A stretch of DNA of 64,000 bases from Spirochaetia bacterium (GTDB taxonomy: Bacteria > Spirochaetota > Spirochaetia > CADAEX01). The notes beneath the pieces are model-generated. The model ran no database searches. It was given only the letters and a program-made list of their open reading frames with translations, and was not told the DNA's origin. This document shows positions 1 to 64,000 of this stretch, piece by piece; the stretch's first letter is position 1; the number at the start of each line of letters is the position of its first letter. The position numbers were made by a program, and so were the translations under genes. The stretch is from positions 77,190 through 141,189 of the forward strand of contig JAKSTW010000001.1 of the NCBI GenBank assembly GCA_024402405.1, given 5' to 3'.

Positions 1-720
1 CCCGGCTATTATCAGATGCACATCAGATGCCCCTTCCACATGTTTCTTGAATCTGATGAAAGCCTCCACAAGCCGCTTCACATTTTTATGAGGACGCAAT
101 TCGCCCAGATACAGAAAATAAGGTTTATCCAGATTGAATTTTTTGAATATCTCTTTATTCTCAGCCATACTGACAGTGGCACCTTCATAAATAACTCTGG
201 TCTTCTCATCCAGCCCTTTCACTCCTGGAAATTTTTTCAGAAGATCATTTTTTGTGGACTTGGAGACTGCAATCAATTTCTCACAGCATGATGCGGCATT
301 ATGCATCAGTTTTCTGAGATATAATGACTTGGCAGCACCTTTGGAACCCATATATTCCGGATGCACAATATATTTCAGATCATGGATCGTCACCATCTGT
401 TTTCCCTTGAAGAAAAGAGGATGGTTTGAATAAAGACAGTGAAAAAGATCACATGAAAATTCTTTTCTGTACTTCCAGAAAAGAAGATCGCGCTTCAGCC
501 CTATGGCAGGAATATCTTTTCTGAGCAGTCTGGCATTGGGATGCCTTTTTATCATCTCCACAAAAGGATGATTCTCCACAACAGATGTATTTATCATGAC
601 AGTAAAATCCATATCCACAGGTGCGGCAGAAAGAAGCGGATCCAAAAGTTCATGAATATACTGACCTACTCCGGTCTTTCCATTCTCCACCGCCAGTGCA
701 TCTAAAAGCAAATGTCTCAT
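1..720 (-). CDS. Glycosyltransferase family 4 (GT1-fold), N-terminal ~240 aa; 3' end beyond window start
   Basis: Not in ORF track because it runs off the window edge. Manual minus-strand translation from ATG (complement of 718-720) gives MRHLLLDALAVENGKTGVGQYIHELL...KPYFLYLGELRPHKNVKRLVEAF, a GT4 retaining-glycosyltransferase pattern (start of the C-terminal Rossmann domain). ATG overlaps the TGA of the upstream gene (ATGA). Confidence 0.55.
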   Translation of the reverse strand, partial: MRHLLLDALAVENGKTGVGQYIHELLDPLLSAAPVDMDFTVMINTSVVENHPFVEMIKRHPNARLLRKDIPAIGLKRDLLFWKYRKEFSCDLFHCLYSNHPLFFKGKQMVTIHDLKYIVHPEYMGSKGAAKSLYLRKLMHNAASCCEKLIAVSKSTKNDLLKKFPGVKGLDEKTRVIYEGATVSMAENKEIFKKFNLDKPYFLYLGELRPHKNVKRLVEAFIRFKKHVEGASDVHLIIAG

Positions 721-1538
721 TTTATTCTCCTGAACTGTCTGAAAAAATATCTTATCCTTCTGGAATTCTTTATTCCATTGGCAAAATTCTTAAAAACCCG
801 GCTTCTCCGTTTCAGACCGCGATAAAATTCAATGACCGCATAAACAGGACCTTTCCGAAGTCCGGCTTTTCCCAGCCAGTTTTCCTGATTCAGCTCAAAC
901 CGGCCTGAGATAGTCTCCTGAAAATCTTTATTCTGCGGTATGCACACCGGTTTGATACCATAGATCCTTATATCAATTCCCATTCTGTTCCCGGTAAGCC
1001 AGTCCGCAGGCATACGGATAGGATATCCACATTCCAGAAGTTTCTCAGCTCCGCTGAGTCTTATCAGATATCCGCTGGTCCAATTAGGATGCTCAACAAA
1101 TTTCACCAGTTTATACTGATTCCAGACCGGCAGCTTATCCCAGACTGAGCACACAGCATTATTATGTGAGAAGAAAACCAGCTCCCAGTCTTTTGGAAAA
1201 GTTCCTTTTCTTGACAGGATCTCCTTGAAATCCTGATCCAGTATGACATCATCCTCGAGTATCAGCGCCTCGGGAATTTTCTCAGACACCATTTTCTCAT
1301 AAATTTTAAGATGACTCCAGGAACAGCCTATTTCTCCCCGGGTAAGTTCCCGATGGAAAAAATTTATGGCTGCCTTTGAATCATAGGCTGCATCGATTTC
1401 ACTTTGCGGAAGTTTTCTGCCGTCAACTGCATTGAAAATCTCATATTTCAGTCCAAGTTTCTCCAGCTGTTCCGCTATGAATTCTCTTCTGTCAGCAGAA
1501 GACTCCAGATTGACTACAAATATTACTGGCTGCTTCAT
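717..1538 (-). CDS. Glycosyltransferase family 25 (LPS/LOS-type galactosyltransferase-like)
   Basis: 273-aa ORF; N-terminus PVIFVVNLESSADRREF matches the GT25 (Lic2A/LgtB-like) V-I-N-L...RR signature. Overlaps neighbours by 4 nt on both sides. Confidence 0.6.
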   Translation of the reverse strand: MKQPVIFVVNLESSADRREFIAEQLEKLGLKYEIFNAVDGRKLPQSEIDAAYDSKAAINFFHRELTRGEIGCSWSHLKIYEKMVSEKIPEALILEDDVILDQDFKEILSRKGTFPKDWELVFFSHNNAVCSVWDKLPVWNQYKLVKFVEHPNWTSGYLIRLSGAEKLLECGYPIRMPADWLTGNRMGIDIRIYGIKPVCIPQNKDFQETISGRFELNQENWLGKAGLRKGPVYAVIEFYRGLKRRSRVFKNFANGIKNSRRIRYFFRQFRRIK

Positions 1539-2203
1539 ATCATTTCCTTAAGATCGACAGGAGCAGGATCATGATCTTCCAGCAGAAATTCTCTCTTTTC
1601 TCTGCTCCACTGTTTATATCCATGAGTCAAGGCATTTTTTCCATAAAAAGTCTTCAGGACGCTGTCATCTGCCGGAACTGGAAAATCTCTGTCATAAAAT
1701 TTTTCTTTTCTCAGCGGATAAACAGAACTTTTAGGATAAATACGCCGTATATTCTTTGTGACAAACACAATATCATCACCTTCCACATCGCCCCAGATCA
1801 TATCCACATGGAGAGAATTCTTATGGCTGAACTTCAGTTTCAAGCACTCAGGCTTCTCTTCCAGAACATAAGATCTTCCCTGGAGCTTCTTCTCCAGAGC
1901 AGCCAGAACCAGATTTCTGTCCCTGCGCATGACACCGATATCGCCATCAGTTTCCCAGGGAATCAGTCCATGGTGGCGGACTATTCCCAGCTGCGTCCCT
2001 ATGATGGCAAACCATTCTATGCCAGCCTCAGATAACACCTCTGAAAGAAAAACCAGCAGCTCATACAGATGGGTGACACAGCAGGCCGGAGAATTTTTTC
2101 CTCGCCGTTCCCAGTAAAAATTGACGCTGAATGGATTCTCATCACATCTGGCAGTATCTGCTGTACAGACTTTATCCCGCCTGAAAAAAAATATATATCG
2201 CAA
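1535..2203 (-). CDS. licD: LicD-family phospho-alcohol (phosphocholine/ribitol-phosphate) transferase; start codon uncertain
   Basis: Frame contains LYELLVFLSEVLSEAGIEWFAIIGTQLGIVRHHGLIPWETDGDIGV, a match to the LicD core (GTLLGAVRH...DDDID). The track ORF extends to a GTG at 2413 that would overlap the upstream Wzx gene by 150 nt, and no ATG is in frame. A TTG at 2203 is a possible start. A second frame with a TTG at 2238 meets this frame at an A8 tract (2184-2191). Confidence 0.5.
   Translation of the reverse strand: MRYIFFFRRDKVCTADTARCDENPFSVNFYWERRGKNSPACCVTHLYELLVFLSEVLSEAGIEWFAIIGTQLGIVRHHGLIPWETDGDIGVMRRDRNLVLAALEKKLQGRSYVLEEKPECLKLKFSHKNSLHVDMIWGDVEGDDIVFVTKNIRRIYPKSSVYPLRKEKFYDRDFPVPADDSVLKTFYGKNALTHGYKQWSREKREFLLEDHDPAPVDLKEMI
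2184..2191. repeat. A8/T8 homopolymer at the junction of two overlapping minus-strand reading frames in the 5' part of licD (1535..)
   Basis: Seen directly (ctgAAAAAAAAtat). On the minus strand, T8 encodes FF-S in the 2017..2238 frame and FFF in the LicD frame. One extra T would join the frame with a TTG at 2238 to the LicD frame. Confidence 0.8.
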
Positions 2204-2262
2204 TAATAATCTGAAAAGCAGAGTAAAGCCCTTCTCAACTCTGCGGATAAATTTTCTCAAAA

Positions 2263-3705
2263 TCACTGTCTCCTGATAATTCTCAATAAATATCCTAAAC
2301 TTTCCAGCCGGAAAAGAAAAGCCAGACCGAAATAAACCAACATTCCCACAGCAGTCTGAAGCACCATGGTCAGGACAGATCCCAGCCCGAAAAATCTCAT
2401 ACCCACTATGCACAATCCCATGACAGCAGATAAAACCACAGATGGAAATACATCCATAAGCTGCTGATGAATACTGTAATTTATATACCGGCTGTTAGGC
2501 AATGTGCTTATGATCACAGAAATCAATGTAGCCAGTGCATCTAGAATCACTATGGCTTTCAGACTTCGGAACCAGAAAGCAGCCACACAGAATCCTGCCA
2601 CGCAGATGATCTTCTTTATTGTCTCAAATTTAAGCAGTGTACCGCCATAACCCATAGCCTTCAGAACCTGCATATTGGCTGTCTGAATAGGCCAGAAAGC
2701 AAACTTGACACATGCCCACTGAAGGAAAAACACACATGGAAGCCATTTTTCCGTAAGCAGCAGAAGTACCAGCGGTCTGGCAACTATAGCCAGCCCCACC
2801 ATAGCAGGAACCACAAAAAAACAGCTGGTGACAATAGAACGCCGCACCATCTCCTTCAGCCGTTCACGGTTGTCCTGATATGCTGCAAAAGCAGGGAACA
2901 TGACTGACTGGATGGAACCATCCAGATTGGAGACTATAAACTGCGGAAACGTCATACCTTTGCTGTAGATTCCCAAGTCAGCTGAAGAGAATGTCTTTCC
3001 GATCACCAGACTGCAAAGATCGTTATATGCAAAATTAAGAACTGAGGCAAAGAAAGTGTTCACACCAAAGGAAAACAGTTTTTTTATCCTGGTAAAAGAG
3101 AACATCAGCTTCGGCCGCCACTTTATAAGCCAGAACATAATGGCACATGAAACGATATAGCTGACGATCTTCTGCCATACCAGCGCCCACACACCGAATC
3201 CATGATAGGCCATCCAGATACCGATCAAAGCAGAAATCAGCACTGAACTTATGACGATCTTGAAAGATTTTTTGAACTGCATATTTTTTGACAGTATGGC
3301 ATCCTGAATGGAATTCACAGTTCCGATAAAGATTATCACAGAGAGCACCCGCAGTACGGACTGAATCTCCGGTATTCCATAAAATCTGGAAATCCCCGGT
3401 GCCAGGAACCACAGCACAGCATAACATAATCCTGCAATTCCAAGTCCGAAATAGAATACAGATGAAAAATCAAGCTCATCTGCATCCTGCTTCTGGATCA
3501 GCGCCACAGAAAATCCGTTTTCTATGAATGTGATCACAATATCAATAAAAACCCTGGCCAGAACAACGATACCGAAATCTCTGGGCAGAAGGAGTCTAGC
3601 AAGAATTATGGAAATGACAAAAGTGATTCCTTTCTTTCCGATCCTCTCAAAGAGCTTCCAGATAAGAGATGATATAATTTTTGCTTTATTTATATTATCA
3701 CTCAT
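2263..3705 (-). CDS. wzx: Wzx-type polysaccharide flippase (MOP/PST family polysaccharide biosynthesis protein)
   Basis: 480 aa, ~12-14 predicted TM helices, typical PST-family N-terminus (KGITFVISIILARLLLPRDFG) and length. Confidence 0.65.
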   Translation of the reverse strand: MSDNINKAKIISSLIWKLFERIGKKGITFVISIILARLLLPRDFGIVVLARVFIDIVITFIENGFSVALIQKQDADELDFSSVFYFGLGIAGLCYAVLWFLAPGISRFYGIPEIQSVLRVLSVIIFIGTVNSIQDAILSKNMQFKKSFKIVISSVLISALIGIWMAYHGFGVWALVWQKIVSYIVSCAIMFWLIKWRPKLMFSFTRIKKLFSFGVNTFFASVLNFAYNDLCSLVIGKTFSSADLGIYSKGMTFPQFIVSNLDGSIQSVMFPAFAAYQDNRERLKEMVRRSIVTSCFFVVPAMVGLAIVARPLVLLLLTEKWLPCVFFLQWACVKFAFWPIQTANMQVLKAMGYGGTLLKFETIKKIICVAGFCVAAFWFRSLKAIVILDALATLISVIISTLPNSRYINYSIHQQLMDVFPSVVLSAVMGLCIVGMRFFGLGSVLTMVLQTAVGMLVYFGLAFLFRLESLGYLLRIIRRQ

Positions 3706-3710
3706 CGGTT

Positions 3711-4418
3711 TCAGGAGACAGGCTCAAACCGCCCATCCTTTTTATTTACCTCTGCTATATTGCCAGCCATGGTATCGTCCCAATAAACACATGGGACAGT
3801 CCAGCTTTTTCCATACAAAGACTCGAGAAATTTCTCAGGTTCTGCCGGAGCAGGAATATTCATCCCTTTGAAATCAATACACTTCAAACCTGTATTCTTC
3901 CAGCTGAGCCTGATGGCATTCAATCTATTAGACTCATCTTTCAGATATGACCAGCACCAGATCTCATTCTCATTCCTGCTGAATACAAAAAGATCAAAAT
4001 GAATCTGCCCGTTAGAATATTTCTCCACAAAACCCTCATTGGGTATGCGGCTGTCTGCCATATAATATCTGTATTTTTTCTCAAAACCAATTTCCCGGAA
4101 CTTCCATGCCAGCTGTGAATAATATTGATCAGAGAAAACACCAAATTCCAAATCAAAATCATGCTTTATAAAATCATGTTCACGGACAGCCCCCAGCAAG
4201 GTTCCGAAACAGATGAAATAATCGATTCCCAGCTCATCGAATTTTTTTATGATAGCAGGAAAAAATTTATCGACCTGACTATGAAAAACCTGGGCTTTCT
4301 CAAGCTGCTTTTTTACAGCTTTTTTCTTTTTTGCAGCCATAAACAGCTTTTCTGTCACCGGATTGCTTTTCAGCAGTTTTTTCATTCCACAGTAAATCTT
4401 ATTCTCATAAATACTCAT
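3711..4418 (-). CDS. LicD-family protein (divergent; DFDLEF in place of DDDID)
   Basis: 235 aa; YFICFGTLLGAVREHDFIKHDFDLEF resembles the LicD nucleotidyltransferase-fold motif. Confidence 0.5.
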   Translation of the reverse strand: MSIYENKIYCGMKKLLKSNPVTEKLFMAAKKKKAVKKQLEKAQVFHSQVDKFFPAIIKKFDELGIDYFICFGTLLGAVREHDFIKHDFDLEFGVFSDQYYSQLAWKFREIGFEKKYRYYMADSRIPNEGFVEKYSNGQIHFDLFVFSRNENEIWCWSYLKDESNRLNAIRLSWKNTGLKCIDFKGMNIPAPAEPEKFLESLYGKSWTVPCVYWDDTMAGNIAEVNKKDGRFEPVS

Positions 4419-4735
4419 ACAATAATCCTGTCAAAAAAACAGTTTAAACAGTTCCCTGAATTCACGGCGCATTATACCCACAATGCGCTGCCACTGATAT
4501 CCCACATCACCCAGCTTCCTGCTGATACGCATCTTTGCAGTCTTTGAGAATCCGCTGCCGTCAGTATAAACAATGCGTCTTCCGGAACTATTATATTTTG
4601 TTCCCCATGCCGCATCTGTCCTGAAAAGAAGCTCATTACCGTCAGCAGCAGACTTTTCAGAAATAATTCTGTATCCGCAGGTATTGGTGTTGTAAAAGCA
4701 ACATTTTTAACTCAGCAGTTTTCTGAAATACTCAA

Positions 4736-5734
4736 TTACCCCCCCCCTTCACCAACAATCACTTCTTCAGACCATACACTGTCATTCTTGACCATGAGTT
4801 TCTGTTTTCCCTCCAGGGTCTCAGTATAATAGAATCTGTCACTTATATATGCCCAGATATCGTAAGTGCTGTAAATAAAATTATCAACACCCCGGTAATG
4901 ATAGATATCCTCAACCACCAGTTCACGCCTGAATGACAAATCCAGAAGCGGCACACCATCTGTATCAACTTTTTTACCATGCCATTGTGCCACAGTCGGG
5001 AAAATATCCAGCAGAGAGCAGATATTCTGAACTTTATCTACCTGCTTATCGCCCCTGTTATGAATAAACAGCGTTATATTTGTCCGAATAGGACTGACAT
5101 AGGCAAATCTATCACCATTCCTCACATGATCGCCTTTCAGCATACATCCATGATCGGAGAAGATCACAATTTTATCAAAAAAATCATTTCCGACAGCATC
5201 CAGCAGCATATCCATGCATCTGAAAAGATGTTCCTGACCTACAGCATCAGCCTCATCATGGCTTACCACAGAGCCGCAGGAATAAATATCAACAGCATCA
5301 TGATAATCATCAAAACCAGCATAGACACACAGGTCATCATTTCTGTCATTTCCAGCCTTGTCTATGAGAGTCTTATAATCAAAGACGATCTCCGCATAAC
5401 GGTCAAAACCAAATGGAACAATTCCTTCTTTCGGACTGAAAGAATATGGCGAGGCATAATAATAATTTTTATATCCCTCAGATGCCAGGAATTTAAAAAT
5501 ATTATTTTTTTCTGCATCCATAAAATAATATGGCCACTGACCGCACTTTGTGCATCCATTCTCCGCAGGATAGAGACCAGTATAAAAACATGCCATTGCC
5601 CGCGGTGTCTCAGGAGCCGGAGTATAAGCTGATGTATACCAGGTACCTCCCAGACGGCTGAATATCTTATAGACTGCTCCATTCTCAACTTTATCAGGCC
5701 GGAGCATATCACAGAAGAAAAAAAGAATTTTCAT
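4736..5734 (-). CDS. Alkaline-phosphatase-superfamily enzyme, type-I phosphodiesterase/NPP-like (soluble; no signal peptide or TM)
   Basis: 332 aa; ILFFFCDMLRPD resembles the NPP metal-site motif (SFDGFRADY); TGLYPAENG resembles NPP TGLYPESHG; SDHG metal-binding motif present (IVIFSDHGCML). C-terminus ...GEGGG is encoded by a G9 tract that directly abuts the stop codon. Confidence 0.5.
   Translation of the reverse strand: MKILFFFCDMLRPDKVENGAVYKIFSRLGGTWYTSAYTPAPETPRAMACFYTGLYPAENGCTKCGQWPYYFMDAEKNNIFKFLASEGYKNYYYASPYSFSPKEGIVPFGFDRYAEIVFDYKTLIDKAGNDRNDDLCVYAGFDDYHDAVDIYSCGSVVSHDEADAVGQEHLFRCMDMLLDAVGNDFFDKIVIFSDHGCMLKGDHVRNGDRFAYVSPIRTNITLFIHNRGDKQVDKVQNICSLLDIFPTVAQWHGKKVDTDGVPLLDLSFRRELVVEDIYHYRGVDNFIYSTYDIWAYISDRFYYTETLEGKQKLMVKNDSVWSEEVIVGEGGG
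4739..4747. repeat. C9 (G9 on coding strand) homopolymer encoding the terminal Gly residues of CDS 4736..5734, directly abutting its stop codon
   Basis: Seen directly: ...attaCCCCCCCCCttcacc; coding strand reads GGT GAA GGG GGG GGG TAA. Confidence 0.85.
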
Positions 5735-6948
5735 TTACCGCTCCCGGATTTTTTCTTTTTCCAGATAACATTGTTATACATAAACCAATTATATGGCAAT
5801 ACCAGAAATATAACAGAACCTATCATGGAGAGCTGTCTTACCAGCACATTGTCTGCAAATATACGGGTAAAAACGCCTACCACACCAAATTCTATGATGA
5901 TGGCACCCATGGAAGTAAGATTGAATCTCAGAAACCGCAGGAATATATTATCTTTTCTCTGAAAATTCTTCTTCGAGAAAGTCCAGCAGTTGTTCAGAAT
6001 GAAATTACTGCAGATACTGAGCTCTGTAGCCAGACCGGCAGCCCAGGCAGATGCACTGCAGAGAAGCCGACAGTTTTCAATCCGTCCGCGGAACCAGGAA
6101 GCAATGCTCTCACCTGATCCAGCCCGGAAAACCTCAAGGAAAATGGCATTGACCAGAAAACCGATAAACCCGACTATGGCAAATTTCATAAACCTGACAG
6201 TTCCAGGATCTTTCAGACGAAGAAGACACACTGTCTTAAGGATCTCAAAAGGAGTCTGTCCTGTGATTTTTGACACTCCTTCCTCGCGAAGTTTGAAATC
6301 CAGCGGAATCTCTTTGACCTTTGCACCGGCCTTGATTTTCTTAAAGAGCCATTCCAGCTTATAACCGAATCCCCTTGAATATACATGCTCATAATCAACT
6401 TTATTCAGCAGAGTTGTCCTTGTGGCCTTAAGCCCGGTAGTCGGATCCGTGACCTTAAAAAAATCTTTTGTAGGGAAGAACAGGATGACCCGGGCTGTAA
6501 AACCACCGGCTACAGTGAAAAACATCCGTTTGAATCCCCAGGAAGCAGGAAACCCGCCGCCCTTGACCCGTCTGGAACCAAGAATATAGTCATAGCCATT
6601 ATCCAGTTCTTTCAGCAGTAAAGGAATCGTCTCAGGGGGATGCTGGAAATCACCGTCAAATTCAATAACAGCATCTGCACCAAGTTTATCCACAGCATAT
6701 TTAAATCCTTTGATATAGGCTGCGCCGATCCCTTCTTTCTTCTGCTCCACCAGCAGTTCAAGATCGGGATAAGATTTCTGTTTTTCCCTGACCACATCAG
6801 ATGTACCATCAGGTGAATTTCCATCCACCACCAGCACCTTCACATTCCAGCCATCCACCGGTAATATCTTCTGGAAAAGATGATCTGCCATCCTGGCAAT
6901 GGAATCTTTCTCATTATATGTAGGAATAACTATTACTGCTTTTTCCAT
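5731..6948 (-). CDS. Polyprenyl-phosphate glycosyltransferase (GT2, DPM1/ArnC-like) fused to a C-terminal GtrA-like membrane domain
   Basis: 405 aa; N-terminus VIVIPTYNEKDSI...VVDGNSPDGT is GT2 family (DXD); the C-terminal ~120 aa has 4 TM helices typical of GtrA. Confidence 0.6.
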   Translation of the reverse strand: MEKAVIVIPTYNEKDSIARMADHLFQKILPVDGWNVKVLVVDGNSPDGTSDVVREKQKSYPDLELLVEQKKEGIGAAYIKGFKYAVDKLGADAVIEFDGDFQHPPETIPLLLKELDNGYDYILGSRRVKGGGFPASWGFKRMFFTVAGGFTARVILFFPTKDFFKVTDPTTGLKATRTTLLNKVDYEHVYSRGFGYKLEWLFKKIKAGAKVKEIPLDFKLREEGVSKITGQTPFEILKTVCLLRLKDPGTVRFMKFAIVGFIGFLVNAIFLEVFRAGSGESIASWFRGRIENCRLLCSASAWAAGLATELSICSNFILNNCWTFSKKNFQRKDNIFLRFLRFNLTSMGAIIIEFGVVGVFTRIFADNVLVRQLSMIGSVIFLVLPYNWFMYNNVIWKKKKSGSGK

Positions 6949-7907
6949 GTGTACTTCTTATACCAGTCAATAAACTCTTTTATTCCATCCTTCAGATCAA
7001 CAGAAGGGGAATATCCGAAATCAGCTGACAGCCTGGAAACATCTGCAAATGTCTCATGCACATCACCGGCCTGCATCGGCAACATATTCAGGACAGCTTT
7101 TTTTCCCAGTCCCGCCTCGATATATCCTATGAAATCCATAAGTGACTCCGGCTTTCCGCGGCCTATGTTATAAATCCGGTAATTATCCTTTTCCTGGAAA
7201 TCAGAGAATAAAATTCTGACTATACCGGCAACAACATCATCCACATAAGTGAAATCCCGTTTCATATCACCGTAGTTATACACATCAATGGGTTTTCCAG
7301 CTGAAATTTTATCCGCAAATTTAAAGTAAGCCATATCAGGTCTGCCAAAAGGACCATATACAGTGAAAAAGCGGAGTCCCACTGTTTTCAGACTGTACAT
7401 ATCAGAATATACGTGTGCCATGAGTTCATTAGCTTTTTTGGTGGCAGCATAGAGACTAACAGGGCTTTCTGTCTTCTGATCCTCAGAAAATGGCTGCACA
7501 TCATTGCCACCATAGACACTGGAACTGCTGGCATAAACCAGCGGACATTTATGATGATGGGCAATTCCCTCCAGAAGATTCAGGAAACCATAAACATTGC
7601 TGTCAATGTATGTATATGGATTCTTAATGGAATATCGAACTCCGGCCTGTGCCGCCAGATTGCATACGACATCGAATCTCTCATTCTCAAGAAGTTCAGC
7701 CAGAGCATCTTTTTCTCCCAGATCCATCCTGAAAAAACGGAAATCAGGATTCTGGCTCCGCAGTTCTGACAGTCTGAGATTTTTCAGCTCCACATCGTAG
7801 TAGGAATTCATGTTATCCAATCCCACCACTTCGCAATTCATATCAAAAAGTCTTCTGCAAAGATGGAATCCGATAAATCCAGCAGCACCTGTAACAAGTA
7901 TTTTCAT
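6933..7907 (-). CDS. NAD-dependent UDP-glucuronate 4-epimerase (extended SDR)
   Basis: MKILVTGAAGFIGFHL Rossmann motif; YAATK catalytic motif (SLYAATKKANELMAHVY); 324 aa; strongly resembles Cap1J/WbnF-type UDP-GlcA epimerases; sits near ugd. Confidence 0.65.
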   Translation of the reverse strand: MKILVTGAAGFIGFHLCRRLFDMNCEVVGLDNMNSYYDVELKNLRLSELRSQNPDFRFFRMDLGEKDALAELLENERFDVVCNLAAQAGVRYSIKNPYTYIDSNVYGFLNLLEGIAHHHKCPLVYASSSSVYGGNDVQPFSEDQKTESPVSLYAATKKANELMAHVYSDMYSLKTVGLRFFTVYGPFGRPDMAYFKFADKISAGKPIDVYNYGDMKRDFTYVDDVVAGIVRILFSDFQEKDNYRIYNIGRGKPESLMDFIGYIEAGLGKKAVLNMLPMQAGDVHETFADVSRLSADFGYSPSVDLKDGIKEFIDWYKKYTWKKQ

Positions 7908-9139
7908 ATTGATTCCCTCAAAATCTCTACCAGCTGGCGGGCAGCAACCTCACCTGCATGGCTGAAATTATAAACTTCCTCAGCTTTGATCTTCCGTATT
8001 TTATCACGGCAAACATCAACTCTATCATATTCTTCCCTTATAATTCTGTCCAAAACCGGAATCTCATCGGATGTGACGATCCTGGTTATCTCTCTGCTTT
8101 TCTCCAGATCCCAGACTCTGCCACCATCAACATCCAGCACATCATAACCACCCAGTTCATATTCAGCATTGACCAGGAAAATAGGACGCTCAAAAAGAAA
8201 TGCATAATCAAAAATCACACCGGATATATCGGTCACCATAACATGACTTCTGGCCATACTTGCCGCGGCAGTCCTGTTTCTGTCCAGCTCTATAAGGCTG
8301 TTATCTTTTATCTTGGCCTCCACTGCGGCAATCGTCTCTTTGTCCGAGACATACATCTGGGGATGGGGACGGAAAATGACGCGGATCCCGGCAGAGGAGA
8401 GCACATCTATAATTTTTGTACCATATCTGACGACAGAACTTCGTTCTCCCCAGGCTGGGGCATACAGCACTGTAAGCTCATTTTCCTGGGTCTGTGGAAG
8501 CTTTTTCAGTTCCTCCAGCATATAATCAAAATAAGTGCATCCAGTGTCAAGAAGCCTCTTAGCCCTCTCATGCCTGTTCTTTTCTATACTTCGGATACTC
8601 TCCTTCTGATACGGACCTGTGCACAGCAGAGTGTCGTAATAATCAAAGGCATACATCTCATACATGCCGATATCAGCTACAGCATGAAACAGATGGACAT
8701 ATTCTTTCACATGCTTTGACCGTTTAAGCATATACACATCCAGCTGAGGTGTCGTGGAAACAACAACTTTGGCTTTCAGGCTGTTCATATATGAGATCGT
8801 CATAAGTTCCTTGCCGGGACAGACAGGAACCACATTTTTCAAATCAGAACTGAAGACCGGATCATTTTTATCAGATGTCACAAAGCCATATCTGATGCCA
8901 TATTTATCCAAGGCCCTGAGCACAGGATAAAAAACCTGCCAGTACCGGCTTCCCTCTGACTGGAACACCAGATCAGGAAGCTGCTTCACTGTCCCTTTTT
9001 TCCCCATGAAAACTCTGCTCCGCAGTGAATACCAGAAACCGCGCAAAGCAAATAGCACTGTAGTGGTGATGCCCACAACAGCATAGAGCAGAAGAGAACC
9101 GGTACCAGGATCAAGATAGAGAAGTGAGAAATGCATCAT
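7904..9139 (-). CDS. TagF/TagB-family CDP-alcohol:polyol-phosphate transferase (CDP-glycerol glycerophosphotransferase-like), copy 1
   Basis: 411 aa; N-terminal TM anchor then a GT-B-like domain with FRPHPQ and DYAFL motifs typical of the Glyphos_transf (TagF) family; ATGA overlap with the upstream YidC-AP fusion gene. Confidence 0.65.
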   Translation of the reverse strand: MMHFSLLYLDPGTGSLLLYAVVGITTTVLFALRGFWYSLRSRVFMGKKGTVKQLPDLVFQSEGSRYWQVFYPVLRALDKYGIRYGFVTSDKNDPVFSSDLKNVVPVCPGKELMTISYMNSLKAKVVVSTTPQLDVYMLKRSKHVKEYVHLFHAVADIGMYEMYAFDYYDTLLCTGPYQKESIRSIEKNRHERAKRLLDTGCTYFDYMLEELKKLPQTQENELTVLYAPAWGERSSVVRYGTKIIDVLSSAGIRVIFRPHPQMYVSDKETIAAVEAKIKDNSLIELDRNRTAAASMARSHVMVTDISGVIFDYAFLFERPIFLVNAEYELGGYDVLDVDGGRVWDLEKSREITRIVTSDEIPVLDRIIREEYDRVDVCRDKIRKIKAEEVYNFSHAGEVAARQLVEILRESI

Positions 9140-12000
9140 TTCAGCACCTCCCAGTTCTGCGGATCAAAAATGTTGTCATGAACCTCGTAGATATCAAAAT
9201 CAGCATTGCCAGTCCTCAAAAACTTGGAAGATGAATCATACCGGACAGTAGTTACAATCCTATTATCCGGAATAATCACAGGAATATCATCAACCGCATT
9301 TTTCAAAAACTTTGACGCATCGCTGGAACACATCAGTTTATCGCTTTTCTTTAATTCATCACAAGAAGAAAATTTTTTTACCATAAGAAGAGAATTCAAT
9401 CGACTATTTATTTTAGAGCTAACTAAAGGGTTGTCATTTTCATAATCATTCCCATGATCTGACAACAAAATTATATATGTATTGTCATAAATCCCATTAG
9501 CTTTTAACCAATTACACCATTGAACAAATGACCTAATAAATTCCAAAGCGCTGTAATATGCACTATTTCCTGCATAATAGCTATTTTTATTTTTATCTGG
9601 AAATTTTCCTTCAGCAACAAGAGTTCCATTATCATCAACCCCATATGGGCTGTGTGGAAGGCTGTTATGAAAATATTTAAATGTATTATTTTCTATCTCA
9701 ATATTCGAAATTTCAGGAAGTAACTTCATAAATCCATAATTTTTTAATACATGCTCACGGACAGACCAATATAAAGCAGAAGTTGAAAAAATAAACCAAC
9801 AACTGTCATTATAAATCACTGGTTTCAGGAAATATGGTGAATTCTGAAAAATAGAAAGCATTATAAAAAGATGTCCTTGATTTATCCAATTAACGTTTTT
9901 GCTTCCACTATAGTATTTCTGTTCCCAGATTTTTCCAAAAATATCAGAATCGGTACTGACAGTTCCTTTAAGCGTATCTTTTTCCAAAGATGAAGATCCA
10001 GGATTTACAACAGCAATTGAATAACCATGATTAGAAAAATTATCAAACATAATCCGAGCAGACTCCTGAATAAGTTCGTTACCATTTTTCCCCATTTTAG
10101 TCATGGCTATAGGCAGATACTCTTCTCCGGCAAAAATAGACGGCATGGAACATACTGTTTTCCAAGAAGCTGCAACTGTATTCCTGTACCATGTAAATCC
10201 ACTCAGGATCTGTTCATATTCAGGATTTTCCTCAATAATGCGCTGCATATATCCGCCGGAGAACATATCCGCTACAAACAGCACCACATTCTTGCCAGTT
10301 CTGGAATAGCCGTTTATGACATCATTATCAGCAGGGATCTCAACCAATTCTTTTTCAGGAGGCAGATACATATCCGCAGAACACAGATATTTCACAGTTT
10401 TAATACCTGTAAGTATCAGAAGGCAGCAACATATCACAGCAACCACATTCCTGCACTGAACCAAATAATGCCTGATAAAAACCACTGACAGTACAGAAAG
10501 ACAACCAACAACAAGCAGATCACGTATCAGCAGAAACAATGATCTATCCTCAAGTTTTTCTGCCATGCTAAGCATGGTCTTGTCCAGTTCCCCGTAATTT
10601 CCAGGGAAAATATATCTGTAGACTATCACAGCCATAACAAGGAACATAGAGACTGCGGCCATAGCATGACGTCCGGACTTATCAGCAAAATTAAAAATAA
10701 GGAATGATAAAAGGATCAGACACAGGAATACAGGTATATCTGAAAACAGAAGATTCCATATAGAAATACCAGTCTCAGCAGGAGAAGAGAGAAAAATCTG
10801 AACAGGCCATACCAGGGTCACCAGACCGGCAAGAAACAGGACATTCCAGATATAAAGGCTTTTTATATTTTTATCATCTGTGCGACCCACAATATCTTTT
10901 TTCCCCAGAAGATATGCTGTCGCCATATAGATCAATATATCCGCAGATATGGCTGCAATAAAAATAATTTTCTTCAGAAGAGGGCCATCAGCATCCTGTA
11001 ATTTGAGAATAAAACCTGTCCCTGAAACAGCCAGAAACAGAAGCCCTGAAAAAAGTACTTTCACAAAAGGAGCAATGCTGCTTCTTTTCTGTCTGAAATT
11101 CCGATACCAGCACCACAGAAATATAAATACCAGAATAAAAGCAAGCAATGCTATGCCATAAAACAGATGTTCAAACTGTCTTTTATGAAAGATCAATGCA
11201 CGGCACTGAAAAACAAACAGCAGGAAAACCCCAAGTGCAGTACAGAAACCAGGAGTCAGGCATGTGCATACCTCGTCCTTTATCATTCTGATATAGTCTC
11301 TGAGACCTTTTTCATTTTCGTCAGGCACATACTTCTCGTGAGGGAACAGCCGCAGGAAGATAAGGCTCTTTCCCACAGAAAACACATTGTTCATAGTCCA
11401 GTAGAGAACCAGTGCGGACGGACTTCCATAAAGCAGCAGCAGGAAAACTCCGGCCATTACATACAGTTCCACAATATCACGGAACCGGCTCCCCTTCATG
11501 TAGATGCTGGAAGAGACAATGTTTATCAGGGTCATCGCTACCGGAAGGGCGTTGATACCGAATATAAGCCCATCTGGTCTGGCAAAGTCATTTATGAACC
11601 ACCAGCTGACACCTCTGTATGGCTCATAATGGCTCAGAAGATGATACGCAGCAAAGAAAAAAGGTATCTGTATCAGCAGTCCGAAAGATGTTCTGAATGA
11701 CGATGCGGCAGTATATCCCTCCAGCCGGTGAGTAGCTTTGGTAAGACAATACCGTTTCTGACCGCTATAGTATTTCTTGATATGATCAAGCCGCCGCTTC
11801 ATACGTTTTTCCACAGCCTGTTCCTTGCGTTTCCACACCTCTGCTATGTAGAACAGCGGAAACATTATTATTGTGACACTGAGGCTGAGAAGTATGATGG
11901 AGACACCGAAATTTCCGGTCAGTTTCACATAACTGCAGAACAGGAAACTCAGAACAGTCTCTATCGGTCTGATTATGATCAGATATATAAATTTCAGCAT
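9136..12000 (-). CDS. Large membrane protein: YidC/Oxa1-like insertase core (N-term) + extra TM segments + alkaline-phosphatase-superfamily (LtaS/sulfatase-like) ectodomain, copy 1
   Basis: 954 aa. Residues ~25-215 align by eye with Bacillus SpoIIIJ/YidC: NFGVSIILLSLSVTIIMFPL, CL..LIQIPFFFAAYHLL, ALVLYWTMNNVFSVG. The YidC groove Arg is replaced by Thr. The central region has >=6 further TM helices. The C-terminus has NVVLFVADMFSGG and IILLSDHGNDYEN metal-site motifs. The protein ends ...NWEVLK. Confidence 0.6.
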   Translation of the reverse strand: MLKFIYLIIIRPIETVLSFLFCSYVKLTGNFGVSIILLSLSVTIIMFPLFYIAEVWKRKEQAVEKRMKRRLDHIKKYYSGQKRYCLTKATHRLEGYTAASSFRTSFGLLIQIPFFFAAYHLLSHYEPYRGVSWWFINDFARPDGLIFGINALPVAMTLINIVSSSIYMKGSRFRDIVELYVMAGVFLLLLYGSPSALVLYWTMNNVFSVGKSLIFLRLFPHEKYVPDENEKGLRDYIRMIKDEVCTCLTPGFCTALGVFLLFVFQCRALIFHKRQFEHLFYGIALLAFILVFIFLWCWYRNFRQKRSSIAPFVKVLFSGLLFLAVSGTGFILKLQDADGPLLKKIIFIAAISADILIYMATAYLLGKKDIVGRTDDKNIKSLYIWNVLFLAGLVTLVWPVQIFLSSPAETGISIWNLLFSDIPVFLCLILLSFLIFNFADKSGRHAMAAVSMFLVMAVIVYRYIFPGNYGELDKTMLSMAEKLEDRSLFLLIRDLLVVGCLSVLSVVFIRHYLVQCRNVVAVICCCLLILTGIKTVKYLCSADMYLPPEKELVEIPADNDVINGYSRTGKNVVLFVADMFSGGYMQRIIEENPEYEQILSGFTWYRNTVAASWKTVCSMPSIFAGEEYLPIAMTKMGKNGNELIQESARIMFDNFSNHGYSIAVVNPGSSSLEKDTLKGTVSTDSDIFGKIWEQKYYSGSKNVNWINQGHLFIMLSIFQNSPYFLKPVIYNDSCWFIFSTSALYWSVREHVLKNYGFMKLLPEISNIEIENNTFKYFHNSLPHSPYGVDDNGTLVAEGKFPDKNKNSYYAGNSAYYSALEFIRSFVQWCNWLKANGIYDNTYIILLSDHGNDYENDNPLVSSKINSRLNSLLMVKKFSSCDELKKSDKLMCSSDASKFLKNAVDDIPVIIPDNRIVTTVRYDSSSKFLRTGNADFDIYEVHDNIFDPQNWEVLK

Positions 12001-12004
12001 GAGA

Positions 12005-12448
12005 TTATGGTCTTACAACATCTCCATTGACGATCTTTATGACCTGGGTCGTGGAAATGCCCTGTGTACGAGGAACCACGATCACACGCCCCTGCCTGTA
12101 CAGATGACCGAACCAGTATTTCACATATTCCATATCATCTGCGGCAATGAAAAGAGCATCTATTCTGTACTTATCCATAAAATCATTGACTGCCTTCTCA
12201 TCATAGGCATGAGGTCCCCAGCTGCGGTCCACAATAACTGCATCATCCACATATCTGCAGGATCTGATTATTTCCAGCCGCTCTTCCTGAGAGAATATCG
12301 GTCTTCTTTTTTCCTGTTCTGTGAGAGCATCGGAATCAATGGTAGCCACAACTTCTCTGAACATTTCCTTGGCCCGTTTAAGGAGCCTCACATGACCTAC
12401 ATGAAAAAGGTCAAAAACTCCATTCACAGCACATCTGTCGTATTTCAT
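12005..12448 (-). CDS. tagD: Glycerol-3-phosphate cytidylyltransferase (GCT/TagD family; CDP-glycerol synthesis)
   Basis: 147 aa; GVFDLFHVGHVRLL (HxGH), RYVDDAVIV and PRTQGISTT motifs match TagD/GCT-family cytidylyltransferases. Confidence 0.65.
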   Translation of the reverse strand: MKYDRCAVNGVFDLFHVGHVRLLKRAKEMFREVVATIDSDALTEQEKRRPIFSQEERLEIIRSCRYVDDAVIVDRSWGPHAYDEKAVNDFMDKYRIDALFIAADDMEYVKYWFGHLYRQGRVIVVPRTQGISTTQVIKIVNGDVVRP

Positions 12449-12449
12449 A

Positions 12450-13757
12450 TTATCTTATTCCCACTCCAATATATTTAAAGCCTGTATCTTCAATTATCTT
12501 TCTGTTGTAAATATTACGCAAATCTGCAAAAACATTGCCCTTCATGATGGAATGAATCTTCTCCACATCCAGTGCCCGATACTGATTCCACTCGGTGAGG
12601 ATAACCACTGCATCAGCACCCTCGCAGGTTTCATATGGATTATCCAGATACTTGACTTCAGCAGGAAGAAGTTTTCTGGCCTCTTTCATTCCTTCAGGAT
12701 CACAGGCCTGCACTGCAGCACCTGCCTTGAGCAATTCAGGAACAATGACCAGTGAAGGGGCTTCCCGCATATCATCGGTTTCCGGCTTGAATGTCAGTCC
12801 CAGGATGGCAATCGTTTTTCCTCTGACATCACCGCCAAGAGCAGTCCTGATCTTATCCACCATCTTCAGCTTTTGGTTATAATTGACTTCTGTCACAGAT
12901 TCCAGAATACGCGGTTCCAGACCATTATCATGGAAAATTCTGATAAGTGCAGAAACATCTTTAGGGAAACATGATCCGCCATAACCAGGCCCGGCATGGA
13001 GGAATTTGGAACCGATACGTCTGTCCAGTCCCATTCCCTTGGACACATCCCTGATATCCGCACCGGTCTTCTCACACAGCCCAGATATCTCATTGATAAA
13101 AGATATTTTTGCAGCAAGAAAAGCATTGCTGGCATATTTTATAAGCTCTGCTGTCTCCAGATTGGTCATCACGATCGGAGTTTCCAGAAGATACAATGGC
13201 CTGTAGAGCTCTTTAAGTATGGCTTTGGCTCTCTCGCTCTCAGCCCCCAGAACCACTCTGTCAGGACGCATGAAATCATTTATGGCAGAACCTTCCCGCA
13301 AAAACTCAGGATTGGAGGCAATATCAAAATCCGCATCCGGATTTGTCTCTTTGATAAGCTGATATACTGTCTTGGCAGTTCCTACAGGAACAGTACTTTT
13401 ATCAACTACAACAGTATATCCCTTCAGATGCTGAGCTATCTCTTTGGCCGCAGCAAAAACATAGGTCAGATCGGCATGACCGTCACCATGGCGGGAAGGT
13501 GTTCCAACCGCAATGAAAACAGCATCAGACTCCTCAACATAAGGAGCATATTCCATGGAAAAATTCAGACGTCCGGCTTTAACATTTCTTAAAACCAGCT
13601 CATCCAGCCCCGGCTCATAAATAGGTATCATCCCCTGCTCCAGGGCACCTATCCGTTCCTGGCTTTTATCAATGCATGTCACATCCCATCCGAATTCAGC
13701 AAAGCAGGCACCTGAAACAAGACCTACATAACCAGTTCCGATAACTGAAATTTTCAT
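12450..13757 (-). CDS. ugd: UDP-glucose 6-dehydrogenase
   Basis: 435 aa; MKISVIGTGYVGLVSG NAD motif, catalytic GGSCFPKD; full-length match to UDP-glucose/GDP-mannose dehydrogenase family. Confidence 0.85.
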   Translation of the reverse strand: MKISVIGTGYVGLVSGACFAEFGWDVTCIDKSQERIGALEQGMIPIYEPGLDELVLRNVKAGRLNFSMEYAPYVEESDAVFIAVGTPSRHGDGHADLTYVFAAAKEIAQHLKGYTVVVDKSTVPVGTAKTVYQLIKETNPDADFDIASNPEFLREGSAINDFMRPDRVVLGAESERAKAILKELYRPLYLLETPIVMTNLETAELIKYASNAFLAAKISFINEISGLCEKTGADIRDVSKGMGLDRRIGSKFLHAGPGYGGSCFPKDVSALIRIFHDNGLEPRILESVTEVNYNQKLKMVDKIRTALGGDVRGKTIAILGLTFKPETDDMREAPSLVIVPELLKAGAAVQACDPEGMKEARKLLPAEVKYLDNPYETCEGADAVVILTEWNQYRALDVEKIHSIMKGNVFADLRNIYNRKIIEDTGFKYIGVGIR

Positions 13758-13768
13758 ATTTTCTCCCT

Positions 13769-15013
13769 TTATTTCGATCCAAAACCTGTCAGAATAGTCT
13801 TCAGCGTCTTCATGACGATAAGGACATCCAGCCAGAATCCCATATATTTGATATAATAAAGATCATAACTTAACTTCTCTTCTGTTTCTTCCACACCGGC
13901 AGCATATCCCTGCACCACCTGCGCCCAGCCAGTGATCCCAGGAGAAGTCAGATGACGGTATGCATAGAATGGTATCTCTTTCTCAAATTCCCTGACAAAA
14001 GTCACCTGCTCCGGACGTGGCCCGATAAGGCTCATATCCCCTTTCAGCACATTCACCAGCTGCGGCAGCTCATCTATCCTGAATTTCCGCAGAAATTTTC
14101 CCATAGGAATGATACGGCTGTCATTATCCACTGTAAACTTGGCACCCTGAGCCTCAGATTCAGTGATCATTGTCCTGAACTTATACATTCTGAATGGTTT
14201 GCCGCCACGGCCCATCCTCTCCTGGATAAAAAACGGAGAGCCCTTGGAATTGGCCTTGATGAGTATTACTGCAAAAAGTGAGAGCAGCAGAAAAACCGGA
14301 GAAAATATGATTATAGCCACACATTCTGCAAAATGCTTGAATGCAAAATAAAACTTCGGAATCTTAAATCCAGAGACAACTCCATCTGAAAGATGCTTCA
14401 ATGAAATGCGCCCTGTGACTTTCTCATATACTGTGGCAGCATGATAAATAGGAATATTTGTCAGGCTCACATTGGCAATGAAACGCATCCATTCAGGAGA
14501 TATCTTCTCGTGGTAATCAATTATGATTCCATCACAATGCCTGTGCATCTCAGGATGTTCCAGCAGTTCCCAGTGCCGTCCACCCTTTTTTGCCAGCTCA
14601 GTTCCAAGCCCTATAGGACATATCAGATAGAACATGCTTTTTGGATTTCGGTACAGGAAAAGTCCCAGTCCAATCCATACCACAGATATCAGATAGAATA
14701 TTACCAGGTACTTTCTGGAATAATAGACTCTTCCGATAGCAATGGCAGACAGCAGCACGGCCATTATTATGGTGACAAGGAAAATTGCGATGCTCAGCTG
14801 TTCACGGAAAGAGAAACGCTTTATCTTCAGGGAAAGAAGTCCGGCAGCAAGATATGCCAGGACTGTCAGGCTGAGAAATGTCCTGCGATAAATATAACGC
14901 CAGAATATCAGATCATGGTATACAAAGAAATTGCATACAAACAGCGTAATGATCAATCCACCTAAAATCCACACCAAAGCTTTTATCATGGAACTGTCAA
15001 TCTTATTTTTCAT
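13769..15013 (-). CDS. Undecaprenyl-phosphate sugar-1-phosphate transferase (WbaP/CpsE-type initiating polyprenyl glycosylphosphotransferase)
   Basis: 414 aa; N-terminal TM helices and a C-terminal bacterial sugar transferase domain (SPFFIQERMGRGGKPFRMYKFRTM...DELPQLVNVLKGDMSLIGPRP). Confidence 0.75.
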   Translation of the reverse strand: MKNKIDSSMIKALVWILGGLIITLFVCNFFVYHDLIFWRYIYRRTFLSLTVLAYLAAGLLSLKIKRFSFREQLSIAIFLVTIIMAVLLSAIAIGRVYYSRKYLVIFYLISVVWIGLGLFLYRNPKSMFYLICPIGLGTELAKKGGRHWELLEHPEMHRHCDGIIIDYHEKISPEWMRFIANVSLTNIPIYHAATVYEKVTGRISLKHLSDGVVSGFKIPKFYFAFKHFAECVAIIIFSPVFLLLSLFAVILIKANSKGSPFFIQERMGRGGKPFRMYKFRTMITESEAQGAKFTVDNDSRIIPMGKFLRKFRIDELPQLVNVLKGDMSLIGPRPEQVTFVREFEKEIPFYAYRHLTSPGITGWAQVVQGYAAGVEETEEKLSYDLYYIKYMGFWLDVLIVMKTLKTILTGFGSK

Positions 15014-16145
15014 ATTTTTCCCTCATCCTGTCTTTCACACAGGTAAAAGCAAAAGCAAAACACAGAAGCGGAATAAAGATATTAGTACGATACCGTATAG
15101 CCGCCCCTGAATTCATCACACCCTGGACATACTGGGCAAAAATTACAAACATCATGGAACTCATTCCCAGTACAAGCCACTGATAGAATACCCTAAAATG
15201 ACTATATAATGCTATAGGAACATCATGCAGCATATAGATAAAAACCATGAACAGAAAACCGCTTTCAATGAAAGTGCACAGATGCATTACAGAGAGTCGG
15301 CATTCACCTAAAGTCGGTCCCCACAGAGATATAGGAATCCACACAGGCATTTTTCTGAAAAAATCAAATTGCTGGACAAACATAGGCTCTCTGGTAGATT
15401 TGGCACTCACGCTGTAGATCCTGTGCAGCTTATTAATGGCATAATTATCTATTTTATAACGATATAGATAAATGACTCCTATGCAGCACAAAAACATAAG
15501 CACAAGAAGAAGCAGATCCACATACCACTGCAATCTAAGATGCTGCCGTATAAAAATATAGAACAGACTGACACATAAAAATGGTATATAGTAGAATTTT
15601 ATCACAGTTATAAAATAAACAGCCAGGATCAGGGAGACTGAAAATCCAACTTTCTCACCTTTGAAAAATTTGATGATCTCTGCACATATCACTCCCATGG
15701 AAAAAACTATGAATGCCTCTTTTCCTGCCAGAGACGACCAGATCGCAAAGGATGGGGTGAAACACATAAGAATAAGGACATAGTACATTCTGGTGTTGGC
15801 AGTTCTGGCGGCTTTCAGAAATTTATATATTCCATAATATGCCAGCATAGCAAAAACCAGGTGCACCAATATGCGGAAATGAAGAATACTGCTGACGCTG
15901 CTGACAATAAGCCTGGGCAGAAGAACCCAGTCTGTGAATACCCGGTATCCATGGTTTCTGAAAAGCTCTATGGGAGTTCCGCGCATATAAAGGCTGGTAT
16001 CTCCGAGTCGGTGGATCATTCTGGAGACAACAAATTCCCCCATGAAAGACATGAGAAGCCTATAGAACAAAAGAATCTTTATGAGATTATCAGGAGAAAA
16101 TATTTTTTTTAAAGTGCCAGTCTCTGCCTTGTCCAAATTCATCAC
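15003..16145 (-). CDS. Polytopic membrane protein, putative Wzy/EpsG-like polysaccharide polymerase
   Basis: 380 aa, ~10 TM helices, no soluble domain; operon context with WbaP and Wzx; family assignment by context and topology only. Confidence 0.35.
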   Translation of the reverse strand: MMNLDKAETGTLKKIFSPDNLIKILLFYRLLMSFMGEFVVSRMIHRLGDTSLYMRGTPIELFRNHGYRVFTDWVLLPRLIVSSVSSILHFRILVHLVFAMLAYYGIYKFLKAARTANTRMYYVLILMCFTPSFAIWSSLAGKEAFIVFSMGVICAEIIKFFKGEKVGFSVSLILAVYFITVIKFYYIPFLCVSLFYIFIRQHLRLQWYVDLLLLVLMFLCCIGVIYLYRYKIDNYAINKLHRIYSVSAKSTREPMFVQQFDFFRKMPVWIPISLWGPTLGECRLSVMHLCTFIESGFLFMVFIYMLHDVPIALYSHFRVFYQWLVLGMSSMMFVIFAQYVQGVMNSGAAIRYRTNIFIPLLCFAFAFTCVKDRMREKYEK

Positions 16146-16195
16146 CTTGCTAAAAAACTTATAATATTGTTATAATAATACTGTAGGAAAAAATA
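16146..16195. promoter_or_regulatory. Divergent promoter region; extended -10 TGTTATAAT (16169-16177) 18 nt upstream of the ABC ATPase ATG
   Basis: 50-bp AT-rich gap between divergent genes; TGnTATAAT at 16169-16177; AGGAA SD-like at 16186-16190. Confidence 0.4.
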
Positions 16196-16897
16196 ATGTC
16201 CATAATAAAACTGGAAAATGTAATAAAATCATATCCACTGGGAAAAACCATGGTCACAGCCATCAAGGGCGTTTCCTTTGAGATCGCGGAAGGAGATTTC
16301 GCATCCATCATCGGTCCTTCAGGCAGCGGTAAATCAACCATTCTGAATATGATAGGATGCATCGATGTCCCGACAGAAGGAAAAGTCATCATCAATGGAC
16401 AGACAACCACCGGACTTACAGACAGAGAGATCACAAACCTCCGTCATGACGTGCTTGGATTCATATTCCAGTCTTTCAACCTGCTGCCGGTCCTCAATGT
16501 ATATGAGAACATTGAATTTCCATTTTTGATCAGCAGGAAAAAATATTCTGCAGCAGAAAAAAAAGAGCAGAAAGAATATATAGACCACCTTATCGACGCT
16601 GTAGGACTTTCACAGTGGATCACCCACAAACCGGCTGAACTTTCAGGAGGTCAGCGTCAGCGTGTAGCCATAGCCAGAGCACTGGCAACAAAACCAAAAG
16701 TTGTCCTGGCCGACGAGCCGACAGCCAATCTTGACAGCAAGACAGGTGAGGATATCATCGCGCTGATGAAAAAGATCAACAAAGAGATAAAAACAACCTT
16801 TGTTTTCTCCACTCATGACAAAAATATCTTTTCCATAGCCGATCATGTCATCAGACTGAAAGACGGCATCGTTGCAGAAGATTTCAGACAGAATTAA
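16196..16897 (+). CDS. ABC transporter ATP-binding protein (LolD/MacB/FtsE-type)
   Basis: 233 aa; Walker A GPSGSGKST, signature LSGGQRQRVAIARAL, Walker B VVLADEPT. Confidence 0.85.
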   Translation: MSIIKLENVIKSYPLGKTMVTAIKGVSFEIAEGDFASIIGPSGSGKSTILNMIGCIDVPTEGKVIINGQTTTGLTDREITNLRHDVLGFIFQSFNLLPVLNVYENIEFPFLISRKKYSAAEKKEQKEYIDHLIDAVGLSQWITHKPAELSGGQRQRVAIARALATKPKVVLADEPTANLDSKTGEDIIALMKKINKEIKTTFVFSTHDKNIFSIADHVIRLKDGIVAEDFRQN

Positions 16898-18087
16898 AAT
16901 TTAGAAGTAAGCTCGATAAACAAAGTGAATCCCAGTTTGGTCTTGATAGGAAATTCCTCGTAGAAGTCCTTATCCAACTCTTTGTCACCATAATTCCATG
17001 GAACGGCAAATCTGAATTTTATATGCTTCCATGGTGATATGGTCAGTCCTGCTATAAACTGCCCTGACTCTGTCTGCATAGAATGAAGCCATTTGAGACC
17101 AAATCCTACAGGACTTCCGAACAGATTGTCCACGGAAGTGGCCAGACCAAAACAGTTATCCAGCTCATTCTTATCACGGCCATCAAAATAATATTCACCA
17201 TATAATTTTATACGCTGGCTCTCGTTGGGTTTAGACCACTCTTTATAAAAACCGGCCAGAGCCTCATAAGTCGTCTCCCCATCATAGTTTATGATCCCAT
17301 CGGCCAAAAAATCAGTACCGAAAACAACTGTCTTTATGGAACCCAGAAACCGCTGTCCATCCTCTCTGTTACTGGTGGCAGCAAATGTGAAATTTATATC
17401 TCCGATAGTCTTATCCACTTTTCCGGCATAGGTCAGATCATCACGCCGGAGCTTCTTCACAGGATTGCTCTTATGTCTGTTTTTGTAGAGTATTACAAGA
17501 GAAACACCGTCCAGCATATTCGGAAAAGAAGCACGCAGAGAAGTTCCGTCCTCGCAGTCATCCATAAAATCGCCAGGTCTGAACAGTCGTCCCTGTCCCC
17601 ACTTCATATAACACTTTCCGAAACGGAAGAAAGCCATGTCTTTCAGATTGTAATCACACCAGAGCTCATCGGCCTCTATGTCTCCCCAGGTATCATTTCC
17701 CTTGTCAGACTCCAGCTCAGTCTGGAGCTTACCAAACAGCTGCAGGGTAGGATCAGGAGTGATATCAAAAGTAACATATGCTTTTGAATAGGCTCCTGCT
17801 TCTTTTTCAGGTTTAGACTGGAGAGGCTTTTCATCCCATCCGATACCACCACCGCCGCGCATCAGCAGATACCCTCCGATACGAACTTTGTCACTTTTCT
17901 CAGCCTGCTGTTTGTAATCAATATCGACAGGCTTCTCTATGACAACATCTTCCTGTGGATCTTCAAAAATTGAGTCAAAGGCTTCCTGCAGCTCATTGCC
18001 TTCTTCTGCGGACAATACAAGTCCACACAGAAAAAAAATCAGAGAAAGCCATAATTTCAACAGTCGAAAATTCTTTCTATCAGCCAT
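16894..18087 (-). CDS. Secreted protein, putative outer-membrane beta-barrel (C-terminal Phe)
   Basis: 397 aa; N-terminal signal peptide (LWLSLIFFLCGLVLSAEE); alternating amphipathic pattern in C-terminal half, ends ...IELTSKF (terminal aromatic typical of OMPs). Family not recognised. Confidence 0.4.
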   Translation of the reverse strand: MADRKNFRLLKLWLSLIFFLCGLVLSAEEGNELQEAFDSIFEDPQEDVVIEKPVDIDYKQQAEKSDKVRIGGYLLMRGGGGIGWDEKPLQSKPEKEAGAYSKAYVTFDITPDPTLQLFGKLQTELESDKGNDTWGDIEADELWCDYNLKDMAFFRFGKCYMKWGQGRLFRPGDFMDDCEDGTSLRASFPNMLDGVSLVILYKNRHKSNPVKKLRRDDLTYAGKVDKTIGDINFTFAATSNREDGQRFLGSIKTVVFGTDFLADGIINYDGETTYEALAGFYKEWSKPNESQRIKLYGEYYFDGRDKNELDNCFGLATSVDNLFGSPVGFGLKWLHSMQTESGQFIAGLTISPWKHIKFRFAVPWNYGDKELDKDFYEEFPIKTKLGFTLFIELTSKF

Positions 18088-18862
18088 TAGTCCTGTTTAT
18101 TCTCTCCAGATATTCCTTAGTATACAGAGAATCAGGCTGCTTGTTAAGAGAAGGATCTTTAATTGTAACTGTTGTACGCTCATAGATCTTCTTTCCCTCA
18201 ACCTCTCTGAACACCATATGATCCTGGATCATTATAGTGGCAGGAATCCAACGGCTGTTCACCTGTTGATAACTCGGAATGGCAGAAGATCTCATAAGCT
18301 GGTTGGAAAGGCTGTAATCCTCAATTTTTCTGACCAGATTATCTTCAGAGACCCAGATTTTTTCCCGAGGGAAAGATACTGAATTGGTGTTTGCCTTCAG
18401 ATCAAAGACCTTGCAGTTGAACTTACCCAACTTTTCCTCTGTCACAGAGACGATATCATAATTTTTTGCATAATCGGATCCTGTAAAATCTGAAAGTCGG
18501 AATCCGGAATTCTCAAATCGTTCCTTGGCACTTGTAAAAGTAAAACACTTGCCCACCGGATCATAAAGCCAGAGATTCTTACCAAGCTTGAGATATCCTT
18601 TTCCCTTGTCAGCTGAAGGCTGCAGGATCAGGATCAGAAACTGCTCGGACTTATCCCTTCGGAACATGGCTGCAACAGTTGTGGAAGCAGAACCGTTAGG
18701 ATCTTTTTTCACTATAGTATATTCTGCCGCCAGATCTGATTCCTCAAAATTTACCAGCTCATCAACTTTTCTCAGAATTTCCCTATCACTATCTGCAGCA
18801 AAAGCAGAAAACAAAATACATCCCATCAACAAAACTGCAATAATTAATTTTTTCATTTTCAA
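18080..18862 (-). CDS. LolA-like outer-membrane lipoprotein-sorting family protein
   Basis: 260 aa with signal peptide (MKMKKLIIAVLLMGCILFSAFA); ~250-aa periplasmic protein. Resembles the outer membrane lipoprotein-sorting protein family that co-occurs with FtsX-type permeases and a LolD-like ATPase. Confidence 0.5.
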   Translation of the reverse strand: MKMKKLIIAVLLMGCILFSAFAADSDREILRKVDELVNFEESDLAAEYTIVKKDPNGSASTTVAAMFRRDKSEQFLILILQPSADKGKGYLKLGKNLWLYDPVGKCFTFTSAKERFENSGFRLSDFTGSDYAKNYDIVSVTEEKLGKFNCKVFDLKANTNSVSFPREKIWVSEDNLVRKIEDYSLSNQLMRSSAIPSYQQVNSRWIPATIMIQDHMVFREVEGKKIYERTTVTIKDPSLNKQPDSLYTKEYLERINRTNG

Positions 18863-20148
18863 TCCTTTCTCAATGCTTCTGCCGGCGGCATCAGTGATGC
18901 CTTTTTGGCAGGTCCATAAGCTGCGGCCACCACAGCCACAATCATAAACAGCAGATTAAGGAATACAGTCCTGACACTTATAAAGTGCTGCAGATGTCCA
19001 TTCTCAGTGAACATTCCTGCCACAGATATTCCCTTTAAATCAAACAACCCGATCCCCCAGAAAGTTACAAGTCCCAGGAAGAACCCAGCCGCAGAGGCAA
19101 CCACGGCCAGCGCCGCCGCCTCATACAGAAAAATGCGCTTCACATCTCCAGCCTGCATTCCTATGGCCCTCATGGTTCCAATCTCTCTGGTCCGCTCATA
19201 GATCAGCACTCGGTATGTATTCAATATACCCATCATTACGATAAGAAGGAATACCACCAGAACAAAATATGTGCAGACAAGGAAAGCATCCAGAAGATTC
19301 TTCAGCTGCTCCAGCTGTGCCTCCACAGACATCACACCGACCTTCTCATTATCATTATTCCGGTTCGAGCTTCTGAAATCACTGAAATCTTTCCTTGAAA
19401 GTATCGGAGGGAAAACGTCATGATCCTCCGCAAATTTCATACGCAGTTTTTCTGTAAGCTTCGGTATGTCTGATCCCTCTTTAGTATATACGGCAATCTC
19501 GGTAGCCCAGTCTTCCGGCATATTCATCAAAGCATTCAAATCTGTGCGGTTCATATAAGCCGCATATCCGAATATACTGGTCTCATCAAAAATACCTTTG
19601 ACGACCATATAGGCCATATTATACTGACCGCTGATAGTCTTCAGATACAGGATCACATCATCACCAAGCCGGGCACCCAGCAGCCGGGCAGTCTCAGTGC
19701 TTATTATGATTCCGTTGCGTCCGTCCTCCCCTTTCATGCTGTCAATTCCACCGGCTACAAATGGGAGCTTCTCCAGTTCATTTCCCTCACTGTCAAAATC
19801 AGCACCTATCACTCTGAGCAGACGAAGGTAACTGCCGCCGAAGAAAATACGCACTTCCTTTCCATAATAAATGGTTCTAGGTGAAACTGTGCGGAAATGA
19901 ATCCCGGACTCATGGACTGTATCAAGAAAATCCTGGGTATTCTTAATTGAAAATCCTGTATTCTCAAATCCCTGGACTATTATATGACCTGAAAAATACC
20001 TGGCGGCCTTGGTCTTGATGGTCTCCAGCGCACCATAGGAAAGTCCTGTAAGCACTGTGATAAGCGCAAAACCTATGGCAATAGCCACCCCCATCAGTGC
20101 ATAACGTTTTCTCTGGAGGAAAAGATTCCTTAAAGCAAATCTGAACAC
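18859..20148 (-). CDS. ABC transporter permease, FtsX/MacB/LolCE family
   Basis: 429 aa; N-terminal TM, large periplasmic domain, C-terminal FtsX 3-TM bundle; MFRFALRNLFLQRKRYALMGVAIAIG is the classic family start. Confidence 0.75.
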   Translation of the reverse strand: MFRFALRNLFLQRKRYALMGVAIAIGFALITVLTGLSYGALETIKTKAARYFSGHIIVQGFENTGFSIKNTQDFLDTVHESGIHFRTVSPRTIYYGKEVRIFFGGSYLRLLRVIGADFDSEGNELEKLPFVAGGIDSMKGEDGRNGIIISTETARLLGARLGDDVILYLKTISGQYNMAYMVVKGIFDETSIFGYAAYMNRTDLNALMNMPEDWATEIAVYTKEGSDIPKLTEKLRMKFAEDHDVFPPILSRKDFSDFRSSNRNNDNEKVGVMSVEAQLEQLKNLLDAFLVCTYFVLVVFLLIVMMGILNTYRVLIYERTREIGTMRAIGMQAGDVKRIFLYEAAALAVVASAAGFFLGLVTFWGIGLFDLKGISVAGMFTENGHLQHFISVRTVFLNLLFMIVAVVAAAYGPAKKASLMPPAEALRKD

Positions 20149-21603
20149 TCACAGCCTCCCCATTATAGCCACAGGCTGAATCTTCACAGCTACGGAAACA
20201 GGATAGATCCAGGATAAAGCACCGATTATGGCAGCTCCTCCAAGATGCAGCAGGATATTTTTCAAAGTAACTGCAGGAACCAGCATATCTCCACCGAACA
20301 TAGTGATCAGCAGAGTGTTGTGCAGCTCAATACCACCTGAAAAAGCCATGGAAATAATTATTCCCAGAATGATACCGACTACAGCTGCAACCATCGTCAG
20401 GAGCATAGACTCCGCAATGAAAAGGGCACTGATAAATGGCTTGCCGGCACCGATACCTCTCATGGTACCTATCTCATAACTTCTTTCCAGAACAGAGATC
20501 ATGAGGGCATTCATAATAACAAGAACAGCCCCTATAATGATAAATACGATACCCACATTAAATGCTGCCTGAAGGGCAAACACCATCTGAGCGCTGAGCC
20601 CTGCACCCTGCCTCCAGCTCCGCACATTGACAGACAGCTTATTTTCCGCATCAAGATTCCGCAGTTCCTTCATCAGCTGCCCGCGCTCTCCGTCAGCAGC
20701 CCTGAAAAGCACATAGCTCCAGGCATTGGAAGCTTCTGCCGACATGGCATCCCGTTCTGCAGTATCAGCCAGCAGAGCTTCTATGAAATCAAGGGAAAGT
20801 GCATTGCTGTCTTCCTCAACCACATCGGATGCATCATCAAAAAGATCATCCATATCAAAATCATCAGAAACTGCTCCGCTGTCTCCGGTATCTCCGCTGT
20901 CAATAATATTTCCGGCAGTATAATCAATCAGTCCTCTGACAATAGAAGGATCGGCCAGTACTATGGCATCAAACGGAGCAACCCGATTCACATATCTGTG
21001 ACATCCGGCAAAAACGCCTTTGCGGATCTTAAAACTGCCATTGGAATAAAGGCTGAGTTTCAGATCCTCACCTATGGCGATCTTTCTATTAAGTTTCCTC
21101 TCAATTTTCCGCAGCAACGGCTGGCACAGGAATATTCCGCCATTGGAAATATCTGAAGGATCTCCCTTCACTATCTCAATGGCAGAACACACATTGAAAT
21201 AACTTTCCGGAACTATTCCGAATACAGCCGCAGCCGAGCGGAAATCACCGATTTCCACAGCTGCAGCCGCAGATACTACAGGACTGTAAGATTCCGCATA
21301 CTGCAGACTGCCAAGCATCGGCTCTATTTCCGAATATCCCATAATAGACGGAATGACTTCATAATCATCCACCACCGGTATTTCATTGCCGAACAGACTG
21401 AAAGAAGATTCAGTGGCAGCTCCCATCACAACATCACCGGTAAGGCTGCTGACAAATGAATCTTCCACCCCTTTATTAGCACTGGCAAAAATTGCATTGG
21501 CAAAAAACAGGAATGCCATGCCCACTGCAATCAGAGTCCCCAGAAGCAGAGTTTTTCGAGTATTTCTTCTTAAATTACGTAAAGCAAGCTTTAAAATAAG
21601 CAT
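20149..21603 (-). CDS. ABC transporter permease, FtsX/MacB/LolCE family (second)
   Basis: 484 aa; MLILKLALRNLRRNTRKTLLLGTLIAVGMAF start, Asp/Ser-rich periplasmic insert, C-terminal FtsX domain. Confidence 0.75.
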   Translation of the reverse strand: MLILKLALRNLRRNTRKTLLLGTLIAVGMAFLFFANAIFASANKGVEDSFVSSLTGDVVMGAATESSFSLFGNEIPVVDDYEVIPSIMGYSEIEPMLGSLQYAESYSPVVSAAAAVEIGDFRSAAAVFGIVPESYFNVCSAIEIVKGDPSDISNGGIFLCQPLLRKIERKLNRKIAIGEDLKLSLYSNGSFKIRKGVFAGCHRYVNRVAPFDAIVLADPSIVRGLIDYTAGNIIDSGDTGDSGAVSDDFDMDDLFDDASDVVEEDSNALSLDFIEALLADTAERDAMSAEASNAWSYVLFRAADGERGQLMKELRNLDAENKLSVNVRSWRQGAGLSAQMVFALQAAFNVGIVFIIIGAVLVIMNALMISVLERSYEIGTMRGIGAGKPFISALFIAESMLLTMVAAVVGIILGIIISMAFSGGIELHNTLLITMFGGDMLVPAVTLKNILLHLGGAAIIGALSWIYPVSVAVKIQPVAIMGRL

Positions 21604-22460
21604 TTATACTGTCTGCAAAATTCCTCATAATCCTCATAAGGGGATGTATAAGTATAAATCTGATAATACGGACGGTTAGTCCAGTATCCATACAAATCAC
21701 ATTTCTCAGGAAAACTCTTATCCGGAAATGCCTCTTTTTTCAGAGTAAGAACAGGACATCTTTTCTCACCTACAAAAAACTCCTCAGGGATAGTTCTGCA
21801 GAGCAGATCTGAGACTTTGTTTATCCTTTCTCTGAACTGATCCAGGTCAAAGTTCTTGAGCACCTTATGGAAATGCTCATAGATATATGTAGGTGTGGTG
21901 TATGGAGTCTGGTTCTTATCTCCCCAATCCTTGAAAATGCGCAGGTTGAGATATGAGATCTTATCACTGTCCACGCAATATTTCCACTGGTCTTTCTTGA
22001 CACATACCACAGCCAGTCCTGTATAAGACCCCAGCTGCTTATTCAGGCAAGTGCAGAAGATCCTTGTATTCTTAGGTGTGGAATAATATGGAAACGCACT
22101 TACAGCATCAAGAACACATCCTTCTTTATAAAAAGGAGCGGAGACACTGCTCTCAAGACGGCAGCACAGATCCACATCAGGGCAGCCTGCCGGTTTAGGA
22201 TAATTCTCCAGCATACTGGTCCACCGTTTTTTGAAAGATCCGTCATTGCCGATGACAGTTATATTATAGTTCATGGAGAACATAACAGCCTCCACACCAA
22301 CTGTGGCACTGCCAGGAATGAAAATCACATCATAATCATCAAGATCGAATTTTTTGATGAAAAGCTCTTTTACCTCGCCAAAAAGCTTATAGAAAGCCTG
22401 ATCTCTGTGAGATCCATTGATAACTACATTATCAGTAAAATATGTGTTTGGCCCGAACAT
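21591..22460 (-). CDS. Hypothetical protein; N-terminal half resembles the class-V (AGXT/PhnW-like) aminotransferase fold but is short and lacks an obvious PLP-lysine motif
   Basis: 289 aa; DDYDVIFIPGSATVGVEAVMFSM...VIGNDGSFKKRW resembles ...GSGTFAVEAVI...NGAFGERW of AEP/serine-pyruvate transaminases; similarity judged by eye only. Confidence 0.25.
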   Translation of the reverse strand: MFGPNTYFTDNVVINGSHRDQAFYKLFGEVKELFIKKFDLDDYDVIFIPGSATVGVEAVMFSMNYNITVIGNDGSFKKRWTSMLENYPKPAGCPDVDLCCRLESSVSAPFYKEGCVLDAVSAFPYYSTPKNTRIFCTCLNKQLGSYTGLAVVCVKKDQWKYCVDSDKISYLNLRIFKDWGDKNQTPYTTPTYIYEHFHKVLKNFDLDQFRERINKVSDLLCRTIPEEFFVGEKRCPVLTLKKEAFPDKSFPEKCDLYGYWTNRPYYQIYTYTSPYEDYEEFCRQYKCLF

Positions 22461-22469
22461 AACATCCTC

Positions 22470-23699
22470 TTATCTCTGGTTGACTTCCTGCTGAACCTTC
22501 ACCAGAAAATCCACAATGCTCTTTCCGGCACAGCCTCTGTTCTGCCATGCCTGCTCCTTGGCATCTATCCGGTTCTGTTCAGACTGACGGCTGTCAGTAA
22601 CTTTTTTTATTATATCACCAATACAGGCGAAATCTTCTTCTCTCAGTTCATATCCTATCTTCGGCAGAATCTGGAACTGCCATAACTGGTGCGGCACTTT
22701 TCCGGCATCATAAGGTCGCGGATCAAATTCTCCCACAGCAGATAAAAACGGTTTTCCACGCAGGAACGCATAATCAAGCGTAATACTGGAAAAATCAGAA
22801 ATCATTATATCAGCTTTTGCAAGAGAAACAATATTATCAGGCTCAAAATCCCAGCTGAAATCAGGATTATCCCTATACCGATCCTGCAGCCGCTCCAACA
22901 TCTCCCGTTCCACCTGCTTTGACTGAGGATGAGGCCGGACGATCACTTTGTATCCGGTAAGAGCCAGCGCATCCAGCAGTTTCTCGCCGTACATGGAGAG
23001 AAGCCCGCTTTTACCCCAGGATGGTGAGACCAGAACTGTGAACGGATGCTCAGCAGGAATATGATCCCTGATCTTCTCAGCCAGCACATCCAGATATGGG
23101 GAACCCACTGTCACCAATCTTTTCGCCGGCAGTCCACGCAGCTTCTCAAGATAGCGGATATCCTCTTTCTGATAATCTCCTGAGAGAAGTACAGAATCAA
23201 AATAATCCAGACCATACCGCTTATACAGCGTGGCATCATTCACCATATGAAGCACATGACAGTAATGGCTTACACCTTTGGAACGCTTCAGCTGAAAGAC
23301 ATCCAGCCCAGGAGTAGTCATCAGGCATACATCAGCCTCCAGAAGATTCAGTCTGGCAAAAGCCCTGTTTCCAGCACCTATGAACTCAGGTCTCACATGC
23401 TCCCATTTCCGGTCAAACACCAGATCATCCTCAGCTGAGGTATAATAAACCACATCAATATGTCTGTTTTCAAACTCTTCCAGTACCGGACGGAATGTAT
23501 TCCAATACTGTTTTCCCTCGCTGTAGATCACAAATGGAAGTTTTGTTGTCTTTACAACATATTTCTTTCCGGCAAAGAAAATCTTTATTTTTATCCAGAC
23601 TGCCCGGAGTCCGAAGAACGCCAGCGCAAACAGGCTGATGATCACAGAGAACAGCATGCTTCCAGTACCTGGATCTATATAGAGGAACGGCACTGTCAT
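22470..23699 (-). CDS. TagF/TagB-family CDP-alcohol:polyol-phosphate transferase, copy 2 (paralogue of 7904..9139)
   Basis: 409 aa; same N-terminus (MTVPFLYIDPGTGS vs MMHFSLLYLDPGTGS), RPHPQ motif, DYAFL motif; ATGA overlap with upstream YidC-AP fusion copy 2. Confidence 0.65.
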   Translation of the reverse strand: MTVPFLYIDPGTGSMLFSVIISLFALAFFGLRAVWIKIKIFFAGKKYVVKTTKLPFVIYSEGKQYWNTFRPVLEEFENRHIDVVYYTSAEDDLVFDRKWEHVRPEFIGAGNRAFARLNLLEADVCLMTTPGLDVFQLKRSKGVSHYCHVLHMVNDATLYKRYGLDYFDSVLLSGDYQKEDIRYLEKLRGLPAKRLVTVGSPYLDVLAEKIRDHIPAEHPFTVLVSPSWGKSGLLSMYGEKLLDALALTGYKVIVRPHPQSKQVEREMLERLQDRYRDNPDFSWDFEPDNIVSLAKADIMISDFSSITLDYAFLRGKPFLSAVGEFDPRPYDAGKVPHQLWQFQILPKIGYELREEDFACIGDIIKKVTDSRQSEQNRIDAKEQAWQNRGCAGKSIVDFLVKVQQEVNQR

Positions 23700-26269
23700 T
23701 TCAGCACCTCCCAGTTCTCAGCTTTGAAAATACTGTTTTTGATCTTGTACTTCGGCTCATATTTGAAAGCATTCTTATAATGCTCATTGGCTTCCACAGG
23801 TCCTTCAATCAGCAGGATACCCTGCTCTTTCGTATTGCGGCTGAAAAGTGTACCGGTGAAAGGATTGGCCGGTTCAGCACATATCCCGTCAGTCGCCAGA
23901 CCAGGAATATCAGCAATGCACATGAAAGAATCGTCAGTCCTGACATCACCGACAGCATTGAAATCCTTATACAGCAGAAGTGCATTATACCCCATCAGCT
24001 CCTTAACATCAAAATCTGTGACGATCCTGCTATTATCTATTTTCCGGCCATGGTCAGATGCAATTATTATTCTGGTGTTATCATAAACACCATGATCTTT
24101 CATCCACTGGAACCAGACTCCAAGCATACGGATACTGGCAGCATTTATATGGAAATGCCGGAATGTCACATCCGAACCGAATATATTCTCTCCCCTATCC
24201 CCTGCTTCCGGACGCAGCTCATATTCAGGAACATGCATCCATGCCGGCTCATGGGTAGTATCATTCTCTATGGCAAAATACTGGTCACCATCGCCCTCCA
24301 GATCAGACAGTTCCGGCAAATAATCCAGGGCAGAATACCATTTGATGAGGGTAGAATATTCATCTTTTTTCTTATCAGCATCAGAACTCCACCATGTTCC
24401 GTGATAATAAAGTATGCCTCTCAGCGATACAGGGCAGACCCTGAAAAAGTCAAAGAACAGAAAATTCCTTCTGAGTGAGTCAGACAATTTCCACCCGGTG
24501 ACCTCCATGTCATGCTCTTTTCTCCACAACGCAGCATAACGGCTGCTGAGATTCACAGCATACATATCTTTGCTGAAAATGGAATTATCAGGTATCCAGC
24601 TGTAGTTTGCCAGAGGAGCATCAGTTATGGTGATGTCATATCCATTATTCTTGAAAAACCGTGGAAGCACATTAAGCGCCTCATTATGTTTATCGATCAG
24701 AGACTGCTCCTGCCTCTGATTCATATATTCCGGAAGATAATCATATCCTCCGAACAATGAAGGCGCCGCCAGAATAGTGTGGGTACCAGCAGAAACCGTA
24801 TCAGGATAATAGACAAATCCGGAGAACTGCTCCCTGCAGTCAGGTATGGCTTCCAGAATATCAGGGAAAAAAGAATTTATTCCGCGGTCCAGCATTATTA
24901 CCATAATATTTTTGCCCGTCCGGCTGAAGTGATAGACTGGGGAAATCTTCTCCGTACCATTGTTTCCTTCAGACATCATGATCTTATCTATTCGTCTGAA
25001 CTCACTATTGATCTTAAATATATTGAGACATGAAAAAGCAGCCAGTGATATCACAAGCAGAGCACATATATTCTTGACCCATACAAACTTTTTTTTCTGA
25101 AATAAAATAAGAACAGCAGAAAAAACTATTGCCAGCACCAGCAGATCCATCGGGAATTTTGCCAGCTCATTGGCGATCTTCAGTCCGTTTTCAAAATAGA
25201 GCCCGTTATCCACCAGGACAGTGCCATAATCACCCGGGAAAATATAAGTGTTCACCAGCGCACATGCGGCAGCAGAGAACATCAGAAAAGTGAATACTGT
25301 CTGAGTCTTGCGTGAAAACAGGAAATAAAGCCCTATACACCATGCTGTGATACCCAGTGACTGGAAAAACGGAAATTTCAGCAGAGACAGAGGATTTCTG
25401 AATGGATCAATATATGAAAATTCGGAAACCGAAGAACATATAAGCGAAGAAGGAATCACCGCACCCACAAGGAAAAGCAATATCAGACAGGAGAAAAAGA
25501 AAATCAGGAACCTTGCCCTATTCTCCTGATACAGAGGCCGAAGCGGTTTCTTACATACTGACAGGAACTTATCCAAAGTTTTTCTGCAGCATTCAGGCTC
25601 CCGGAATCTGATCTTATAACATATATTCTTGCACAGTGAGAAAACATTGTTCAATGTCCAGTAAAAAACCAGACCGGCAGGTGAATCATACAGCAGCACC
25701 AGAAACAGTCCGGCCATACCATACAGCTGAATTTTTTCTTTCAGTGAAAATCCCTTCACATAGATGGCACTGGCAATAATATTAATAACTGTCATGGCCA
25801 CAGGCAGCACATTCACCTGGAAATTTCCTATGCTGAAGAGCGCATCAGGAGCCCCCAGATCTTCAAAACACCATAAGCTCTGTCCCTTGAGCATCTCCAG
25901 GTTGGAGAGATAGACATAAGCGGCAATAAAGAACGGCACCTGAATCATCAGGCTGATGGAACTTCGCAGTGCCATTACAGGATGATAATGGTTCTGCCGG
26001 TAAAAGGTGGAGAGTATCATATACCGCTCATCACCCTTGAACACAGCCTTTATCTCATCTATCTCCGGTCTGAATACTTTCTGGATATCCCGCTCCTTCT
26101 GCTGCCATCTCTCAGCTATGATATACAGAGGCAGAGAAAGAAAGCTGACAGCCAGACTGACCGCGGCAATAGACACACCGCAGTTGTCCGTAACCTCATA
26201 AGTCAGCTGGAACACCAGTTCAATGAGAAGCTCAATAGGATAGATGAAGATCAGGTACAGAATGTTCAT
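23696..26269 (-). CDS. YidC/Oxa1-like core + polytopic TM region + alkaline-phosphatase-superfamily ectodomain, copy 2 (paralogue of 9136..12000)
   Basis: 857 aa. N-terminus has CGVSIAAVSLAVSFLSLPLYIIAERWQQKE...LMIQVPFFIAAYVYL...GLVFYWTLNNVFSL (YidC-like; groove Arg replaced by Ser). C-terminus has VIMLDRGINSFF and IIIASDHGRKIDN motifs. The protein ends ...NWEVLK like copy 1. Confidence 0.6.
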   Translation of the reverse strand: MNILYLIFIYPIELLIELVFQLTYEVTDNCGVSIAAVSLAVSFLSLPLYIIAERWQQKERDIQKVFRPEIDEIKAVFKGDERYMILSTFYRQNHYHPVMALRSSISLMIQVPFFIAAYVYLSNLEMLKGQSLWCFEDLGAPDALFSIGNFQVNVLPVAMTVINIIASAIYVKGFSLKEKIQLYGMAGLFLVLLYDSPAGLVFYWTLNNVFSLCKNICYKIRFREPECCRKTLDKFLSVCKKPLRPLYQENRARFLIFFFSCLILLFLVGAVIPSSLICSSVSEFSYIDPFRNPLSLLKFPFFQSLGITAWCIGLYFLFSRKTQTVFTFLMFSAAACALVNTYIFPGDYGTVLVDNGLYFENGLKIANELAKFPMDLLVLAIVFSAVLILFQKKKFVWVKNICALLVISLAAFSCLNIFKINSEFRRIDKIMMSEGNNGTEKISPVYHFSRTGKNIMVIMLDRGINSFFPDILEAIPDCREQFSGFVYYPDTVSAGTHTILAAPSLFGGYDYLPEYMNQRQEQSLIDKHNEALNVLPRFFKNNGYDITITDAPLANYSWIPDNSIFSKDMYAVNLSSRYAALWRKEHDMEVTGWKLSDSLRRNFLFFDFFRVCPVSLRGILYYHGTWWSSDADKKKDEYSTLIKWYSALDYLPELSDLEGDGDQYFAIENDTTHEPAWMHVPEYELRPEAGDRGENIFGSDVTFRHFHINAASIRMLGVWFQWMKDHGVYDNTRIIIASDHGRKIDNSRIVTDFDVKELMGYNALLLYKDFNAVGDVRTDDSFMCIADIPGLATDGICAEPANPFTGTLFSRNTKEQGILLIEGPVEANEHYKNAFKYEPKYKIKNSIFKAENWEVLK

Positions 26270-27015
26270 TTGAATTTCTTAAGGACTCCATGAAAAGCAT
26301 AATCTGCAAAATTCATACAGGACTCAGCCAGAGGCATATTCAGTTCCTTGCGGTAAATGTTCCATGTCCATGAAACAGCTGACAGTTTGCTGCCAGATAC
26401 GGACTTGCTGCTTTCCCTGTAATATGCCTCTACCGTACAGGTGTTCATGGCAATCAATCCCTTCCGCAGGATCTCCAGCCACATGAGATAATCTTCGTGA
26501 TGAATCTCTTTCTGATATACCTTTCCCACCTTGGCAGTATCATACATACCGGTAAGATTTCCAATGCAGTTTCCTTTCAGCAGCTGCCTGAAATTCACCT
26601 CGGCAGGAGATTTTACAATACTTTCATGAAGATTTCCATCCTCATTCATTTTTCTGTAATAAGAGAAAACGACACCGCACTGCTCGTTCTTAAACAGCGG
26701 CAGCTGATGTTCCAGCTTCTCAGGCATCCATATATCATCGCAGTCAAGGAAAGCAATATATCTTCCAGAACTTTTTTCGATCCCGATATTTCTCGGTGTT
26801 GCAGGCAATTTTGTACATTTCGGGTTATGATAAATCCTGATACGGCTATCTTTTCTTATGAAATCACAGACAATATCAATGGAATCATCTGTGGAGCTGT
26901 CATCAACTATTATAAGTTCCCAATTACCATAAGTCTGGTTTATAACAGAATTAACAGCATCACCTATTGTCTTTCCACCATTATGACAAGGCATAATTAT
27001 TGAAACATCAGGCAT
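26266..27015 (-). CDS. GT2-family glycosyltransferase
   Basis: 249 aa; VSIIMPCHNGGKTIGDAVNSVINQTY...LIIVDDSSTDDS (GT-A fold, DXD at FLDCDD). Confidence 0.7.
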   Translation of the reverse strand: MPDVSIIMPCHNGGKTIGDAVNSVINQTYGNWELIIVDDSSTDDSIDIVCDFIRKDSRIRIYHNPKCTKLPATPRNIGIEKSSGRYIAFLDCDDIWMPEKLEHQLPLFKNEQCGVVFSYYRKMNEDGNLHESIVKSPAEVNFRQLLKGNCIGNLTGMYDTAKVGKVYQKEIHHEDYLMWLEILRKGLIAMNTCTVEAYYRESSKSVSGSKLSAVSWTWNIYRKELNMPLAESCMNFADYAFHGVLKKFK

Positions 27016-27049
27016 TTTTCCTCCTGTCTTTTATTTTAATCTTTTATTT

Positions 27050-28516
27050 TTATTTAAAAAGATATTTCCTCAATTTTGAAAAAGCCTTTAATGATCTTTT
27101 CAGATCATCCGGATCAGTAAGCCCGACTCTGAGCCGGTGGAGAATGTAACGGAAACGAAGATAATATTTCTTTCTGGCAGTATTACAGAACTCCACCATT
27201 TCGTCAGCACTTAGCCCGGGAAGATTGAGCACTGTATTGTGAGTTCCATCTTCCTTGCAGTAGTGCTCATAGTCAAAAGTCATATATCCATTCTCACGGG
27301 CCCATTCGTATCCTTCAGTTCCAGGATATGGAATCAGCGGGAAAAACTGGGCAGTATCAGTATTCAGTCTCAGTGCCAGCCTCAGAGTCTCTTCCATGGT
27401 CTCTTTTGTCTCTCCCTTATTGCCAACCATATAGCAGGCATGGATAAGAAGACCGGCTTTTTTGGCATTTCTCACATATTCATATACCTGTTCCAGCCTG
27501 ATTCCTTTTTTGATATTATCCAGGATCTGCTGGCTGCCACTCTCGAAGCCTGGAATGATCAGACGGCAACCGGCTTTTTTCATCAGCTTCATAGTCTCAA
27601 GATCCAGTGTGTTGGCTCTGGCATTGCACAGCCATTTCAGACGTTTCTGCAAGCCTTTCTCAATAAGGAGCTGGGAAATTTTCTTTACCCGGGCTTTATC
27701 AATGGTGAAAGTGTCATCTTCAATGACCACTTCCTTTACATCAGGAAAATTGGCAGCAATATACTCAAACTCAGACACCACACTTTCAGGACTTCTGGCC
27801 CGGAACCGGTGACCATGCATGACCTGTGGATATACACAGAAAGTGCAGTGGCATGGGCATCCTCTTCCTGTGAAGATCTGTACAGACGGATATGTGGCCG
27901 CAGCGAAAAAATAATCACGCTCATTCAGATTTTTTTTGATGAACTCCGCCGCAAATGGTATATCATCCATATCCTCCACAGGTGGCATTTTAGGTGTGTG
28001 AACAAAGCTGCCGTTCCGGCGGAAACACAGGCCGCGCACACCATCAAGTGGCTTTCCGGCATCCATAGCATCAGCAAGTTCGCGCACTGTATAATCGAAC
28101 TCCCCTATTGCAGCAGCATCAATCTTATCGCTATAGCCCAAAGTTTCCTCTGGGCATGCCGTAGGATGAGTTCCAACCAGCAGTACAAAAGAATTCTTAT
28201 AAGCAGCCTTAAGTGATGCACCAAAAGCAACATCGCTCTTTATGGATGGTGTACTGGTGTCCAACACAAAAAGAAGCTTTTCGCCAGGTTTTGCCATTCC
28301 AGCGACAAGTTCAAGAGTCTGCTTTTCATTCAGCGGCTTTGCCGGAGCATCGATAAAATCGACCTTATGACCATACTTCTGGGAATACGCCGCAGCATAG
28401 ATAAGCCACAGCGGATAATAAAGAGCTCCGCTTTTGGTTATGGCCGGACTTCGGCTCTCCCGTGAAAATTTTCCATACTCTGCCTTGAACGGCGGATTTA
28501 TAAAAATAATATGCAT
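27050..28516 (-). CDS. B12-binding (class B) radical SAM enzyme
   Basis: 488 aa; N-terminal cobalamin-binding-like Rossmann region, then radical-SAM cluster motif GRGCPCHCTFC (CxxxCxxC) and a TIM-barrel-length C-terminal region. Confidence 0.65.
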   Translation of the reverse strand: MHIIFINPPFKAEYGKFSRESRSPAITKSGALYYPLWLIYAAAYSQKYGHKVDFIDAPAKPLNEKQTLELVAGMAKPGEKLLFVLDTSTPSIKSDVAFGASLKAAYKNSFVLLVGTHPTACPEETLGYSDKIDAAAIGEFDYTVRELADAMDAGKPLDGVRGLCFRRNGSFVHTPKMPPVEDMDDIPFAAEFIKKNLNERDYFFAAATYPSVQIFTGRGCPCHCTFCVYPQVMHGHRFRARSPESVVSEFEYIAANFPDVKEVVIEDDTFTIDKARVKKISQLLIEKGLQKRLKWLCNARANTLDLETMKLMKKAGCRLIIPGFESGSQQILDNIKKGIRLEQVYEYVRNAKKAGLLIHACYMVGNKGETKETMEETLRLALRLNTDTAQFFPLIPYPGTEGYEWARENGYMTFDYEHYCKEDGTHNTVLNLPGLSADEMVEFCNTARKKYYLRFRYILHRLRVGLTDPDDLKRSLKAFSKLRKYLFK

Positions 28517-28523
28517 ACAAACC

Positions 28524-29354
28524 TCAATATTTTCCGAAATCCAGTTCTGCCACCTGGTGAGTCGTGCGCTGCTCTACAGGAGGCAGTTTCATATAATCAC
28601 CGAAAAGTTCTGTAAGAAATTCATGGGATTTTTCCAGAACCATGAATGTGTCATCCTCAAAAGGGAACTCAGTGAAACCGTCAAAAAGATATGCACTGCG
28701 CATCTCCCGCGGGATGCCATACCGTCCCGAAAGATAAGCCATAGTATCAGTCTTTTTCCTATTCAGTCGGTATGGATAATTTATGATGGTATGCCGCAGC
28801 CATTTTTTCGGAACCCAGAAGAAACATATCTTCATGCATTCGGCAACAAATCGTTTAAGTTTTGTGGTACCGTTATGATAGCCATTCTTCATGGAATAAA
28901 GAACTACGCAGAAATTCAGAAAGCAGAAATAAAATTTTGCCAGAAATTTACTGTCATAGATAGTGTCGTATGGGAGAACATCCACCAGAAAGCCTGTATT
29001 CCCCAAAGTCTCCGGCTGCTGAACACTCCGGTAGCTGGTACCGTTAAGCACCACCTTGGCAAAGAAAGTCCCTACTTTCTCATTCTGCTGGATGCACATA
29101 AGTGAGAACTCCGGACTCAATTCTTCAGGAGCAACTTTCAGAAAACGGTCATAATCTTCCCGGAGCATGGCAATGTCAATGTCATCATCCCATGGTATGA
29201 AACCTTTATGCCGTACAGCACCTATCAAAGTACCTCCGGTAAGGAAATATTTTATATCGTGCTTTGCGCAGACTCTTTTTATCTCTTTAAGAACTTTCAG
29301 TTCCAGAAGCTGGACTTTCCTGAGTTCTTCAGGCGTAAGTTTTTTACTCATCAT
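28524..29354 (-). CDS. licD: LicD-family phospho-alcohol transferase (canonical)
   Basis: 276 aa; DIKYFLTGGTLIGAVRHKGFIPWDDDIDIAM is an almost consensus LicD motif. Confidence 0.8.
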   Translation of the reverse strand: MMSKKLTPEELRKVQLLELKVLKEIKRVCAKHDIKYFLTGGTLIGAVRHKGFIPWDDDIDIAMLREDYDRFLKVAPEELSPEFSLMCIQQNEKVGTFFAKVVLNGTSYRSVQQPETLGNTGFLVDVLPYDTIYDSKFLAKFYFCFLNFCVVLYSMKNGYHNGTTKLKRFVAECMKICFFWVPKKWLRHTIINYPYRLNRKKTDTMAYLSGRYGIPREMRSAYLFDGFTEFPFEDDTFMVLEKSHEFLTELFGDYMKLPPVEQRTTHQVAELDFGKY

Positions 29355-30577
29355 AAGTACTCAATCGGAAGAACCACAAGGTTTTCCTTTAAATAAAGTT
29401 TCTGGTCATAGCGGCACAGGATAACTCCCAATCCCCGCTTCTTTTCAACCTCTTTATCCAGGACATTGAATGCATTAGCCATAGAAACATTCGGAGATGC
29501 CGACTTTTTTATCTCTACAGGATAAAGAATTCCATCCTGCTCAATTATCAAATCAATCTCTGAATCTCTGCTTTTATCGTTTCCCCTGTAATAAAATAAA
29601 TTGAAATCATACTCCATTCCTTCGTTAGTAAATGATTTTATGATTTCGGAGACAACGAATGTCTCAAAGATATTTCCACTTATAGCACTTTCTTCAAGAG
29701 CTTCTCCACTGTACCACTTTGAAAGATAACAACACAATCCAGTATCCCTGAAGTAGAGCTTCGGCGTTTTTATTGCCCGGTTAAGATGGCTTGAATAGTA
29801 TGGTTGAAGAATATATATCAAGCCAGTCCTTTCCAAAACAGATATCCATGACTTAATTGTTACCATAGAAACTCCGACATCTTCCGCCATATTTGCATAA
29901 TTAAGCAGTTGCCCTGTTCTGGCAGCACATGCTGCTAAAAATTTACGAAAGGCGATCTCATCTTTAATATTCAGTTCGCTCCGTATGTCCCTTTCCAGAT
30001 ATGTTTTTACATAGGAAGAATAAAAATCCATCCAGTCCCGGTCTGTTGTATGAAGCTGCGGATACATCCCTCTGTGGATGATCTTCCAGAGATTTTCATA
30101 TGGTTTAAGCTTTTTTTCACGCAAGGAGATATATTCTTCTGTCGGAACAAAATGCCTGTTGAATTTCACTCCATTCAGTTCCCTGAGGGAGAGCCCCTGA
30201 AGTTCCAGAATGCTTATTCTTCCTGCAAGAGATTCCTTTGATTTTTCCATAAGCCTCATCTGCTGTGAACCTGTCAAAATATAGCTACCATAATTGTCTG
30301 TATTATCACATTCCATCTTAATGTATGGGAAAATCTTTGAAGCATACTGAACTTCGTCCAGCATCACCGGCTTTGAAGCATTTTTTATAAAAAGTTTAGG
30401 ATCTTCCTCTGATGCTTCAAGAAGAATCTGATCATCAAATGTCATATACTTTATATCAGGGAATATTTTTCTGAGCAAAGTTGATTTTCCGACCTGCCTT
30501 GGGCCAGTCAGAAGAAGACACTTGCTGGTCTTTGACCTTTTTAATACTATCTCTTCAATTTCTCGTTCAATAAACAT
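29351..30577 (-). CDS. AAA-superfamily ATPase of the AAA_14 + DUF4143 type
   Basis: 408 aa; Walker A LLTGPRQVGKSTLL, Walker B VMLDEVQ; C-terminal region typical of DUF4143 proteins; ATGA overlap with licD start. Confidence 0.6.
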   Translation of the reverse strand: MFIEREIEEIVLKRSKTSKCLLLTGPRQVGKSTLLRKIFPDIKYMTFDDQILLEASEEDPKLFIKNASKPVMLDEVQYASKIFPYIKMECDNTDNYGSYILTGSQQMRLMEKSKESLAGRISILELQGLSLRELNGVKFNRHFVPTEEYISLREKKLKPYENLWKIIHRGMYPQLHTTDRDWMDFYSSYVKTYLERDIRSELNIKDEIAFRKFLAACAARTGQLLNYANMAEDVGVSMVTIKSWISVLERTGLIYILQPYYSSHLNRAIKTPKLYFRDTGLCCYLSKWYSGEALEESAISGNIFETFVVSEIIKSFTNEGMEYDFNLFYYRGNDKSRDSEIDLIIEQDGILYPVEIKKSASPNVSMANAFNVLDKEVEKKRGLGVILCRYDQKLYLKENLVVLPIEYL

Positions 30578-30594
30578 TAAGAAAATAACCCTTT

Positions 30595-30629
30595 GTGTAA
30601 AATATAAAGTTGGACTTTATATTTTACAC
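30595..30629. promoter_or_regulatory. Perfect 15-bp inverted repeat GTGTAAAATATAAAG-ttgga-CTTTATATTTTACAC, 18-52 nt upstream of the DUF4143 ATPase start
   Basis: Seen directly; located in the 136-bp gap between the SDR stop (30714) and the ATPase ATG (30577). Could be an operator or a weak intra-operon hairpin/attenuator. Confidence 0.4.
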
Positions 30630-30713
30630 GCCATAATCTTACAATATCACTTAGCAACATTAAACGCAAGTCAGCTAAAGGAAGAAATAAGATCCCTCTC
30701 GTGGTGTAAATCT

Positions 30714-31727
30714 TTACTCATTTTTCTTTTTCCTCATGCTGCGGATCAGATCATGTATCATATCTTCCAGATTTTTTTCAGGATGCCAGCCCAAAGCTTC
30801 CAGTTTTGAGGAATCCAGCTGCAATCTGACAACAGGGTTATATCCAAACCTGGCAGCATCTTCAGCCAGATCAAAAATCACCCGGCTGCCGGAATCAGGA
30901 TATAACTGACAGAAAAGCTTTGCCATATCCGCAATGGATACAGTCGTACTTTTATTTGCTATATTATACGCCTCTCCGGTCTCTCCGGAAAGAAGAACCG
31001 CCATAATTCCAGTTACAGCATCTGAGACATGACAATAATTCCGGACTGTCTCACCACGAGTCTTCAGAATAATATTTTCATGCTCAATAATACTTCTGGC
31101 AAACTGTGCGAATACCCGCCCGTCATCATATGCAACTCCGTCCCCGAAAGTCTGTGCCAGCCGTGCTATCTTAACCGGAATTCCATATTCTGCGGCATAA
31201 GAACAGCACATGCACTCACATAACCGTTTTCCCTCAGAATAACTGGAACGGATAGAAAGAGGATCGGTCAGTCCATAATCTGTCTCGGCAACATTCCTGA
31301 CTTCAGCATCATCAAACTTTCCATAAACTTCCAATGAACTCAGATACACAAAGCCTTTCAGCTTTTTGCCTATGCACTGATCAAGGAGATTTATTGTTCC
31401 CTGAACTGCTGTTTTTATAGTCTCCACAGGCTTTTTTACAAAGCTTATGGAAGATGTTGTACTTGCTGCATGGATAATATGATCAGCAGCACAATTTCTG
31501 ATATCCAGAGTACATATATCCCCATATACAGGCACAATATTATTCAAATCACAGCCCGAAAAGCATGATCTGAACTTTTCCTCACTGCGGCAGCAGGCAT
31601 AGATTCTGATCCCGCGGTTCTCTTCTCTGTTCAATCTGTCCAGAAAAAGAACCAGACGGCTGCCTATAAGACCAGTAGCTCCGGTAATGAGCACCGCTGT
31701 ATCTTTCAGTTCCTCAAACATCATCAT
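30714..31727 (-). CDS. NAD(P)-dependent epimerase/dehydratase-fold reductase (extended SDR), probable partner of the IspD-like cytidylyltransferase (CDP-polyol synthesis)
   Basis: 337 aa; VLITGATGLIGSRL Rossmann motif, YSEGK catalytic motif; ATGA overlap with the IspD-like gene. Arrangement parallels the two domains of Haemophilus Bcs1 (CDP-ribitol synthase). Confidence 0.55.
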   Translation of the reverse strand: MMMFEELKDTAVLITGATGLIGSRLVLFLDRLNREENRGIRIYACCRSEEKFRSCFSGCDLNNIVPVYGDICTLDIRNCAADHIIHAASTTSSISFVKKPVETIKTAVQGTINLLDQCIGKKLKGFVYLSSLEVYGKFDDAEVRNVAETDYGLTDPLSIRSSYSEGKRLCECMCCSYAAEYGIPVKIARLAQTFGDGVAYDDGRVFAQFARSIIEHENIILKTRGETVRNYCHVSDAVTGIMAVLLSGETGEAYNIANKSTTVSIADMAKLFCQLYPDSGSRVIFDLAEDAARFGYNPVVRLQLDSSKLEALGWHPEKNLEDMIHDLIRSMRKKKNE

Positions 31728-32440
31728 ATCCCGAAGATCTGCTGGTTCTCACGGACATCATAAAGAGCCCGGAATGTATAGAAATCAGCAGGAGTTGTTA
31801 TCTTTATGTTGTCAAAAGTACCCAGAACAGTATAGAGCTCATTGCCGTAATACCGCATAAGGCTGGCAGAATCTATCATGTTAAACTTGCCATCCTTTAT
31901 TGCCTGTTCATGGGCTTTCAGTATGTCACCAAGATAAAAACACTGTGGCGCTTTGGCATGGTAACACTTGCTCCTGTCAGTGATAGTCTGGATCCTGTTT
32001 CCATCTGTGGTAACTATCGTTTCGATAGCCGGAGTCACGGTGATGGCAGAACCATGCGCTTTCACAGAATTGATGCAGGCAGAGATAAGCTCATCATTCA
32101 CCAGGGGCCGCACACCGTCATGGATCAGCACAATGGAATCATCCGGTGCAAACTCATGTATGGCTCTGAGTCCGTTATAAATGGATTCCTGACCTGTTTT
32201 TCCACCGGGAACCACCGCCTTTACCTTATCCAGCTCATATTTATCCAGCAGTTTTTTCAGCGCCGGGATCCAAGGCTCCAGGCAGGCAATCACAATATTG
32301 TCGATCTCATGATGATACTGGAAATTCTCAAGTGTATGAATGATTATCTCCTTGCCATACAGTCTGAGAAACTGCTTAGGCTTGGATTTGCTGTTCATTC
32401 GGCTTCCTGAACCGCCTGCAAAAATAAGCACATTATTCAT
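31724..32440 (-). CDS. IspD/TarI-family cytidylyltransferase (ribitol-5-phosphate or related polyol-phosphate cytidylyltransferase)
   Basis: 238 aa; IFAGGSGSRMNSKSKPKQFL matches the IspD/TarI GGxGxRM...KQ(F/Y)L signature. Confidence 0.65.
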   Translation of the reverse strand: MNNVLIFAGGSGSRMNSKSKPKQFLRLYGKEIIIHTLENFQYHHEIDNIVIACLEPWIPALKKLLDKYELDKVKAVVPGGKTGQESIYNGLRAIHEFAPDDSIVLIHDGVRPLVNDELISACINSVKAHGSAITVTPAIETIVTTDGNRIQTITDRSKCYHAKAPQCFYLGDILKAHEQAIKDGKFNMIDSASLMRYYGNELYTVLGTFDNIKITTPADFYTFRALYDVRENQQIFGI

Positions 32441-32444
32441 CGGA

Positions 32445-33794
32445 TCACCTCTTTTTTCTATATTTCTGTGTCGGACTTTTAGGTTTTTCAGGCTGAGTCT
32501 GTTCTATCAGTCCCAGCTTCATGGCAGGCTGTATATAATCAACCATCAAAGTAGGACGATGTTTCAAATTCAGCCGGTCAAGTATTTCTCTGACCGAAAG
32601 CTCTGCATCAAGTACACTCAAAAGCCGCCTGACTTGTTCGGTTACTTGTTCGGTTACTTGTTCGGTTACTTGTTCGGTTACTTGTGTCCTGAAAATTGTA
32701 ACAAAAAGACCACCATCTTTTATCGCAAACTCAGGCTCAGGAAATCCAGCAGTCTTAAAACCATCTACTATTTTCCTAATCCCACGTCCCCATGACTCAA
32801 TAAAACCAGCTTTATAAAAGACATTTGCAATATTTTTATTCCTTGGCTTGGATGAATGAGGCTCAAGTAACGTCTGCGGCGTAAATCCTACAGGAAGTTC
32901 TCCCTCATTCCATAAGGTAATTCTGTCATTGAAAACCCGCATCTGAATAGGAGCACCAGAGTAATTTTTATGGATAATGGCATTAAAAATCACCTCTCTC
33001 AAGGCATCCTCAGGAATCTCCAATGGTTCAATACGTTCCAGCCTCTCATAATGGACAGGTCGGATAATATATTTTGACGAAAGAATTTCAATAACACGAT
33101 CTGCCATCTGCAAGATATTTCCCTCGATAAGATCCTGAAACAACAAATCAGTCTCATCCTTTCCAAAACGACCTATCTTAAACTGCACTGCAGTAAAAAA
33201 TCGCTGAGGATTCTTTGCAAACAGCAAGACTGCTGCATTTTTCAGGCAACCTTCAGGTGTCATCAAATTCAAATTTTCCAATATAGCTGTTTTATCATAA
33301 ATATCCATTTCTGCAGGAATTCTCCCTGATTTCAAGGCCTTGTTTATAAAATATTTTATTGCCTTATCATCAAGACTATCCAAGGTTGCAGATGAGCAAG
33401 CAACATTGTCCCAACTGATTCCCATTTTTTTAAAAAGAAATTCCTGCAATGCTATACCAGTAAGCTCCTGTTTAGTAGAACCAGACCGATAATGATAAGT
33501 ACCTTTATAGGAAATTGGAACATTAGATGCCAGAACAGTTATGCGGAGATATTCTTTTCCGTTTTCAACCAATAAATCGACATCACAGACAATCCCAAGA
33601 AGAGAAATTATTTTATTGGGAATATCCTCAAGTAATCTTCTTGAATTAGGAAGACCGCTGATATTGCCATCATCATCTATACCAATATAAAGTATCCCGC
33701 CATGTGCATTGGCAAATCCGCAGATCCATTTAAGATATTCATCATGCCATGTTTCTTTAAATTCTGTATTCTGATTCTCTTTTCTCAACATCAT
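32445..33794 (-). CDS. AlbA_2 (putative DNA-binding) + HATPase_c_4 (RecG-C-terminal-like) protein with C-terminal winged-helix segment; contains an internal (TEQV)x4 repeat
   Basis: 449 aa; N-terminal NTEFKETWHDEYLKWICGFANAHGGILYIGIDDDG is the AlbA_2 signature; central region resembles HATPase_c_4; the C-terminus (RRLLSVLDAELSVREILDRL) is HTH-like; the 12-nt tandem repeat encodes TEQVTEQVTEQVTEQV. Confidence 0.55.
   Translation of the reverse strand: MMLRKENQNTEFKETWHDEYLKWICGFANAHGGILYIGIDDDGNISGLPNSRRLLEDIPNKIISLLGIVCDVDLLVENGKEYLRITVLASNVPISYKGTYHYRSGSTKQELTGIALQEFLFKKMGISWDNVACSSATLDSLDDKAIKYFINKALKSGRIPAEMDIYDKTAILENLNLMTPEGCLKNAAVLLFAKNPQRFFTAVQFKIGRFGKDETDLLFQDLIEGNILQMADRVIEILSSKYIIRPVHYERLERIEPLEIPEDALREVIFNAIIHKNYSGAPIQMRVFNDRITLWNEGELPVGFTPQTLLEPHSSKPRNKNIANVFYKAGFIESWGRGIRKIVDGFKTAGFPEPEFAIKDGGLFVTIFRTQVTEQVTEQVTEQVTEQVRRLLSVLDAELSVREILDRLNLKHRPTLMVDYIQPAMKLGLIEQTQPEKPKSPTQKYRKKR
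32633..32686. repeat. 12-bp tandem repeat (cttgttcggtta) x4 plus a partial copy, inside CDS 32445..33794
   Basis: Seen directly: four perfect consecutive copies at 32633-32680 followed by cttgtg; in-frame (multiple of 3). Confidence 0.9.
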
Positions 33795-33818
33795 TCCAAT
33801 TATGATCCTAAAGTATAA

Positions 33819-34844
33819 TCATATCTCAAAATCTGACTTTTCAGGAAACATTTTATCAAAAGCACGCAACAGCATATCTGTTTTTTCTTTAAAACAATCA
33901 ATTCCATTTCCTTTATATACATCATCATTAATACATATTTCTTTATATTTGTGAGATGTTATATCTTCAATATCATTTTCAGAAATAGTCTGCAAACAAT
34001 ATTTCCCCTCAAATCTGGTGGCATTAAAAGGAACAAAATTGCCACTGTACAAATTCCAGATACGAAACAGCCACTGATTGACATCTTCATATTGATTTCT
34101 GAATTTATGTGCCATTGTCTTTTCCAGAATATCACCACAATTGTTCCATACTTCAATAAGTGTGGACTTCAAATATGGCTGGGCAAAATGGCGTGTAGCT
34201 AAGGCACCAAAACTGGCTTTATTTACAACCAATAAATTCCTTATCATTCTTTTCCCGTACTTATGTGAAAAAAACTTGCTTTTATTTTTTCTAATCACAT
34301 CGCCTTTATTGAAATGTTTGTTAAGGACTATCAGATCATTCATATAAATATGCGGAATCCCGGAATTCAGAAAATCCAATGCAGCTAAAAAAGCATAATC
34401 ACATGGAAGACCATTTTTGAAGAAATAATCTGGCGAAATAAAATCTGTCAGAAAAAAATCATCATTAAAATAGATGAAATGTTCAGCCAGCCCATTTATT
34501 TTATGCATAAATAATTCAATAGGATGACTGCTGAACACTGGTAAATATTCTGGCAATATATAATCAGAATGCTTGACCCAATTCAATTTAGGATTATTTA
34601 AATTCAGCCAATCAGGTTTTTGACCGCATGTTATAAAATGAACTTTATTCACCCACGATGCATATTTTTCGATTCCCCGAAACCAATATTTTAACAGGCC
34701 ATAATCACGGAAGCGGGAAGCATCTGACAATTTTTCATCAGGTATCAATACCTTATTTCCAGGATTGTATTTATTAAATTGTTCTATCCATACTGGGTCA
34801 TTCCCATCGACCCAGGGAATAACTATATCAATTGGATATTCCAT
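33819..34844 (-). CDS. Stealth-family hexose-1-phosphate transferase (capsule phosphotransferase; SacB/CsaB/XcbA-like)
   Basis: 341 aa; PIDIVIPWVDGNDPVW matches Stealth CR1 (D-V-V-x-T-W-V-N-G-x-D-P) and SRFRDYGLLKYWFRGI resembles CR2 (RFRDNEELRYSLRS). Confidence 0.65.
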   Translation of the reverse strand: MEYPIDIVIPWVDGNDPVWIEQFNKYNPGNKVLIPDEKLSDASRFRDYGLLKYWFRGIEKYASWVNKVHFITCGQKPDWLNLNNPKLNWVKHSDYILPEYLPVFSSHPIELFMHKINGLAEHFIYFNDDFFLTDFISPDYFFKNGLPCDYAFLAALDFLNSGIPHIYMNDLIVLNKHFNKGDVIRKNKSKFFSHKYGKRMIRNLLVVNKASFGALATRHFAQPYLKSTLIEVWNNCGDILEKTMAHKFRNQYEDVNQWLFRIWNLYSGNFVPFNATRFEGKYCLQTISENDIEDITSHKYKEICINDDVYKGNGIDCFKEKTDMLLRAFDKMFPEKSDFEI

Positions 34845-35850
34845 TTTTTATATTCTCCTTCAATTTATGGATAAAATATAACAACTTATATTGCCTGAAC
34901 TGTAAAAGCAAAATGGTCATATTACATCTGAACGGAAATATTTTATAAGGTCTTAAATTCCTTTTTATCTCTTCATGACCTGTCATAAACAGGATATAGT
35001 CTTTAAATTCACTAAAGGTTATATTATCGCGTATTATTTTATAAATAAATCTTAATAGATATTGGATAAGATAAACTGGAAGAATTTTTTCTGTTAGATG
35101 ATTCTTATCTATCTGCTGAATCCTGTTATAAACAACAATTACTGATTTAAATTTATCCTTGGAGAATTTTCGTGTGACCTGCTGTTCTGATAATCTGTAA
35201 TTCCAAAGACAATCTTCAAGAATCACAATTCTTTCAGAATCATTCAAACACTCCAATGTTATTATATTATCTTCAGCATAAAATATTCCCAATGCATGTT
35301 TTATACCTTTTTTTGCAATTTCTTTCTTATAAATTTTACCCCATGCATATATAGGAATACCAAACCCTCTTACTTTTTTATCATAAAACAATGATTCTGA
35401 TATGATCTTATCAATTCCAGATCTGTCGTATATACCCAAAATAGGTTTGATTTCTTTTTTTCTAATATCATTTTTCACTTCATAACACTGACAGACTGCC
35501 ATATCTGCATCATTCTGAAGAGCTGCTCTATAAAGCACTTCCACAGCATCAGGTTCGATCCAGTCATCACTGTCCACAAAAACTATCCATGCTCCGGAAG
35601 CCATATCCAGACCACTGTTTCTGGCAGCACTCAATCCCTGATTCTCCTGATGGATAACCTTCACACGGCTGTCTTTCTGTACATATTCATCACAGATCTT
35701 GCCGCAGCTGTCCGGTGAGCCGTCATCCACCAGAATACATTCAAAATCTGTGAATGTCTGGGCAAGTATGGAATCCACACACTTATTCAAATATGGTTCA
35801 ACTTTATAAACCGGTACTATTATTGATACTTCAGGCATATTACTTTCCAA
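34828..35850 (-). CDS. GT2-family glycosyltransferase (tandem paralogue A)
   Basis: 340 aa; MPEVSIIVPVYKVEPYLNKCVDSILAQTFTDFECILVDDGSPDSCGKICDEY...; the first ~100 codons are near-identical in nucleotide sequence to the next gene. Confidence 0.75.
   Translation of the reverse strand: MESNMPEVSIIVPVYKVEPYLNKCVDSILAQTFTDFECILVDDGSPDSCGKICDEYVQKDSRVKVIHQENQGLSAARNSGLDMASGAWIVFVDSDDWIEPDAVEVLYRAALQNDADMAVCQCYEVKNDIRKKEIKPILGIYDRSGIDKIISESLFYDKKVRGFGIPIYAWGKIYKKEIAKKGIKHALGIFYAEDNIITLECLNDSERIVILEDCLWNYRLSEQQVTRKFSKDKFKSVIVVYNRIQQIDKNHLTEKILPVYLIQYLLRFIYKIIRDNITFSEFKDYILFMTGHEEIKRNLRPYKIFPFRCNMTILLLQFRQYKLLYFIHKLKENIKNGISN
35555..35850. repeat. ~290-bp direct repeat, copy 1 (5' ends of the tandem GT2 genes); copy 2 at 36498..36781
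   Basis: Manual alignment of 35555-35850 with 36498-36781 shows roughly 90% nucleotide identity (about 23 mismatches counted by eye over ~295 nt). Confidence 0.8.
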
Positions 35851-36781
35851 TTTTCACTAATTTATTTACCAGCATATCCATATGAAGAATTATCATAAGA
35901 TATTTGATCTTCTTTTTTCCATGATAAAATCTGACAGCCTGCCAGTTTGCCTCAGGAAACATATTTCTCCAGGTATTAAAATCAAGCGGTTCATGCTTGA
36001 TAAACCAGTTCTTTATTTCCATCTTATATTGGAGGATGGTACTGTAAAATCTGTCAAGCTGTCCGATCTTTGAAATATCTGTTTCAATTCTGCGGCATAC
36101 CTCTGTCTTTGTATAAATATTTTTCCTTCTGATATTATTAATTATTGATCCGCTTCTTTGCCTGTAATGATAAAGCTTATCTGCCATGCACCACACCTTT
36201 CTGCCAGCAGCCAGAGCCATATAAGAAAAATAAGTATCTCCATTATTAGATATATCCTCAGGGAATCTCAGTCCAATTTTTTTAAGCATTTCAAAAGAAT
36301 ACATCCGCATCCAGCACATTCCATTCCACCAGGCAAGAGGTTCATTTCTGGAAAATTTCAATTCTCCCTCTTTGATTCCATCATGTTTCAAGTACTTTTT
36401 TTCATTTATATTTTCATCATAACATACATCAAAATCCCACTGAACAATATCAGCACCATGCCTATCAGCAGAAAGTGCCTTTTCCAACAAATCGCCCTCG
36501 ATCCAGTCATCACCATCCACAAAAACTATCCATGCCCCGGAAGCCATATCCAGGCCGCTGTTTCTGGCTGCATTTACCCCATGATTCTCCTGATGGATAA
36601 CCTTCACACGACTGTCTTTCTGTGCATATTCATCACAGATCTTTCCGCAGCTGTCTGGTGAGCCGTCATCCACCAGAATACATTCAAAATCTGTGAATGT
36701 CTGGGCCAGTATGGAATCCACACACTTATTCAAATATTTTTCAACTTTATAAACTGGGACTATTATGGATATCTCAGGCAT
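35840..36781 (-). CDS. GT2-family glycosyltransferase (tandem paralogue B)
   Basis: 313 aa; MPEISIIVPVYKVEKYLNKCVDSILAQTFTDFECILVDDGSPDSCGKICDEY...; diverges from paralogue A after the GT-A core. Confidence 0.75.
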   Translation of the reverse strand: MPEISIIVPVYKVEKYLNKCVDSILAQTFTDFECILVDDGSPDSCGKICDEYAQKDSRVKVIHQENHGVNAARNSGLDMASGAWIVFVDGDDWIEGDLLEKALSADRHGADIVQWDFDVCYDENINEKKYLKHDGIKEGELKFSRNEPLAWWNGMCWMRMYSFEMLKKIGLRFPEDISNNGDTYFSYMALAAGRKVWCMADKLYHYRQRSGSIINNIRRKNIYTKTEVCRRIETDISKIGQLDRFYSTILQYKMEIKNWFIKHEPLDFNTWRNMFPEANWQAVRFYHGKKKIKYLMIILHMDMLVNKLVKIGK

Positions 36782-38223
36782 CAGTTCATCCTCCGTCTGG
36801 CAGCTGCAATAAAAGAAAGTACATACTCATTTTTCTGAATGAGCAAAAGTATGCCATATACTATAACACCGACCAGTATTCCAATTACAGAACTTATGCC
36901 CAGATTTTTGATATAATTAATGCAAAGAATAACAGGTATTGCCATTATCATAGAATCCATCAGGTATTTTCCGAAAGATCTCCATATCTTTCCCAGATGA
37001 ATCAGATCTCTTGCCCGATAAAGCTGGATCCCGGTCACCATTGATTCAGCACAGACTGTGGCAATGGCAGCCCCCATCGCCTGATAGCGGGGAATAAGGA
37101 TCGCATTGAAGATCACATTGGTAACTGCACCGCCAAGAACTGAATACAATGTCCATTTCTCTTTTCTCATAGGCATAAAAAGCTGGTTTCCTATAAAATT
37201 ACCCATTCCGATAATCAATATAATAGGATTCATGATTTTCATTACAGGAACAGCAGCAGCAAAATGCTCACCGCTCATAAGCAGCACAGCGGGACGCCCC
37301 ACACAGCAGAGTCCTACAGCACATGGAACAGCCAGCATAAATAAAACATCAGCGCCTTTATAAATCAGATCGTCAAATTTCACCTTGTCAGTCTTATAAT
37401 AATAAGATAATCGCGGCAGCAGTACAGCACTTATAGCCACCACAAAATTCAGCACGATTCTGTTGATCTTGGTCGCAGCAGTATAAATTCCCACCTGATA
37501 ATCATCAGACAGAAAACCCAGCATAGTTGTGTCCAATGCAGTGTAGATCTTCACAGCGGCGGCCATGGCAAAAAATATAAAAATAGGCCGCAAGTGCTTT
37601 CTCAGCTCCAATCTCTGATAAAGTGAATATTTTATATACTTTCTGGAATGAATTATATTGCACAGGTTTCCGCCCACACTGGCCAGAACTGAGACAGCTG
37701 CATAATTCAGATAATCCTCTTTGGTCCTGACAAATATGAACAGCAGAGCCAGTCCCACAAAATGGAAAATCATAGAACGGATGGCAATATACTGAAAATC
37801 TTCCATGGCATTGTAAAGCCATTCCATCCCCATCGTATTAAACAGTATGGTGGCACTGAATATGCACAGCAATGCCCTGTAATGGCTGAATTTCGGCACT
37901 GCCACCAATGCAATTCCCAGGAGAATATAAGATACAAGCGTGGAAATCAGGTTGATCGACAGAATTTCCTTAGCAACTTTGCTGCGCTGCGCCAGATCAT
38001 CCCGCACTTTTGCCACTTCCCTGATGCCATAGACAGATATTCCCAACGAAGCTATGATCACAAAATACTGGATGACATACCTGGCAAAATTCACCTTGCC
38101 CACTCCATCTGGCAGCAATATACGGGATGTATATGGGAACGTGATGAGCGGGAAAATTAGATTCATGGCAGTCTTGAACATATTCAGAGCTGCATTTTTC
38201 TTAAGGGAAGGAGCTTTATCCAA
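36781..38223 (-). CDS. wzx: Wzx-type polysaccharide flippase (MOP/PST family), second copy in locus
   Basis: 480 aa; many TM helices; N-terminus KKNAALNMFKTAMNLIFPLITFPYTSRILLPDGVGKVNF is the characteristic PST-family opening. Confidence 0.65.
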   Translation of the reverse strand: MDKAPSLKKNAALNMFKTAMNLIFPLITFPYTSRILLPDGVGKVNFARYVIQYFVIIASLGISVYGIREVAKVRDDLAQRSKVAKEILSINLISTLVSYILLGIALVAVPKFSHYRALLCIFSATILFNTMGMEWLYNAMEDFQYIAIRSMIFHFVGLALLFIFVRTKEDYLNYAAVSVLASVGGNLCNIIHSRKYIKYSLYQRLELRKHLRPIFIFFAMAAAVKIYTALDTTMLGFLSDDYQVGIYTAATKINRIVLNFVVAISAVLLPRLSYYYKTDKVKFDDLIYKGADVLFMLAVPCAVGLCCVGRPAVLLMSGEHFAAAVPVMKIMNPIILIIGMGNFIGNQLFMPMRKEKWTLYSVLGGAVTNVIFNAILIPRYQAMGAAIATVCAESMVTGIQLYRARDLIHLGKIWRSFGKYLMDSMIMAIPVILCINYIKNLGISSVIGILVGVIVYGILLLIQKNEYVLSFIAAARRRMN

Positions 38224-39196
38224 AAATATGTTTCCTTATAAAGTTTTTTATAGGAACAGGTATCATTCTTTTTATTTTCATCTTCAGAAGATTGACAGGA
38301 TCATATCTGAAAAGGATTTTCTCAATTTCTGCGCTTATTCTGCGGATCTTTTTCAGATTTTCATGGGTACTGTTTTTACGGTCACCATTATACATCTGGC
38401 AGAATTTTCTTCCCAGCAGTCCTATATGTGTACCGGCAAGACCATGTTCCTCATAGTATGATACTATCATACTGAATACAGACAACCTTGGGGCAGCTAC
38501 TTTATCTCTGCATCCCATTATTGAATTTGCCCTCTGCCGATATTTATAAAAATATTTATCAAGATAATATCCATACTGAATATTCACAGCATAGCAATAA
38601 AAGAAATAATTATCTTCCAGAATGTATCCGTCTGGGAATCGCAGATTCAGTTTCTTCAGCACAGAAGCCCTGAAAAGTTTATTCCATACAGTAACTGTGG
38701 TATCAAAAATAACATCATCTGTCATTTTCTGCTTGCCGGAAAATTTCATAGCATGATATTTTTTTTCACCTGTCACCCGAGGATGATCGCCAGGCAGATC
38801 ATCAGATACGATCTCAGCGCCAAAACAGACCAGGTCTATTTCTTTATCTTTCTTAAATTCATATAAAACTCGCTCATATGTATCAGGATCGATCCAGTCA
38901 TCAGAGTCTATAAAACCGATATATTCTCCGGAGGCAAGTTCAAGTCCAGCATTACGTGCTACAGACACGCCGCCTTTTTCCAGATCTACAATTTTGATAC
39001 GCTTATCACATCTAGCATATTCTTTCAGAATTTCCAGGGAATTATCTGTGGAACCATCATTAACACAGATTATTTCTATCTTATGGAAGGTCTGATTCAC
39101 CACACTGTCCAGACACTGGCGAAGATATTTCTCAACATTATAGACAGGAATTATCACTGATATCAAAGAACCATTATCTGCATTCATATAACTCAA
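38216..39196 (-). CDS. GT2-family glycosyltransferase
   Basis: 326 aa; LISVIIPVYNVEKYLRQCLDSVVNQTFHKIEIICVNDGSTDNS...FIDSDDW. Confidence 0.75.
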   Translation of the reverse strand: MSYMNADNGSLISVIIPVYNVEKYLRQCLDSVVNQTFHKIEIICVNDGSTDNSLEILKEYARCDKRIKIVDLEKGGVSVARNAGLELASGEYIGFIDSDDWIDPDTYERVLYEFKKDKEIDLVCFGAEIVSDDLPGDHPRVTGEKKYHAMKFSGKQKMTDDVIFDTTVTVWNKLFRASVLKKLNLRFPDGYILEDNYFFYCYAVNIQYGYYLDKYFYKYRQRANSIMGCRDKVAAPRLSVFSMIVSYYEEHGLAGTHIGLLGRKFCQMYNGDRKNSTHENLKKIRRISAEIEKILFRYDPVNLLKMKIKRMIPVPIKNFIRKHIFG

Positions 39197-41196
39197 TTAT
39201 TAATATCGGCAGGATTCCATTCAAGATGCAGCTTAACAATCTGGCCATTCTTAACTTTTTTCGTATATGCGAATGGCTCATCATGCCATACTATCTTGCC
39301 ATCTTGCACTATATTCTCATCATCAACTGTGAAATCAGTATAATTTATATAGACAGGAACCCGTTTATTGTCTGCATTCCGTACATCTTTTCCACGCAAT
39401 GTAATCTTCAGGTTGCCATCATGTCTGCATTTTATTTCTATATCTATATTTCCAGCATTACTTTCTATCACAGTTCCAGTTCCCTTGGCATCTGCAAACC
39501 ACTTTGGAGTATCTGTTCTTGCCGTTTTATCAGAAATACTGATTATCTTGACAGAATTTGAGGCATTTCCATAATTCTTTATGTCTATCCTACCAATGCT
39601 TTGATAAGCATCAGTAAATCTTTGCTCAGTATTTATATCAGACAAAATATACTGTTCTGAACACCAAACAGACAACCTATCAAGTTTATCTGCTTTTACC
39701 GAATCAGGAATCTTTTCTATCTTTTTATTTGAATAAAATAAAATTCTTCCGCCGTCAATCAAATCATAAGCATCTTCAATGGATTTAATGATATAAACCT
39801 CATTGGTATCTTTCAAATATGGAATGATCATACCCAATTTCCACTTTTCATCAGATAAAAGTACAATTTTATTTATGGCATCAGATTTTAAAAATTCCAG
39901 TTTATCGATTTTAGCAGCATCCAGATAATCAATATTCCTGCTGTTGGCATGAACAGGGAATGTACAGCATACCAATATAATGGTCGATATCATTCCAGCT
40001 ATGGTACCAAGGTCTATTCTCTCATTTTTTGCAGTATAAATCAAAGCAAATATAGGTATAGCAGGTGCCACATACCGTCCGGTTTTATATGGTGCCAGGA
40101 ATAGTGCAAATATATAAAACAGCAAAAGTCCACATGAAAACAGCAGAACACCACAATTTTCAGCTCTATTTTTCCTGCATAAAATTAAAATCAGATATAC
40201 GAAATTAATACACCAAAGCAATTTAAGCCATACATTGTTAAAGGTATAGATTTTCAATAAATTATAACATGTTTTTTTAAAGTTACCTGTCAGGTCATGT
40301 CCGGAAAGCTTCTGAAAGGCCGCTGTGCCTTGATATACAAAGAAACCGGAACCATAATCCCAGTATATAATCTTGGCAACCGCAAATCCAAGCAACAGAG
40401 CACCAAACATAAACAGGAGCATATCATATCGTTTATGAACGATCGTCTTTATAACCAGTATCAATCCCAGGATTCCAATATAAATCAGGGAAAAATAACC
40501 TGTCAGAAGAGTCAGTCCGATACACAGTGCACTGACCAGCATATTTCTGACATTGATGACAGGCTCATTGTTATCCACTGCCTTATAAAAGGCAAAATAA
40601 AGATATGTAAACAGGATGAACATCGTCTCCTGCAGTGGATATGGGCGCAGGAAAAGGGATGATGATATTGTCAGCGGATAAAAAAAAGCCACACACAGCC
40701 CTATAAGCACGGCCTTATCCGATGTGGTCAACTCGCACAGCAAGGCACACATCAGATAAAACGATAACATAAAAAACAGCAGATTCAGCAGGAATCCGAT
40801 CCTGATGATACAATGATAATCGCTGGTTTTTATTCCGGTGAAACACAGTCTGAACAGGCTGTAATAAAAATTAGTATGGGGAGTGTCTGGATTATTGTTC
40901 CAAAGAATTTTCAGGTCATGTAATGTATCACGTTTGCTGTCGGAATCAAACAGAAACATTTCCTTTAGCTGGGAACCAGAATATTTCTTTCCACACAATT
41001 CATCAAATGGTTTATAAAATTCATCATTATGGTTTGATATGACAACGCTGAGCCACTCATCCAGATGCAGACTCTTCTTGTTGTCACACCAGCACACCCG
41101 GCACAACATCTGAAGTATGAAGATAACCAGCAGGTAATAGAAGAATTTTTTGTTCTGTGTTCTTTTTTTTATTGTACTGTAAGGATGGATAATCAT
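39193..41196 (-). CDS. Polytopic membrane protein, putative GT-C-fold glycosyltransferase/polymerase, with a ~120-aa C-terminal extracytoplasmic domain shared with the lipoprotein at 46215..48326
   Basis: 667 aa; ~12 TM helices with an early HLDEW (DE-type) motif as in ArnT/PMT-like GT-C enzymes; C-terminal soluble domain RIDIKNYGNASNSVKIISI...WHDEPFAYTKKVKNGQIVKL. Confidence 0.35.
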   Translation of the reverse strand: MIIHPYSTIKKRTQNKKFFYYLLVIFILQMLCRVCWCDNKKSLHLDEWLSVVISNHNDEFYKPFDELCGKKYSGSQLKEMFLFDSDSKRDTLHDLKILWNNNPDTPHTNFYYSLFRLCFTGIKTSDYHCIIRIGFLLNLLFFMLSFYLMCALLCELTTSDKAVLIGLCVAFFYPLTISSSLFLRPYPLQETMFILFTYLYFAFYKAVDNNEPVINVRNMLVSALCIGLTLLTGYFSLIYIGILGLILVIKTIVHKRYDMLLFMFGALLLGFAVAKIIYWDYGSGFFVYQGTAAFQKLSGHDLTGNFKKTCYNLLKIYTFNNVWLKLLWCINFVYLILILCRKNRAENCGVLLFSCGLLLFYIFALFLAPYKTGRYVAPAIPIFALIYTAKNERIDLGTIAGMISTIILVCCTFPVHANSRNIDYLDAAKIDKLEFLKSDAINKIVLLSDEKWKLGMIIPYLKDTNEVYIIKSIEDAYDLIDGGRILFYSNKKIEKIPDSVKADKLDRLSVWCSEQYILSDINTEQRFTDAYQSIGRIDIKNYGNASNSVKIISISDKTARTDTPKWFADAKGTGTVIESNAGNIDIEIKCRHDGNLKITLRGKDVRNADNKRVPVYINYTDFTVDDENIVQDGKIVWHDEPFAYTKKVKNGQIVKLHLEWNPADINN

Positions 41197-43217
41197 AACA
41201 GCCTTTTTATTTTTTTTCTTACTTTTTTGCAGAATAATTTGACTGTATATATGAAACCATGCTGTTTGATGCAGCGCAGACCGCCTTTGAACTTTTTAAC
41301 TAACTTTTTAACCAAATAAAAATATTTGCTTGTCAGGAAAAAATATTTTCTAATAAAATTTTTATAATTCTTATCATTTTTAATTTTATGTTCCAGGAAC
41401 ATGCTACCGTGACTAGCGTCAATATATTCTAATATATTTTTCATAAAAATATCATTTTTATTTTCGGTAACATTACTTTTCCACAAAGCAGTTTCTTGTG
41501 TTTCTGGAATATATCGTAATTTACGCGCTGGATAACAATTTACTACAGGAATATTATTCATAACCTCTATCATTTTCAGCCATAAATCATCCGCAGCTAA
41601 ACACAAATGAGAAATCAATTCTTTATTATAATATTCGGATTTCATCAACTCCACTGGATATAAACACCCACCGACACCAGTTGCCAGTAATGCCATAGAT
41701 GGTATATTTAAACAATAATCATAACTATGAACCCAATCATTATAAGATTTTATTGATCCGTCTTTATTAAAGAGCATCAGATGAGTTCTCAATGTACTTA
41801 TACAATCAGGATGCAATAGATATGAAATATACAAAGATTCCAATAATTTATTATCATATAGAATATCGTCGTCAACTGTAACTACTAAATCTTTTGGATA
41901 TTTATGAAATGCATAAAAATATTTATTATGTGGACGTAAATTATCATCATACCAATGTATTTCAACTTGTTTTGAATCAACTAATGTAAGTAATGTTTTT
42001 GGCAAATTTTTTCCACTATTCTCAAATTCAGATCTTACCAAACACAAAATTATCTTATCTGCCTTATAAGTCTGATTAATAATTGCCGTCAATACAAAAT
42101 GTATACCATCTATTCTTGCAGGATATGTAGTTAAAGAAACAATTAATTTTTTATTTCTTAATTTTTGAATACATTCATATGTATTATTTTTTAATATTAA
42201 GAACTTATAATATTTTAGTTTATCACCAATCAAATCTTCTGATAAAGAAATAAATTCTGAAGTATTAAATTTTTTATGTATTGCATCATAAAAAGGTTTC
42301 ACAACATCAGCGTTAAAATCAGGACAATTATTTTCCAACCCGTAAATATAATTATCAATTATAAAACGATAAAGTGATATTTTTATTTTATTAAAATAAG
42401 GTAATTTTTTTATTTGTGCTTCTGCACTTTCTAATGCCTTTACAATATTCATTATGTTCTTTGCTTTTGTAGAAGTAATAGTGCCAGCTTGACCCCATCT
42501 ATATCTATAGAATTTTTCCGTTGTGTAACTTATTCTTTTCGCTCTTGCCAAAGCAACAGCAGCAAAAGTAATATCATTTTGCGTAGATATAGGTTCAAAA
42601 TACAAATTATTATTTCGAATGAAAGAAGCATTAAAAAGTTTGTTCCATGGCGTAGGATTTATTGTCTGCAAAATATTTTTAGGACAGTCTTTATAATTAA
42701 ATACATTATTTTTTTTATTAATTCTTTTGGGATTTATTTCTGTCCTATCAATTTCAGTACCATCTTCAAAAAATTTTACTCCGTTAAAGGCAACTATATC
42801 AGCTTTATTTTTATCTGCTAATTCCACTGTTTTTGCAAGCAAAAATTCAGAACATAAATCATCTGAATCCATAAAATATACATACTCACCTTTTGCCACA
42901 GTAAATCCTGCATTACGAGCAACACCAGCATGTAAATTTTCTTGGGTTATAACGGTAATTCTATTATCTTTTTTCGCATATTCTCTTAATATTTCTAATG
43001 AACTATCTGTAGAACCGTCATCCACGCAGATGATTTCTATTTCCTGCAAGGTCTGATTCACCACACTGTCCAGACACTGGGGCAGATACTCAGCTGTATT
43101 ATACACAGGAATAATTACTGATACTTTCGGAGTATAACCAATTTTATTTTGAATTAAAATTTTTGCAGTTGTATCTGGATCACCATTAGCATTGTGCACT
43201 AAAATTTTTTCTGTCAT
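41193..43217 (-). CDS. Two-domain glycosyltransferase (N-terminal GT2 + C-terminal second DXD-type GT domain)
   Basis: 674 aa; N-term VSVIIPVYNTAEYLPQCLDSVVNQT...FMDSDD (GT2); the second half begins KLIVSLTTYPARIDGI...VTVDDDILY, a separate GT-A-like module. Confidence 0.6.
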   Translation of the reverse strand: MTEKILVHNANGDPDTTAKILIQNKIGYTPKVSVIIPVYNTAEYLPQCLDSVVNQTLQEIEIICVDDGSTDSSLEILREYAKKDNRITVITQENLHAGVARNAGFTVAKGEYVYFMDSDDLCSEFLLAKTVELADKNKADIVAFNGVKFFEDGTEIDRTEINPKRINKKNNVFNYKDCPKNILQTINPTPWNKLFNASFIRNNNLYFEPISTQNDITFAAVALARAKRISYTTEKFYRYRWGQAGTITSTKAKNIMNIVKALESAEAQIKKLPYFNKIKISLYRFIIDNYIYGLENNCPDFNADVVKPFYDAIHKKFNTSEFISLSEDLIGDKLKYYKFLILKNNTYECIQKLRNKKLIVSLTTYPARIDGIHFVLTAIINQTYKADKIILCLVRSEFENSGKNLPKTLLTLVDSKQVEIHWYDDNLRPHNKYFYAFHKYPKDLVVTVDDDILYDNKLLESLYISYLLHPDCISTLRTHLMLFNKDGSIKSYNDWVHSYDYCLNIPSMALLATGVGGCLYPVELMKSEYYNKELISHLCLAADDLWLKMIEVMNNIPVVNCYPARKLRYIPETQETALWKSNVTENKNDIFMKNILEYIDASHGSMFLEHKIKNDKNYKNFIRKYFFLTSKYFYLVKKLVKKFKGGLRCIKQHGFIYTVKLFCKKVRKKIKRLL

Positions 43218-43251
43218 ATTTACCTCAATATATTATTCATTTCTTCCGATA

Positions 43252-44778
43252 TCACAGACTGTCCCGATATTTTTTCACTGTTTCTCCGGGATCTCCATCA
43301 GCCATTATCTTTCCATGATCGAACCAGATCGCCCGCGTACATTCTTTTTCAACAAATCCCAGACTATGAGTAACCACGATCACGGCCTTGGCGTTTTTCA
43401 TCATGCAGTGAATGGTATCGCTGGCTTTTTTCTGGAAAGAAGCATCTCCAGCGCTGAGAGCTTCATCAATGATGAAAAGTTCAGGCTGGATCGCCGCAGC
43501 AATGCTGAATCCAAGTTTTGAACGCATTCCGCTGGAATAATTCTTCACTTCCTTATCCACATCTTTGCCCAGATCAGCAAACTCAAGGATCTGAGGGCGG
43601 AGTTCCAGCAGTTTTTTCTTAGGTATACCGATCATCATGCCATTAAGAAGAATATTGTCTGAAGCCGGAAGCTGCATATTGAATCCCGACCCCAATGACA
43701 GCAGAGCAGAGGTTTTGCCATCAACAGTAAGAGTTCCCTCATCAGGACGGTAAATACCGGTCAGCACACGGCAGAGTGTAGATTTCCCGGCTCCATTATG
43801 CCCGATGATACCTACAATATCCCCTTCTTTTATCTCAAAACTTACATTCCGCAGTGCCCAGAATTTATCTTTTCCGATCCTGAAGCAGATCCCCATAGCA
43901 GTCGCCTTAATGAAGGTTTTGGCATCAGATATTGGCATAGGTCCAGCAGGCACTTTTTTTATAACTTCCAGATTTTTTCTCACCACAGATGCCGGAGCAG
44001 GAACTTTCTTCTGCGGGATATAGCCTTTTCCATAAACAGATTCAAGGTATGCATCTGCAACTTTCTCAGGAGCCCCTTCTGACTTTATATATCCCTTGTC
44101 GATCCATATTGCCCTGGTGCAGCGAGATCTGACAAATTCCATATCATGAGTGACTATCACGATCATCCGGGCTTTTTTTATCAGCTCTTCCATTTTTGCG
44201 GCTGACTTCTGACGGAACCTTTCGTCTCCGGTGCTTAAAGTCTCATCCAGAACCAGTGTTTCAGGGGCCAGCATGGCAGCTATGCTGAATCCAAGGCGGA
44301 CACGCATACCGGAGGAATATTTTTTCAGAGGGATCCTGATAAATTCTCCAAGCTCTGAAAATTCCACTATCTCATTGAAATGCTGTCTCATCTCCCGGTG
44401 GGAAAATCCCATCATCATTCCATTGAGATAAATATTTTCTTCTCCTGTAAGCTCATTGTCAAAACCGGCACCAAGAGACAGAAGTGCAGATACATTTCCG
44501 TCTATGGAAAGTTTTCCGCGGTCAGGTCTCAGAAGATCACTCAGGATCCTGCACAGAGTGGTCTTCCCGGTGCCATTGGAACCGATAATGCCCAGAATTT
44601 CTCCGGCAAATCCTTCAAAGCTGATATCCTGAAGTATCCATTTTTTTCCTCTACCGGCTTTCTTTCCTTTGGCTATATTCAGCATCATGGAACGGAAATC
44701 ATCGCAGGTACGGTCTGCATAATAATAGAGAGCTAAATTCTGTGCATCGATTATTTTTTCAGGATCATCACTCATCAT
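43252..44778 (-). CDS. ABC-2-type polysaccharide/teichoic-acid exporter ATP-binding protein (TagH/Wzt/KpsT-like) with two tandem NBDs
   Basis: 508 aa; two complete sets of Walker A (GSNGTGKTT; GHNGAGKST), signature (YSSGMRVRLGFSIA; YSSGMRSKLGFSIA) and Walker B (LVLDETLS; FIIDEALS). Confidence 0.7.
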   Translation of the reverse strand: MMSDDPEKIIDAQNLALYYYADRTCDDFRSMMLNIAKGKKAGRGKKWILQDISFEGFAGEILGIIGSNGTGKTTLCRILSDLLRPDRGKLSIDGNVSALLSLGAGFDNELTGEENIYLNGMMMGFSHREMRQHFNEIVEFSELGEFIRIPLKKYSSGMRVRLGFSIAAMLAPETLVLDETLSTGDERFRQKSAAKMEELIKKARMIVIVTHDMEFVRSRCTRAIWIDKGYIKSEGAPEKVADAYLESVYGKGYIPQKKVPAPASVVRKNLEVIKKVPAGPMPISDAKTFIKATAMGICFRIGKDKFWALRNVSFEIKEGDIVGIIGHNGAGKSTLCRVLTGIYRPDEGTLTVDGKTSALLSLGSGFNMQLPASDNILLNGMMIGIPKKKLLELRPQILEFADLGKDVDKEVKNYSSGMRSKLGFSIAAAIQPELFIIDEALSAGDASFQKKASDTIHCMMKNAKAVIVVTHSLGFVEKECTRAIWFDHGKIMADGDPGETVKKYRDSL

Positions 44779-45551
44779 AAAGCCTTGACGATCTTATGCT
44801 CATTTTTATCAAAAAACCATAACAATCCCAGAATTGCAGCCACAGAGAAACCCATCAGAACAGCAAGAAGCCTGAAATCAGGGAATCTTCCATACATGAA
44901 TACATCTCTGTATGCCTGAAGCAGCCAGGCGATTGGATCATATCTGACCACCCACTGATATTTTTCAGGCAGAAATGTAACCTCCCATATTACAGGGGCA
45001 ATGAAATGAAGGATCATTATTATGTGTCCCACTACATTCTTAAAGTCCCGGATAAATATGCAGATATAGGAAAGGAACATGGCTATGGCCAGCTGGAACA
45101 GCAGTTGTACCAGAATGATCAGCGGCAGGCATACCAGCTGTATTCCCGGCATTCTGTGGAAAAACAGCATGAATCCCTCAACTATCAGAAGTCCGAACAG
45201 AAAGTTTATAGTCTGGGACAGAGTAGTTCCCACCGCAAAAATAGCCTTGGGCAGATAGACCTGGGTTATTATTCCGCTGTGGGACAGAATGGCATTGCAG
45301 GACATGCTTACTGTGGTGCTGAAATACCTGAACACGATCATTCCGACAACAAGAAACGGTGAATAATCAGGAGAGCCGCGTTTCATTATCACAGCTACAA
45401 GAAAATAATAAATCAATATATTCAGAAACGGATCCAGCAGCCACCATAAATAACCAAGCGCCGTGTTTCTGTTCTCTGCCTTCAATCCGGTGACCACCAG
45501 ATAGGAAACCAGATCTTTTCGCTTCCACATCTCCTTCATATATCTGATCAT
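44775..45551 (-). CDS. ABC-2-type exporter permease (TagG/Wzm/KpsM family)
   Basis: 258 aa, 6 TM helices; YLWWLLDPFLNILIYYFLV is the ABC-2 family signature region. Confidence 0.7.
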   Translation of the reverse strand: MIRYMKEMWKRKDLVSYLVVTGLKAENRNTALGYLWWLLDPFLNILIYYFLVAVIMKRGSPDYSPFLVVGMIVFRYFSTTVSMSCNAILSHSGIITQVYLPKAIFAVGTTLSQTINFLFGLLIVEGFMLFFHRMPGIQLVCLPLIILVQLLFQLAIAMFLSYICIFIRDFKNVVGHIIMILHFIAPVIWEVTFLPEKYQWVVRYDPIAWLLQAYRDVFMYGRFPDFRLLAVLMGFSVAAILGLLWFFDKNEHKIVKAL

Positions 45552-46087
45552 GATTCAATTCCTTTTCCGTCAATATTTCCTGTTATGTTCAGAATAAAAA
45601 GTTCTTCGATATCATGCCCTATGATAAAAATACAGGAATTTTTATCAGAAACCGAATCCACAAGTTCCAGTCTGTTTTTCAGACACATATATTCAGCAAT
45701 TCCGCGCAGAAAACTGGAAACAGGAATATAAACTTTCCGGATATCTTTCCCAGCCTGCTGATAAATTATCTTTTCCAGCAGCTCTGAATAATATCTCATT
45801 CTTGAATTAAATTCAGAGATCTCCAGCGCTGAATCTGCTTTCAGCATTCCGATACCAGCCTCTGTCAGCTGATAGCGCATATTACGGCTGTTGGTCTTTA
45901 TCAATCTGATAAGTCCATTTTTCTCCATATTCCGGAGAATGGCATTGATCATACCCAATGATAAGGATGCAGCATCTGCAAGCTCACGCTGCTTGATGGA
46001 GGAGTTTTTATAAATATGTCTGAGGATAACGGTTTCTTTAGTCACCAGTTCAAGATTCAGGGCATAATCTGCCCAGTGAAATGACAT
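45548..46087 (-). CDS. Winged-helix (MarR/PadR-like) transcriptional regulator; first gene of the minus-strand operon
   Basis: 179 aa; SIKQRELADAASLSLGMINAILRNMEKNGLI is an HTH; 127-bp promoter-type gap upstream (46088-46214) containing a TTGTTC-n7-GAACAA inverted repeat. Confidence 0.45.
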   Translation of the reverse strand: MSFHWADYALNLELVTKETVILRHIYKNSSIKQRELADAASLSLGMINAILRNMEKNGLIRLIKTNSRNMRYQLTEAGIGMLKADSALEISEFNSRMRYYSELLEKIIYQQAGKDIRKVYIPVSSFLRGIAEYMCLKNRLELVDSVSDKNSCIFIIGHDIEELFILNITGNIDGKGIES

Positions 46088-46214
46088 GAAAATTTCATTT
46101 TATAAAAGCAAAACGCCGCCGCAACAGGCTGTTTCCCAGAATAAAATGTTGTTCAAAGATAGAACAAGTTTATATCATTCTGCGAGGTTTTGCAATGAAA
46201 AAAGAAAATTTTAT

Positions 46215-48326
46215 TTAAGGAGTTGAATACTGCTTATATACTGCATCTGTAATTTTTTCAATATTCTGCTTGATATATTCATTTTCAGGATAAAGCTTCA
46301 GAATCGTATCCTGCAGTTCTGCCCTGGAATACTGATGTGGCTGTGTCGTTACTTCTACTTCAACTATCTGACCATCTTTCACAGCCATTTCATATTTATA
46401 TGGTTTGTCGTGCCATGTAGCAACAGGAGCAGATAATATCTCATGTCCATTTATTTTAATAGAAGAATAATCCGCCCAAAGAGGGAAACGGACATTATCT
46501 ATTCTTTTATCAATTCCCTTGAAAGCAAGTTTAAGCTGGCCATTATTTTTTATCTCAATGGTCATTTTCTGCTTCGCAATTGAACTCTCAACGACCTTTC
46601 CATGTCCCTTGGAATCAGAAAACCATGAAGGTTCAGTAACTTTTTCTGTACTTTTAATTACAATACGATTATTCTCACCACCATAATTCTTTATATCTAT
46701 GCGTGAAGAATTCAGTATAGAAAGGAGATAATGTTTTATTGGATCCATATGGGAAATTTTTGATGTCGACTGCCATTGCTTATCCTTTCCAAAGACCTCA
46801 CTTCTGAGCCAGTCAGTACGAACAGCCAGCCAATATGAAATATAATTCATATCCTCCTGAACAGTATTATAATTTTTACTCCACCTGACAGAATCATATT
46901 TTCTGGACTGATTTATCTCATCGATCAATGCCTTATCAAAACTATGAAAAAAATCCTGCACATCATTCTGCACAGATTCTGTCATCAGAGACATTTTTTC
47001 ATTATAAATTTTCTGGAATGCAGGATTTTTACTATTAATAAAATCATTTTCATAAAAATTTGTTTTAATTTCTCCGGTCTGTGTTATGTAATTAAATGTC
47101 GAATCAAAATCCCATACTGTAGCTATTTTTATCTTTGAATTTTCTGTATTATCATACTTTACTAAATATTTATTTGTTCCATATCGGTCTTTGGTTCCTA
47201 CAATATTATGAAAAAGATAAAAGCTGGTAAAAGAATCAACATCCAGAATATCATCGTATGTACCTTGCTTTATAGAATTTTTCATTTCATCTATCTCTCT
47301 CTTCACAGCAGAAATTCTTTCATCATCTAAATCTTTATCTTCAGGGTATTTAAAAGAATAATAATTAGAAGATCGAAATTTCTTTTTATCCTCAAACTGA
47401 CTGCGCCATAAATTCTCAACACAGAAACCGCTTTTATCAACCAATATTTTATTCTCAGTACCTGCTTCTACTGCTTCAATCAGCAGATAAATTCCTCTAT
47501 ACTCATTGTTCATCACCACATTCACAAATGTCCACTTTGGAATCCAGTCAAAATCAAATTTCGATGCTATATGAAAAGCAGTTACTGTATTCAGGGTATT
47601 GGCATCCCAGAGCAGACTCCATTCTTTTGACTTATATCCGGTACTTTTGCCAGTGATACATTCCAGTAGATCAGCATCTTTCTCAAGTTTTATCTTATAT
47701 GGTTTCTTGGAACCATAAGCACTGCTGTTTCCCCTTATACGGATTTTCATTCCTGACTGTTTCTTTGCATACTCCCCGCTGTCATAAAGAACTCTTTCCG
47801 CTTTTAATATTTTAACCTGCCCCGGTACTTTTATTTTATTTTCAACAGTCCAAGCTTTGGTTTTTTCCTTAGTATATTCTGCTGTAGGCTCCACATTATC
47901 TACTGTATTAATATTCAAAACAGGAAGCGCATCAATTTTCTGAGTCACATGGGCTGTCCTAGTATAAGCAAGTTCTTCAGCACCATCTGACACTGTTTTT
48001 ATTTGGCAGAAATAATCATTTTCAAGGTAGTTACTTCTAGGAATCGGCAAAGTTATAACAATCTTACTACCTTTTTTCAGGGAATATATACTGCCTGAAT
48101 CTTCCAATGAGATAGCAGATTCCATGCTGTTTCCATTAAACCACTGGACATTGACCTGACAATTTCTATTGGCCTGGATCTGAAAACTCAATTCATACTT
48201 TTCTTCTTCATACATCTGAAAAGTTATATCTTCAGGCTGAGAAATAATAGAAATAAATTCTTCCTCATTACTGCACGATACAGCAAGCAAGGTCAAAATA
48301 ATTATAAAAATTAAATATCTTTTCAT
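46215..48326 (-). CDS. Secreted lipoprotein with central CotH-like (atypical kinase fold) domain and C-terminal domain shared with 39193..41196
   Basis: Likely start at MKRYLIFIIILTLLAVSCSNEEEF (lipobox LAVSC); the ORF-track start 48410 overlaps the metK stop. Central region IRIRGNSSAYGSKKPYKIKL...NKYLVKYDN...ATVWDFDSTFNY resembles CotH-family motifs (recalled, not searched). C-terminal RIDIKNYGGENNRIVIKS...WHDKPYKYEMAVKDGQIVEV. Confidence 0.4.
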   Translation of the reverse strand: MKRYLIFIIILTLLAVSCSNEEEFISIISQPEDITFQMYEEEKYELSFQIQANRNCQVNVQWFNGNSMESAISLEDSGSIYSLKKGSKIVITLPIPRSNYLENDYFCQIKTVSDGAEELAYTRTAHVTQKIDALPVLNINTVDNVEPTAEYTKEKTKAWTVENKIKVPGQVKILKAERVLYDSGEYAKKQSGMKIRIRGNSSAYGSKKPYKIKLEKDADLLECITGKSTGYKSKEWSLLWDANTLNTVTAFHIASKFDFDWIPKWTFVNVVMNNEYRGIYLLIEAVEAGTENKILVDKSGFCVENLWRSQFEDKKKFRSSNYYSFKYPEDKDLDDERISAVKREIDEMKNSIKQGTYDDILDVDSFTSFYLFHNIVGTKDRYGTNKYLVKYDNTENSKIKIATVWDFDSTFNYITQTGEIKTNFYENDFINSKNPAFQKIYNEKMSLMTESVQNDVQDFFHSFDKALIDEINQSRKYDSVRWSKNYNTVQEDMNYISYWLAVRTDWLRSEVFGKDKQWQSTSKISHMDPIKHYLLSILNSSRIDIKNYGGENNRIVIKSTEKVTEPSWFSDSKGHGKVVESSIAKQKMTIEIKNNGQLKLAFKGIDKRIDNVRFPLWADYSSIKINGHEILSAPVATWHDKPYKYEMAVKDGQIVEVEVTTQPHQYSRAELQDTILKLYPENEYIKQNIEKITDAVYKQYSTP

Positions 48327-48406
48327 TGAATTTATAATGTTCCAACCCTGATCTATATCCTTTGAGAGATAGGTACAATCACAGAAACATCGATAGCACC
48401 CATATA

Positions 48407-49561
48407 TCACAGTGCTCTTTTAATTGCTTCAACCTTATCCAGCTTTTCCCATGCAAAGATATCCCGCCCGAAATGCCCGTAAGAAGCTGTCCTGCGATAG
48501 ATCGGTTTTTTCAGATCCAGTGTCTTTATTATTCCGGCAGGTGAAAGATCAAAGATATCGGTGATCGCCTTCTCGATCTTCTTTTCTTCCACCACGGCAG
48601 TTCCGAAAGTATCCACCATGACAGACACAGGGAACGGCACACCGATGGCATAGGCCAGCTGGACTTCACAACGGCTGCAGGCACCTGATGCCACCACATT
48701 CTTGGCTATGTATCTGGCCATATATGCTGCAGAACGGTCGACTTTGCTGGGATCTTTTCCTGAGAAAGCACCACCGCCATGACGCCCCATGCCGCCGTAT
48801 GTATCAACGATGATCTTACGTCCTGTCAGTCCGGTATCCCCGTGGGGACCTCCTGTGACGAACCTGCCTGTAGGGTTAATGAAATAACTGGTACCCTCAT
48901 GGGTGAAGTTCTCTTCTTCAAGGACCGGATCTATGATCTGAGAAATGATGATATCCCTCAATTCCTCATAACTGATGTTCTCATCATGCTGATGTGAGAC
49001 AACCACAGTATCTATTCTTTTCGGAATAAAGCCCTCATACTCTATTGTCACCTGGCTCTTGGAATCAGGACGCAGACATCCGATGGTACCGCTTTTTCTC
49101 AGCTCAGTAGCTTTCAGAAGGATCTTATGTGCCAGCATGACAGGTGCAGGCATCAGCTCCTTTGTTTCAGAACAGGCAAATCCGAACATCAGTCCCTGGT
49201 CACCGGCTCCCTGCTGTCCTTTATACAGTCCGGTACCGGAAACACCCTGAGAAATATCAGGAGACTGGGAATGAATGGTATTCAGCACCGCCATGGAATC
49301 ACAGTCCAGACCATATTCAGCTTTGGTATACCCGATATCCTTAGCCACATCTCTGGCGATCTGCTGCACATCCACATATGTCTCAGTTGTGATCTCGCCG
49401 CCTATCAGAACCATTCCGGTAGTAGCAAAACACTCACATGCGACCCTGGATTCAGGATCATCCTGAAGGCAGGCATCCAGTACACCGTCGGAAATCTGAT
49501 CACAGAGTTTGTCAGGATGTCCCTCGCCCACGGACTCAGATGTAAATAAATATTTTTTCAT
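48407..49561 (-). CDS. metK: S-adenosylmethionine synthetase
   Basis: Start taken at [25 protein letters not shown] (the track ORF has 7 extra codons); [16 protein letters not shown] motif; full-length MetK. Confidence 0.9.
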
Positions 49562-49578
49562 ATCAAATCCCTCATAAA

Positions 49579-51003
49579 TCAATATCTGTAAAAATCAGGC
49601 TTGTAAGGACCTTCCACCGGAACTCCTATATAATCGGCCTGTGCCTGGGTCAGTGTTGTCAGCTTCACACCGATCTTCTCCAGATGGAGACGGGCAACTT
49701 CCTCATCAAGTTTCTTAGGCAATCTGTAGACCTCAGGTTTCAGCTCATTCTGCTTTTCCCACAGTTCGATCTGTGCCAGCACCTGATTGGTGAAAGAATT
49801 GGACATGACAAAAGATGGATGTCCTGTGGCACAGCCAAGATTCACAAGACGCCCCTCTGCCAAAATATAAATGGCACGGCCGTCTGGCAGGATATACATA
49901 TCATACTGCGGTTTGATATTCACATGTCTGATTCCCGGAACTTCTTTCAGCTTGCCGACCTGGATCTCGCTGTCAAAATGGCCGATGTTACATACAATAG
50001 CCTGATCTTTCATCTTAAGCATATGTTCCACTGTGATGACATCAATGTTGCCGGTTGCAGTAACATAAATATCAGCCTTGCCCAGAGTATCTTCTGTCGT
50101 TGTCACCTCATATCCTTCCATGGCAGCCTGCAGCGCACAGATAGGATCTGCCTCAGTGACCAGCACTCTGGCACCCATTCCACGCAGAGACTGAGCAACT
50201 CCCTTGCCCACGTCACCATATCCGCAGACAACAGCGACCTTACCGGCGATCATAACATCAGTTCCACGCTTGATACCATCCAGCAAGGACTCTCTGATTC
50301 CATACATATTGTCAAATTTGCTCTTTGTGACAGAATCGTTCACATTTATGGCAGGGAACAGCAGCTTTCCGGAAGCAGCCATATTATACAGACGGTGGAC
50401 ACCTGTGGTAGTCTCCTCAGAGACACCCCTCAGATCTTTGACCAGGTCATGCCAGTGATTTCTGTCCTTTTCATACACCTTCTTCAGCTGCTTTAAAAGA
50501 TAATATTCATCATTGCTTCCTGCCTTTTTATTCAGCAGTTCAGGATCGTTCTCAATATCATATCCCAGGTGAACCATAAGTGTGGCATCACCGCCATCAT
50601 CCACGATCAGCTGCGGTCCTTTTCCTCCAGGGAACGAGAAAGCATTGTACAGATACTCCCAGTATTCCTCAAGAGACTCACCCTTATAGGCAAACACATT
50701 TGCCCCGGCAGGCTCCTCTTTTGTTCCCTTGCCTACGACTACCCCGGCAGCTGCATGATCCTGAGTGGAAAAAATATTGCAGCTGGACCAGCGGACTTCA
50801 GCACCTAACTCAATCAATGTCTCTATCAGGACAGCTGTCTGTATGGTCATATGAAGAGATCCTGTGATTCTGACTCCCTTCAATGGTTTTGTCGGACCAT
50901 ATTTTTTTCTGATGGACATAAGTCCAGGCATCTCGTATTCAGAAACTGTTATTTCCTTTCTGCCCCAATCACACAAGTTTATGTCTTTGATAATATAATC
51001 CAT
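49579..51003 (-). CDS. ahcY: Adenosylhomocysteinase
   Basis: Start taken at [18 protein letters not shown] (ATG at complement of 51001-51003, preceded by GGAGGA SD); NAD-binding GYGDVGKG motif; the track ORF N-terminal extension lacks an RBS. Confidence 0.9.
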
Positions 51004-51067
51004 AGCTGTCCTCCATTCTAAGAAATTATCACTTTTATTTTTTTTTATAAAGTGGTATTGTTGTTTT

Positions 51068-52150
51068 ATGCTACATATTGCCGCCGGCACTATTATTTTT
51101 TTCATAGCTTTTTTCTCCAATATGATTTTCACACCGATCCTTATCAGACTGTCGCATAAATACAGCTGGTACGATTTTACTGATGCGAGAAAAATACATC
51201 CGGCAAAAATGCCCCGGATAGGCGGAGTCGGAATATTTGCAGGCTTTGCTCTGGCAGCCTTTGTATTTGTGGTCAGCTGCCATTGTTTTCACGTGAAACA
51301 ATTGAATGACCTTTCAAAATATGCCCATCTGCTGCTGGTCACAGGCTTTTTCATTATCACGACCATGGGGCTTCTTGATGATTTTCTGAATCTGAAGGCA
51401 AAACTGAAATTCTTTATACAGGTGCTAGCAGCCCTGTGTATCTCTCTCGGCGGATTCAAATTCGATATTTTTGCAATTCCAGGTACCGAAATAGGAATAA
51501 TGCTGCATCCTGTTGCTGCCCATGCACTGACAATTCTGTGGATAATCAGCTTTTGCAATGCCATCAATCTTCTGGATGGTCTGGATGGTCTGGCAGGCGG
51601 CGTCTCTTTCATCGGCGCAGTTTTTTATATAATAATCTTTACGATCACAGGAAACTTCACAGCGATTGCAGTCTCAATATGTATTCTTGGGGCGATCGCA
51701 GCATTCCTGTTTTTTAATTTTCCGCCGGCAAAAATCTATATGGGAGATTCCGGCAGCCTTTTCCTCGGATTTTCCATGGCAGTAATACCGCTGATAAACA
51801 ATGTGCCGCCAGTTTCCAGCAATGTCTTCCTTCCGTCACTGCTGATCTTCATCATACCGATAATCGACATGATAGCTGCTATAATCAGACGGAAACGCCG
51901 CGGTCTCTCAATATTCTCACCTGACAGAGAACATCTCCACCACAAGCTTCAGGATTTTGGCTTTTCCACCAGGAAAATCCTGGCAATAATCTATTCATTC
52001 ACTCTGATTTCCGGAATATCAGCAGTTATTTATGCAAAACTCACACTTCCATTCAACATGATATGGTTCTTTGCGATGTGGATCATATATATCATTCTGT
52101 TCTCGATCCTTCACTACAAGAATAAAGCAAGAAAGCAGCAGTCAAACTGA
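51068..52150 (+). CDS. wecA: Polyprenyl-phosphate N-acetylhexosamine-1-phosphate transferase (WecA/TagO family, MraY-like)
   Basis: 360 aa, ~11 TM; [19 protein letters not shown] and [15 protein letters not shown] motifs of the WecA/TagO/MraY family; not in a dcw cluster, so WecA/TagO-type rather than MraY. Confidence 0.7.
51284..51300. promoter_or_regulatory. Degenerate parS-like site TGTTTTCACGTGAAACA (one extra T in left arm) inside wecA coding sequence
   Basis: Seen directly; 12-bp core TTTCACGTGAAA is a perfect palindrome; compare with the perfect parS at 56608-56623. Confidence 0.45.
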
Positions 52151-52993
52151 TCATTCAGGCTTTTCCAGGCAGAACCTGCATATACGGCCGTCTCTTATTT
52201 CAGTAAGCACTATTCTGGCAGCTTTTTCAGTATCAACCTTTCCGCCAGAAATAAGGCATCCTCTTTTCCGCCCTATCTCTTCCAGAATCTCGTATGATTC
52301 TTTATTCTGAATATCTTCAATTTTAAGGTTAAATCGTTCACAAAGCTTTGCAGGATAAAGACTTCTGAAAATATCAAGTCCACGGCAGGCTATATCCTCA
52401 CGGAAGAGGATCTCATCATTGATACTTCCCAGAACAGCCAGTTTCTCCCCGACTTCCGGATCCTCGAATTTATGCCACAGGATACCTGGCGTATCAATAA
52501 CCTTCAACGATGCTGAGATCTTAAGGCTCTGTGAAACATCCTTTGTGACCCCGGGTCTGTTTCCGACACTTCTTGAACGGCGTCCCAGAAGATAATTTAT
52601 GATGGCAGATTTACCGACATTAGGCACACCCAGCACCATAGCTCTGACAGCTCTGTTGCCTGCCCAGCTCATATTGCGGCACAGATATTTACTTTTCTCA
52701 ATAAGCTGTGTCAGATTCTTTCCGGTCTTCACAGAAATCTGCACGACCTCTATATTTTCCGACGTTCTGAGTTTCTTCTCCCATAATGTCAGCATATTAG
52801 GATCTGCCAGATCAGATTTATTCAGCACCACCAGCCGCGGTTTCTTCCCAGTAAGCTCGCCTATCATGGGATTTCTGCTGGACAGCGGAATCCTGGCATC
52901 AAGAACCTCAATGACAATGTCTGCCTTGGTGAGATTTTCTTTGATAAGGCGCACAGCCTTTGTCATGTGCCCCGGAAACCACTGCAGCGGCAT
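52151..52993 (-). CDS. rbgA: Ribosome biogenesis GTPase A (YlqF/RbgA)
   Basis: MPLQWFPGHMTKA start; circularly permuted GTPase motifs NKSDL...GVPNVGKSAIIN...DTPG. Confidence 0.85.
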   Translation of the reverse strand: MPLQWFPGHMTKAVRLIKENLTKADIVIEVLDARIPLSSRNPMIGELTGKKPRLVVLNKSDLADPNMLTLWEKKLRTSENIEVVQISVKTGKNLTQLIEKSKYLCRNMSWAGNRAVRAMVLGVPNVGKSAIINYLLGRRSRSVGNRPGVTKDVSQSLKISASLKVIDTPGILWHKFEDPEVGEKLAVLGSINDEILFREDIACRGLDIFRSLYPAKLCERFNLKIEDIQNKESYEILEEIGRKRGCLISGGKVDTEKAARIVLTEIRDGRICRFCLEKPE

Positions 52994-53008
52994 TTACAGT
53001 ACCTGCCC

Positions 53009-54700
53009 TTATTTGGACCAGCTGTCTTTCAGTGAGACACTTCTGTTGAAGATCAGTTTATCTGCGGTAGAATCATAATCCAGTGAGAAATATCCCTGCC
53101 TAAGAAACTGATAATATTCGCCATTTTTCGCCTTGGCTTCTTTCAGTGAGACCTCACCCAGACAGTTTTCCAGGACCTTGAACGAATCAGGATTCAGACA
53201 ACTTAGGAAATCTCCATCCTCATCAGGATTCTCTTTAGTAAAGAGTCTGTCATAAAGGCGGACCTCAACTTTCAGATTTTCCTTTGCACTTACCCAGTGG
53301 GATGTTCCCTTGACTTTTCTTCCATCCTCTGTCCAGCCACCTTTGCTGGCAGGATCATAAGTACAGTGCACCTCAGTCACATTTCCATTCTCATCTGTCT
53401 TATAGCTGACACATGTAATGTAATATGCATGTTTCAGCCTTATCTCTTTTCCAGGTGACAGCCTGAAATATTTCTTAGGAGGATCGATCATGAAATCCTC
53501 TCTCTCGATATAAAGTTCACGTGTGAACGGAATTTTTCTGGTACCGCTGTTCTCCTGTTCAGGATTGTTCTCACCTTCCAGCCATTCGACCTGATCCTCA
53601 GGATAATTGTCGATAATGACTTTAAGCGGATCCAGAACCACCATACGGCGGAGAGCCCGCTGATTCAGATCTTCCCGGAGACAATGCTCCAGCAGAGCTA
53701 TATCCACGATGCTGTCCATCTTGGCAACACCGATCTTGGCTGCAAACTCTCTGATAGACTCCGGTGAATATCCTCTTCTTCTCAAACCTGAAATTGTAGG
53801 CATTCTCGGGTCATCCCATCCTTTCACATGATTTTCCTTGACCAATTTCAGCAGTTTTCTCTTGCTCATGACAGTATAATTCAGGTTCAGGCGGGCAAAC
53901 TCGATCTGCTGAGGATGATGCATTTCCTCAAACTGCTCCAGGAACCAATCATAAAGAGGACGGTGGCTCTCAAACTCCAAAGTGCAGATAGAATGGGTGA
54001 TTCCCTCAATTGAGTCCTCAAGGCCATGAGCCCAGTCATACATAGGATAGATACACCATTTATTGCCCTGACGCGGATGTGATGCCCTGACAATTCTGTA
54101 CATGACCGGATCACGGAAATTAAGGTTTCCTGATGCCATATCGATCTTTGCTCTCAATGTCTTGGAACCATCTGGGAATTCGCCATTTTTCATCTTTTCA
54201 AAAAGATCCAGGTTCTCTTCAACACTTCTGTTTCTGTATGGACTTTCCTTTCCTGGTTCTGTCAGCGTACCTCGGTATTCCCTGATCTCATCTGCTGAAA
54301 GATCATCCACATAAGCCTTCCCCATTTTTATCAGCCGGACAGCCAGTTCGTACATTTTATCAAAATAATTCGATGCATAGCAGACCTTATCGCCCCAGTC
54401 AAATCCCAGCCATCTGACATCTTCCTGAATAGAATCTATATATTCATTTTCCTCTTTTGCAGGATTGGTATCATCAAATCTGAGGTTTGTCCGTCCGCCA
54501 TACTGTCTGGCAATTCCGAAATTGAGACAGATCGACTTTGCATGTCCTATATGCAGATATCCATTAGGTTCAGGCGGGAATCTTGTGATCACAGCACCGC
54601 CGTTTTTACCATTGCTGATATCATCCTCAATGATTTTCTGAATAAAATTTTTAAGTACAATTTCTTTTTTATCTTCTTCCATACCATCCACCCATATCAT
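53009..54700 (-). CDS. glnS: Glutamine--tRNA ligase
   Basis: [25 protein letters not shown] (HIGH), VMSKRK (KMSKS-type); near-colinear with E. coli GlnS. True start may be the internal MEEDKKEI (54679). Confidence 0.85.
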
Positions 54701-55554
54701 TCAAAATTACTGATGAAATTCTGCAGCTCATCATTTGAACGATAAGAAATTATCAGTTTTCCTTTTTCCTCAGTTCCCTTGATGGAAACTTTGGTTTTCA
54801 ATAATTTTTTCAGCTTCTGTTCAATTTGAATCAAATCAGAACTTTTTTCAATGTTTTTTGATTTCTTTCCGCAATTATTTTCATTCATATCTGCTGCGAT
54901 CTTCTCAGCCTCACGCACAGATATCTGATTTCCAATAATTCTGTCAAAAAGTTTTTCTCTATTTTCTTCCGCATCTACTGAAAGCAATGCCCGGGCATGA
55001 CCTGCGGTGAGATGTCCCTGGGCCAGAGCGTTCTGCATTTCTGGCGACAGTTTAAGCAATCTTAGGCTGTTGGCTACAGTAGAACGGTTCTTGCCTACGA
55101 TTTTAGCCAGTTCATCCTGACTGAGATCTTCTTCAGCCATAAGTGCATTATACGCATTTGCTTCCTCAATAGGAGTCAGATCTTTTCTCTGGATATTTTC
55201 TATAAGGGCAATTTCCAGCTTTTCCCTGGGGGTAAATGTACCAAAAACCACGGGGATTGCTGTTAACCCCGCCATTTTTGCTGCACGATAACGCCTTTCA
55301 CCAGCAATAATCCTGTATCTGCCATCATTTTCTTTTTCCACAAGAATTGGCTGTATGATACCTTTTTCTTTTATAGAAGCAGCTAATTCTTCCAAAGCTG
55401 ATAGATCGAATTCCTTGCGCGGCTGATTCGGATTCGGAATGATTTTATCTATATCTATTTTCATGTCTGTCTGAACATTTTCTGAATATTCAGTTTTCAT
55501 CAACGCCTCAAGCCCACGTCCCAGCCGTTTTTTTTCACCGAGCAAATTAGACAC
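54697..55554 (-). CDS. parB: Chromosome partitioning protein ParB (Spo0J)
   Basis: [12 protein letters not shown]-terminus, [13 protein letters not shown] ParB box, HTH region. Confidence 0.9.
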
Positions 55555-56320
55555 GCTGCAATACCTCCTCTGCCAATCTTTTATATCCTATAGCACCCTG
55601 ACAGTTCGTCCTGTAAATATTGATAGGCTCGCCATGAGAAGGTGCCTCTGACAATGCTACATTTCTGGGAATGACCGTTCTGAATACCCTGTCACTGAAA
55701 TACGCTGTCACATCCCTGACAACTTCATTGGCAGACCTTATTCGTGAATCATACATTGTAAACACAATACCAAGTATTTTCAGAGATGGGTTCAAGCCAT
55801 GCCGCAGATTATTGACTGTATGAACCAAGAGACTCAGTCCTTCCAGAGCAAAATACTCACACTGCATTGGGATAATGATATAATCTGCCGCAACCAATCC
55901 GTTAAGAGTGAGGATGCCAAGAGATGGAGGACTGTCTATAAAAATATAGTCCCAGTTATCTCTGATACCATCAATAATATCTTTCAGATAGCTTTCCTTA
56001 TTTTCTAGTGAGATCAGCTCCACAGATGCTCCGCTCAGATTTATATTTGAACTTATGCCGTAAAGATTTTCCACCGGGGTCTTCTGTATCACTTCATCAG
56101 TGGTCTTATCCCCTGCCATAACCTCATATATTCCGGCAGTTTCTTTATTCAGACCGGCAGCCGAGGACAGATTTCCCTGAGGATCAAAATCTATAAGAAG
56201 TACTTTTTTGCCTTTTTCAGCGATATATGCGCCAAGATTGACAGTAGTGGTGGTTTTTCCTACCCCGCCTTTCTGATTGGCCAAAACAATTACTTTTCCC
56301 ATTGGTTTAGTATAGCACAC
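55547..56320 (-). CDS. parA: Chromosome partitioning ATPase ParA (Soj)
   Basis: KVIVLANQKGGVGKTTTTVNLGA deviant Walker A; start may be the internal MGKVIV (56302). Confidence 0.9.
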   Translation of the reverse strand: MCYTKPMGKVIVLANQKGGVGKTTTTVNLGAYIAEKGKKVLLIDFDPQGNLSSAAGLNKETAGIYEVMAGDKTTDEVIQKTPVENLYGISSNINLSGASVELISLENKESYLKDIIDGIRDNWDYIFIDSPPSLGILTLNGLVAADYIIIPMQCEYFALEGLSLLVHTVNNLRHGLNPSLKILGIVFTMYDSRIRSANEVVRDVTAYFSDRVFRTVIPRNVALSEAPSHGEPINIYRTNCQGAIGYKRLAEEVLQRV

Positions 56321-56376
56321 CTATTGAAAAATTTTCAATTGCTCTATATTCTAACTTTATAAATAAGGAGTCAGAT

Positions 56377-56604
56377 ATGTTAAAGGAACAGATAAGTGAA
56401 CTTATTCAGGATATTCGCCCAAGCCTTCAGGCAGATGGTGGAGATATCGAACTGGTCAGCGTAGATGACAATGGCCTGGTACTGGTAAAGCTCAAGGGAC
56501 ACTGCAACGGATGTCCGATGGCAAAAATGACACTTAAAAATGGTGTTGAAAATTATCTGAGAAAACAGCTTGCCAACGATTCCATAACTGTAGAAGAAGC
56601 ATAA
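56377..56604 (+). CDS. nfu: NifU-like (Nfu-type) Fe-S cluster scaffold domain protein
   Basis: 75 aa; ADGGDIELVSVDDNGLVLVKLKGHCNGCPM matches the NifU C-terminal domain with CxxC. Confidence 0.75.
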   Translation: MLKEQISELIQDIRPSLQADGGDIELVSVDDNGLVLVKLKGHCNGCPMAKMTLKNGVENYLRKQLANDSITVEEA

Positions 56605-56607
56605 AGC

Positions 56608-56623
56608 TGTTTCACGTGAAACA
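56608..56623. promoter_or_regulatory. parS: parS centromere site, perfect 16-bp palindrome TGTTTCACGTGAAACA
   Basis: Exact match to the ParB-binding parS consensus; lies 4 nt after the nfu stop and ~290 bp from parA. Confidence 0.85.
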
Positions 56624-56626
56624 AAA

Positions 56627-56657
56627 GCCCCATTTTCATGGGGCTTTATTTTTTTAT
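56627..56657. terminator. Bidirectional rho-independent terminator between convergent nfu (+) and gyrA (-)
   Basis: GCCCCAT-TTTC-ATGGGGC hairpin followed by TTTATTTTTTTAT on the plus strand and by A-rich (U-rich on minus transcript: UUUUGUUU) on the other side. Confidence 0.75.
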
Positions 56658-59119
56658 TCTTCTTCCTCTGCTATTTCCTCGTCAGGGGAAACTTTAGCTA
56701 AAGTCTTTATATAGTCTGGAGATACAACATTAACAACGGTCACGCCCATAGCAGTTCTTCCCTGAGAAGAAATAGATTTGACCTTGGTCTTCACTGTATT
56801 TCCATTGGCAGTTATGCACATTATCTCATCATCTTCTGTGACAGAAACCGCACCTACCACAAGACCTGTCTTATCACTGGTCTTATAAGCCATCTGTCCC
56901 TTTGTATTACGGCCATGAGACTTGAACAACTCATGATCAAGCCGCTTGCCAAAGCCCTGCTGGGAAATAATAAGCATCATTTCCTCAGATCTGGCACACA
57001 GAATAGAAACTATCTTATCACCATCTTCCAATTTCATGCCGATGACACCCATGGAAGAACGCCCTGTCGCACGTATGCATGACTCATTGTATTTCAGCGC
57101 ATTGCCATTCTGAGAAATCACCACCAGATCATCATTACCATTTGTCAGAATAGCGCTTACCAGGCTATCCCCTTCTTTCACATCAATGGCAATGATTCCC
57201 TTTGTCTTGGCATGGATAAAAGCTGATGTATTCACCTTTTTCACGATACCGCCGGCAGTGCCCATAAGAATAAAATTATCTTCCGAAAAATTCTGGAATG
57301 ACATTACGGCCTGAATATCCTCATCCTGGGCAATGTTAAGAATCGTTCTTACAAATGTACCCCTGGAACTCTTGGCAGCTTCAGGAATCTCATGGACTTT
57401 AAGCCAGTAGGCCTTACCCTTATTTGTGATAAAAAAGATTATATCGTGAGTGGAGGCAATAAAAAGATTCTTTACAAAATCATCATTCCTCATTCTGGAA
57501 GCCAGAGAACCTTTTCCACCACGACTCTGGTTCTTATAGGCAGTCATAGGAACTCTTTTAATGAATCCCTGATTTGAAATGAGAACCGCCATATTCTCTC
57601 TGTTTATAAGATCTTCTGCATTAAGTGATTCCACCTCATCAGGCACGATCTCTGTCTTTCTCTTATCACCATATTTTTCAGCGATCTCATTAGTCTCATC
57701 TTTGACCAAAGCAAGGATCTTCTCATGGTGTTCCAGAAGATCAGTATAATAAGCAATGAGTTTCTGAACCTCAGCCATCTCAGCCCTGAGCTCATCAATC
57801 TGGAGATGTGTCAGCCGTTTCAGCTGCATATCAACAATTGCCTGTGCCTGAACATCATCAAATGAGAACCGCTTGCACAGCCTTGCCTTTGCATCCTGGA
57901 CATCGGCACTGCTGCGGATGATCTGAACCACTTCATCAATGTTGTCCACTGCAACGATAAGAGCTTCCAATATATGTGCTCTGTCCAATGCCTTGTTAAG
58001 ATCAAACCGTGTCCGTCTTGTCACCACATCATCACGATGGTCTACAAAGCATTTGATAATTTCTTTCAACGTAAGGATTTTCGGCTGGCCACCAACAAGA
58101 GCCAGGTTGATGACGCCAAAATTTGACTGCAATTCTGTCTTGAGATACAGCTGGTTAAGCACGGTTCTAGGATTCATTCCGCGTTTAAGCCCGATCACAA
58201 TACGCATACCGGCTCTGTCAGAAGTCTCATCATTGGCATCAGTGATACCGTCAAGAGCCTTATCTCTGACCAGATCTTTTATCTTCTTTATAATATTAGT
58301 AGTGTTTACGCCATAAGGAACTTCTGTGAATATCAGAGATTCCTTGCCGTTTTTGGCAGTCTCTATGGTTACTTTTGAACGTATTACAACTTTTCCGCGG
58401 CCTGTCCGGTAAGCAGATTTAAAACCTGATGTGCCATAAATCACACCACCGGTAGGAAAATCAGGTCCTTTTATATAATTCACCAGCTCATCAACTGATA
58501 TTTCCGGATCATCTATATATGCACTGATGGCCGCAGCAACTTCCCGAAGGTTATGCGGAGGCATATTTGTAGCCATTCCAACAGCAATACCAGTAGTTCC
58601 ATTACAAAGAAGAAAAGGAAATTTTGCAGGAAGCACTGTAGGTTCCTTAACTGTCTCATCGAAGTTAGGGATCATATCCACAGTATCCTTATCAATATCC
58701 TTCACCATCTCCTCTGCGATCTTCGCCATCTTGGCCTCTGTATATCTGTATGCGGCGGCAGGATCTCCTGCAATGGTACCGAAGTTTCCCTGTGGCGTGA
58801 TGATCGTATATCTCTGGGCAAAATCCTGTCCCAGCCTTACCAGGGCATCATAAACTGAAGCATCTCCATGCGGATGGTATTTTCCAAGCACATCACCGAC
58901 GATCTTTGCACATTTTCTTGTGGGACCGCTGTTGACCATATGGAGTTCATCCATAGCATAAAGGATCCTGCGGTGAACAGGTTTGAGGCCGTCACGCACA
59001 TCAGGGAGAGCTCTCTGAACAATTACAGACATAGAATAATCTATATAAGCCTGCTTCACTTCCTCTTCAATAGGAATCTGTATTAAGCTGCCACCCTCAG
59101 GTGTCTTTATCTCTTCCAT
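56654..59119 (-). CDS. gyrA: DNA gyrase subunit A
   Basis: 821 aa; AMSVIVQRALPDVRDGLKPVHRRILYAM and catalytic-Tyr region AAYRYTEA...; C-terminal beta-pinwheel repeats. Confidence 0.95.
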   Translation of the reverse strand: MEEIKTPEGGSLIQIPIEEEVKQAYIDYSMSVIVQRALPDVRDGLKPVHRRILYAMDELHMVNSGPTRKCAKIVGDVLGKYHPHGDASVYDALVRLGQDFAQRYTIITPQGNFGTIAGDPAAAYRYTEAKMAKIAEEMVKDIDKDTVDMIPNFDETVKEPTVLPAKFPFLLCNGTTGIAVGMATNMPPHNLREVAAAISAYIDDPEISVDELVNYIKGPDFPTGGVIYGTSGFKSAYRTGRGKVVIRSKVTIETAKNGKESLIFTEVPYGVNTTNIIKKIKDLVRDKALDGITDANDETSDRAGMRIVIGLKRGMNPRTVLNQLYLKTELQSNFGVINLALVGGQPKILTLKEIIKCFVDHRDDVVTRRTRFDLNKALDRAHILEALIVAVDNIDEVVQIIRSSADVQDAKARLCKRFSFDDVQAQAIVDMQLKRLTHLQIDELRAEMAEVQKLIAYYTDLLEHHEKILALVKDETNEIAEKYGDKRKTEIVPDEVESLNAEDLINRENMAVLISNQGFIKRVPMTAYKNQSRGGKGSLASRMRNDDFVKNLFIASTHDIIFFITNKGKAYWLKVHEIPEAAKSSRGTFVRTILNIAQDEDIQAVMSFQNFSEDNFILMGTAGGIVKKVNTSAFIHAKTKGIIAIDVKEGDSLVSAILTNGNDDLVVISQNGNALKYNESCIRATGRSSMGVIGMKLEDGDKIVSILCARSEEMMLIISQQGFGKRLDHELFKSHGRNTKGQMAYKTSDKTGLVVGAVSVTEDDEIMCITANGNTVKTKVKSISSQGRTAMGVTVVNVVSPDYIKTLAKVSPDEEIAEEEE

Positions 59120-59128
59120 ATCGTATCC

Positions 59129-61057
59129 TTAAACATCCAGTTTCGCATAAATAGCATTATCTTCAATAAATTTACGTCTTGGCTCAACTTCTTCGCCCAT
59201 GCAGATGGTAAAGATCCTGTCAGCAGCCTCTGCATCAGGAATCGTGACAACTTTCATCTTTCTTCTTGCAGGATCCATGGTGGTCTCCCACAGCTGGTTT
59301 CCATCCATCTCACCAAGACCCTTATAGCGCTGCACACTGGCTTTATTTCTGTTCTCGCCCAATGCTGCCAGTGCCTGCTCCCGCTCCTCCTCTGTATAAA
59401 CATAAACAGGTTTTCCCTTTCCAAGCTGAACCTTAAAAAGCGGCGGCATGGCCAGATAGACATATCCCCTCTCAATAAGCTCAGGCATATACCTGAAAAA
59501 GAAAGTCAGCAGAAGAGTACGGATATGGCTGCCATCCACATCGGCATCTGCCATTATGATGATCTTATGATATCTGAGTTTATTTATATCAAAATCCTGC
59601 CCGAAACCTGCACCCAATGTGGCAATAACAGGTTCAAGCTTATCATTATTCATGACTTTCTCAGGCCGCACTTTCTCCACATTCAGCATTTTTCCCCAGA
59701 GCGGCAGAATTGCCTGTGTCTTGCTGTCCCTGCCCTTCTTTGCAGAACCGCCGGCACTGTCTCCCTCCACGATATAAACCTCACAGAGCTCAGGATTTTT
59801 CAGAGAACAGTCAGACAATTTCTCCGGCAGACCAAAACTGTCAGAAAAGGATTTTTTTCTCAGGGCATCTTTGGCTTTTCTTGCGGCAATACGTGCGGTA
59901 GCCTCATTGATAGCCTTTTCAAGTATTTTATCCAGAACTTCAGGATTCTTATCAAAAAATAATGAAAGCTCATCTTTGACCAGGGCATCCACAATGGTAC
60001 GCACCTCTGTATTTCCGAGTTTCTCCTTGGTCTGTCCCTCAAACTCAGGCTCCGGCACCTTCATGGAAAGTACTGCCACAATACCGGCACGGACATCATC
60101 ACCTGTCAGCTTTTCTTCTTTTTCCAGCTTTTTCTTCAGTTTTTCCCTGGAATCCAAAGCTTTATTCAAAACAAAAGTAAGAGCGGATTTAAAGCCCTCC
60201 AGATGAGTTCCGCCTTCTCTGGTATTTATATCATTGACATAAGTGTTGATATTCTCCGAATAACTGTCATTGTACTGGAATGCCAGCTCGGTAATGACAT
60301 CATTCTTCTCACCGGTTATATAAATAGGCTCCTCAGGATAAAAGAATTTACTGTTGGAATGGCTGTTGATCTGCTTCACATACTGGCGGATTCCACCCTC
60401 ATAGCGGAGTGTCTCCTCATATGGCTCCTCGCCGCGCTCATCACGGAAGATGATGGAAATTCCACTGTTCAGAAAAGCCAGTTCACAGAGTCTTTTCTTA
60501 AGGATCTCGTAATCATAGAATGTGGTCTCGGCAAAAATATTGCTGTCGGCTTTCCAACGGATCACAGTTCCATGTCTGTCAGTATCACCGATCTGCATCA
60601 CAGGGGTCTTTGGAATACCGATCTCGTATCTCTGGCTATAAACATGACCATCTCTGGATATCACTGCCTCCATCCACTGGGAAAGAGCATTCACACAGCT
60701 GACACCAACTCCATGAAGACCTCCGGAAACTTTATATGAACCTTTGTCAAACTTTCCGCCTGCATGAAGTTTTGTAAGAACCAGCTCCAGGGCACTGATA
60801 TGTTCAGTAGGATGTATATCGACAGGAATACCGCGGCCATTGTCCTCTACCCTTACAATATCATCTTTTTCCAGAACTACTGTAATGGTATTGCAGAAAC
60901 CGGCCATAGCCTCATCAATACTGTTGTCCACCACCTCATATACAAGATGGTGCAATCCTGCGGGACCGGTAGAGCCGATATACATACCAGGCCTTTTTCT
61001 TACAGCCTCAAGCCCCTTAAGAATCTGTATATTCTGTGCAGAATATTTATTTTCCAT
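59129..61057 (-). CDS. gyrB: DNA gyrase subunit B
   Basis: 642 aa; GLHHLVYEVVDNSIDEA, GGLHGVGVS, TOPRIM EGDSAGGSAK and PLWGKMLNVE motifs. Confidence 0.95.
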   Translation of the reverse strand: MENKYSAQNIQILKGLEAVRKRPGMYIGSTGPAGLHHLVYEVVDNSIDEAMAGFCNTITVVLEKDDIVRVEDNGRGIPVDIHPTEHISALELVLTKLHAGGKFDKGSYKVSGGLHGVGVSCVNALSQWMEAVISRDGHVYSQRYEIGIPKTPVMQIGDTDRHGTVIRWKADSNIFAETTFYDYEILKKRLCELAFLNSGISIIFRDERGEEPYEETLRYEGGIRQYVKQINSHSNSKFFYPEEPIYITGEKNDVITELAFQYNDSYSENINTYVNDINTREGGTHLEGFKSALTFVLNKALDSREKLKKKLEKEEKLTGDDVRAGIVAVLSMKVPEPEFEGQTKEKLGNTEVRTIVDALVKDELSLFFDKNPEVLDKILEKAINEATARIAARKAKDALRKKSFSDSFGLPEKLSDCSLKNPELCEVYIVEGDSAGGSAKKGRDSKTQAILPLWGKMLNVEKVRPEKVMNNDKLEPVIATLGAGFGQDFDINKLRYHKIIIMADADVDGSHIRTLLLTFFFRYMPELIERGYVYLAMPPLFKVQLGKGKPVYVYTEEEREQALAALGENRNKASVQRYKGLGEMDGNQLWETTMDPARRKMKVVTIPDAEAADRIFTICMGEEVEPRRKFIEDNAIYAKLDV

Positions 61058-61421
61058 AAGATAACCCTACTAAAATTAATATCAGAATTGAATAATTATA
61101 TATTTTTTTCAAAAATAAATCAAACTTAATATGAAAAAAAATAAAATTTCCCTTGCCAATACATATTCTTTGATTTACACTTGAGTTTACCTGTTTTCTG
61201 CCCTGAACAAGCAGAAATAACATACTGGACATAAATTGTGGATAACTTGTTATTAATTTTCTGATTTGGTGAGGAAAATTAATTTTTTTTATCACTTTTT
61301 GTGAATACTATTTGTAAATACTTATATTATAATGATTTACATATGGTTTTTTATTCCGGTGCAAACTGAAAAAGATATTAACATGTTGTGGATAACTTGT
61401 TGAAAAAGGTATAAAGTAATT
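61058..61421. other. oriC: Chromosomal replication origin (oriC) between divergent gyrB and dnaA
   Basis: 364-bp AT-rich non-coding region containing two identical copies of TGTGGATAACTTGTT (DnaA box TGTGGATAA at 61237-61245 and 61387-61395), weaker DnaA-box-like sites (TGTGAATAC) and A/T tracts; flanked by dnaA-dnaN. Confidence 0.75.
61387..61395. promoter_or_regulatory. DnaA box TGTGGATAA 27 bp upstream of the dnaA ATG (second copy at 61237-61245)
   Basis: Exact match to the DnaA-box consensus (TTATCCACA reverse complement). Confidence 0.75.
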
Positions 61422-62777
61422 ATGTATAAAACATTTTGGGATGAAACACTGTTCCAAATAAAAAAAGAAATATCGCCTGAGGAATTTGCCATGTGGTTTA
61501 ATTCCATGCGGTATCTGTCATCAAAAGACGGTATACTGAAGCTGTCTGTCCCTTCAAAATTCATCATAGACCAGATCAAAAACAGATATCTGAAAAAGCT
61601 TGAGAAAAAACTCTCAGAGATCTCAGGAACTGACATAAAAATAGAATTCTCCATACAAAAAAGAGAAACAGAGAATCTTTCTGCAGATGATGATAAGAAG
61701 ATAAAAGAGATATTTCCGGCTCCGCGGATCAAAAGAAAGCATCCGGATCTGAAAGAAGAATATACATTTGAAAATTTTGTCATAGGATCAAATAATGACT
61801 TTGCTGCCAACGCTGCCATAGCCATATCAAAGAATCCGGGTAAGGCTTACAATCCGTTCTTCATATATGGAGGTGTGGGACTTGGAAAAACACACCTTAT
61901 ACAGGCTTTGGGAAATGAGATATACAGCACACATCCTGAAAAGAAAATCGTATTCGTGACTGCAGAGCAGTTTGGAAATGAATTTGTGGAAAGTATAAAC
62001 TGCAAGAAGGCCAATGCATTCAAAAATAAATACAGGACCGTCGATGTACTGCTCATAGATGATATCCACTTTTTTCAGGGAAAAGATGGAATGCAGGAAG
62101 AACTTTTCAATACATTCAATGCACTCTATGACTCAAAGAAAGCTATGGCATTCACCTGTGACCGTCCCCCTTTGGAACTGAAAAATTTCACAGACAGAAT
62201 GAAAAACAGGTTTCAGCAGGGACTTATAGTAGATCTTACAATACCGAATTTTGAGACCAGACTTGCTATCCTCAGAAACAAATCAGAGAAACTGAATATA
62301 AGGATCAGCAATGATATTCTCGATCTCATAGCTGAAAAGGTCACCACAAATGTAAGAGATCTGGAATCAGCTCTCACAAAGATCGCCGCATATGCCGAGC
62401 TTATAGGAAATGACATAACAAAAGACGTGGTAGAAACTCAGCTTTCATATCTGAAGGGGGAGACAAAACCCGAAAATATATCAATAGACCTTATAATCAG
62501 ATGTGTAGCTGAATATTTCAACGTATCTCAGAATGATATAAGAGGCAAAAAAAGAATAAAAAATATAGTGCAGGCCAGACATATAGCAATGTATATAGCA
62601 AGAAATCTTACTGAGCTGTCACTGATCGAAATCGGAAATGAATTTGGCGGAAAAGATCACAGTACTATAATAAGTGCTATAAACAAAGTTGAGCAGACTC
62701 TGATAGTAGATACGACAATGGAAACAGTTATCCACAAGATAGAAACAAAAGTAAGAGAAAAGATGGGGAAAAACTGA
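61422..62777 (+). CDS. dnaA: Chromosomal replication initiator protein DnaA
   Basis: 451 aa; Walker A GGVGLGKTHL, box VII and C-terminal DNA-binding helix (VQARHIAMYIARNLT). Confidence 0.95.
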   Translation: MYKTFWDETLFQIKKEISPEEFAMWFNSMRYLSSKDGILKLSVPSKFIIDQIKNRYLKKLEKKLSEISGTDIKIEFSIQKRETENLSADDDKKIKEIFPAPRIKRKHPDLKEEYTFENFVIGSNNDFAANAAIAISKNPGKAYNPFFIYGGVGLGKTHLIQALGNEIYSTHPEKKIVFVTAEQFGNEFVESINCKKANAFKNKYRTVDVLLIDDIHFFQGKDGMQEELFNTFNALYDSKKAMAFTCDRPPLELKNFTDRMKNRFQQGLIVDLTIPNFETRLAILRNKSEKLNIRISNDILDLIAEKVTTNVRDLESALTKIAAYAELIGNDITKDVVETQLSYLKGETKPENISIDLIIRCVAEYFNVSQNDIRGKKRIKNIVQARHIAMYIARNLTELSLIEIGNEFGGKDHSTIISAINKVEQTLIVDTTMETVIHKIETKVREKMGKN

Positions 62778-62977
62778 TACTTTTTAACACCATAAAATAA
62801 AATATTTGTTTTTTTGAAAAAAAGAGTGTCAATTATGTGAAAAAATGATAAGATAACATACAGGTTATAAACTTAAGAAAATTATTATCAAGTATAGTTT
62901 TAATACGGTTTATAACAAATCAACTTAGATTATTACTATTATTACTATTTTTTTTAAAAAATTAATAATGATAAGGC

Positions 62978-64000
62978 AGGAAAGTCATGAAATTCATTTG
63001 CAATAAAAATTCAATTCTGAATGAAATATCGATCGCACAGGGAATTATTTCATCCAGAAATACCATGTCGATACTTTCAAATGTGCTTCTTGAGGTCTTT
63101 GACGGAAATTTATATATAAAAGCAACTGATCTGAAAATAGGATATGAAACATCAATACCAGTGGCTGTGGAAGAAGAAGGAAGCACTACTGTATATTGTG
63201 ATAAATTTTCTGGCGTCATAAAAACATTTCCAGATGGAGATATAAAGTTCACTCTGAAAGATGATAAACTTGTCATAGAGTCTGAAAATGGAGATTCTAA
63301 AGCACAGCTGAAAGTCATAGGAGCTGATAAATATCCTGAACTCTGTAAGATCGAAGATGAAAAATATTTTGAGATATCACAGAAAGATTTCATCGAGATG
63401 ATAAATAATACATCTTTTGCAGTATCTTCTGATGAGACAAAATATTTCATGAACGGAATATTTTTTGAAAAAGGAGAAGGATGCATCAAGATGGTTGCCA
63501 CTGATGGAAGAAGACTTTCTCTTATAAAAAAAGATATTTCTTTAGATGGAATCGACTTTAAAAGTATAATAATTCCTGTCAAAGTTCTTCAGCTCATCAA
63601 AAAACTTTCATCCGGAGAGGGAAATTTCAAGATTGCTATATCTGATAAATGTTTCTTTGCTAAATTTGATAAGAATAAGATATATTCAACTCTCATAGAG
63701 GGTAATTTTCCTAATTATCAGAGAGTGATACCTGATAATCCGAAATTCACTGCGATTTTGAACAGAAATTCTTTTATGATGGCCCTTACAAGAGTCTCTA
63801 TTTTTGCAGAACAGAAAGCTAAGAAGATATTTTTTGATTTTTCTGAGGATAATCTTGTCATTTCTTCAGAAGAGACAGATATCGGAACAGCCACTGTAAA
63901 AGTTCCATGTGAGTATAAGGGCGATGATATGAAGATAGCAGTTAATTATGTTCACTTCATGGATCCTCTTAAGGTGATATCAGAAAATGACGTGGCTATC
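62978..64000 (+). CDS. dnaN: DNA polymerase III beta sliding clamp (partial, continues past window end)
   Basis: Not in ORF track (no stop in window); manual translation from ATG 62978 gives MKFICNKNSILNEISIAQGIISSRNTMSILSNVLLEVFDGNLYIKATDLKIGYETSIP..., the canonical DnaN start; preceded by GGCAGGAAAG SD-like. Confidence 0.85.

Follow-up and report, generated by a model that had tools for sequence, protein, structure and literature searches.

How teichoic-acid-type, Wzx-type and sugar-1-phosphate (Stealth) chemistries come to lie together in one spirochaete, and whether they serve one surface glycan or several, is the question raised by a 64,000-nucleotide stretch of DNA (the window) from a metagenome-assembled genome (MAG) of a Spirochaetia bacterium. 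The analysis favours a real, contiguous surface-glycan super-locus on the leading strand near oriC of a diderm Treponema-lineage organism, which probably encodes several pathways rather than one.

Gene content and strand

We studied positions 1-46087 using an open reading frame listing together with Pfam and NCBIfam scans. Surface-glycan genes are packed densely over this interval (39 genes; Table 1), and 38 of the 39 lie on the minus strand, the exception being an ABC ATPase gene. The "nearly fifty consecutive minus-strand genes" of a first-pass annotation fit the wider span of 1-61 kb, with 47 minus-strand genes out of 49, and not the interval itself; its remark that many genes overlap by 4 nt is borne out at 15 same-strand junctions. 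Since the first GT4 gene crosses the window start, the locus extends further left. Two genes within it are unrelated to glycans.

Table 1. Predicted features of the window, with the matches on which each assignment is based.
Feature	Position	Strand	Evidence
GT4 glycosyltransferase, N-terminal part	1..720	-	Pfam Glyco_transf_4 + Glycos_transf_1; L086 homologue 64% identical
GT25 glycosyltransferase	717..1538	-	PF01755, E 4e-41
LicD-family phosphotransferase	1535..2266	-	PF04991, E 7e-11
Wzx-type flippase 1	2263..3705	-	Polysacc_synt_3, E 6e-95; 10 hydrophobic segments
LicD-family protein, weak, N-terminal match only	3711..4418	-	PF04991, 26.6 bits (cut-off 22.6); NCBIfam Mf1-like E 4e-13, below cut-off
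Soluble sulfatase-superfamily protein, frameshift near 4740	4437..5734	-	PF00884
GT2 + GtrA-type membrane domain fusion, polyprenyl-phosphate sugar synthase type	5731..6948	-	PF00535 + PF04138
SDR nucleotide-sugar epimerase, UDP-uronate 4-epimerase-like (putative substrate)	6933..7907	-	PF01370, E 2e-56; TviC-like E 4e-41, below cut-off
TagF-like polyol-phosphate transferase 1	7904..9139	-	PF04464, 39.5 bits (cut-off 22.1)
YidC-core / multi-TM / LtaS-EptA-type phosphotransferase fusion 1, 954 aa	9136..12000	-	PF02096 + PF00884
TagD-like cytidylyltransferase (putative CDP-glycerol)	12005..12448	-	PF01467, E 6e-21; TIGR01518 E 2e-19, below equivalog cut-off
UDP-glucose 6-dehydrogenase (Ugd)	12450..13757	-	All three UDPG_MGDP_dh domains
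WbaP-like polyprenyl-phosphate hexose-1-phosphate transferase, initiator	13769..15013	-	PF02397, E 2e-61
Polytopic membrane protein, narrow distribution	15003..16145	-	No Pfam; 7 hydrophobic segments
ABC ATPase, LolD/MacB type	16196..16897	+	PF00005, E 3e-33
Predicted outer-membrane beta-barrel	16894..18087	-	Signal peptide; C-terminal Phe; AF2 model + Foldseek; no Pfam
LolA_like (TP_0789-like) periplasmic carrier	18080..18862	-	PF17131, E 4e-34
FtsX/MacB-type permeases (2)	18859..21603	-	PF02687 in both; PF12704 in one
Conserved 289-aa protein	21591..22460	-	No Pfam; weak aminotransferase-like NCBIfam matches
TagF-like transferase 2	22470..23699	-	PF04464, 33.8 bits
YidC-core / LtaS-type fusion 2, 857 aa	23696..26269	-	PF02096
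GT2 glycosyltransferase	26266..27015	-	PF00535, E 1e-33
B12-binding radical SAM enzyme, HpnJ-like	27050..28516	-	PF04055 + PF02310; TIGR03471 E 9e-118, below cut-off
LicD-family phosphotransferase, full-length match	28524..29354	-	PF04991, E 3e-38
AAA_14/DUF4143 ATPase, non-glycan	29351..30577	-	Pfam/NCBIfam scan
SDR	30714..31727	-	PF01370
IspD-like, ribitol-5-phosphate cytidylyltransferase-like	31724..32440	-	PF01128; NF001183 172.4 bits (cut-off 166)
AlbA_2 / HATPase_c_4 / Fic-like_C protein, non-glycan	32445..33794	-	Pfam/NCBIfam scan
Stealth hexose-1-phosphate transferase	33819..34844	-	CR2 135 bits, CR1 42.7 bits; CR3 + CR4 under cut-off; GC 0.33
GT2 genes (2)	34828..36781	-	5' 284 nt of pair 92% identical
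Wzx-type flippase 2	36781..38223	-	PF01943, E 2e-30
GT2 glycosyltransferase	38216..39196	-	Pfam/NCBIfam scan
Membrane protein, ~130-aa C-terminal domain	39193..41196	-	No Pfam; 9 hydrophobic segments; LA_3751/2 family E 1e-7, below cut-off
GT2 + C-terminal half without family match	41193..43217	-	GC 0.28
TagH-like ATPase (two NBDs) + TagG/Wzm-type ABC-2 permease	43252..45551	-	NF010066 359 bits (cut-off 320); PF01061
MarR/wHTH regulator heading the locus	45548..46087	-	Pfam/NCBIfam scan
CotH-family predicted lipoprotein, low GC, just beyond interval	46215..48326	-	PF08757; 703 aa in L088 call
WecA/TagO-like polyprenyl-phosphate HexNAc-1-P transferase, outside interval	51068..52150	+	PF00953, E 1e-40; TIGR02380 E 4e-42, below cut-off
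Probable oriC, gyrB-dnaA intergenic	61058..61421	.	GC 0.26; GC-skew sign change; DnaA boxes

Much of the earlier inventory stands, including the two Wzx flippases, two TagF-like enzymes, Stealth and TagD-like enzymes, Ugd with an SDR epimerase, the TagG/TagH exporter, and the cluster of LolA-like, FtsX and ABC ATPase genes beside a porin-like barrel. The IspD-like/SDR pair, also listed, resembles a split Bcs1/TarIJ-type CDP-polyol module. Of the two initiators proposed, the WbaP-like one lies in the interval and the WecA/TagO-like one outside it, on the opposite strand. We counted three LicD-family enzymes rather than four, and eight proteins bearing GT2, GT4 or GT25 domains rather than at least ten. 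No curated family scored above cut-off for the proteins called "Wzy-like" (15003-16145) and "GT-C-like" (39193-41196), and both calls are unproven. The former has 18 homologues, all lacking Pfam domains, and a role as Wzy or ligase is possible but unproven; the latter shares its C-terminal domain with the CotH-family protein (E 3e-24). Wzy, chain-length regulator, OPX/Wza, LCP ligase, TagA/TagB and KpsDESC families were not detected among the proteins scanned, which leaves polymerisation, attachment and outer-membrane export unaccounted for in the window.

Some gene models merit comment. A revised GTG start at 2266 gives the first LicD gene a 4-nt overlap with Wzx, NCBI places the start of the 15003-16145 protein at 16043, and a revised start gives the CotH-family protein a lipobox-type N-terminus. 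The last ~100 aa of the frameshifted sulfatase-superfamily gene, read in the other frame, match the L086 homologue at 57% identity; this gene is either a pseudogene or a MAG sequencing error. The AF2 model of the barrel protein is all-beta with ~20 strands (pLDDT 78-90 in the C-terminal half), and its top Foldseek matches are without exception outer-membrane porins or barrels.

Paired TagF-like and YidC-LtaS genes

The two largest membrane proteins of the locus, absent from the earlier list, are fusions. The AF2 model of fusion 1 (pLDDT 85.3) matched PbgA, MCR-1, EptA, LtaS and YidC in Foldseek. D578, T615, D848 and H849 are invariant in all 34 members of the fusion-protein alignment, which includes fusion 2, so that this protein also has every invariant catalytic residue. 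The fusions keep a YidC-like five-helix core but, unlike YidC, lack the groove arginine, and the aligned column has T, N or S but in no case R; their periplasmic domain retains the metal ligands and Thr nucleophile of LtaS/EptA. By alignment and model, the genes annotated "YidC insertase" encode a YidC-like core joined to an LtaS/EptA-type phosphotransferase.

An overlap couples each fusion gene translationally to its TagF-like neighbour (Table 1). A deltaproteobacterium carries the same pair, with a 4-nt overlap, a TagD-like gene ~6 kb off and a fusion protein that aligns end to end with the family, and T. denticola has a tandem array of at least four YidC-fusion and two TagF-like genes. TagF-like 1 carries the motif Y-L-D-P-G-T-G-S in its N-terminal part and a single TM helix. 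Both TagF-like proteins are rows of a single family alignment, whose profile matched Cps3D, TagF and TarL in the PDB (E 5e-5 to 6e-4); in NCBIfam the TagF-like gene falls far short of the cut-off of TarF, its sole match. As the TagD-like and WecA-like scores are also below cut-off, the substrates of all three are uncertain. A literature search found no published description of the TagF-like/YidC-LtaS pair, and this conserved pair is the least-described part of the locus.

Conserved core, variable cassettes and genomic setting

Gene order across approximately 20 kb of the locus (7.9-28.5 kb) is shared with four related spirochaete MAGs (L084, L085, L086 and L092), on contigs of 84-445 kb, and in one relative conservation reaches the window start. 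The order in L092 is radical SAM, GT2, YidC-fusion, TagF-like, 290-aa protein, two FtsX, LolA-like and barrel, followed by ABC ATPase (opposite strand), membrane protein, initiator transferase (PGT), Ugd, TagD-like, YidC-LtaS and TagF-like; the other three retain this order in the parts they cover. Protein identity is 40-85% where measured (L084-L086), and 68-69% for the 289-aa protein in L084 and L085. The ABC gene is on the opposite strand in L084, L085 and L092. The comparison also identified the variable blocks sought in the earlier work: the core is kept and its flanks are replaced, by YfhO/PMT_2 blocks in L084 and L085, and the L092 locus also ends in YfhO. GC is 0.28-0.37 for genes at 33.8-35.9, 38.2-43.2 and 46.2-48.4 kb, and mostly 0.39-0.46 in the other genes of the interval. 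The locus is therefore a mosaic of a conserved core and variable, partly low-GC cassettes, and because the modules differ in GC and conservation, "several glycans" is a better reading than one.

The closest MetK relatives are from Treponema MAGs (73% identity), and some proteins of the window have exact matches in GCA_024500545.1. By these sequence matches, the organism is a gut-type Treponema-lineage spirochaete and hence, as had been proposed, diderm and not a Firmicute; the porin-like barrel and LolA-like protein agree. GC skew is negative without break from 1 to 61 kb and changes sign at 61.0-61.5 kb, where two perfect DnaA boxes (61237 and 61387) lie between gyrB and dnaA. The locus thus lies 15-61 kb from oriC on the leading strand, as first suggested, and origin proximity may confer high gene dosage. 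The position beside metK and the origin was not found in the relatives examined.

Readings of the locus and known systems

The families of the genes, their synteny, the conserved catalytic residues, the fold and the taxonomy are shown by the data; from these we infer which substrates are used, where each enzyme acts, what is made and how many distinct polymers result, as follows. In the core, the WbaP-like transferase would initiate an oligosaccharide on polyprenyl phosphate, Ugd and the epimerase would furnish uronic acids, and GT2, GT4 and GT25 enzymes would lengthen the chain before Wzx flips it. The TagD-like enzyme may make CDP-glycerol, the two membrane-anchored TagF-like enzymes could attach polyol phosphate at the cytoplasmic face, and the fusion protein could perform periplasmic phospho-transfer to a lipid-linked or glycolipid acceptor. 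A MacB-type ABC transporter, LolA-like carrier and porin-like barrel are encoded between the two pairs. The variable cassettes comprise a CDP-ribitol-type module close to a LicD-family gene, a Stealth/GT2/second-Wzx block, and a TagG/TagH exporter putatively governed by the MarR-like regulator.

A less likely alternative is that the core makes the lipid-anchored outer-membrane glycolipid that replaces LPS in treponemes, with the ABC/LolA-like/barrel module as a dedicated, Lpt-analogous transporter between inner and outer membranes. An extractor ABC, a periplasmic carrier of hydrophobic cargo and an outer-membrane barrel would suit such cargo, and the module keeps its place: in L092 the two pairs flank it, L084 and L085 have it next to the downstream pair, and L086 shows its ABC gene alone. 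In T. denticola, which carries the array, no LPS pathway is identifiable and the outer-membrane glycolipid, its LOS, is anchored by diacylglycerol (PMC3285142, PMC3776326). However, gene adjacency is the sole link, and neither the T. denticola array nor the deltaproteobacterial pair showed the module within 10 kb. The Pfam LolA_like family is named for T. pallidum TP_0789, so such proteins exist without the glycan core, and they could equally serve lipoproteins or lipids in general.

It is improbable that one pathway spans all 46 kb and makes a single, very complex polymer. Co-orientation and the 4-nt overlaps suggest long co-transcribed runs, and CDP-polyol supply genes and their LicD/TagF-like users are scattered over different blocks, but two Wzx flippases accompany an ABC exporter, the initiators are of two distinct types, GC contrasts strongly between blocks, relatives swap the flanks, and unrelated genes and 127-136 bp gaps break the run.

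An ordinary monoderm Firmicute wall-teichoic-acid locus, or a chimera of Firmicute DNA with a spirochaete origin region, could be suspected from the TagD, TagF, TagGH, LicD and LtaS-like families and the MAG source, but is very improbable and largely excluded by spirochaete synteny, continuous skew, the barrel and LolA-like genes, the mostly Spirochaetia or Treponema origin of source-named homologues of locus-specific proteins, the failure of the Pfam/NCBIfam scans to detect TagA, TagB or LCP families, and the recovery of three internal junctions and the metK junction in separately built, 100% identical Logan contigs (L087, 24818-29229; L088, 44859-48826; L090, 33198-35743; L002, 58845-62977), some of which may share reads with the MAG. 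The window is thus non-chimeric at the junctions tested.

We return to the super-locus of several pathways. That such content is unusual in a diderm was an overstatement, given the synteny in four MAGs, the T. denticola array and Gram-negative precedents. Stealth enzymes occur in Gram-negative capsules. For Gram-negative pathogens it is established that TagF-like polymerases build teichoic-acid-like capsules (PMC5974469). T. denticola has the same TagF-like/YidC-fusion pair as the window, but arrayed in tandem, and the teichoic-acid-like chemistry of the locus fits what is known of LPS-poor treponeme-type bacteria.

Layout, host and gene content of the locus

Minus-strand genes follow one another almost without gaps from the start of the window to gyrB at 61 kb, as seen in the ORF list and translations, and most genes in 1-46087 belong to glycan biosynthesis by family in Pfam and NCBIfam scans. 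Read from right to left, the order begins with a MarR-like regulator, a TagG/TagH ABC exporter and a two-part GT2 protein, followed by a nine-segment membrane protein, a GT2, a Wzx, two further GT2s, a Stealth protein and an AlbA_2-type protein, and then by an IspD-family cytidylyltransferase, an SDR, an AAA_14/DUF4143 ATPase, a LicD, an HpnJ-like B12 radical-SAM protein and a GT2. Next come a protein with YidC and sulfatase matches, a TagF-like protein and a conserved 289-aa protein; two FtsX permeases, a LolA_like protein, a secreted protein without a Pfam match and an ABC ATPase (plus strand); and a membrane protein without a Pfam match, a WbaP-like initiator, Ugd and a TagD-like cytidylyltransferase. 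A second YidC/sulfatase and TagF-like pair, an SDR epimerase, a GT2-GtrA fusion and a soluble sulfatase-like gene precede the leftmost LicD, Wzx, LicD, GT25 and GT4 genes, where the order continues past the window edge.

Positions of features in the window, from left to right
Feature	Position	Strand	Detail
LicD	1535-2266		N-terminal partial domain match, above cut-off
LicD	3711-4418		N-terminal partial domain match, above cut-off
Sulfatase-like gene	4437-5734	-	frameshifted near 4740
YidC-LtaS fusion 1	9136-12000		954 aa
Membrane protein, tentatively Wzy-like	15003-16145		no family match
Transport module	16196-21603
289-aa protein	21591-22460		aminotransferase assignment rejected, NCBIfam matches judged too weak
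YidC-LtaS fusion 2	23696-26269		857 aa
HpnJ-like radical-SAM and GT2	26266-28516	-	TIGR03471, E 9e-118, under cut-off
LicD	28524-29354		full-length domain match, 132.9 bits
AAA_14/DUF4143 ATPase	29351-30577	-	non-glycan, between glycan modules
AlbA_2/HATPase_c_4/Fic-like_C protein	32445-33794	-	non-glycan, between glycan modules
Direct repeat, two copies	35555-35838, 36498-36781		284 nt, 92% identity
Membrane protein, tentatively GT-C-like	39193-41196		667 aa; shared C-terminal domain at 39193-39600
GT2-containing gene	41193-43217	-	GC 0.28, GC3 0.19, far under the rest of the window; no family matched in C-terminal 340 residues
TagH-like ATPase	43252-44778	-	508 aa, two complete NBDs in one chain; C-terminal substrate-binding domain absent
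CotH-family protein	46215-48326	-	shared C-terminal domain at 46215-46620
WecA/TagO-type initiator	51068-52150	+	PF00953, E 1e-40; under TIGR02380 cut-off
gyrB-dnaA spacer	61058-61421		364 bp, GC 0.26, two perfect DnaA boxes
dnaN, 3' of dnaA	62990-64000	+

The first-pass annotation had counted nearly fifty minus-strand genes in this interval, with at least ten GT2/GT4/GT25 enzymes, four LicD-family enzymes and two initiators. The observation itself is real, and both the long minus-strand run and the 4-nt overlaps (15 same-strand junctions) stand, but some counts were wrong. The interval holds 39 genes, one of them on the plus strand; eight proteins carry GT2, GT4 or GT25 domains; three LicD genes were found, with no fourth; and the WbaP-like initiator lies in the locus but the WecA/TagO-like gene lies outside the interval. 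Two further calls are tentative at best. The Wzy-like protein has 18 homologues, none with a Pfam domain, and the GT-C-like protein gave sub-threshold matches only, its membrane domain having hundreds of homologues of which those scanned show only weak DUF6056 and TgpA_N matches. The Pfam scans took in 40 proteins across 1-48.4 kb together with the WecA-like protein near 51 kb; for the genes lying at 48.4-51.1 kb and past 52.2 kb the analysis used translations only, and all of it was confined to the window. A promoter and terminator scan gave results near background, and an Rfam search gave no match. The last ~100 codons of the sulfatase-like gene lie in another frame, so that the apparent 317-bp gap beside it is its displaced 3' end; the frameshift marks either a pseudogene or an error in the MAG consensus.

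The host is diderm, as had been supposed, and not a monoderm Firmicute. Its best MetK relatives in a genome-collection scan are Treponema MAGs (73% identity), two window proteins are recorded as Spirochaetia bacterium, NCBI assembly GCA_024500545.1 has entries that match window proteins exactly, and the locus itself holds diderm features, namely a LolA_like protein with MacB-type permeases and a porin-like barrel. Evidence against a chimeric assembly comes from Logan contigs, which reproduce three junctions at 100% identity (LicD-rSAM-GT2-fusion, GT2-Stealth-AlbA_2 and metK-CotH-MarR-TagG), and from long contigs of related spirochaetes that also carry the core. Since some Logan contigs may share reads with the MAG, they rule out an assembler artefact with more certainty than they do a binning problem.

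GC skew, which also speaks against a chimera, stays negative over the whole of 1-61 kb and switches sign in the GC-poor spacer between gyrB and dnaA, to the right of which dnaA and dnaN lie on the plus strand; this spacer is likely oriC. Among 23 spirochaete-type loci we found no synteny around metK common to relatives, so the origin-proximal placement of the locus is not conserved.

The YidC-LtaS fusion proteins and their TagF-like partner

Public records name the 954-aa and 857-aa membrane proteins YidC/Oxa1 insertases. Over the N-terminal 215 residues they do resemble YidC in sequence and fold, with the five-helix core of that family (82.6 bits against PF02096, cut-off 35; 206 columns at rmsd 4.0 to 6al2_B in Foldseek), and the score against TIGR03592 falls just under the cut-off (79.4 against 84.3). 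Unlike YidC/Oxa1 insertases, however, the fusions have Thr, Asn or Ser in place of the groove arginine: the position of E. coli YidC R366 is occupied by T43, and the column holds T in 27, N in six and S in one of the 34 aligned members, with R in none. The YidC domain is moreover joined to some 700 further residues, and a TagF-like gene always adjoins. The label “YidC/Oxa1 family membrane protein insertase” is probably a misannotation that is propagating in public records.

Beyond the YidC core, approximately eight more helices lead to a periplasmic domain of the alkaline phosphatase superfamily. The top structural matches of the model (mean pLDDT 85.3; Foldseek) are PbgA/YejM, MCR-1, EptA and LtaS, and LtaS is also among the sequence matches. 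Like these enzymes, the fusions place a periplasmic sulfatase-type domain, in which an Asp, a Thr and an Asp-His are invariant, after a transmembrane region. Asp578, Thr615, Asp848 and His849 are invariant in 34/34 members, and His783 is found in 33/34; these residues make up the catalytic set of LtaS/EptA-type phosphotransferases, with its Thr nucleophile and metal ligands. In contrast to the 5-TM N-terminal architecture of LtaS, the fusions have ~13 TM helices including the YidC-like core, and the score against the LtaS equivalog NF053595 is 20.6 bits (cut-off 970).

Each fusion gene is overlapped by 4 nt by a TagF-like gene of ~410 aa. In its product, an invariant Y-[LI]-D-P-G-T-G-S motif near the N-terminus is accompanied by a single TM helix and a C-terminal domain. 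Both genes score above the gathering threshold for PF04464, and the match to NCBIfam TarF is low (16, cut-off 550). A phmmer search of the PDB with a single TagF-like protein gave no match; a profile built from eight homologues matched Cps3D (best), TagF and TarL.

The pair extends beyond this locus. In T. denticola CP051634 (1309411-1332254) at least four fusion genes (~900 aa) and two TagF-like genes form a tandem array, which adjoins glycosyltransferase and nucleotide-sugar genes. A deltaproteobacterium (LT599018.1) carries a fusion and a TagF-like gene with a 4-nt overlap at 8001-12400 of the contig region compared (L091), outside any glycan locus and beside chemotaxis and flagellar genes, with a TagD-like gene ~6 kb off; this fusion aligns with the family across 938 columns. 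In literature searches that were incomplete, and thus no proof of absence, we found no paper on a YidC-LtaS-TagF module or on Treponema glycerophosphotransferases.

Conserved core, transport module and variable flanks

We compared the core with four related contigs of 84-445 kb (L084, L085, L086 and L092). L092 keeps the full order, which runs rSAM, GT2, fusion, TagF-like, 290-aa protein; FtsX, FtsX, LolA-like, barrel and, on the opposite strand, ABC; then membrane protein, PGT, Ugd, TagD-like, fusion, TagF-like. The other three keep the parts that they cover, and core proteins are 40-85% identical in these three of the four relatives. L086 also retains the left arm as far as GT4. In L084 and L085 the left arm is replaced by YfhO, Wzx-GT2 and PMT_2 genes, and L092 has YfhO before the end of its locus. 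YfhO stands directly beside the TagF/YidC-LtaS pair in all four, and the PMT_2 GT-C enzyme of L084 and L085 lies a few genes past it. In Firmicutes, teichoic acids receive sugars on the outer side of the membrane from YfhO-type enzymes.

Within the window, the GC content is 0.28-0.37 for the genes located at 33.8-35.9, 38.2-43.2 and 46.2-48.4 kb, against mostly 0.39-0.46 in the other genes of the interval. Two neighbouring GT2 genes carry the direct repeat as their 5' ends but differ in their 3' halves, which suggests a recent duplication or gene conversion. From the conserved core, the low-GC blocks and this repeat it follows that the locus is a mosaic of a clade-conserved core of ~20 kb with exchangeable cassettes at its flanks, and this structure argues for several products and not one. 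Taken whole, and apart from the TagF-like/YidC-LtaS module, this is a variable surface-antigen region of a kind ordinary for a host-associated bacterium.

Within the core lies a LolCDE-type ABC system with a MacB-like periplasmic domain (FtsX in two genes, MacB_PCD, ABC_tran). Its carrier matches PF17131 LolA_like, whereas canonical LolA was not matched (PF03548, 16.7 against a cut-off of 23.6), and no LolB was found in the Pfam scan of the locus. The secreted protein without a Pfam match has 397 aa and a C-terminal Phe, and its AlphaFold model shows ~20 strands, the C-terminal half at pLDDT 78-90; every top match to it is an outer-membrane porin or barrel, at E-values of 5e-5 to 1e-3 and modest TM-scores of about 0.3. 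The module could either handle lipoproteins or lipids in general or export what the locus makes. An incomplete literature search, which is no proof of absence, found no paper on the function of TP0789.

The TagH/TagG exporter comprises an ABC2_membrane permease and an ATPase scoring 359 bits against NF010066 TagH (cut-off 320), a score summed over two NBDs. The IspD-family enzyme passes the NCBIfam threshold set for ribitol-5-phosphate cytidylyltransferase, with an SDR adjacent, and the Stealth protein is above cut-off for CR2 (135 bits) and CR1 (42.7 bits), with CR3 and CR4 detected under cut-off.

The 667-aa membrane protein and the CotH-family protein have in common a C-terminal domain of ~130 aa (37% identity, E 3e-24) that belongs to no Pfam family. 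An exhaustive search recovered this domain from many further proteins, frequently as 2-4 copies; of three that were scanned, two carry GT2 and one also GT8. The CotH-family gene is of low GC and lies between the glycan locus and metK; with its start at M29, as in an independent contig, the protein has a lipoprotein-type N-terminus (MKRYLIFIIILTLLAVSC). The pairing of the HpnJ-like radical-SAM gene with an adjoining GT2 is kept in L092. In hopanoid biosynthesis, the HpnI/HpnJ pair makes a cyclitol ether.

A tentative scheme and its relation to known systems

From the observed families, gene couplings, conserved residues and synteny we infer each step of the following scheme. CDP-glycerol from the TagD-like enzyme would be the substrate of the membrane-anchored TagF-like enzyme at the cytoplasmic face, and the partner fusion would carry out a second phospho-transfer at the periplasmic face; its YidC-like groove may hold a lipid-linked intermediate, and not a protein being synthesised. 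The PGT, Ugd, epimerase, GT and Wzx genes would provide a lipid-linked oligosaccharide containing uronic acid, to which LicD enzymes may attach phospho-substituents. The IspD-like/SDR pair is a putative source of CDP-ribitol, and the Stealth/GT2/Wzx cassette and the TagGH exporter would belong to separate, variable polymers.

T. denticola has no identifiable LPS pathway and instead a novel outer-membrane glycolipid (PMC3285142), which is diacylglycerol-anchored (PMC3285142, PMC3776326). A bold reading, which we consider improbable, is that the ~20-kb core is the missing genetic basis of this LPS-replacing glycolipid of treponemes: the TagD-like and TagF-like enzymes and the repurposed fusion would make a lipid-anchored glycan bearing polyol phosphate, the MacB-type ABC/LolA-like/barrel module, which is embedded between the two enzyme pairs, would act as an analogue of Lpt and take the product to the outer membrane, and the YidC-like domain would be a groove for a lipid-linked substrate and not an insertase. 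The trio of TagD-like, TagF-like and fusion genes also occurs in a deltaproteobacterium, LOS has been called biochemically distinct from lipoteichoic acid (PMC3285142), and the papers searched establish no link between the T. denticola array and LOS.

The combination of teichoic-acid-type genes with a diderm host had been presented as unusual. Most of this surprise is accounted for by spirochaete biology together with known Gram-negative precedents, among them the TagF-like capsule polymerases documented in Gram-negative pathogens (PMC5974469), and teichoic-acid-like polymers in diderms are not new. What remains new is the conserved TagF-like/YidC-LtaS module, together with its constant link to an envelope transport module.

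With the wall teichoic acid pathway of Bacillus and Staphylococcus, the locus has in common a TagD-type cytidylyltransferase, TagF-family transferases, a TagH/TagG-type exporter and a nearby WecA/TagO-type gene, and its relatives also have a GT2/GtrA/YfhO-type extracytoplasmic glycosylation system. It differs in its diderm host, in its short, membrane-anchored TagF-like proteins coupled to the fusion, and in the position of TagGH in a variable block apart from the TagF-like genes. It is not a canonical wall teichoic acid locus, because no TagA or TagB linkage-unit enzyme or LCP ligase was detected (no WecG/TagA or LytR_cpsA_psr among the Pfam matches of the 40 proteins across 1-48.4 kb and the WecA-like protein). 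The Wzx/Wzy-dependent pathway is represented by a PGT (PF02397) and by Wzx in two genes (PF13440, PF01943); it appears incomplete, since the candidate Wzy at 15003-16145 matches no family and the same protein set contains no chain-length regulator (PCP) or OPX/Wza family. The supply of CDP-ribitol is provided by Bcs1 in the H. influenzae type b capsule and by TarI/TarJ in pneumococcus; here the cytidylyltransferase and reductase are two genes and not one fusion, with LicD-family genes nearby. Stealth hexose-1-phosphate transferases act in Gram-negative capsules, as in Neisseria, whereas the Stealth gene of this locus belongs to a low-GC cassette that includes a separate Wzx. Group 2 capsules such as that made by Cps3D involve TagF-family polyol-phosphate transfer in a diderm, as is predicted here, but their polymerases are large, multidomain and encoded in kps-type loci with KpsMT, KpsDE and KpsSC (PMC5974469), whereas the TagF-like proteins here are single-domain and membrane-anchored. 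The absence of KpsD, KpsE, KpsS and KpsC from the proteins scanned, which gave only a weak KpsM-like match (E 1e-10, under cut-off) and a TagH/Wzt-type ATPase, argues against a Kps capsule locus.

A parallel for the pair is present in T. denticola. Its LOS has been described chemically since 1998, and we found no paper that assigns genes to it. T. denticola is genetically tractable, which makes the TagF-like/YidC-LtaS pair a concrete knockout target there, and the co-located ABC/LolA-like/barrel module offers further targets in core-carrying gut treponemes. Together, the two modules open the genetics of treponemal outer-membrane glycolipids to experimental test, with the same two-gene module occurring in T. 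denticola as a tandem array but in the present locus as pairs within a conserved core.

Follow-up and report, generated by a model that had tools for sequence, protein, structure and literature searches.

The window (the whole stretch of 64,000 nt that was analysed) contains two diverged versions of a gene pair on its minus strand. One gene of each pair encodes a fusion of a YidC-like part, a transmembrane (TM) region and an alkaline-phosphatase-superfamily (AP) domain, and the other a TagF-like enzyme. F and T are used here as shorthand for both families. The features concerned are:

12005–12448, minus strand: cytidylyltransferase, 147 aa (PF01467, 75.5 bits; HxGH and RTxGISTT motifs)
9136–12000, minus strand: F, 954 aa, YidC-like + nine-TM + AP fusion (PF02096, PF00884)
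11311–12000, minus strand: F residues 1–230, YidC/Oxa1-like five-TM core with cytoplasmic coiled-coil hairpin (PF02096)
10327–11310, minus strand: F residues 231–558, nine predicted TM helices joining the YidC-like core to the ectodomain (AlphaFold2)
9136–10326, minus strand: F residues 559–954 plus stop codon, extracytoplasmic AP domain of the LtaS/EptA/MCR-1/PbgA type (PF00884)
9136–9152, minus strand: F/T translational-coupling junction (read from the sequence)
7904–9139, minus strand: T, 411 aa, TagF-family GT-B phosphotransferase with an N-out TM anchor (PF04464)
6933–7907, minus strand: NAD-dependent sugar-nucleotide epimerase/dehydratase (PF01370, 191.6 bits)
23696–26269, minus strand: F2, 857 aa, paralogous YidC-like + TM + AP fusion (PF02096, 70.6 bits; PF00884, 24.7 bits, just below the 25-bit gathering cut-off)
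22470–23699, minus strand: T2, 409 aa, paralogous TagF-like enzyme (PF04464, 33.8 bits; YIDPGTGS motif at the N-terminus)

In the first module, a 4-nt gap separates the stop codon of the cytidylyltransferase gene (TAA, 12005–12007) from the ATG of F at 12000, and the stop of F and the start of T have the ATGA at 9136–9139 in common. The sequence GGGAGGTG lies ahead of this overlap, at 9145–9152, within the 3′ end of F. These junctions, read directly from the letters, show the three genes to be a coupled unit, as originally predicted. The T stop and the epimerase start also overlap in an ATGA (7904–7907); the epimerase is part of the same operon and lies outside the conserved module. In a syntenic relative (locus L164), YfhO takes its place. 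The operon is a Wzx/Wzy-type glycan locus, with Bac_transf, UDP-Glc dehydrogenase, Wzx flippase, LicD, GT2 and GT25 genes, and also contains a CsbB-like GT2-GtrA fusion. In the second pair (22470–26269), F2 and F share 39% identity in the YidC-like part and 24% in the remainder, and T2 is 34% identical to T over its full length. Alignment showed every active-site invariant of F to be present in F2, the C-terminal peptide ...NWEVLK is common to the two fusions, and the F2 stop and T2 start overlap by 4 nt, the same arrangement as in F/T.

F had been described as an AP-superfamily ectoenzyme carried on a YidC-like membrane scaffold, and both parts were recovered. Residues 31–215 matched PF02096 with 82.6 bits, exceeding the cut-off, and TIGR03592 scored 79.4 bits, just below its cut-off of 84.3. 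The F family profile aligned to the YidC proteins of B. halodurans and E. coli (residues 347–546 of the latter). In common with the YidC/Oxa1 insertases, F has the five-TM core, the cytoplasmic coiled-coil hairpin and three motifs (QxPxF, DLxxxDP and N-rich TM5). However, the hallmark groove arginine of these proteins (E. coli R366) is replaced by Thr43 in F, and this position was T, N or S in 85 of 85 homologues, and R or K in none. The groove contains the invariant polar residues Q111, T157, N160, T202, N204 and N205. Unlike YidC, the core has no preceding TM helix, signal sequence or ribosome-binding tail and, unlike the insertases, it is found fused to or beside glycan-modifying enzymes. 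The AlphaFold2 model of F (pLDDT 91.1, pTM 0.77; helices at 250–540) has 14 TM helices, which places the AP domain outside. Residues 231–558 form the most variable region, where P399 and G470 are invariant.

The AP domain matched PF00884 over residues 570–859 (39 bits). D578, T615, D848 and H849 were invariant in 86 sequences, and H783 was present in 85 of them; the metal ligands and the Thr nucleophile are intact. The best Foldseek matches (full-length MCR-1 9nww, PbgA 6xlp/6v8q, EptA 5fgn and LtaS 4uor/2w5r) are lipid-head-group transferases and binders. Like LtaS, GacH, OpgB and EptA-MCR-1, F has an N-terminal TM domain followed by an extracytoplasmic AP fold in which the metal ligands and the Thr are conserved, and by analogy a covalent phospho-Thr intermediate and transfer to an outside acceptor would be expected. 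It differs from them in having 14 TM helices (5 in LtaS/EptA, 11 in GacH), the first five being the YidC/Oxa1 core, and scored 20.6 bits against the LTA-synthase equivalog, far below 970. Further, F comes with a genetically linked cytoplasmic transferase of the CDP-alcohol type. The known AP-type members need none, since they draw on bulk PG or PE.

The reading of T as a TagF-family GT-B enzyme with an N-terminal TM anchor held. Residues 121–327 matched PF04464 (Glyphos_transf; 39.5 bits, cut-off 22.1), and the AlphaFold model (pLDDT 84) consists of a helix at 11–44, a basic stretch and a GT-B domain, the best PDB fold match being TagF (3l7k, E 1.6e-11). The T family profile matched Cps3D (8qoy, E 4e-10), TagF (1e-5) and TarL (2.6e-5); the RPHPQ and DxSxxxxDY motifs were aligned, and the TagF donor-site motifs were kept. 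T shares with the known PF04464 enzymes (TagB/TagF/TarF/TarL, Cps3D and Bcs3) the GT-B fold, a cytoplasmic catalytic domain, the RPHPQ His, the DxSxxxxDY donor-site motif and cytidylyltransferase gene neighbours. It is unlike them in its N-out TM anchor, its divergent acceptor-side half and an invariant N-terminal motif, YLDPGTGS (Y-[IL]-D-P-G-T-G-S in the family; residues 8–15, nt 9095–9118), which lies on the outer face and is preceded in many homologues by a signal-peptide-like segment. It remained below the NCBIfam equivalog cut-off (16 bits against 550 for TarF), and is paired with F, whereas the known enzymes are paired with TagGH/LCP or a capsule ABC exporter. Some T homologues (P0261) carry a fused GT4 glycosyltransferase, and GT4 genes often lie near the module.

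The 147-aa gene had been taken for tagD, and the module for one that makes CDP-glycerol and transfers or polymerises polyol-phosphate. The tagD identity was found to be unsupported: the TagD equivalog TIGR01518 gave 69.9 bits (cut-off 165.4), and ethanolamine-, glycerol-3- and choline-phosphate cytidylyltransferases scored equally (ECT 3elb, 67.5 bits; TagD 1coz, 65.5 bits; CCT, 59.7 bits). This GCT/ECT/CCT-family enzyme probably makes a CDP-activated donor. In the closest relatives (L003, L004 and L164), the same gene again immediately precedes F. Across related loci, the donor-synthesis genes vary: some are PF01467 cytidylyltransferases, others LicC-type nucleotidyltransferases joined to PLP enzymes or PEP mutase-nucleotidyltransferase fusions (immediately upstream of T in L134), and an AEP importer also occurs. 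The commonest immediate neighbours among 125 were NTP_transferase (19–21), CTP_transf_like (9) and PEP_mutase (5). The group that is transferred probably varies, with phosphonates and amino-alcohol phosphates among its forms; the donors of T probably include CMP-phosphonates and CDP-amino-alcohols. The CDP-glycerol and polyol-phosphate assignments were not borne out, and nothing points to polymerisation.

A neighbourhood co-occurrence analysis of the fusion family, proposed with the original prediction, showed the F/T linkage to be near-obligate across phyla. In 80 loci from many phyla, T was present on the same strand for 77 of 104 complete F genes: directly adjacent for 48, with a modal gap of -4 nt, and elsewhere in the same array for another 29, in orders such as FT, TF, FFT and FTFTF. 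Conversely, F was present in 72 of 80 T-seeded metagenome loci (adjacent in 66), and only two T-seeded loci with adequate flanks lacked F, these being true orphan T genes. The outcome named beforehand as refuting the prediction, a majority of fusion homologues without a neighbouring TagF-like gene, was not observed. The T family accounts for 3,933 of 1.84 billion representative proteins, a rarity that makes chance adjacency negligible. Besides spirochaetes such as T. denticola, with its F-F-T-F-T-F array, the module was found in monoderm Firmicutes, Coriobacteriia and Proteobacteria. In a deltaproteobacterium (L002), an isolated F-T pair lies outside any glycan locus, among flagellar and chemotaxis genes, with a PhnS2/PhnU2-type importer and a cytidylyltransferase beside it.

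About a fifth of the F genes had no nearby T: of the 104, ∼16 that were flanked by 1.4 kb or more on each side had none within reach, and the same held for 9 of the 41 loci whose flanks were 5 kb or more on each side. F is therefore probably able to draw on an ordinary phospholipid as donor, or else T is encoded elsewhere in these genomes. Such orphans are consistent with F and T acting independently in a single pathway of glycan decoration and lying side by side only because they share a polymer as substrate. T would then add a phospho-head group to a polyprenyl-linked repeat unit on the inner side of the membrane, like TagB, TarF and the TagF-like capsule polymerases, and F would add a head group outside from bulk PG or PE, as GacH, OpgB and EptA do. 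The Wzx/Wzy-type character of the window operon, the T-GT4 fusion with the nearby GT4 genes, and the use of ordinary phospholipids by all characterised membrane AP-type transferases also fit. Independence nevertheless leaves unexplained the near-obligate adjacency in both gene orders in unrelated loci and phyla, the isolated L002 pair and the invariant outer-face motif of T. We consider it rather unlikely.

Two further results are left unexplained by independent action. First, in some organisms the domains are permuted, with a stand-alone YidC-like gene followed by a single T-TM-AP polypeptide. P0299 and P0315 are fusions of T, about five TM helices and an AP-like part; this AP-like part aligned with the AP domain of F (hhalign probability 96%, E 2.7e-9), with the catalytic motifs in register. 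Directly 5′ of the fusion, overlapping it by 7 nt, lies a stand-alone 233-aa YidC-like gene of the arginine-less subfamily (L161 for P0299; L163 for P0391, a cluster member of P0299). In L162, an ORF of 145 aa, truncated where the contig ends, has a 4-nt overlap with P0315 and gives a match to the YidC-like portion of F. Second, T and the YidC-like part co-evolve. In 84 adjacent F/T pairs, the correlation between them (r = 0.89) was higher than that of the YidC-like part with its own mid region or its own AP domain (0.82). The partial correlation given the mid region and AP domain was 0.61, reached in 0 of 500 permutations, although this signal could come in part from both being slow-evolving, low-noise sequences. 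The mid region and the AP domain were likewise linked, given T and the YidC-like part (0.54); all remaining partial correlations were 0.16–0.20. Conservation is a mosaic along the same lines: in close relatives, T is ∼80% and the YidC-like part ∼84% identical, as against 41% for the mid region and 50% for the AP domain, and P0002 shows 100% identity over the YidC-like and mid regions but 59% over the AP domain.

Permutation and co-evolution together argue that the F and T parts act as one unit, unlike known WTA or LTA systems. This goes further than the suggestion of a hybrid or undescribed route, whose polyol-phosphate chemistry was too narrow. The term scaffold probably undersells the YidC-like domain, given its co-evolution with T and a conservation higher than anywhere else in F. 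No paper describing the F-T module was found in the literature. The pair probably moves activated phosphate or phosphonate head groups across the membrane, decorating surface sugars or lipids. Tentatively, and with a little less than an even chance of being right, we propose that a conserved membrane machine of three modules is built from F and T, and that its task is to hand a nucleotide-activated phospho- or phosphono-head group to an acceptor lying outside the cytoplasmic membrane. Cytoplasmic CDP-X or CMP-X would come from a nucleotidyltransferase encoded nearby, in this case the 147-aa PF01467 enzyme. Membrane-anchored T, whose membership of the TagF family is established and whose catalytic domain is cytoplasmic, would place P-X on the hydroxyl of a membrane lipid, the simplest candidates being diacylglycerol or a glycolipid, to give a putative X-P-lipid. 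The conserved polar, arginine-less groove of the YidC-like domain might then carry the lipid's polar head to the outer leaflet; in vitro, phospholipids are scrambled by YidC and by further insertases of the Oxa1 family (PMC11047089). Thr615 of the AP domain would attack the phosphodiester, free the lipid alcohol and hand P-X to a surface glycan or glycolipid, following the chemistry of LtaS, GacH and EptA; LtaS and GacH take glycerol-phosphate from phosphatidylglycerol via a Thr intermediate, releasing diacylglycerol (10.1101/337519). The freed lipid would return to T, closing the cycle. T and the YidC-like domain would thus be the conserved donor-supply half, and the nine-TM region and AP domain the variable, acceptor-specific half.

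The same logic of cytoplasmic activation, carrier loading, translocation and outside transfer can be drawn by analogy from GtrA/GtrB/GtrC, CsbB/YfhO, ArnC/ArnEF/ArnT and DltABCD. A TagF-like enzyme would stand in for GT2, the YidC-like domain for GtrA/ArnEF and the AP domain for GT-C, and the cargo, a sugar or D-alanine in those systems, would here be a phospho(no)-head group. Several points speak against the proposal, among them the F genes that have no T within reach, the two orphan T genes and the lack of an extra co-evolution signal in the T anchor. The T-GT4 fusion and frequent GT4 neighbours fit T acting on a cytoplasmic lipid-linked sugar, as TagB, TarF and the capsule polymerases do. 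With an anionic lipid head group as cargo, one might also expect the groove arginine to be retained, not lost.

The YidC-like module might instead be a private insertase, holdase or docking site that inserts or holds the N-out anchor of T, or aids folding of the polytopic TM-AP part. T and the AP domain would still cooperate, with the intermediate crossing via Wzx, spontaneous flipping or similar. The YidC fold and cytoplasmic hairpin are retained, and T begins with an N-tail that is short and acidic and leads into a single TM helix, like Pf3-type YidC substrates; a single N-out anchor is the classic YidC-only substrate type. The module also co-evolves with T and accompanies it under either domain fusion. 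However, 85 of 85 members lack the groove arginine, which presumably draws in acidic N-tails, and the T anchor showed no co-evolution signal beyond that of the catalytic domain (partial r 0.16). Such a substrate is normally handled by the housekeeping YidC, and in about half of the distant T homologues the signal-peptide-like segment seems to be used instead. We regard a private insertase as unlikely.

Far less probable is an LTA-like polymer synthase and exporter, in which T would polymerise poly(phospho-X) on a cytoplasmic lipid anchor, the 14-TM part of F would export it and the AP domain would ligate or trim it, yielding the lipid-anchored glycolipid of LPS-less spirochaetes. The best sequence and fold matches of T are indeed polymerases (Cps3D, TagF and TarL), and T. 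denticola, which lacks an LPS pathway and has an unexplained outer-leaflet glycolipid (PMC3285142), carries an F/T array. Yet T is a minimal GT-B domain of ∼360 aa that lacks the extra domains of known polymerases, and a structure search detected no exporter-like fold in the TM part of F. The presence of the module in monoderms and Proteobacteria also counts against it, as do the many neighbouring donor genes for amino-alcohol or phosphonate head groups, which are not polymerisable via a second hydroxyl.

The phosphonate-related neighbours recall the Pnt pathway, which as published ends at CMP-AEP and proposes LicD-like transferases, with F and T unmentioned (PMC6697681). PntC-type PEP-mutase-nucleotidyltransferase fusions adjoin T in some loci, and PEP_mutase recurs among the neighbours. 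PEP mutase is absent from the window, where the first module carries a PF01467 cytidylyltransferase in its place. T. denticola, with its F/T array, is a studied phosphonate producer.

The genes of interest all lay on the minus strand, tightly packed from about position 16145 down to 4736, in the order shown here.

Genes of the F/T operon and those following it (positions, strand, product)
15003-16145, -, polytopic membrane protein with no Pfam match; first gene of the operon
13769-15013, -, Bac_transf initiating phosphoglycosyltransferase
12450-13757, -, UDP-glucose dehydrogenase
12005-12448, -, 147-aa PF01467 cytidylyltransferase
9136-12000, -, F, 954-aa fusion protein
7904-9139, -, T, 411-aa TagF-like protein
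6933-7907, -, NAD-dependent epimerase
5731-6948, -, GT2-GtrA fusion
4736-5734, -, sulfatase-like protein without TM helices; last gene of the operon
beyond a 317-nt gap after the 4736-5734 gene: LicD, Wzx flippase, second LicD, GT25

Read from the sequence, the cytidylyltransferase stop codon was separated by 4 nt from the start of F, and F and T had in common an ATGA at 9136-9139, preceded by the Shine-Dalgarno sequence GGGAGGTG; the short junction and the translational coupling of the original prediction were therefore both confirmed. T and the epimerase gene likewise had an ATGA in common (7904-7907). A scan for promoters and terminators gave no usable operon boundary, except for a promoter-like site at 16175-16202. 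The last gene (4736-5734, minus strand) codes for a 332-aa sulfatase/alkaline-phosphatase (AP) protein, matching PF00884 in two stretches (44.2 bits), with neither a TM helix nor a signal peptide; a cytoplasmic AP-fold enzyme is unusual for a glycan locus.

Residues 31-215 of F matched the YidC/Oxa1 core (PF02096, 82.6 bits; cut-off 35) and residues 570-859 an AP-superfamily domain (PF00884, 39 bits; cut-off 25). The AlphaFold2 model of F, built on 86 homologues (pLDDT 91.1, pTM 0.77), showed a five-helix YidC core with a cytoplasmic hairpin (helices 31-77, 80-93, 106-123, 151-167, 173-190 and 195-218), nine more TM helices, and a globular domain from residue 559. In the standard YidC topology the C-terminus of the core is cytoplasmic; since nine further helices follow it in F, the AP domain is predicted to lie outside the membrane. 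The best structural matches found with Foldseek were full-length MCR-1, PbgA/YejM and EptA (600-680 aligned columns against MCR-1, PbgA and EptA), followed by LtaS ectodomains. Residues D578, T615, D848 and H849 correspond to the metal ligands and Thr nucleophile in LtaS, EptA and GacH and were invariant in 86 of 86 homologues (H783 in 85 of 86); the ectodomain should therefore be catalytically active. F scored 20.6 bits against the LTA-synthase equivalog NF053595, below its cut-off of 970. It is very improbable that F and T constitute an LTA-like polymerase and exporter, and the polymerisation put forward in the original prediction found no support.

The hallmark of YidC insertases is a positively charged groove residue (R366 in Escherichia coli, R72 in B. 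halodurans). When the YidC-like part of F was aligned through its family profile with residues 347-546 of E. coli YidC, R366 fell opposite Thr43. Among 85 sequences this position was occupied by T (58), N (20) or S (7), and never by R or K, so that F differs from the insertases in their defining groove arginine. The intramembrane polar residues Q111, N160, T202, N204 and N205 were invariant, and T157 was conserved in 85 of 86 sequences. Against yidC_oxa1_cterm (TIGR03592) F reached 79.4 bits, below the cut-off of 84.3. A stand-alone YidC-like protein from locus L161 exceeded the TIGR03592 cut-off (92.5 bits); this stand-alone form carries N at the groove-arginine position. That the YidC-like module serves as a private insertase or has a docking role is judged quite unlikely. 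Public records label F a 'YidC/Oxa1 family membrane protein insertase'. That annotation hides an intact LtaS/EptA-like active site.

T, and the related T2 encoded elsewhere in the window, matched PF04464 (39.5 and 33.8 bits, respectively; cut-off 22.1). The AlphaFold2 model of T (pLDDT 84.1) had a GT-B fold, with TagF (3l7k_D) as the top Foldseek match (E 1.6e-11). Its donor-site residues R257-P258-H259-P260-Q261, D304, S306 and D311 were invariant, and the motifs they form aligned with 'LRMH' and 'ITDYSSVMFDYGIL' of TagF. Searched as a single sequence against PDB sequences, T gave no match. Matches came solely from the family profile, which found TagF, TarL and the TagF-like capsule polymerase Cps3D and aligned their donor-site motifs. 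T scored 16.1 bits against the TarF equivalog NF041712 (below the cut-off of 550), T2 had no NCBIfam match, and public records label T a 'CDP-glycerol glycerophosphotransferase family protein'. At its N-terminus T carries the invariant motif Y-[IL]-D-P-G-T-G-S; a TM helix comes next, then a basic stretch. Many distant homologues have, directly before this motif, a segment that resembles a signal peptide and ends in A-x-A, which places the motif outside the membrane and the catalytic domain on its cytoplasmic side.

The families, folds, predicted topology and intact active sites of the parts are documented here. F and T clearly belong to their superfamilies, despite scoring below the equivalog cut-offs. 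Because F lacks the groove arginine and falls below its equivalog cut-offs, and T below that of TarF, while their superfamilies are clear, the module was filed as a variant of known envelope-modification machinery. All of its parts come from known enzyme families; we found no description of their combination, and the literature searched contained no link of YidC-like proteins with sulfatase/LtaS-like domains or TagF-like enzymes.

The window contains a second pair with the same 4-nt overlap: F2 (23696-26269, 857 aa) and T2 (22470-23699, 409 aa). F2 is 39% identical to F in the YidC-like part and 24% in the remainder, and T2 is 34% identical to T. A GTDB scan with one genome per species identified at least 585 loci encoding F relatives, in Spirochaetota, Desulfovibrionaceae, Sutterella, Rhodospirillaceae, many Bacillota, Coriobacteriia and Bacteroidota. 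There were at least 1,209 F homologues, and the carriers include gut, rumen and oral Treponema, Brachyspira, Desulfovibrionaceae, Sutterella, Lachnospiraceae, Oscillospiraceae and Coriobacteriia. In the F-seeded neighbourhoods examined (104 complete F genes in 80 loci), T was directly adjacent on the same strand for 48 F genes, downstream in 25 and upstream in 23, with a modal gap of -4 nt. A further 29 shared an array with a non-adjacent T, in orders including FFT, FTFTF and F-x-T; Treponema denticola has an F-F-T-F-T-F array. Conversely, in 80 T-seeded metagenome loci F was directly adjacent in 66 and nearby in six more, and only two loci with adequate flanks lacked it. The closest syntenic relative (L164:528-15409) retains Bac_transf, UDP-glucose dehydrogenase, the 147-aa cytidylyltransferase and two F genes ahead of T; beyond T, YfhO (GT-C) and Wzx take the place of the epimerase and GT2-GtrA fusion of the window. 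Public gene calls for L164 shorten both F genes to 'sulfatase' proteins and miss the YidC-like N-terminus. Two 'AP-only' proteins (P0055 and P0056), considered as YidC-less forms, were gene-calling artefacts, since tblastn found the YidC-like part intact upstream in L164.

Six lines of evidence show that the pairing of F and T exceeds operon packing. T was absent near 16 of the 104 F genes, whose flanks extended at least 1.4 kb to either side, and such orphans would suit F and T being independent enzymes that act on one polymer. Independent action is nonetheless unlikely, since the linkage data are hard to explain in that way.

The modules of F and T were also found in another arrangement. A search with the T profile against 1.84 billion representative proteins returned P0299 (1027 aa) and P0315 (1023 aa), which consist of T, about five TM helices and an AP-like domain; the latter aligned with the AP domain of F (hhalign probability 96%, E 2.7e-9) with the four catalytic motifs in register. 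In L161, which encodes P0299, and in L163, whose fusion (P0391) is a cluster member of P0299, a stand-alone 233-aa YidC-like gene without the groove arginine overlaps the fusion start by 7 nt. In L162 the contig end truncates the ORF that overlaps P0315 by 4 nt; its remaining 145 aa have a tblastn match to the YidC-like part of F. The three modules thus come in two arrangements, [YidC-TM-AP]+[T] and [YidC]+[T-TM-AP]. A Rosetta-stone search found no single-polypeptide T-F fusion including the YidC-like part; the T fusions found were T-TM-AP, T-GT4, and T with C-terminal extensions lacking further Pfam domains.

Conservation along F is mosaic. Among close relatives, identity was about 80% in T; for F (homologues P0002-P0049 versus 9136-12000) it was about 84% in the YidC-like part, versus about 41% in the nine-TM region and 50% in the AP domain. 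P0002 is 100% identical to F up to residue 558 (YidC-like part plus TM helices) and 59% identical in the AP domain, a pattern that points to AP cassette exchange. The two tandem F copies of L164 (3534-9328) have equally conserved N-domains. The mosaic looks like recombinational ectodomain swapping, possibly for antigenic or phage-receptor variation. A mirror-tree analysis of 84 adjacent F-T pairs gave the following correlations.

Mirror-tree correlations
r, T with YidC-like domain: 0.89
r, YidC-like domain with its own TM region or its own AP domain: 0.82
partial r, T with YidC-like domain, given nine-TM region and AP: 0.61 (reached in 0 of 500 permutations)
partial r, TM region with AP, given T and YidC-like domain: 0.54
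all remaining partial correlations: 0.16-0.20

There are thus two evolutionary units, one made up of T and the YidC-like domain and the other of the TM region and the AP domain. Separate co-evolution of the T N-terminal anchor with the YidC-like domain was rejected (partial r 0.16 with the catalytic domain controlled). The linkage, permutation and co-evolution of F and T demonstrated here lend strong support to the coupling and the 'undescribed route' of the original prediction.

The nature of the transferred group was approached through the neighbouring genes. The 147-aa cytidylyltransferase (PF01467, 75.5 bits) contains HVGH and RTQGISTT, the HxGH and RTxGISTT motifs. It had been called tagD. 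It scored 69.9 bits against the TagD equivalog TIGR01518 (cut-off 165.4) and was equally close to human ECT (ethanolamine-phosphate, 67.5 bits), Bacillus subtilis TagD (glycerol-3-phosphate, 65.5 bits) and CCT (choline-phosphate, 59.7 bits). With the equivalog score below the cut-off and the other three indistinguishable, the TagD/CDP-glycerol assignment was rejected as unproven. NTP_transferase families (19-21), GT4 (16) and class I/II aminotransferases (10) were the most frequent in a Pfam census covering 125 genes immediately next to F/T arrays on the same strand; PF01467 cytidylyltransferases (9), HAD hydrolases (7) and PEP mutase (5) came next.

The donor-synthesis genes beside T differed from locus to locus. 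A recurrent 2-kb gene between F and T encodes a fusion of a LicC-type nucleotidyltransferase with a HisC/CobD-like PLP enzyme. In L134 (2352-9285) a PEP-mutase-NTP_transferase fusion lies directly upstream of T, followed by a small methyltransferase and F, an order that makes F and T candidates for the transfer steps after CMP-AEP in phosphonate tailoring. In a deltaproteobacterium (L002:8001-17328) an isolated, overlapping F-T pair lies amid flagellar and chemotaxis-chemoreceptor genes. A PhnS2/PhnU2-type putative 2-aminoethylphosphonate ABC importer starts about 1 kb away on the opposite strand (362.7 and 581.8 bits, slightly below the cut-offs), and a PF01467 cytidylyltransferase comes after it; here the module may be fed by salvage. 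Cross-tabulation of T clades with donor genes gave only a soft trend, T1-related clades tending toward PF01467 enzymes and T2-related ones toward LicC-type enzymes and PEP mutase. The census and the donor genes of individual loci thus make a variable nucleotide-activated head group the probable cargo, whether glycerol-phosphate, amino-alcohol-phosphate or aminoethylphosphonate. The polyol-phosphate specificity initially proposed is not sustained, given neighbouring donor genes that include LicC-type enzymes, PEP mutase and the AEP importer.

The F2-T2 pair has its own accessory genes (21591-29354). Downstream lies a 289-aa protein with a weak match, in its C-terminal half only, to the 2-aminoethylphosphonate aminotransferase TIGR03301 (34.6 bits); upstream are a GT2, a LicD and a B12-binding radical-SAM enzyme (HpnJ-like, 394 bits; PhpK-family P-methyltransferase, 133 bits). 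These genes hint at a phosphonate or methylated head group, although PEP mutase was found nowhere in the window. Because of the latter, a phosphonate donor for the modules of this organism is unsupported, except for a weak PhnW-like match adjoining T2.

The linkage of F to T suggests that F uses a dedicated donor lipid instead of a PG or PE head group. All characterised membrane AP-type transferases draw on a membrane lipid for the head group, with release of diacylglycerol (10.1101/337519), and in vitro scrambling of phospholipids is an activity of YidC and other Oxa1-family proteins (PMC11047089). From these two properties, and because the F-T linkage is hard to explain otherwise, we infer a relay of loading, translocation and transfer. 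T would move P-X from CDP/CMP-X onto the hydroxyl of an inner-leaflet membrane lipid; the YidC-like groove of F would carry the P-X head group across the membrane; and the AP domain, through a phospho-Thr intermediate, would hand P-X to an outside acceptor, freeing the lipid for re-use. The chance that this relay is correct falls somewhat short of even. Against it stand the orphan F genes, the loss rather than retention of the groove arginine, which is odd for an anionic cargo, and the lack of a separate co-evolution signal for the T anchor; in addition, the T-GT4 fusion and the frequent GT4 neighbours suggest sugar-linked acceptors. If true, the relay would represent a new export mode for small phospho(no)-substituents and the first non-insertase job of the bacterial YidC fold, in agreement with lipid scrambling by insertases. 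It would also offer concrete candidates for the 'enigmatic' steps after CMP-AEP, and AP-cassette swapping would explain varied surface charge and antigenicity; a systematic mis-annotation would be corrected as well.

In a further-reaching version, which would be a truly new route, a repurposed YidC/Oxa1 fold would no longer insert proteins but translocate lipids with a specific head group, within a closed lipid cycle; the chance of this is substantial, though well below even. On the inner leaflet, the TagF-like enzyme would load a CDP/CMP-activated phospho- or phosphono-head group back onto diacylglycerol or a glycolipid; the charged lipid would then be flipped by the arginine-less YidC-like groove and discharged onto surface glycans by the fused, cassette-swappable AP domain. 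Were this so, it would be an unrecognised, phylum-spanning route of surface decoration. The phosphonate-tailoring pathway has been described up to CMP-AEP, with LicD-like transferases proposed for the later, 'enigmatic' steps (PMC6697681); the module would provide the transfer step that is missing for CMP-AEP and related phosphonyl tailoring. In Treponema denticola, which has no LPS pathway, the glycolipid of the outer leaflet is unexplained (PMC3285142), and the module would likewise provide part of the unexplained glycolipid biosynthesis in LPS-less spirochaetes.

Several other features of the window were observed. Genes resembling a lipoprotein/lipid-export set lie between the two glycan clusters, the locus is interrupted by two genes not concerned with glycan synthesis, and the region 34000-48500 has a low GC content (0.33-0.36 versus about 0.43 elsewhere).

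Other features of the window
16196-21603: LolA-like protein, two FtsX/MacB-type permeases, 397-aa protein without Pfam match
16196-16897, +, ABC ATPase, divergently transcribed
29351-30577, DUF4143/AAA_14 ATPase (interrupting gene)
30714-31727, SDR, between the interrupting genes
31724-32440, TarI-like IspD cytidylyltransferase, between the interrupting genes
32445-33794, Schlafen AlbA_2 + HATPase_c_4 + Fic-like_C protein (interrupting gene)
34000-48500: Stealth-family protein, several GT2s, second Wzx-like flippase, ABC-2 exporter pair, MarR regulator, 731-aa CotH-kinase-domain protein
61422-62777, +, dnaA

The low-GC region may represent a variable glycan cassette gained by horizontal transfer; CotH was also found between F genes in locus L057. 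Finally, 54697-64000 is the replication-origin neighbourhood, with parB, parA, gyrA and gyrB on the minus strand and a sign change in GC skew at about 62 kb.

Follow-up and report, generated by a model that had tools for sequence, protein, structure and literature searches.

A YidC-like module lacking the groove arginine is fused to an alkaline-phosphatase-superfamily ectodomain and genetically linked to a membrane-anchored TagF-like enzyme

YidC/Oxa1 proteins are regarded as universal protein insertases, and the arginine in their groove has been called strictly conserved in all YidC homologues (PMC8920935). Whether this arginine is needed depends on the residue that corresponds to E. coli Y517: a polar residue makes it dispensable, whereas Trp or an apolar residue makes it necessary. 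S. mutans YidC2 is of the latter kind, and its Trp, W234, is inactive when combined with no Arg (PMC8920935). YidC and other Oxa1-family proteins also scramble lipids in vitro and in silico, including glycerophospholipids in the case of E. coli YidC (PMC11047089).

Among extracytoplasmic enzymes of the alkaline phosphatase (AP) superfamily, EptA, MCR-1 and EptC use phosphatidylethanolamine (PE) to act on lipid A or the LPS core, while the related PbgA (YejM) is a non-catalytic LPS sensor. The glycerol-phosphate (GroP)-binding residues are H347 and R356 in LtaS, and H580, R589 and N586 in GacH. GacH, with 11 TM helices, is an AP-type GroP transferase that decorates a cell-wall glycan (10.1101/337519). 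TagF, TagB and TarF and the TagF-like capsule polymerases (PDB 8qoy) are Glyphos_transf enzymes of the GT-B fold with conserved His and Arg. The GtrA/GtrB/GtrC and ArnC/ArnEF/ArnT systems decorate glycans in the periplasm with three components: a conserved enzyme in the cytoplasm that produces a lipid-linked donor, a small conserved membrane module that flips this donor, and a variable polytopic transferase that attaches it to the glycan on the outside. Several specific transferases can draw on a single donor-making enzyme.

The 64,000-nucleotide stretch of Spirochaetia DNA analysed here (the window) encodes two proteins that join the first two of these folds; the fusion genes, their partners and the adjacent TagD-like gene described below all lie on its minus strand. 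FUS1 (9136..12000), as defined by its ORF, Pfam matches and AF2 model, is a 954-aa fusion of a YidC-like module, nine TM helices and an AP-fold ectodomain. The module (aa 1-218; 11347..12000) consists of an N-terminal helix, five TM helices and a cytoplasmic coiled-coil hairpin. It is followed by a linker and nine TM helices (aa 219-540; 10381..11346), delimited by hydropathy and the AF2 helices 250-540, and by the periplasmic AP-superfamily domain (aa 541-954 and the stop codon; 9136..10380). The topology is predicted from hydropathy and loop charge, and the loop charges read from the sequence are consistent with an outward-facing C-terminus. In a Pfam profile search FUS1 matched both 60KD_IMP and Sulfatase, and its model reached a pLDDT of 90.8 and a pTM of 0.78. 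It is 100% identical to one Spirochaetia MAG protein in NCBI. The second copy, FUS2 (23696..26269), is an 857-aa paralogue with S42 at the arginine site and with LDR and SDHG motifs. An earlier note on this DNA had described such a fusion, with a YidC core without Arg, further TM helices (now counted as nine) and an ectodomain of the LtaS/EptA kind, and our analysis confirmed it. That note knew of no described family with this architecture; our literature text searches likewise found no paper on a YidC-AP fusion, although this large family is entered in databases under the name 'YidC/Oxa1 family membrane protein insertase'.

An ORF of this kind might arise from two genes joined by a frameshift or mis-assembly. 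However, the fusion recurs in hundreds of independent assemblies, the complete T. denticola and T. putidum genomes included, and is therefore genuine; the artefact reading is refuted by this recurrence and keeps a negligible probability. Among species-representative genomes, at least 510 confirmed loci show the architecture uninterrupted, there are 3,931 cluster representatives at E≤1e-30, and the window itself holds two copies. Homologues that appeared to be 'sulfatase-only' proved to be gene-calling truncations of full-length ORFs.

The YidC-like module of FUS1 scored 82.6 bits against PF02096 (60KD_IMP; cutoff 35) over profile positions 1-161 of 163, and fell narrowly under the cutoff of NCBIfam TIGR03592 (79.4 vs 84.3). 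It has the five-TM core fold with the cytoplasmic helical hairpin between TM1 and TM2, and the hairpin retains its conserved K/R residues. Compared with YidC/Oxa1/Alb3 proteins such as B. halodurans YidC2 (PDB 3wo7) and E. coli YidC, the groove is different. In the alignment to PDB YidCs, the site of the groove arginine (E. coli R366) is occupied by T43 (codon 11872..11874), the Thr that the earlier note had named. This site is T, N or S in 84/84 aligned homologues and 204/204 locus ORFs (overlapping sets), in neither of which was R or K ever found, and the homologue alignments contain no conserved K/R within the TM helices of the module. The FUS family thus lacks the residue that characterizes YidC grooves. 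At the position of E. coli Y517 and S. mutans YidC2 W234 there is an invariant Trp, W201 (codon 11398..11400). Since this Trp is combined with the absence of Arg, we favour the view that FUS is not a canonical insertase. A canonical insertase had been called unlikely earlier from the loss of Arg, a view that W201 backs only in part: of the family-specific invariant polar residues N160, T202 and N204, the latter two could compensate. Two further differences from YidC/Oxa1/Alb3 are that the C-terminus of the module runs into nine TM helices and an enzyme domain with no ribosome-binding tail, and that FUS genes are multi-copy, accessory and sited in glycan loci.

In the ectodomain, D578 (codon 10267..10269), a putative metal ligand after strand beta1 in the sequence VADMF, and T615 (10156..10158), which lies in a T-x-x-S-x-P-x-[ILM]-[FL] motif and is the putative catalytic nucleophile, are invariant in 84/84 homologues. 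Equally invariant are the metal ligands D848-H849 of the SDHG motif (9454..9459), which align to the LtaS 'GDH' motif. H783 (9652..9654) is His in 83/84 and aligns to the His of LtaS 'NHFPF'. T615 forms the N-terminus of helix 615-624 in the AF2 model. In an hhalign comparison (E=1.9e-4, probability 48%) it is paired with the Thr in the E. coli EptA sequence 'GTATAVSVPCMF', with 'TAVSVPCMF' as the EptA motif aligned to that of FUS. The ectodomain thus has a D-H pair and an acidic metal ligand besides the Thr nucleophile. Of the metal-site motifs reported in the earlier note, SDHG was found in both copies, VADMF in FUS1 and LDR in FUS2, while the soluble paralogue with the same catalytic motifs that it had placed at 4736..5734 was not supported. 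A formylglycine sulfatase (S1) was rejected as an assignment: there is no C/S-x-P-x-R motif, and column 622 is always I, L, M or V.

Like LtaS/LtaP and GacH/SccH, FUS begins with a polytopic membrane domain and ends with a catalytic domain of the AP fold outside the cytoplasm, with a Thr nucleophile, an acidic residue, a D-H metal site and a phosphate-binding His. LtaS is the best PDB sequence match of the ectodomain, with alignments that span only the C-terminal half of LtaS, and FUS1 scored 20.6 bits against the NCBIfam LtaS model (cutoff 970). The best full-length structural matches in Foldseek were MCR-1, EptA and PbgA. As in EptA, MCR-1, EptC and PbgA, the predicted periplasmic active site faces the membrane, but these proteins have five TM helices instead of fourteen and no YidC module.

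The three parts of FUS evolve at different rates. Mean identity was 0.49-0.52 in the YidC core, 0.28-0.32 in the ectodomain and 0.18-0.20 in the middle TM region, so that the linker and nine TM helices (aa 219-540) are the fastest-evolving part. Columns conserved at 90% or more made up 44/185 of the YidC-like module and 3/295 of the middle region.

A new observation is that FUS and a membrane-anchored TagF-like enzyme, which bears a unique N-terminal Y(I/L)DPGTGS motif, are encoded together as a cassette. Partner 1 (7904..9139) is a 411-aa protein with a Glyphos_transf match (39.5 bits; 33.8 for the other partner of the window; cutoff 22.1) and a GT-B fold (AF2 pLDDT 84) whose matches include the capsule polymerase 8qoy. 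PF04464 is recorded for 120/120 partner homologues among the matches listed, and the partner shares the conserved His and Arg of the TagF/TagB/TarF enzymes. The motif reads YLDPGTGS in Partner 1 (9095..9118), where its only TM helix ends on the outer side, and YIDPGTGS in Partner 2 (22470..23699). Y8, D10 and P11 are invariant and G12-S15 at least 90% conserved, and in a survey of all ORFs of at least 100 aa in the first 80 loci and the window, the motif was confined to TagF-like ORFs (51/59). In the anchor, absent from TagF/TagB/TarF, a short N-tail with acidic residues precedes the one TM helix, and the flank on the cytoplasmic side is rich in K/R; the anchor is probably Pf3-coat-like N-out, the topology of a classic YidC-only client. 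Some partner copies carry a signal-peptide-like extension ending in AFA right before the motif. No NCBIfam equivalog was found for the partner (best match TarF, 16 bits), nor any PDB sequence match.

In both cassettes of the window, the partner start overlaps the FUS stop as ATGA, with an RBS-like sequence upstream. The two genes are adjacent in 56/80 loci, and 50 of 134 FUS genes abut a partner. Linkage was seen in both directions: 21 of the 30 well-flanked FUS loci contain a partner, which is out of reach in the other nine (about 30%), and 23 of the 25 well-flanked partner loci contain FUS. FUS genes also often occur in tandem arrays of 2-6, and several such loci have a single partner gene. 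The window locus is a Wzx-type glycan locus in which, as in TagF/TagB systems, the partner's operon includes a TagD-like cytidylyltransferase, here directly upstream of FUS1 (12005..12448; Pfam CTP_transf_like, 75.5 bits). Since its best NCBIfam match, glycerol-3-phosphate cytidylyltransferase, scored 69.9 bits against an equivalog cutoff of 165.4, the identity of the alcohol stays putative. Linkage of the FUS and partner genes alone proves neither physical nor metabolic coupling.

We propose, with a probability of roughly 40%, that FUS and its partner form a two-enzyme trans-membrane machine that adds phospho-polyol to glycans, with an exapted YidC module that handles the lipid-linked donor and/or the partner's anchor. 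FUS would belong with EptA, LtaS and GacH as an AP-superfamily enzyme that faces the periplasm and transfers phospho-alcohol; Thr615 would be its nucleophile, and D578, D848 and H849 would bind the metal. It would sit on a platform of 14 membrane helices, the first five of which form the arginine-less module. GacH is a precedent for an AP-type GroP transferase with many TM helices that acts on a glycan, and the NPCBM carbohydrate-binding module at the C-terminus of one family member also fits this reading. The translationally coupled partner, its catalytic domain in the cytoplasm, would use a CDP-activated alcohol. The TagD-like enzyme and the TagF-like partner would make, on the inner leaflet, a lipid-linked phospho-polyol donor, most likely glycerol-phosphate, whose head group would be carried across the membrane by the uncharged but polar YidC-type groove, possibly while it holds the partner's anchor. 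The ectodomain would then load the phospho-alcohol onto Thr615 and hand it over to a surface glycan or glycolipid following the export of the latter. The common donor would be the task of the slowly evolving YidC-like module and TagF-like partner, and acceptor specificity would be set by the fast-evolving nine TM helices and ectodomain; this division would explain several FUS genes per as few as one partner. Architecture, residue conservation, fold and gene linkage are observed, whereas we infer what the substrate is, which way the flow runs and whether the groove takes part.

A bolder version, which we regard as rather doubtful, is that the module is an insertase turned dedicated lipid-head-group translocator, possibly also an anchor receptor. 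In the three steps of this pathway, which would be a newly recognised one, the TagF-like enzyme would load a CDP-derived phospho-polyol on a membrane carrier inside, the YidC-derived groove would flip it, and the AP-type transferase would attach it outside. By analogy, the logic would be shared with the Gtr and Arn systems, but these move sugars on undecaprenyl phosphate with GT-C transferases, whereas FUS would transfer a phospho-alcohol with an AP-fold enzyme that is fused to the putative flipping module, itself derived from YidC. With TagD-like and TagF-like genes linked to FUS, a CDP-derived donor becomes an alternative to phosphatidylglycerol (PG) or PE. Against the relay, to our knowledge every characterised membrane AP-type transferase draws its phospho-alcohol from bulk PG or PE rather than a CDP-derived carrier, and the TagF-family enzymes we know of phosphorylate sugar or alditol hydroxyls and make no lipid donors. 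The FUS loci with the partner out of reach also count against it, as does the finding that the residue at the arginine site did not covary with the partner motif subtype. The idea, raised speculatively in the earlier note, that the groove presents a lipid-linked polyol-phosphate appears more plausible now because of the tight TagF-like linkage and the published lipid scrambling by YidC (PMC11047089).

The use of PG or PE by all characterised relatives suggests a rival, though improbable, scheme. The ectodomain would act just as LtaS, GacH or EptA do and take GroP or phosphoethanolamine from outer-leaflet PG or PE, the YidC-like module would serve as a built-in scramblase that resupplies the donor and returns diacylglycerol, and the TagF-like enzyme would perform a separate cytoplasmic step on the same glycan. 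The full-length matches to MCR-1, EptA and PbgA, the scrambling of glycerophospholipids by E. coli YidC and the partner-free FUS loci fit this scheme. But it leaves unexplained the presence of FUS in nearly all well-flanked DPGTGS-type loci, the translational coupling and the invariant anchor motif; moreover, LtaS, EptA and GacH need no scramblase module, and the housekeeping YidC already supplies lipid scrambling. About equally improbable is a role without lipid, in which the partner's anchor is bound or inserted by the groove together with the greasy slide, and the module, as a receptor for a TM helix, joins the cytoplasmic and the periplasmic enzyme into one complex. Here the client-like topology of the partner, the AFA-ending extensions, the invariance and exclusiveness of the anchor motif, the retained hairpin with its K/R residues and the slow evolution of precisely the YidC module and the partner all agree. 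However, canonical YidC engages acidic N-tails through a positive charge that is missing from the groove of FUS, though the partner keeps its invariant Asp, and neither the missing covariation with anchor subtype nor the loci without an adjacent partner is expected.

Polytopic proteins are chaperoned by YidC, so the module might only aid the insertion or folding of its own 14-TM protein, or be a functionless structural leftover, and the pTM of 0.78 suggests that it packs within one bundle. We consider this quite unlikely. The module is the most conserved region of FUS, with the family-specific invariant N160, T202 and N204 and a systematic change of Arg to T, N or S; a relic would decay, a self-chaperone would be expected to keep a canonical groove, and EptA, LtaS and GacH manage without such a module.

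The two-enzyme reading, which we prefer, suggests that an insertase fold has been re-used for cell-surface glycan building. In thousands of FUS proteins, a YidC fold under strong selection has had its arginine systematically removed and is wired both to a cytoplasmic partner and to an enzyme that modifies glycans. Should the module handle a lipid or the partner helix, it would offer a natural experiment in which insertase and scramblase functions of the Oxa1 fold are separated, and a new mechanism of surface-glycan decoration. The translocator version, if true, would be for phospho-polyols what the Gtr and Arn systems are for sugars, and would give Oxa1-superfamily scramblase activity its first in vivo role. 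Mis-annotation as 'YidC insertase' or truncation to 'sulfatase' affects genome annotation and essential-gene inference. Treponema is rich in FUS, with four copies in T. denticola, a periodontal pathogen in which little is known of how outer-membrane glycolipids are made. The tandem arrays of fast-evolving ectodomains suggest that FUS contributes to the diversity of surface antigens.

The gene at 9136..12000 on the reverse strand (FUS1) is a single 954-aa open reading frame with an ATG start and no internal stops. Residues 31-215 match the Pfam YidC profile 60KD_IMP with 82.6 bits (gathering cutoff 35 bits) over positions 1-161 of its 163, which is essentially the whole profile, and residues 570-859 match Pfam Sulfatase (PF00884) with 39 bits (cutoff 25). 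The architecture claimed in the earlier note, a YidC core and an alkaline-phosphatase (AP)-type ectodomain in one protein, is correct. Nine TM helices occupy residues 250-540, between the YidC module and the ectodomain; the catalytic domain would lie in the periplasm, because the loop charges of this region obey the positive-inside rule. NCBIfam returned only YidC models, among them TIGR03592 (79.4, slightly under its cutoff of 84.3), and a weak LtaS match. The second gene, FUS2 at 23696..26269 (-), has the same architecture; its 60KD_IMP match scores 70.6 bits and its Sulfatase match 24.7 bits.

FUS1 is 100% identical to a Spirochaetia MAG protein in NCBI labelled 'YidC/Oxa1 family membrane protein insertase'. 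Full-length homologues (850-1,050 aa, both Pfam domains) accounted for 1,224 matches among scored candidates, at least 510 FUS loci were confirmed in species-representative genomes, and an exhaustive HMM search at E<=1e-30 gave 3,931 representatives of 50%-identity clusters. The majority belong to Treponema and other Spirochaetia, including the complete T. denticola and T. putidum genomes, with sporadic members in Desulfovibrionaceae, Sutterellaceae, Lachnospiraceae, Anaerovoracaceae, Coriobacteriia and Bacteroidota. The merger of two genes by a frameshift or assembly error, which the earlier note had named as its refuting case, is ruled out by the recurrence of the same architecture in hundreds of independent assemblies, and we give an artefactual origin of the fusion practically no chance.

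Versions of the enzyme without a YidC module were likewise rejected. The frames of P0055, P0056 and a 796-aa neighbour, annotated as 'Sulfatase' only, extend upstream and encode complete YidC modules, so that these three seeming 'sulfatase-only' homologues of ~780 aa are gene-calling truncations in which a late start was chosen. On two metagenome contigs (L162, L163), the public calls cut FUS to ~780-aa 'Sulfatase'-only proteins and add a spurious antisense ORF of 119-123 aa across the stretch that encodes the YidC module; such truncated calls are a systematic annotation error for this family. Longer members also occur: P0180 (1247 aa) has a C-terminal NPCBM carbohydrate-binding module, and P0208 and P0247 (~1230 aa) have a much enlarged middle TM region, the YidC module being N-terminal in all three.

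Through alignment to solved YidCs, T43 of FUS1 was found at the position of the groove arginine (E. coli R366 and the T. maritima Arg), and W201 at that of E. coli Y517. Across an alignment of 84 sequences, 54 have T at the arginine site, 22 have N and 7 have S, and one has a gap; of 204 FUS ORFs taken from loci in genomes and metagenomes, an overlapping set, 90 have T, 62 N and 52 S. R or K occurs in neither set, in agreement with the arginine replacement noticed earlier. The Y517-equivalent is Trp in 201/201 scorable ORFs, and no conserved K/R was found within the TM helices of the module. FUS helices 106-123 and 195-218 correspond to the greasy slide and groove of YidC. In YidC, whose groove arginine is described as strictly conserved, the charge is dispensable only if position 517 (or 234) is hydrophilic, and S. 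mutans YidC2, which has Trp at that position, is inactive without the Arg (PMC8920935). The pairing of Trp with a missing Arg in FUS would therefore argue against canonical insertase activity. A canonical, Arg-containing yidC is presumably present in the FUS-carrying genomes. From the residue pattern, the invariant polar N160, T202 and N204 keep the predicted groove hydrophilic, and they could compensate for the missing Arg.

Conservation within the protein is highest in the YidC module, where mean pairwise identity reaches 0.52 (ectodomain 0.32, middle TM region 0.20) and 44 of the 185 core columns are at least 90% conserved. FUS1 and FUS2 share 39% identity in the module and 24% in the C-terminal part, while their middle regions are unalignable. 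This conservation clearly points to strong selection on the module for some function. No covariation was seen between the arginine-site residue (T/N/S) and the motif subtype of the neighbouring TagF-like protein or the gene order. At 4531..10328 of L162, two tandem FUS genes have identical YidC-module translations and differ downstream, perhaps a sign of gene conversion or very recent duplication keeping the module uniform.

In the ectodomain, D578, T615, D848 and H849 are invariant in 84/84 sequences, as are N571, N840, K875 and D894, and H783 is conserved in 83/84. A profile-sequence alignment to E. coli EptA puts T615 on the Thr of 'GTATAVSVPCMF', a motif in which PEtN transferases have their catalytic Thr; in the FUS family this nucleophile site reads T-x-x-S-x-P-x-[ILM]-[FL]. 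In the predicted model, T615 is N-terminal in a helix preceded by a beta-strand, and D848-H849 come after strand 841-846, a modelled placement that is canonical for the AP superfamily. The best PDB sequence matches of the ectodomain were LtaS enzymes, with H783 on the His of 'NHFPF' and 'SDHG' on 'GDH'. The formylglycine motif is absent, its Arg column always being I/L/M/V in the 84-sequence alignment, and sulfatase function is therefore ruled out. The catalytic set parallels those of LtaS (E255, T300, D475, H476) and GacH (E488, T530, D711, H712) given in 10.1101/337519. In function, the closest precedent is GacH, which has 11 TM helices and takes part in decorating a cell-wall polysaccharide. 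The C-terminal NPCBM module in one family member is consistent with a glycan acceptor. The gene at 4736..5734 (-), also inside the glycan locus, encodes a 332-aa AP-superfamily protein (Pfam Sulfatase 44 bits, CDMLRPD and FSDHG motifs); its proposed standing as a soluble paralogue of the ectodomain found no support (BLASTP E=0.85), and we read it instead as an independent member of the superfamily, probably cytoplasmic because it has no signal peptide or TM helix.

Beyond what the earlier note had claimed, a new finding is that FUS forms a cassette with a partner gene. FUS1 and FUS2 are each directly followed by a Glyphos_transf (TagF-like) gene, at 7904..9139 (-) and 22470..23699 (-), respectively, whose start codon shares bases with the FUS stop (ATGA); slightly upstream of the partner start, both cassettes have the identical sequence GGGAGGTG. 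A TagD-like cytidylyltransferase gene, scoring under the NCBIfam equivalog cutoff, directly precedes FUS1. A partner was present in 51 of 81 FUS loci and in 21 of the 30 that are flanked by 4 kb or more on each side, and 50 of 134 FUS genes abut it; arrays of 2-6 FUS genes are common, several of them with a single partner gene. Searching metagenomes from the partner, we found FUS in 64/80 loci (adjacent in 56/80) and in 23 of the 25 that have flanks of 3.5 kb or more on each side. T. denticola, a genetically tractable organism, carries four FUS and two TagF-like genes in one array (L001; CP051634.1, 1309411-1332254). This array adjoins dTDP-rhamnose-type genes and hisS; a Pfam Sulfatase match was recorded for 0/4 of its FUS paralogues, and P0078, the sole copy of the four in the family alignment, keeps the catalytic residues.

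The partner is a GT-B protein (model pLDDT 84) whose Foldseek matches include the TagF-like capsule polymerase 8qoy; a PDB sequence search gave no matches. Its single N-terminal TM helix opens with Y-[IL]-D-P-G-T-G-S, in which Y8, D10 and P11 are invariant. This motif occurs in 51/59 partner ORFs and in none of the non-partner ORFs of at least 100 aa from the 80 loci and the window. A short acidic N-tail, a K/R-rich flank after the helix and, in some copies, a signal-peptide-like extension ending in AFA directly before the motif suggest an N-out, C-in topology, as in Pf3 coat protein, a classic YidC client.

Building on the established architecture and fold, the residue patterns of active site and groove, and the gene coupling, we propose a relay, with a probability of about 0.4 as a whole. 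At the inner leaflet, TagD-like and TagF-like enzymes would make a lipid-linked phospho-polyol donor, probably of glycerol-phosphate. Its head group would be carried across the membrane by the YidC-type groove, polar but uncharged, which might also hold the partner's anchor, and Thr615 would accept the phospho-alcohol and pass it to an exported glycan. The earlier speculation about a groove and a lipid-linked substrate is plausible and has gained in motivation. Since YidC and other Oxa1-family proteins scramble phospholipids (PMC11047089), it is credible that the fold handles lipid. Across 85 adjacent cassettes, the partner (identity 0.41) and YidC core (0.49) evolve slowly and the ectodomain (0.28) and middle TM region (0.18) fast, a pattern that fits shared, conserved donor-handling modules and variable acceptor-specific ones. 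Such a division would explain several FUS paralogues per partner, perhaps much as one GtrB serves several GtrC enzymes.

Against the relay, all characterised relatives to our knowledge use bulk phospholipids, and we know of no TagF-family enzyme that makes lipid donors. It is further weakened by the ~30% of well-flanked FUS loci without a partner, and by the sub-cutoff TagD-like score, which leaves the identity of the alcohol to inference. The donor could instead be PG or PE, as in LtaS, EptA and GacH, with the YidC module as a scramblase; the scrambling by Oxa1-family proteins suits this reading as well, the coupled partner gene is left aside by it, and we consider it unlikely. Equally unlikely in our view, the module would do no more than receive the partner's anchor or serve as its dedicated insertase; the Pf3-like topology speaks for this reading and the missing groove charge against it. 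That the most conserved part of the protein should be a self-chaperone or a relic seems more doubtful still. FUS is a putative transferase of the EptA/LtaS/GacH type with a YidC module that occurs in none of the described AP-type transferases, and its module has a true YidC fold without the charged groove that defines YidC. Full-text literature searches found no description of the fusion, in line with the earlier note, which knew of no described family with this architecture, or of the DPGTGS-type partner, and a targeted look at a 2009 YidC phylogenomic survey found no mention of the fusion. That FUS stands for a new kind of pathway logic is less likely than not, but credible.

The window is a glycan locus of ~50 kb adjoining the replication origin. 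It encodes a Bac_transf initiating transferase, two Wzx-like flippases, many glycosyltransferases, three LicD proteins and an ABC-2 transporter; the segment 27050..34844 holds IspD-like and SDR genes (CDP-ribitol type), one Stealth hexose-1-phosphotransferase and further phospho-substituent chemistry including a B12-binding radical SAM enzyme and LicD. A CotH kinase-like protein is encoded at 46215..48410. The right window end, 54697..62777, is the chromosomal origin region with dnaA (+), gyrB, gyrA and parA/parB (-); the GC skew switches sign within the last 2 kb, and the entire glycan locus runs in the direction of replication, pointing away from the origin. The segment 16196..21603, between the two FUS cassettes, encodes a LolA_like/TP_0789-like protein and a MacB-type ABC transporter, which has two FtsX/MacB_PCD permeases and its ATPase on the opposite strand. 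This synteny, also found in L163, may serve to export a glycolipid or lipoprotein to the outer membrane. Directly downstream of the second partner, 21591..22460 (-) encodes a 289-aa protein that weakly matches the NCBIfam models of 2-aminoethylphosphonate and phosphoserine aminotransferases (34.6 bits, far under cutoff), which may hint at phosphonate or amino-alcohol chemistry in this cassette. The region 33000..48000, spanning the portion of the locus with the GT2, Wzx and ABC-2 transporter genes, has a GC content of 0.33-0.36 against 0.42-0.45 elsewhere, which suggests a horizontally exchanged variable segment. Embedded in the locus, 29351..30577 and 32445..33794 encode an AAA_14/DUF4143 ATPase and a Schlafen-AlbA_2/HATPase_c_4/Fic-like_C protein; neither resembles a glycan gene, and both could be defence or regulatory insertions.
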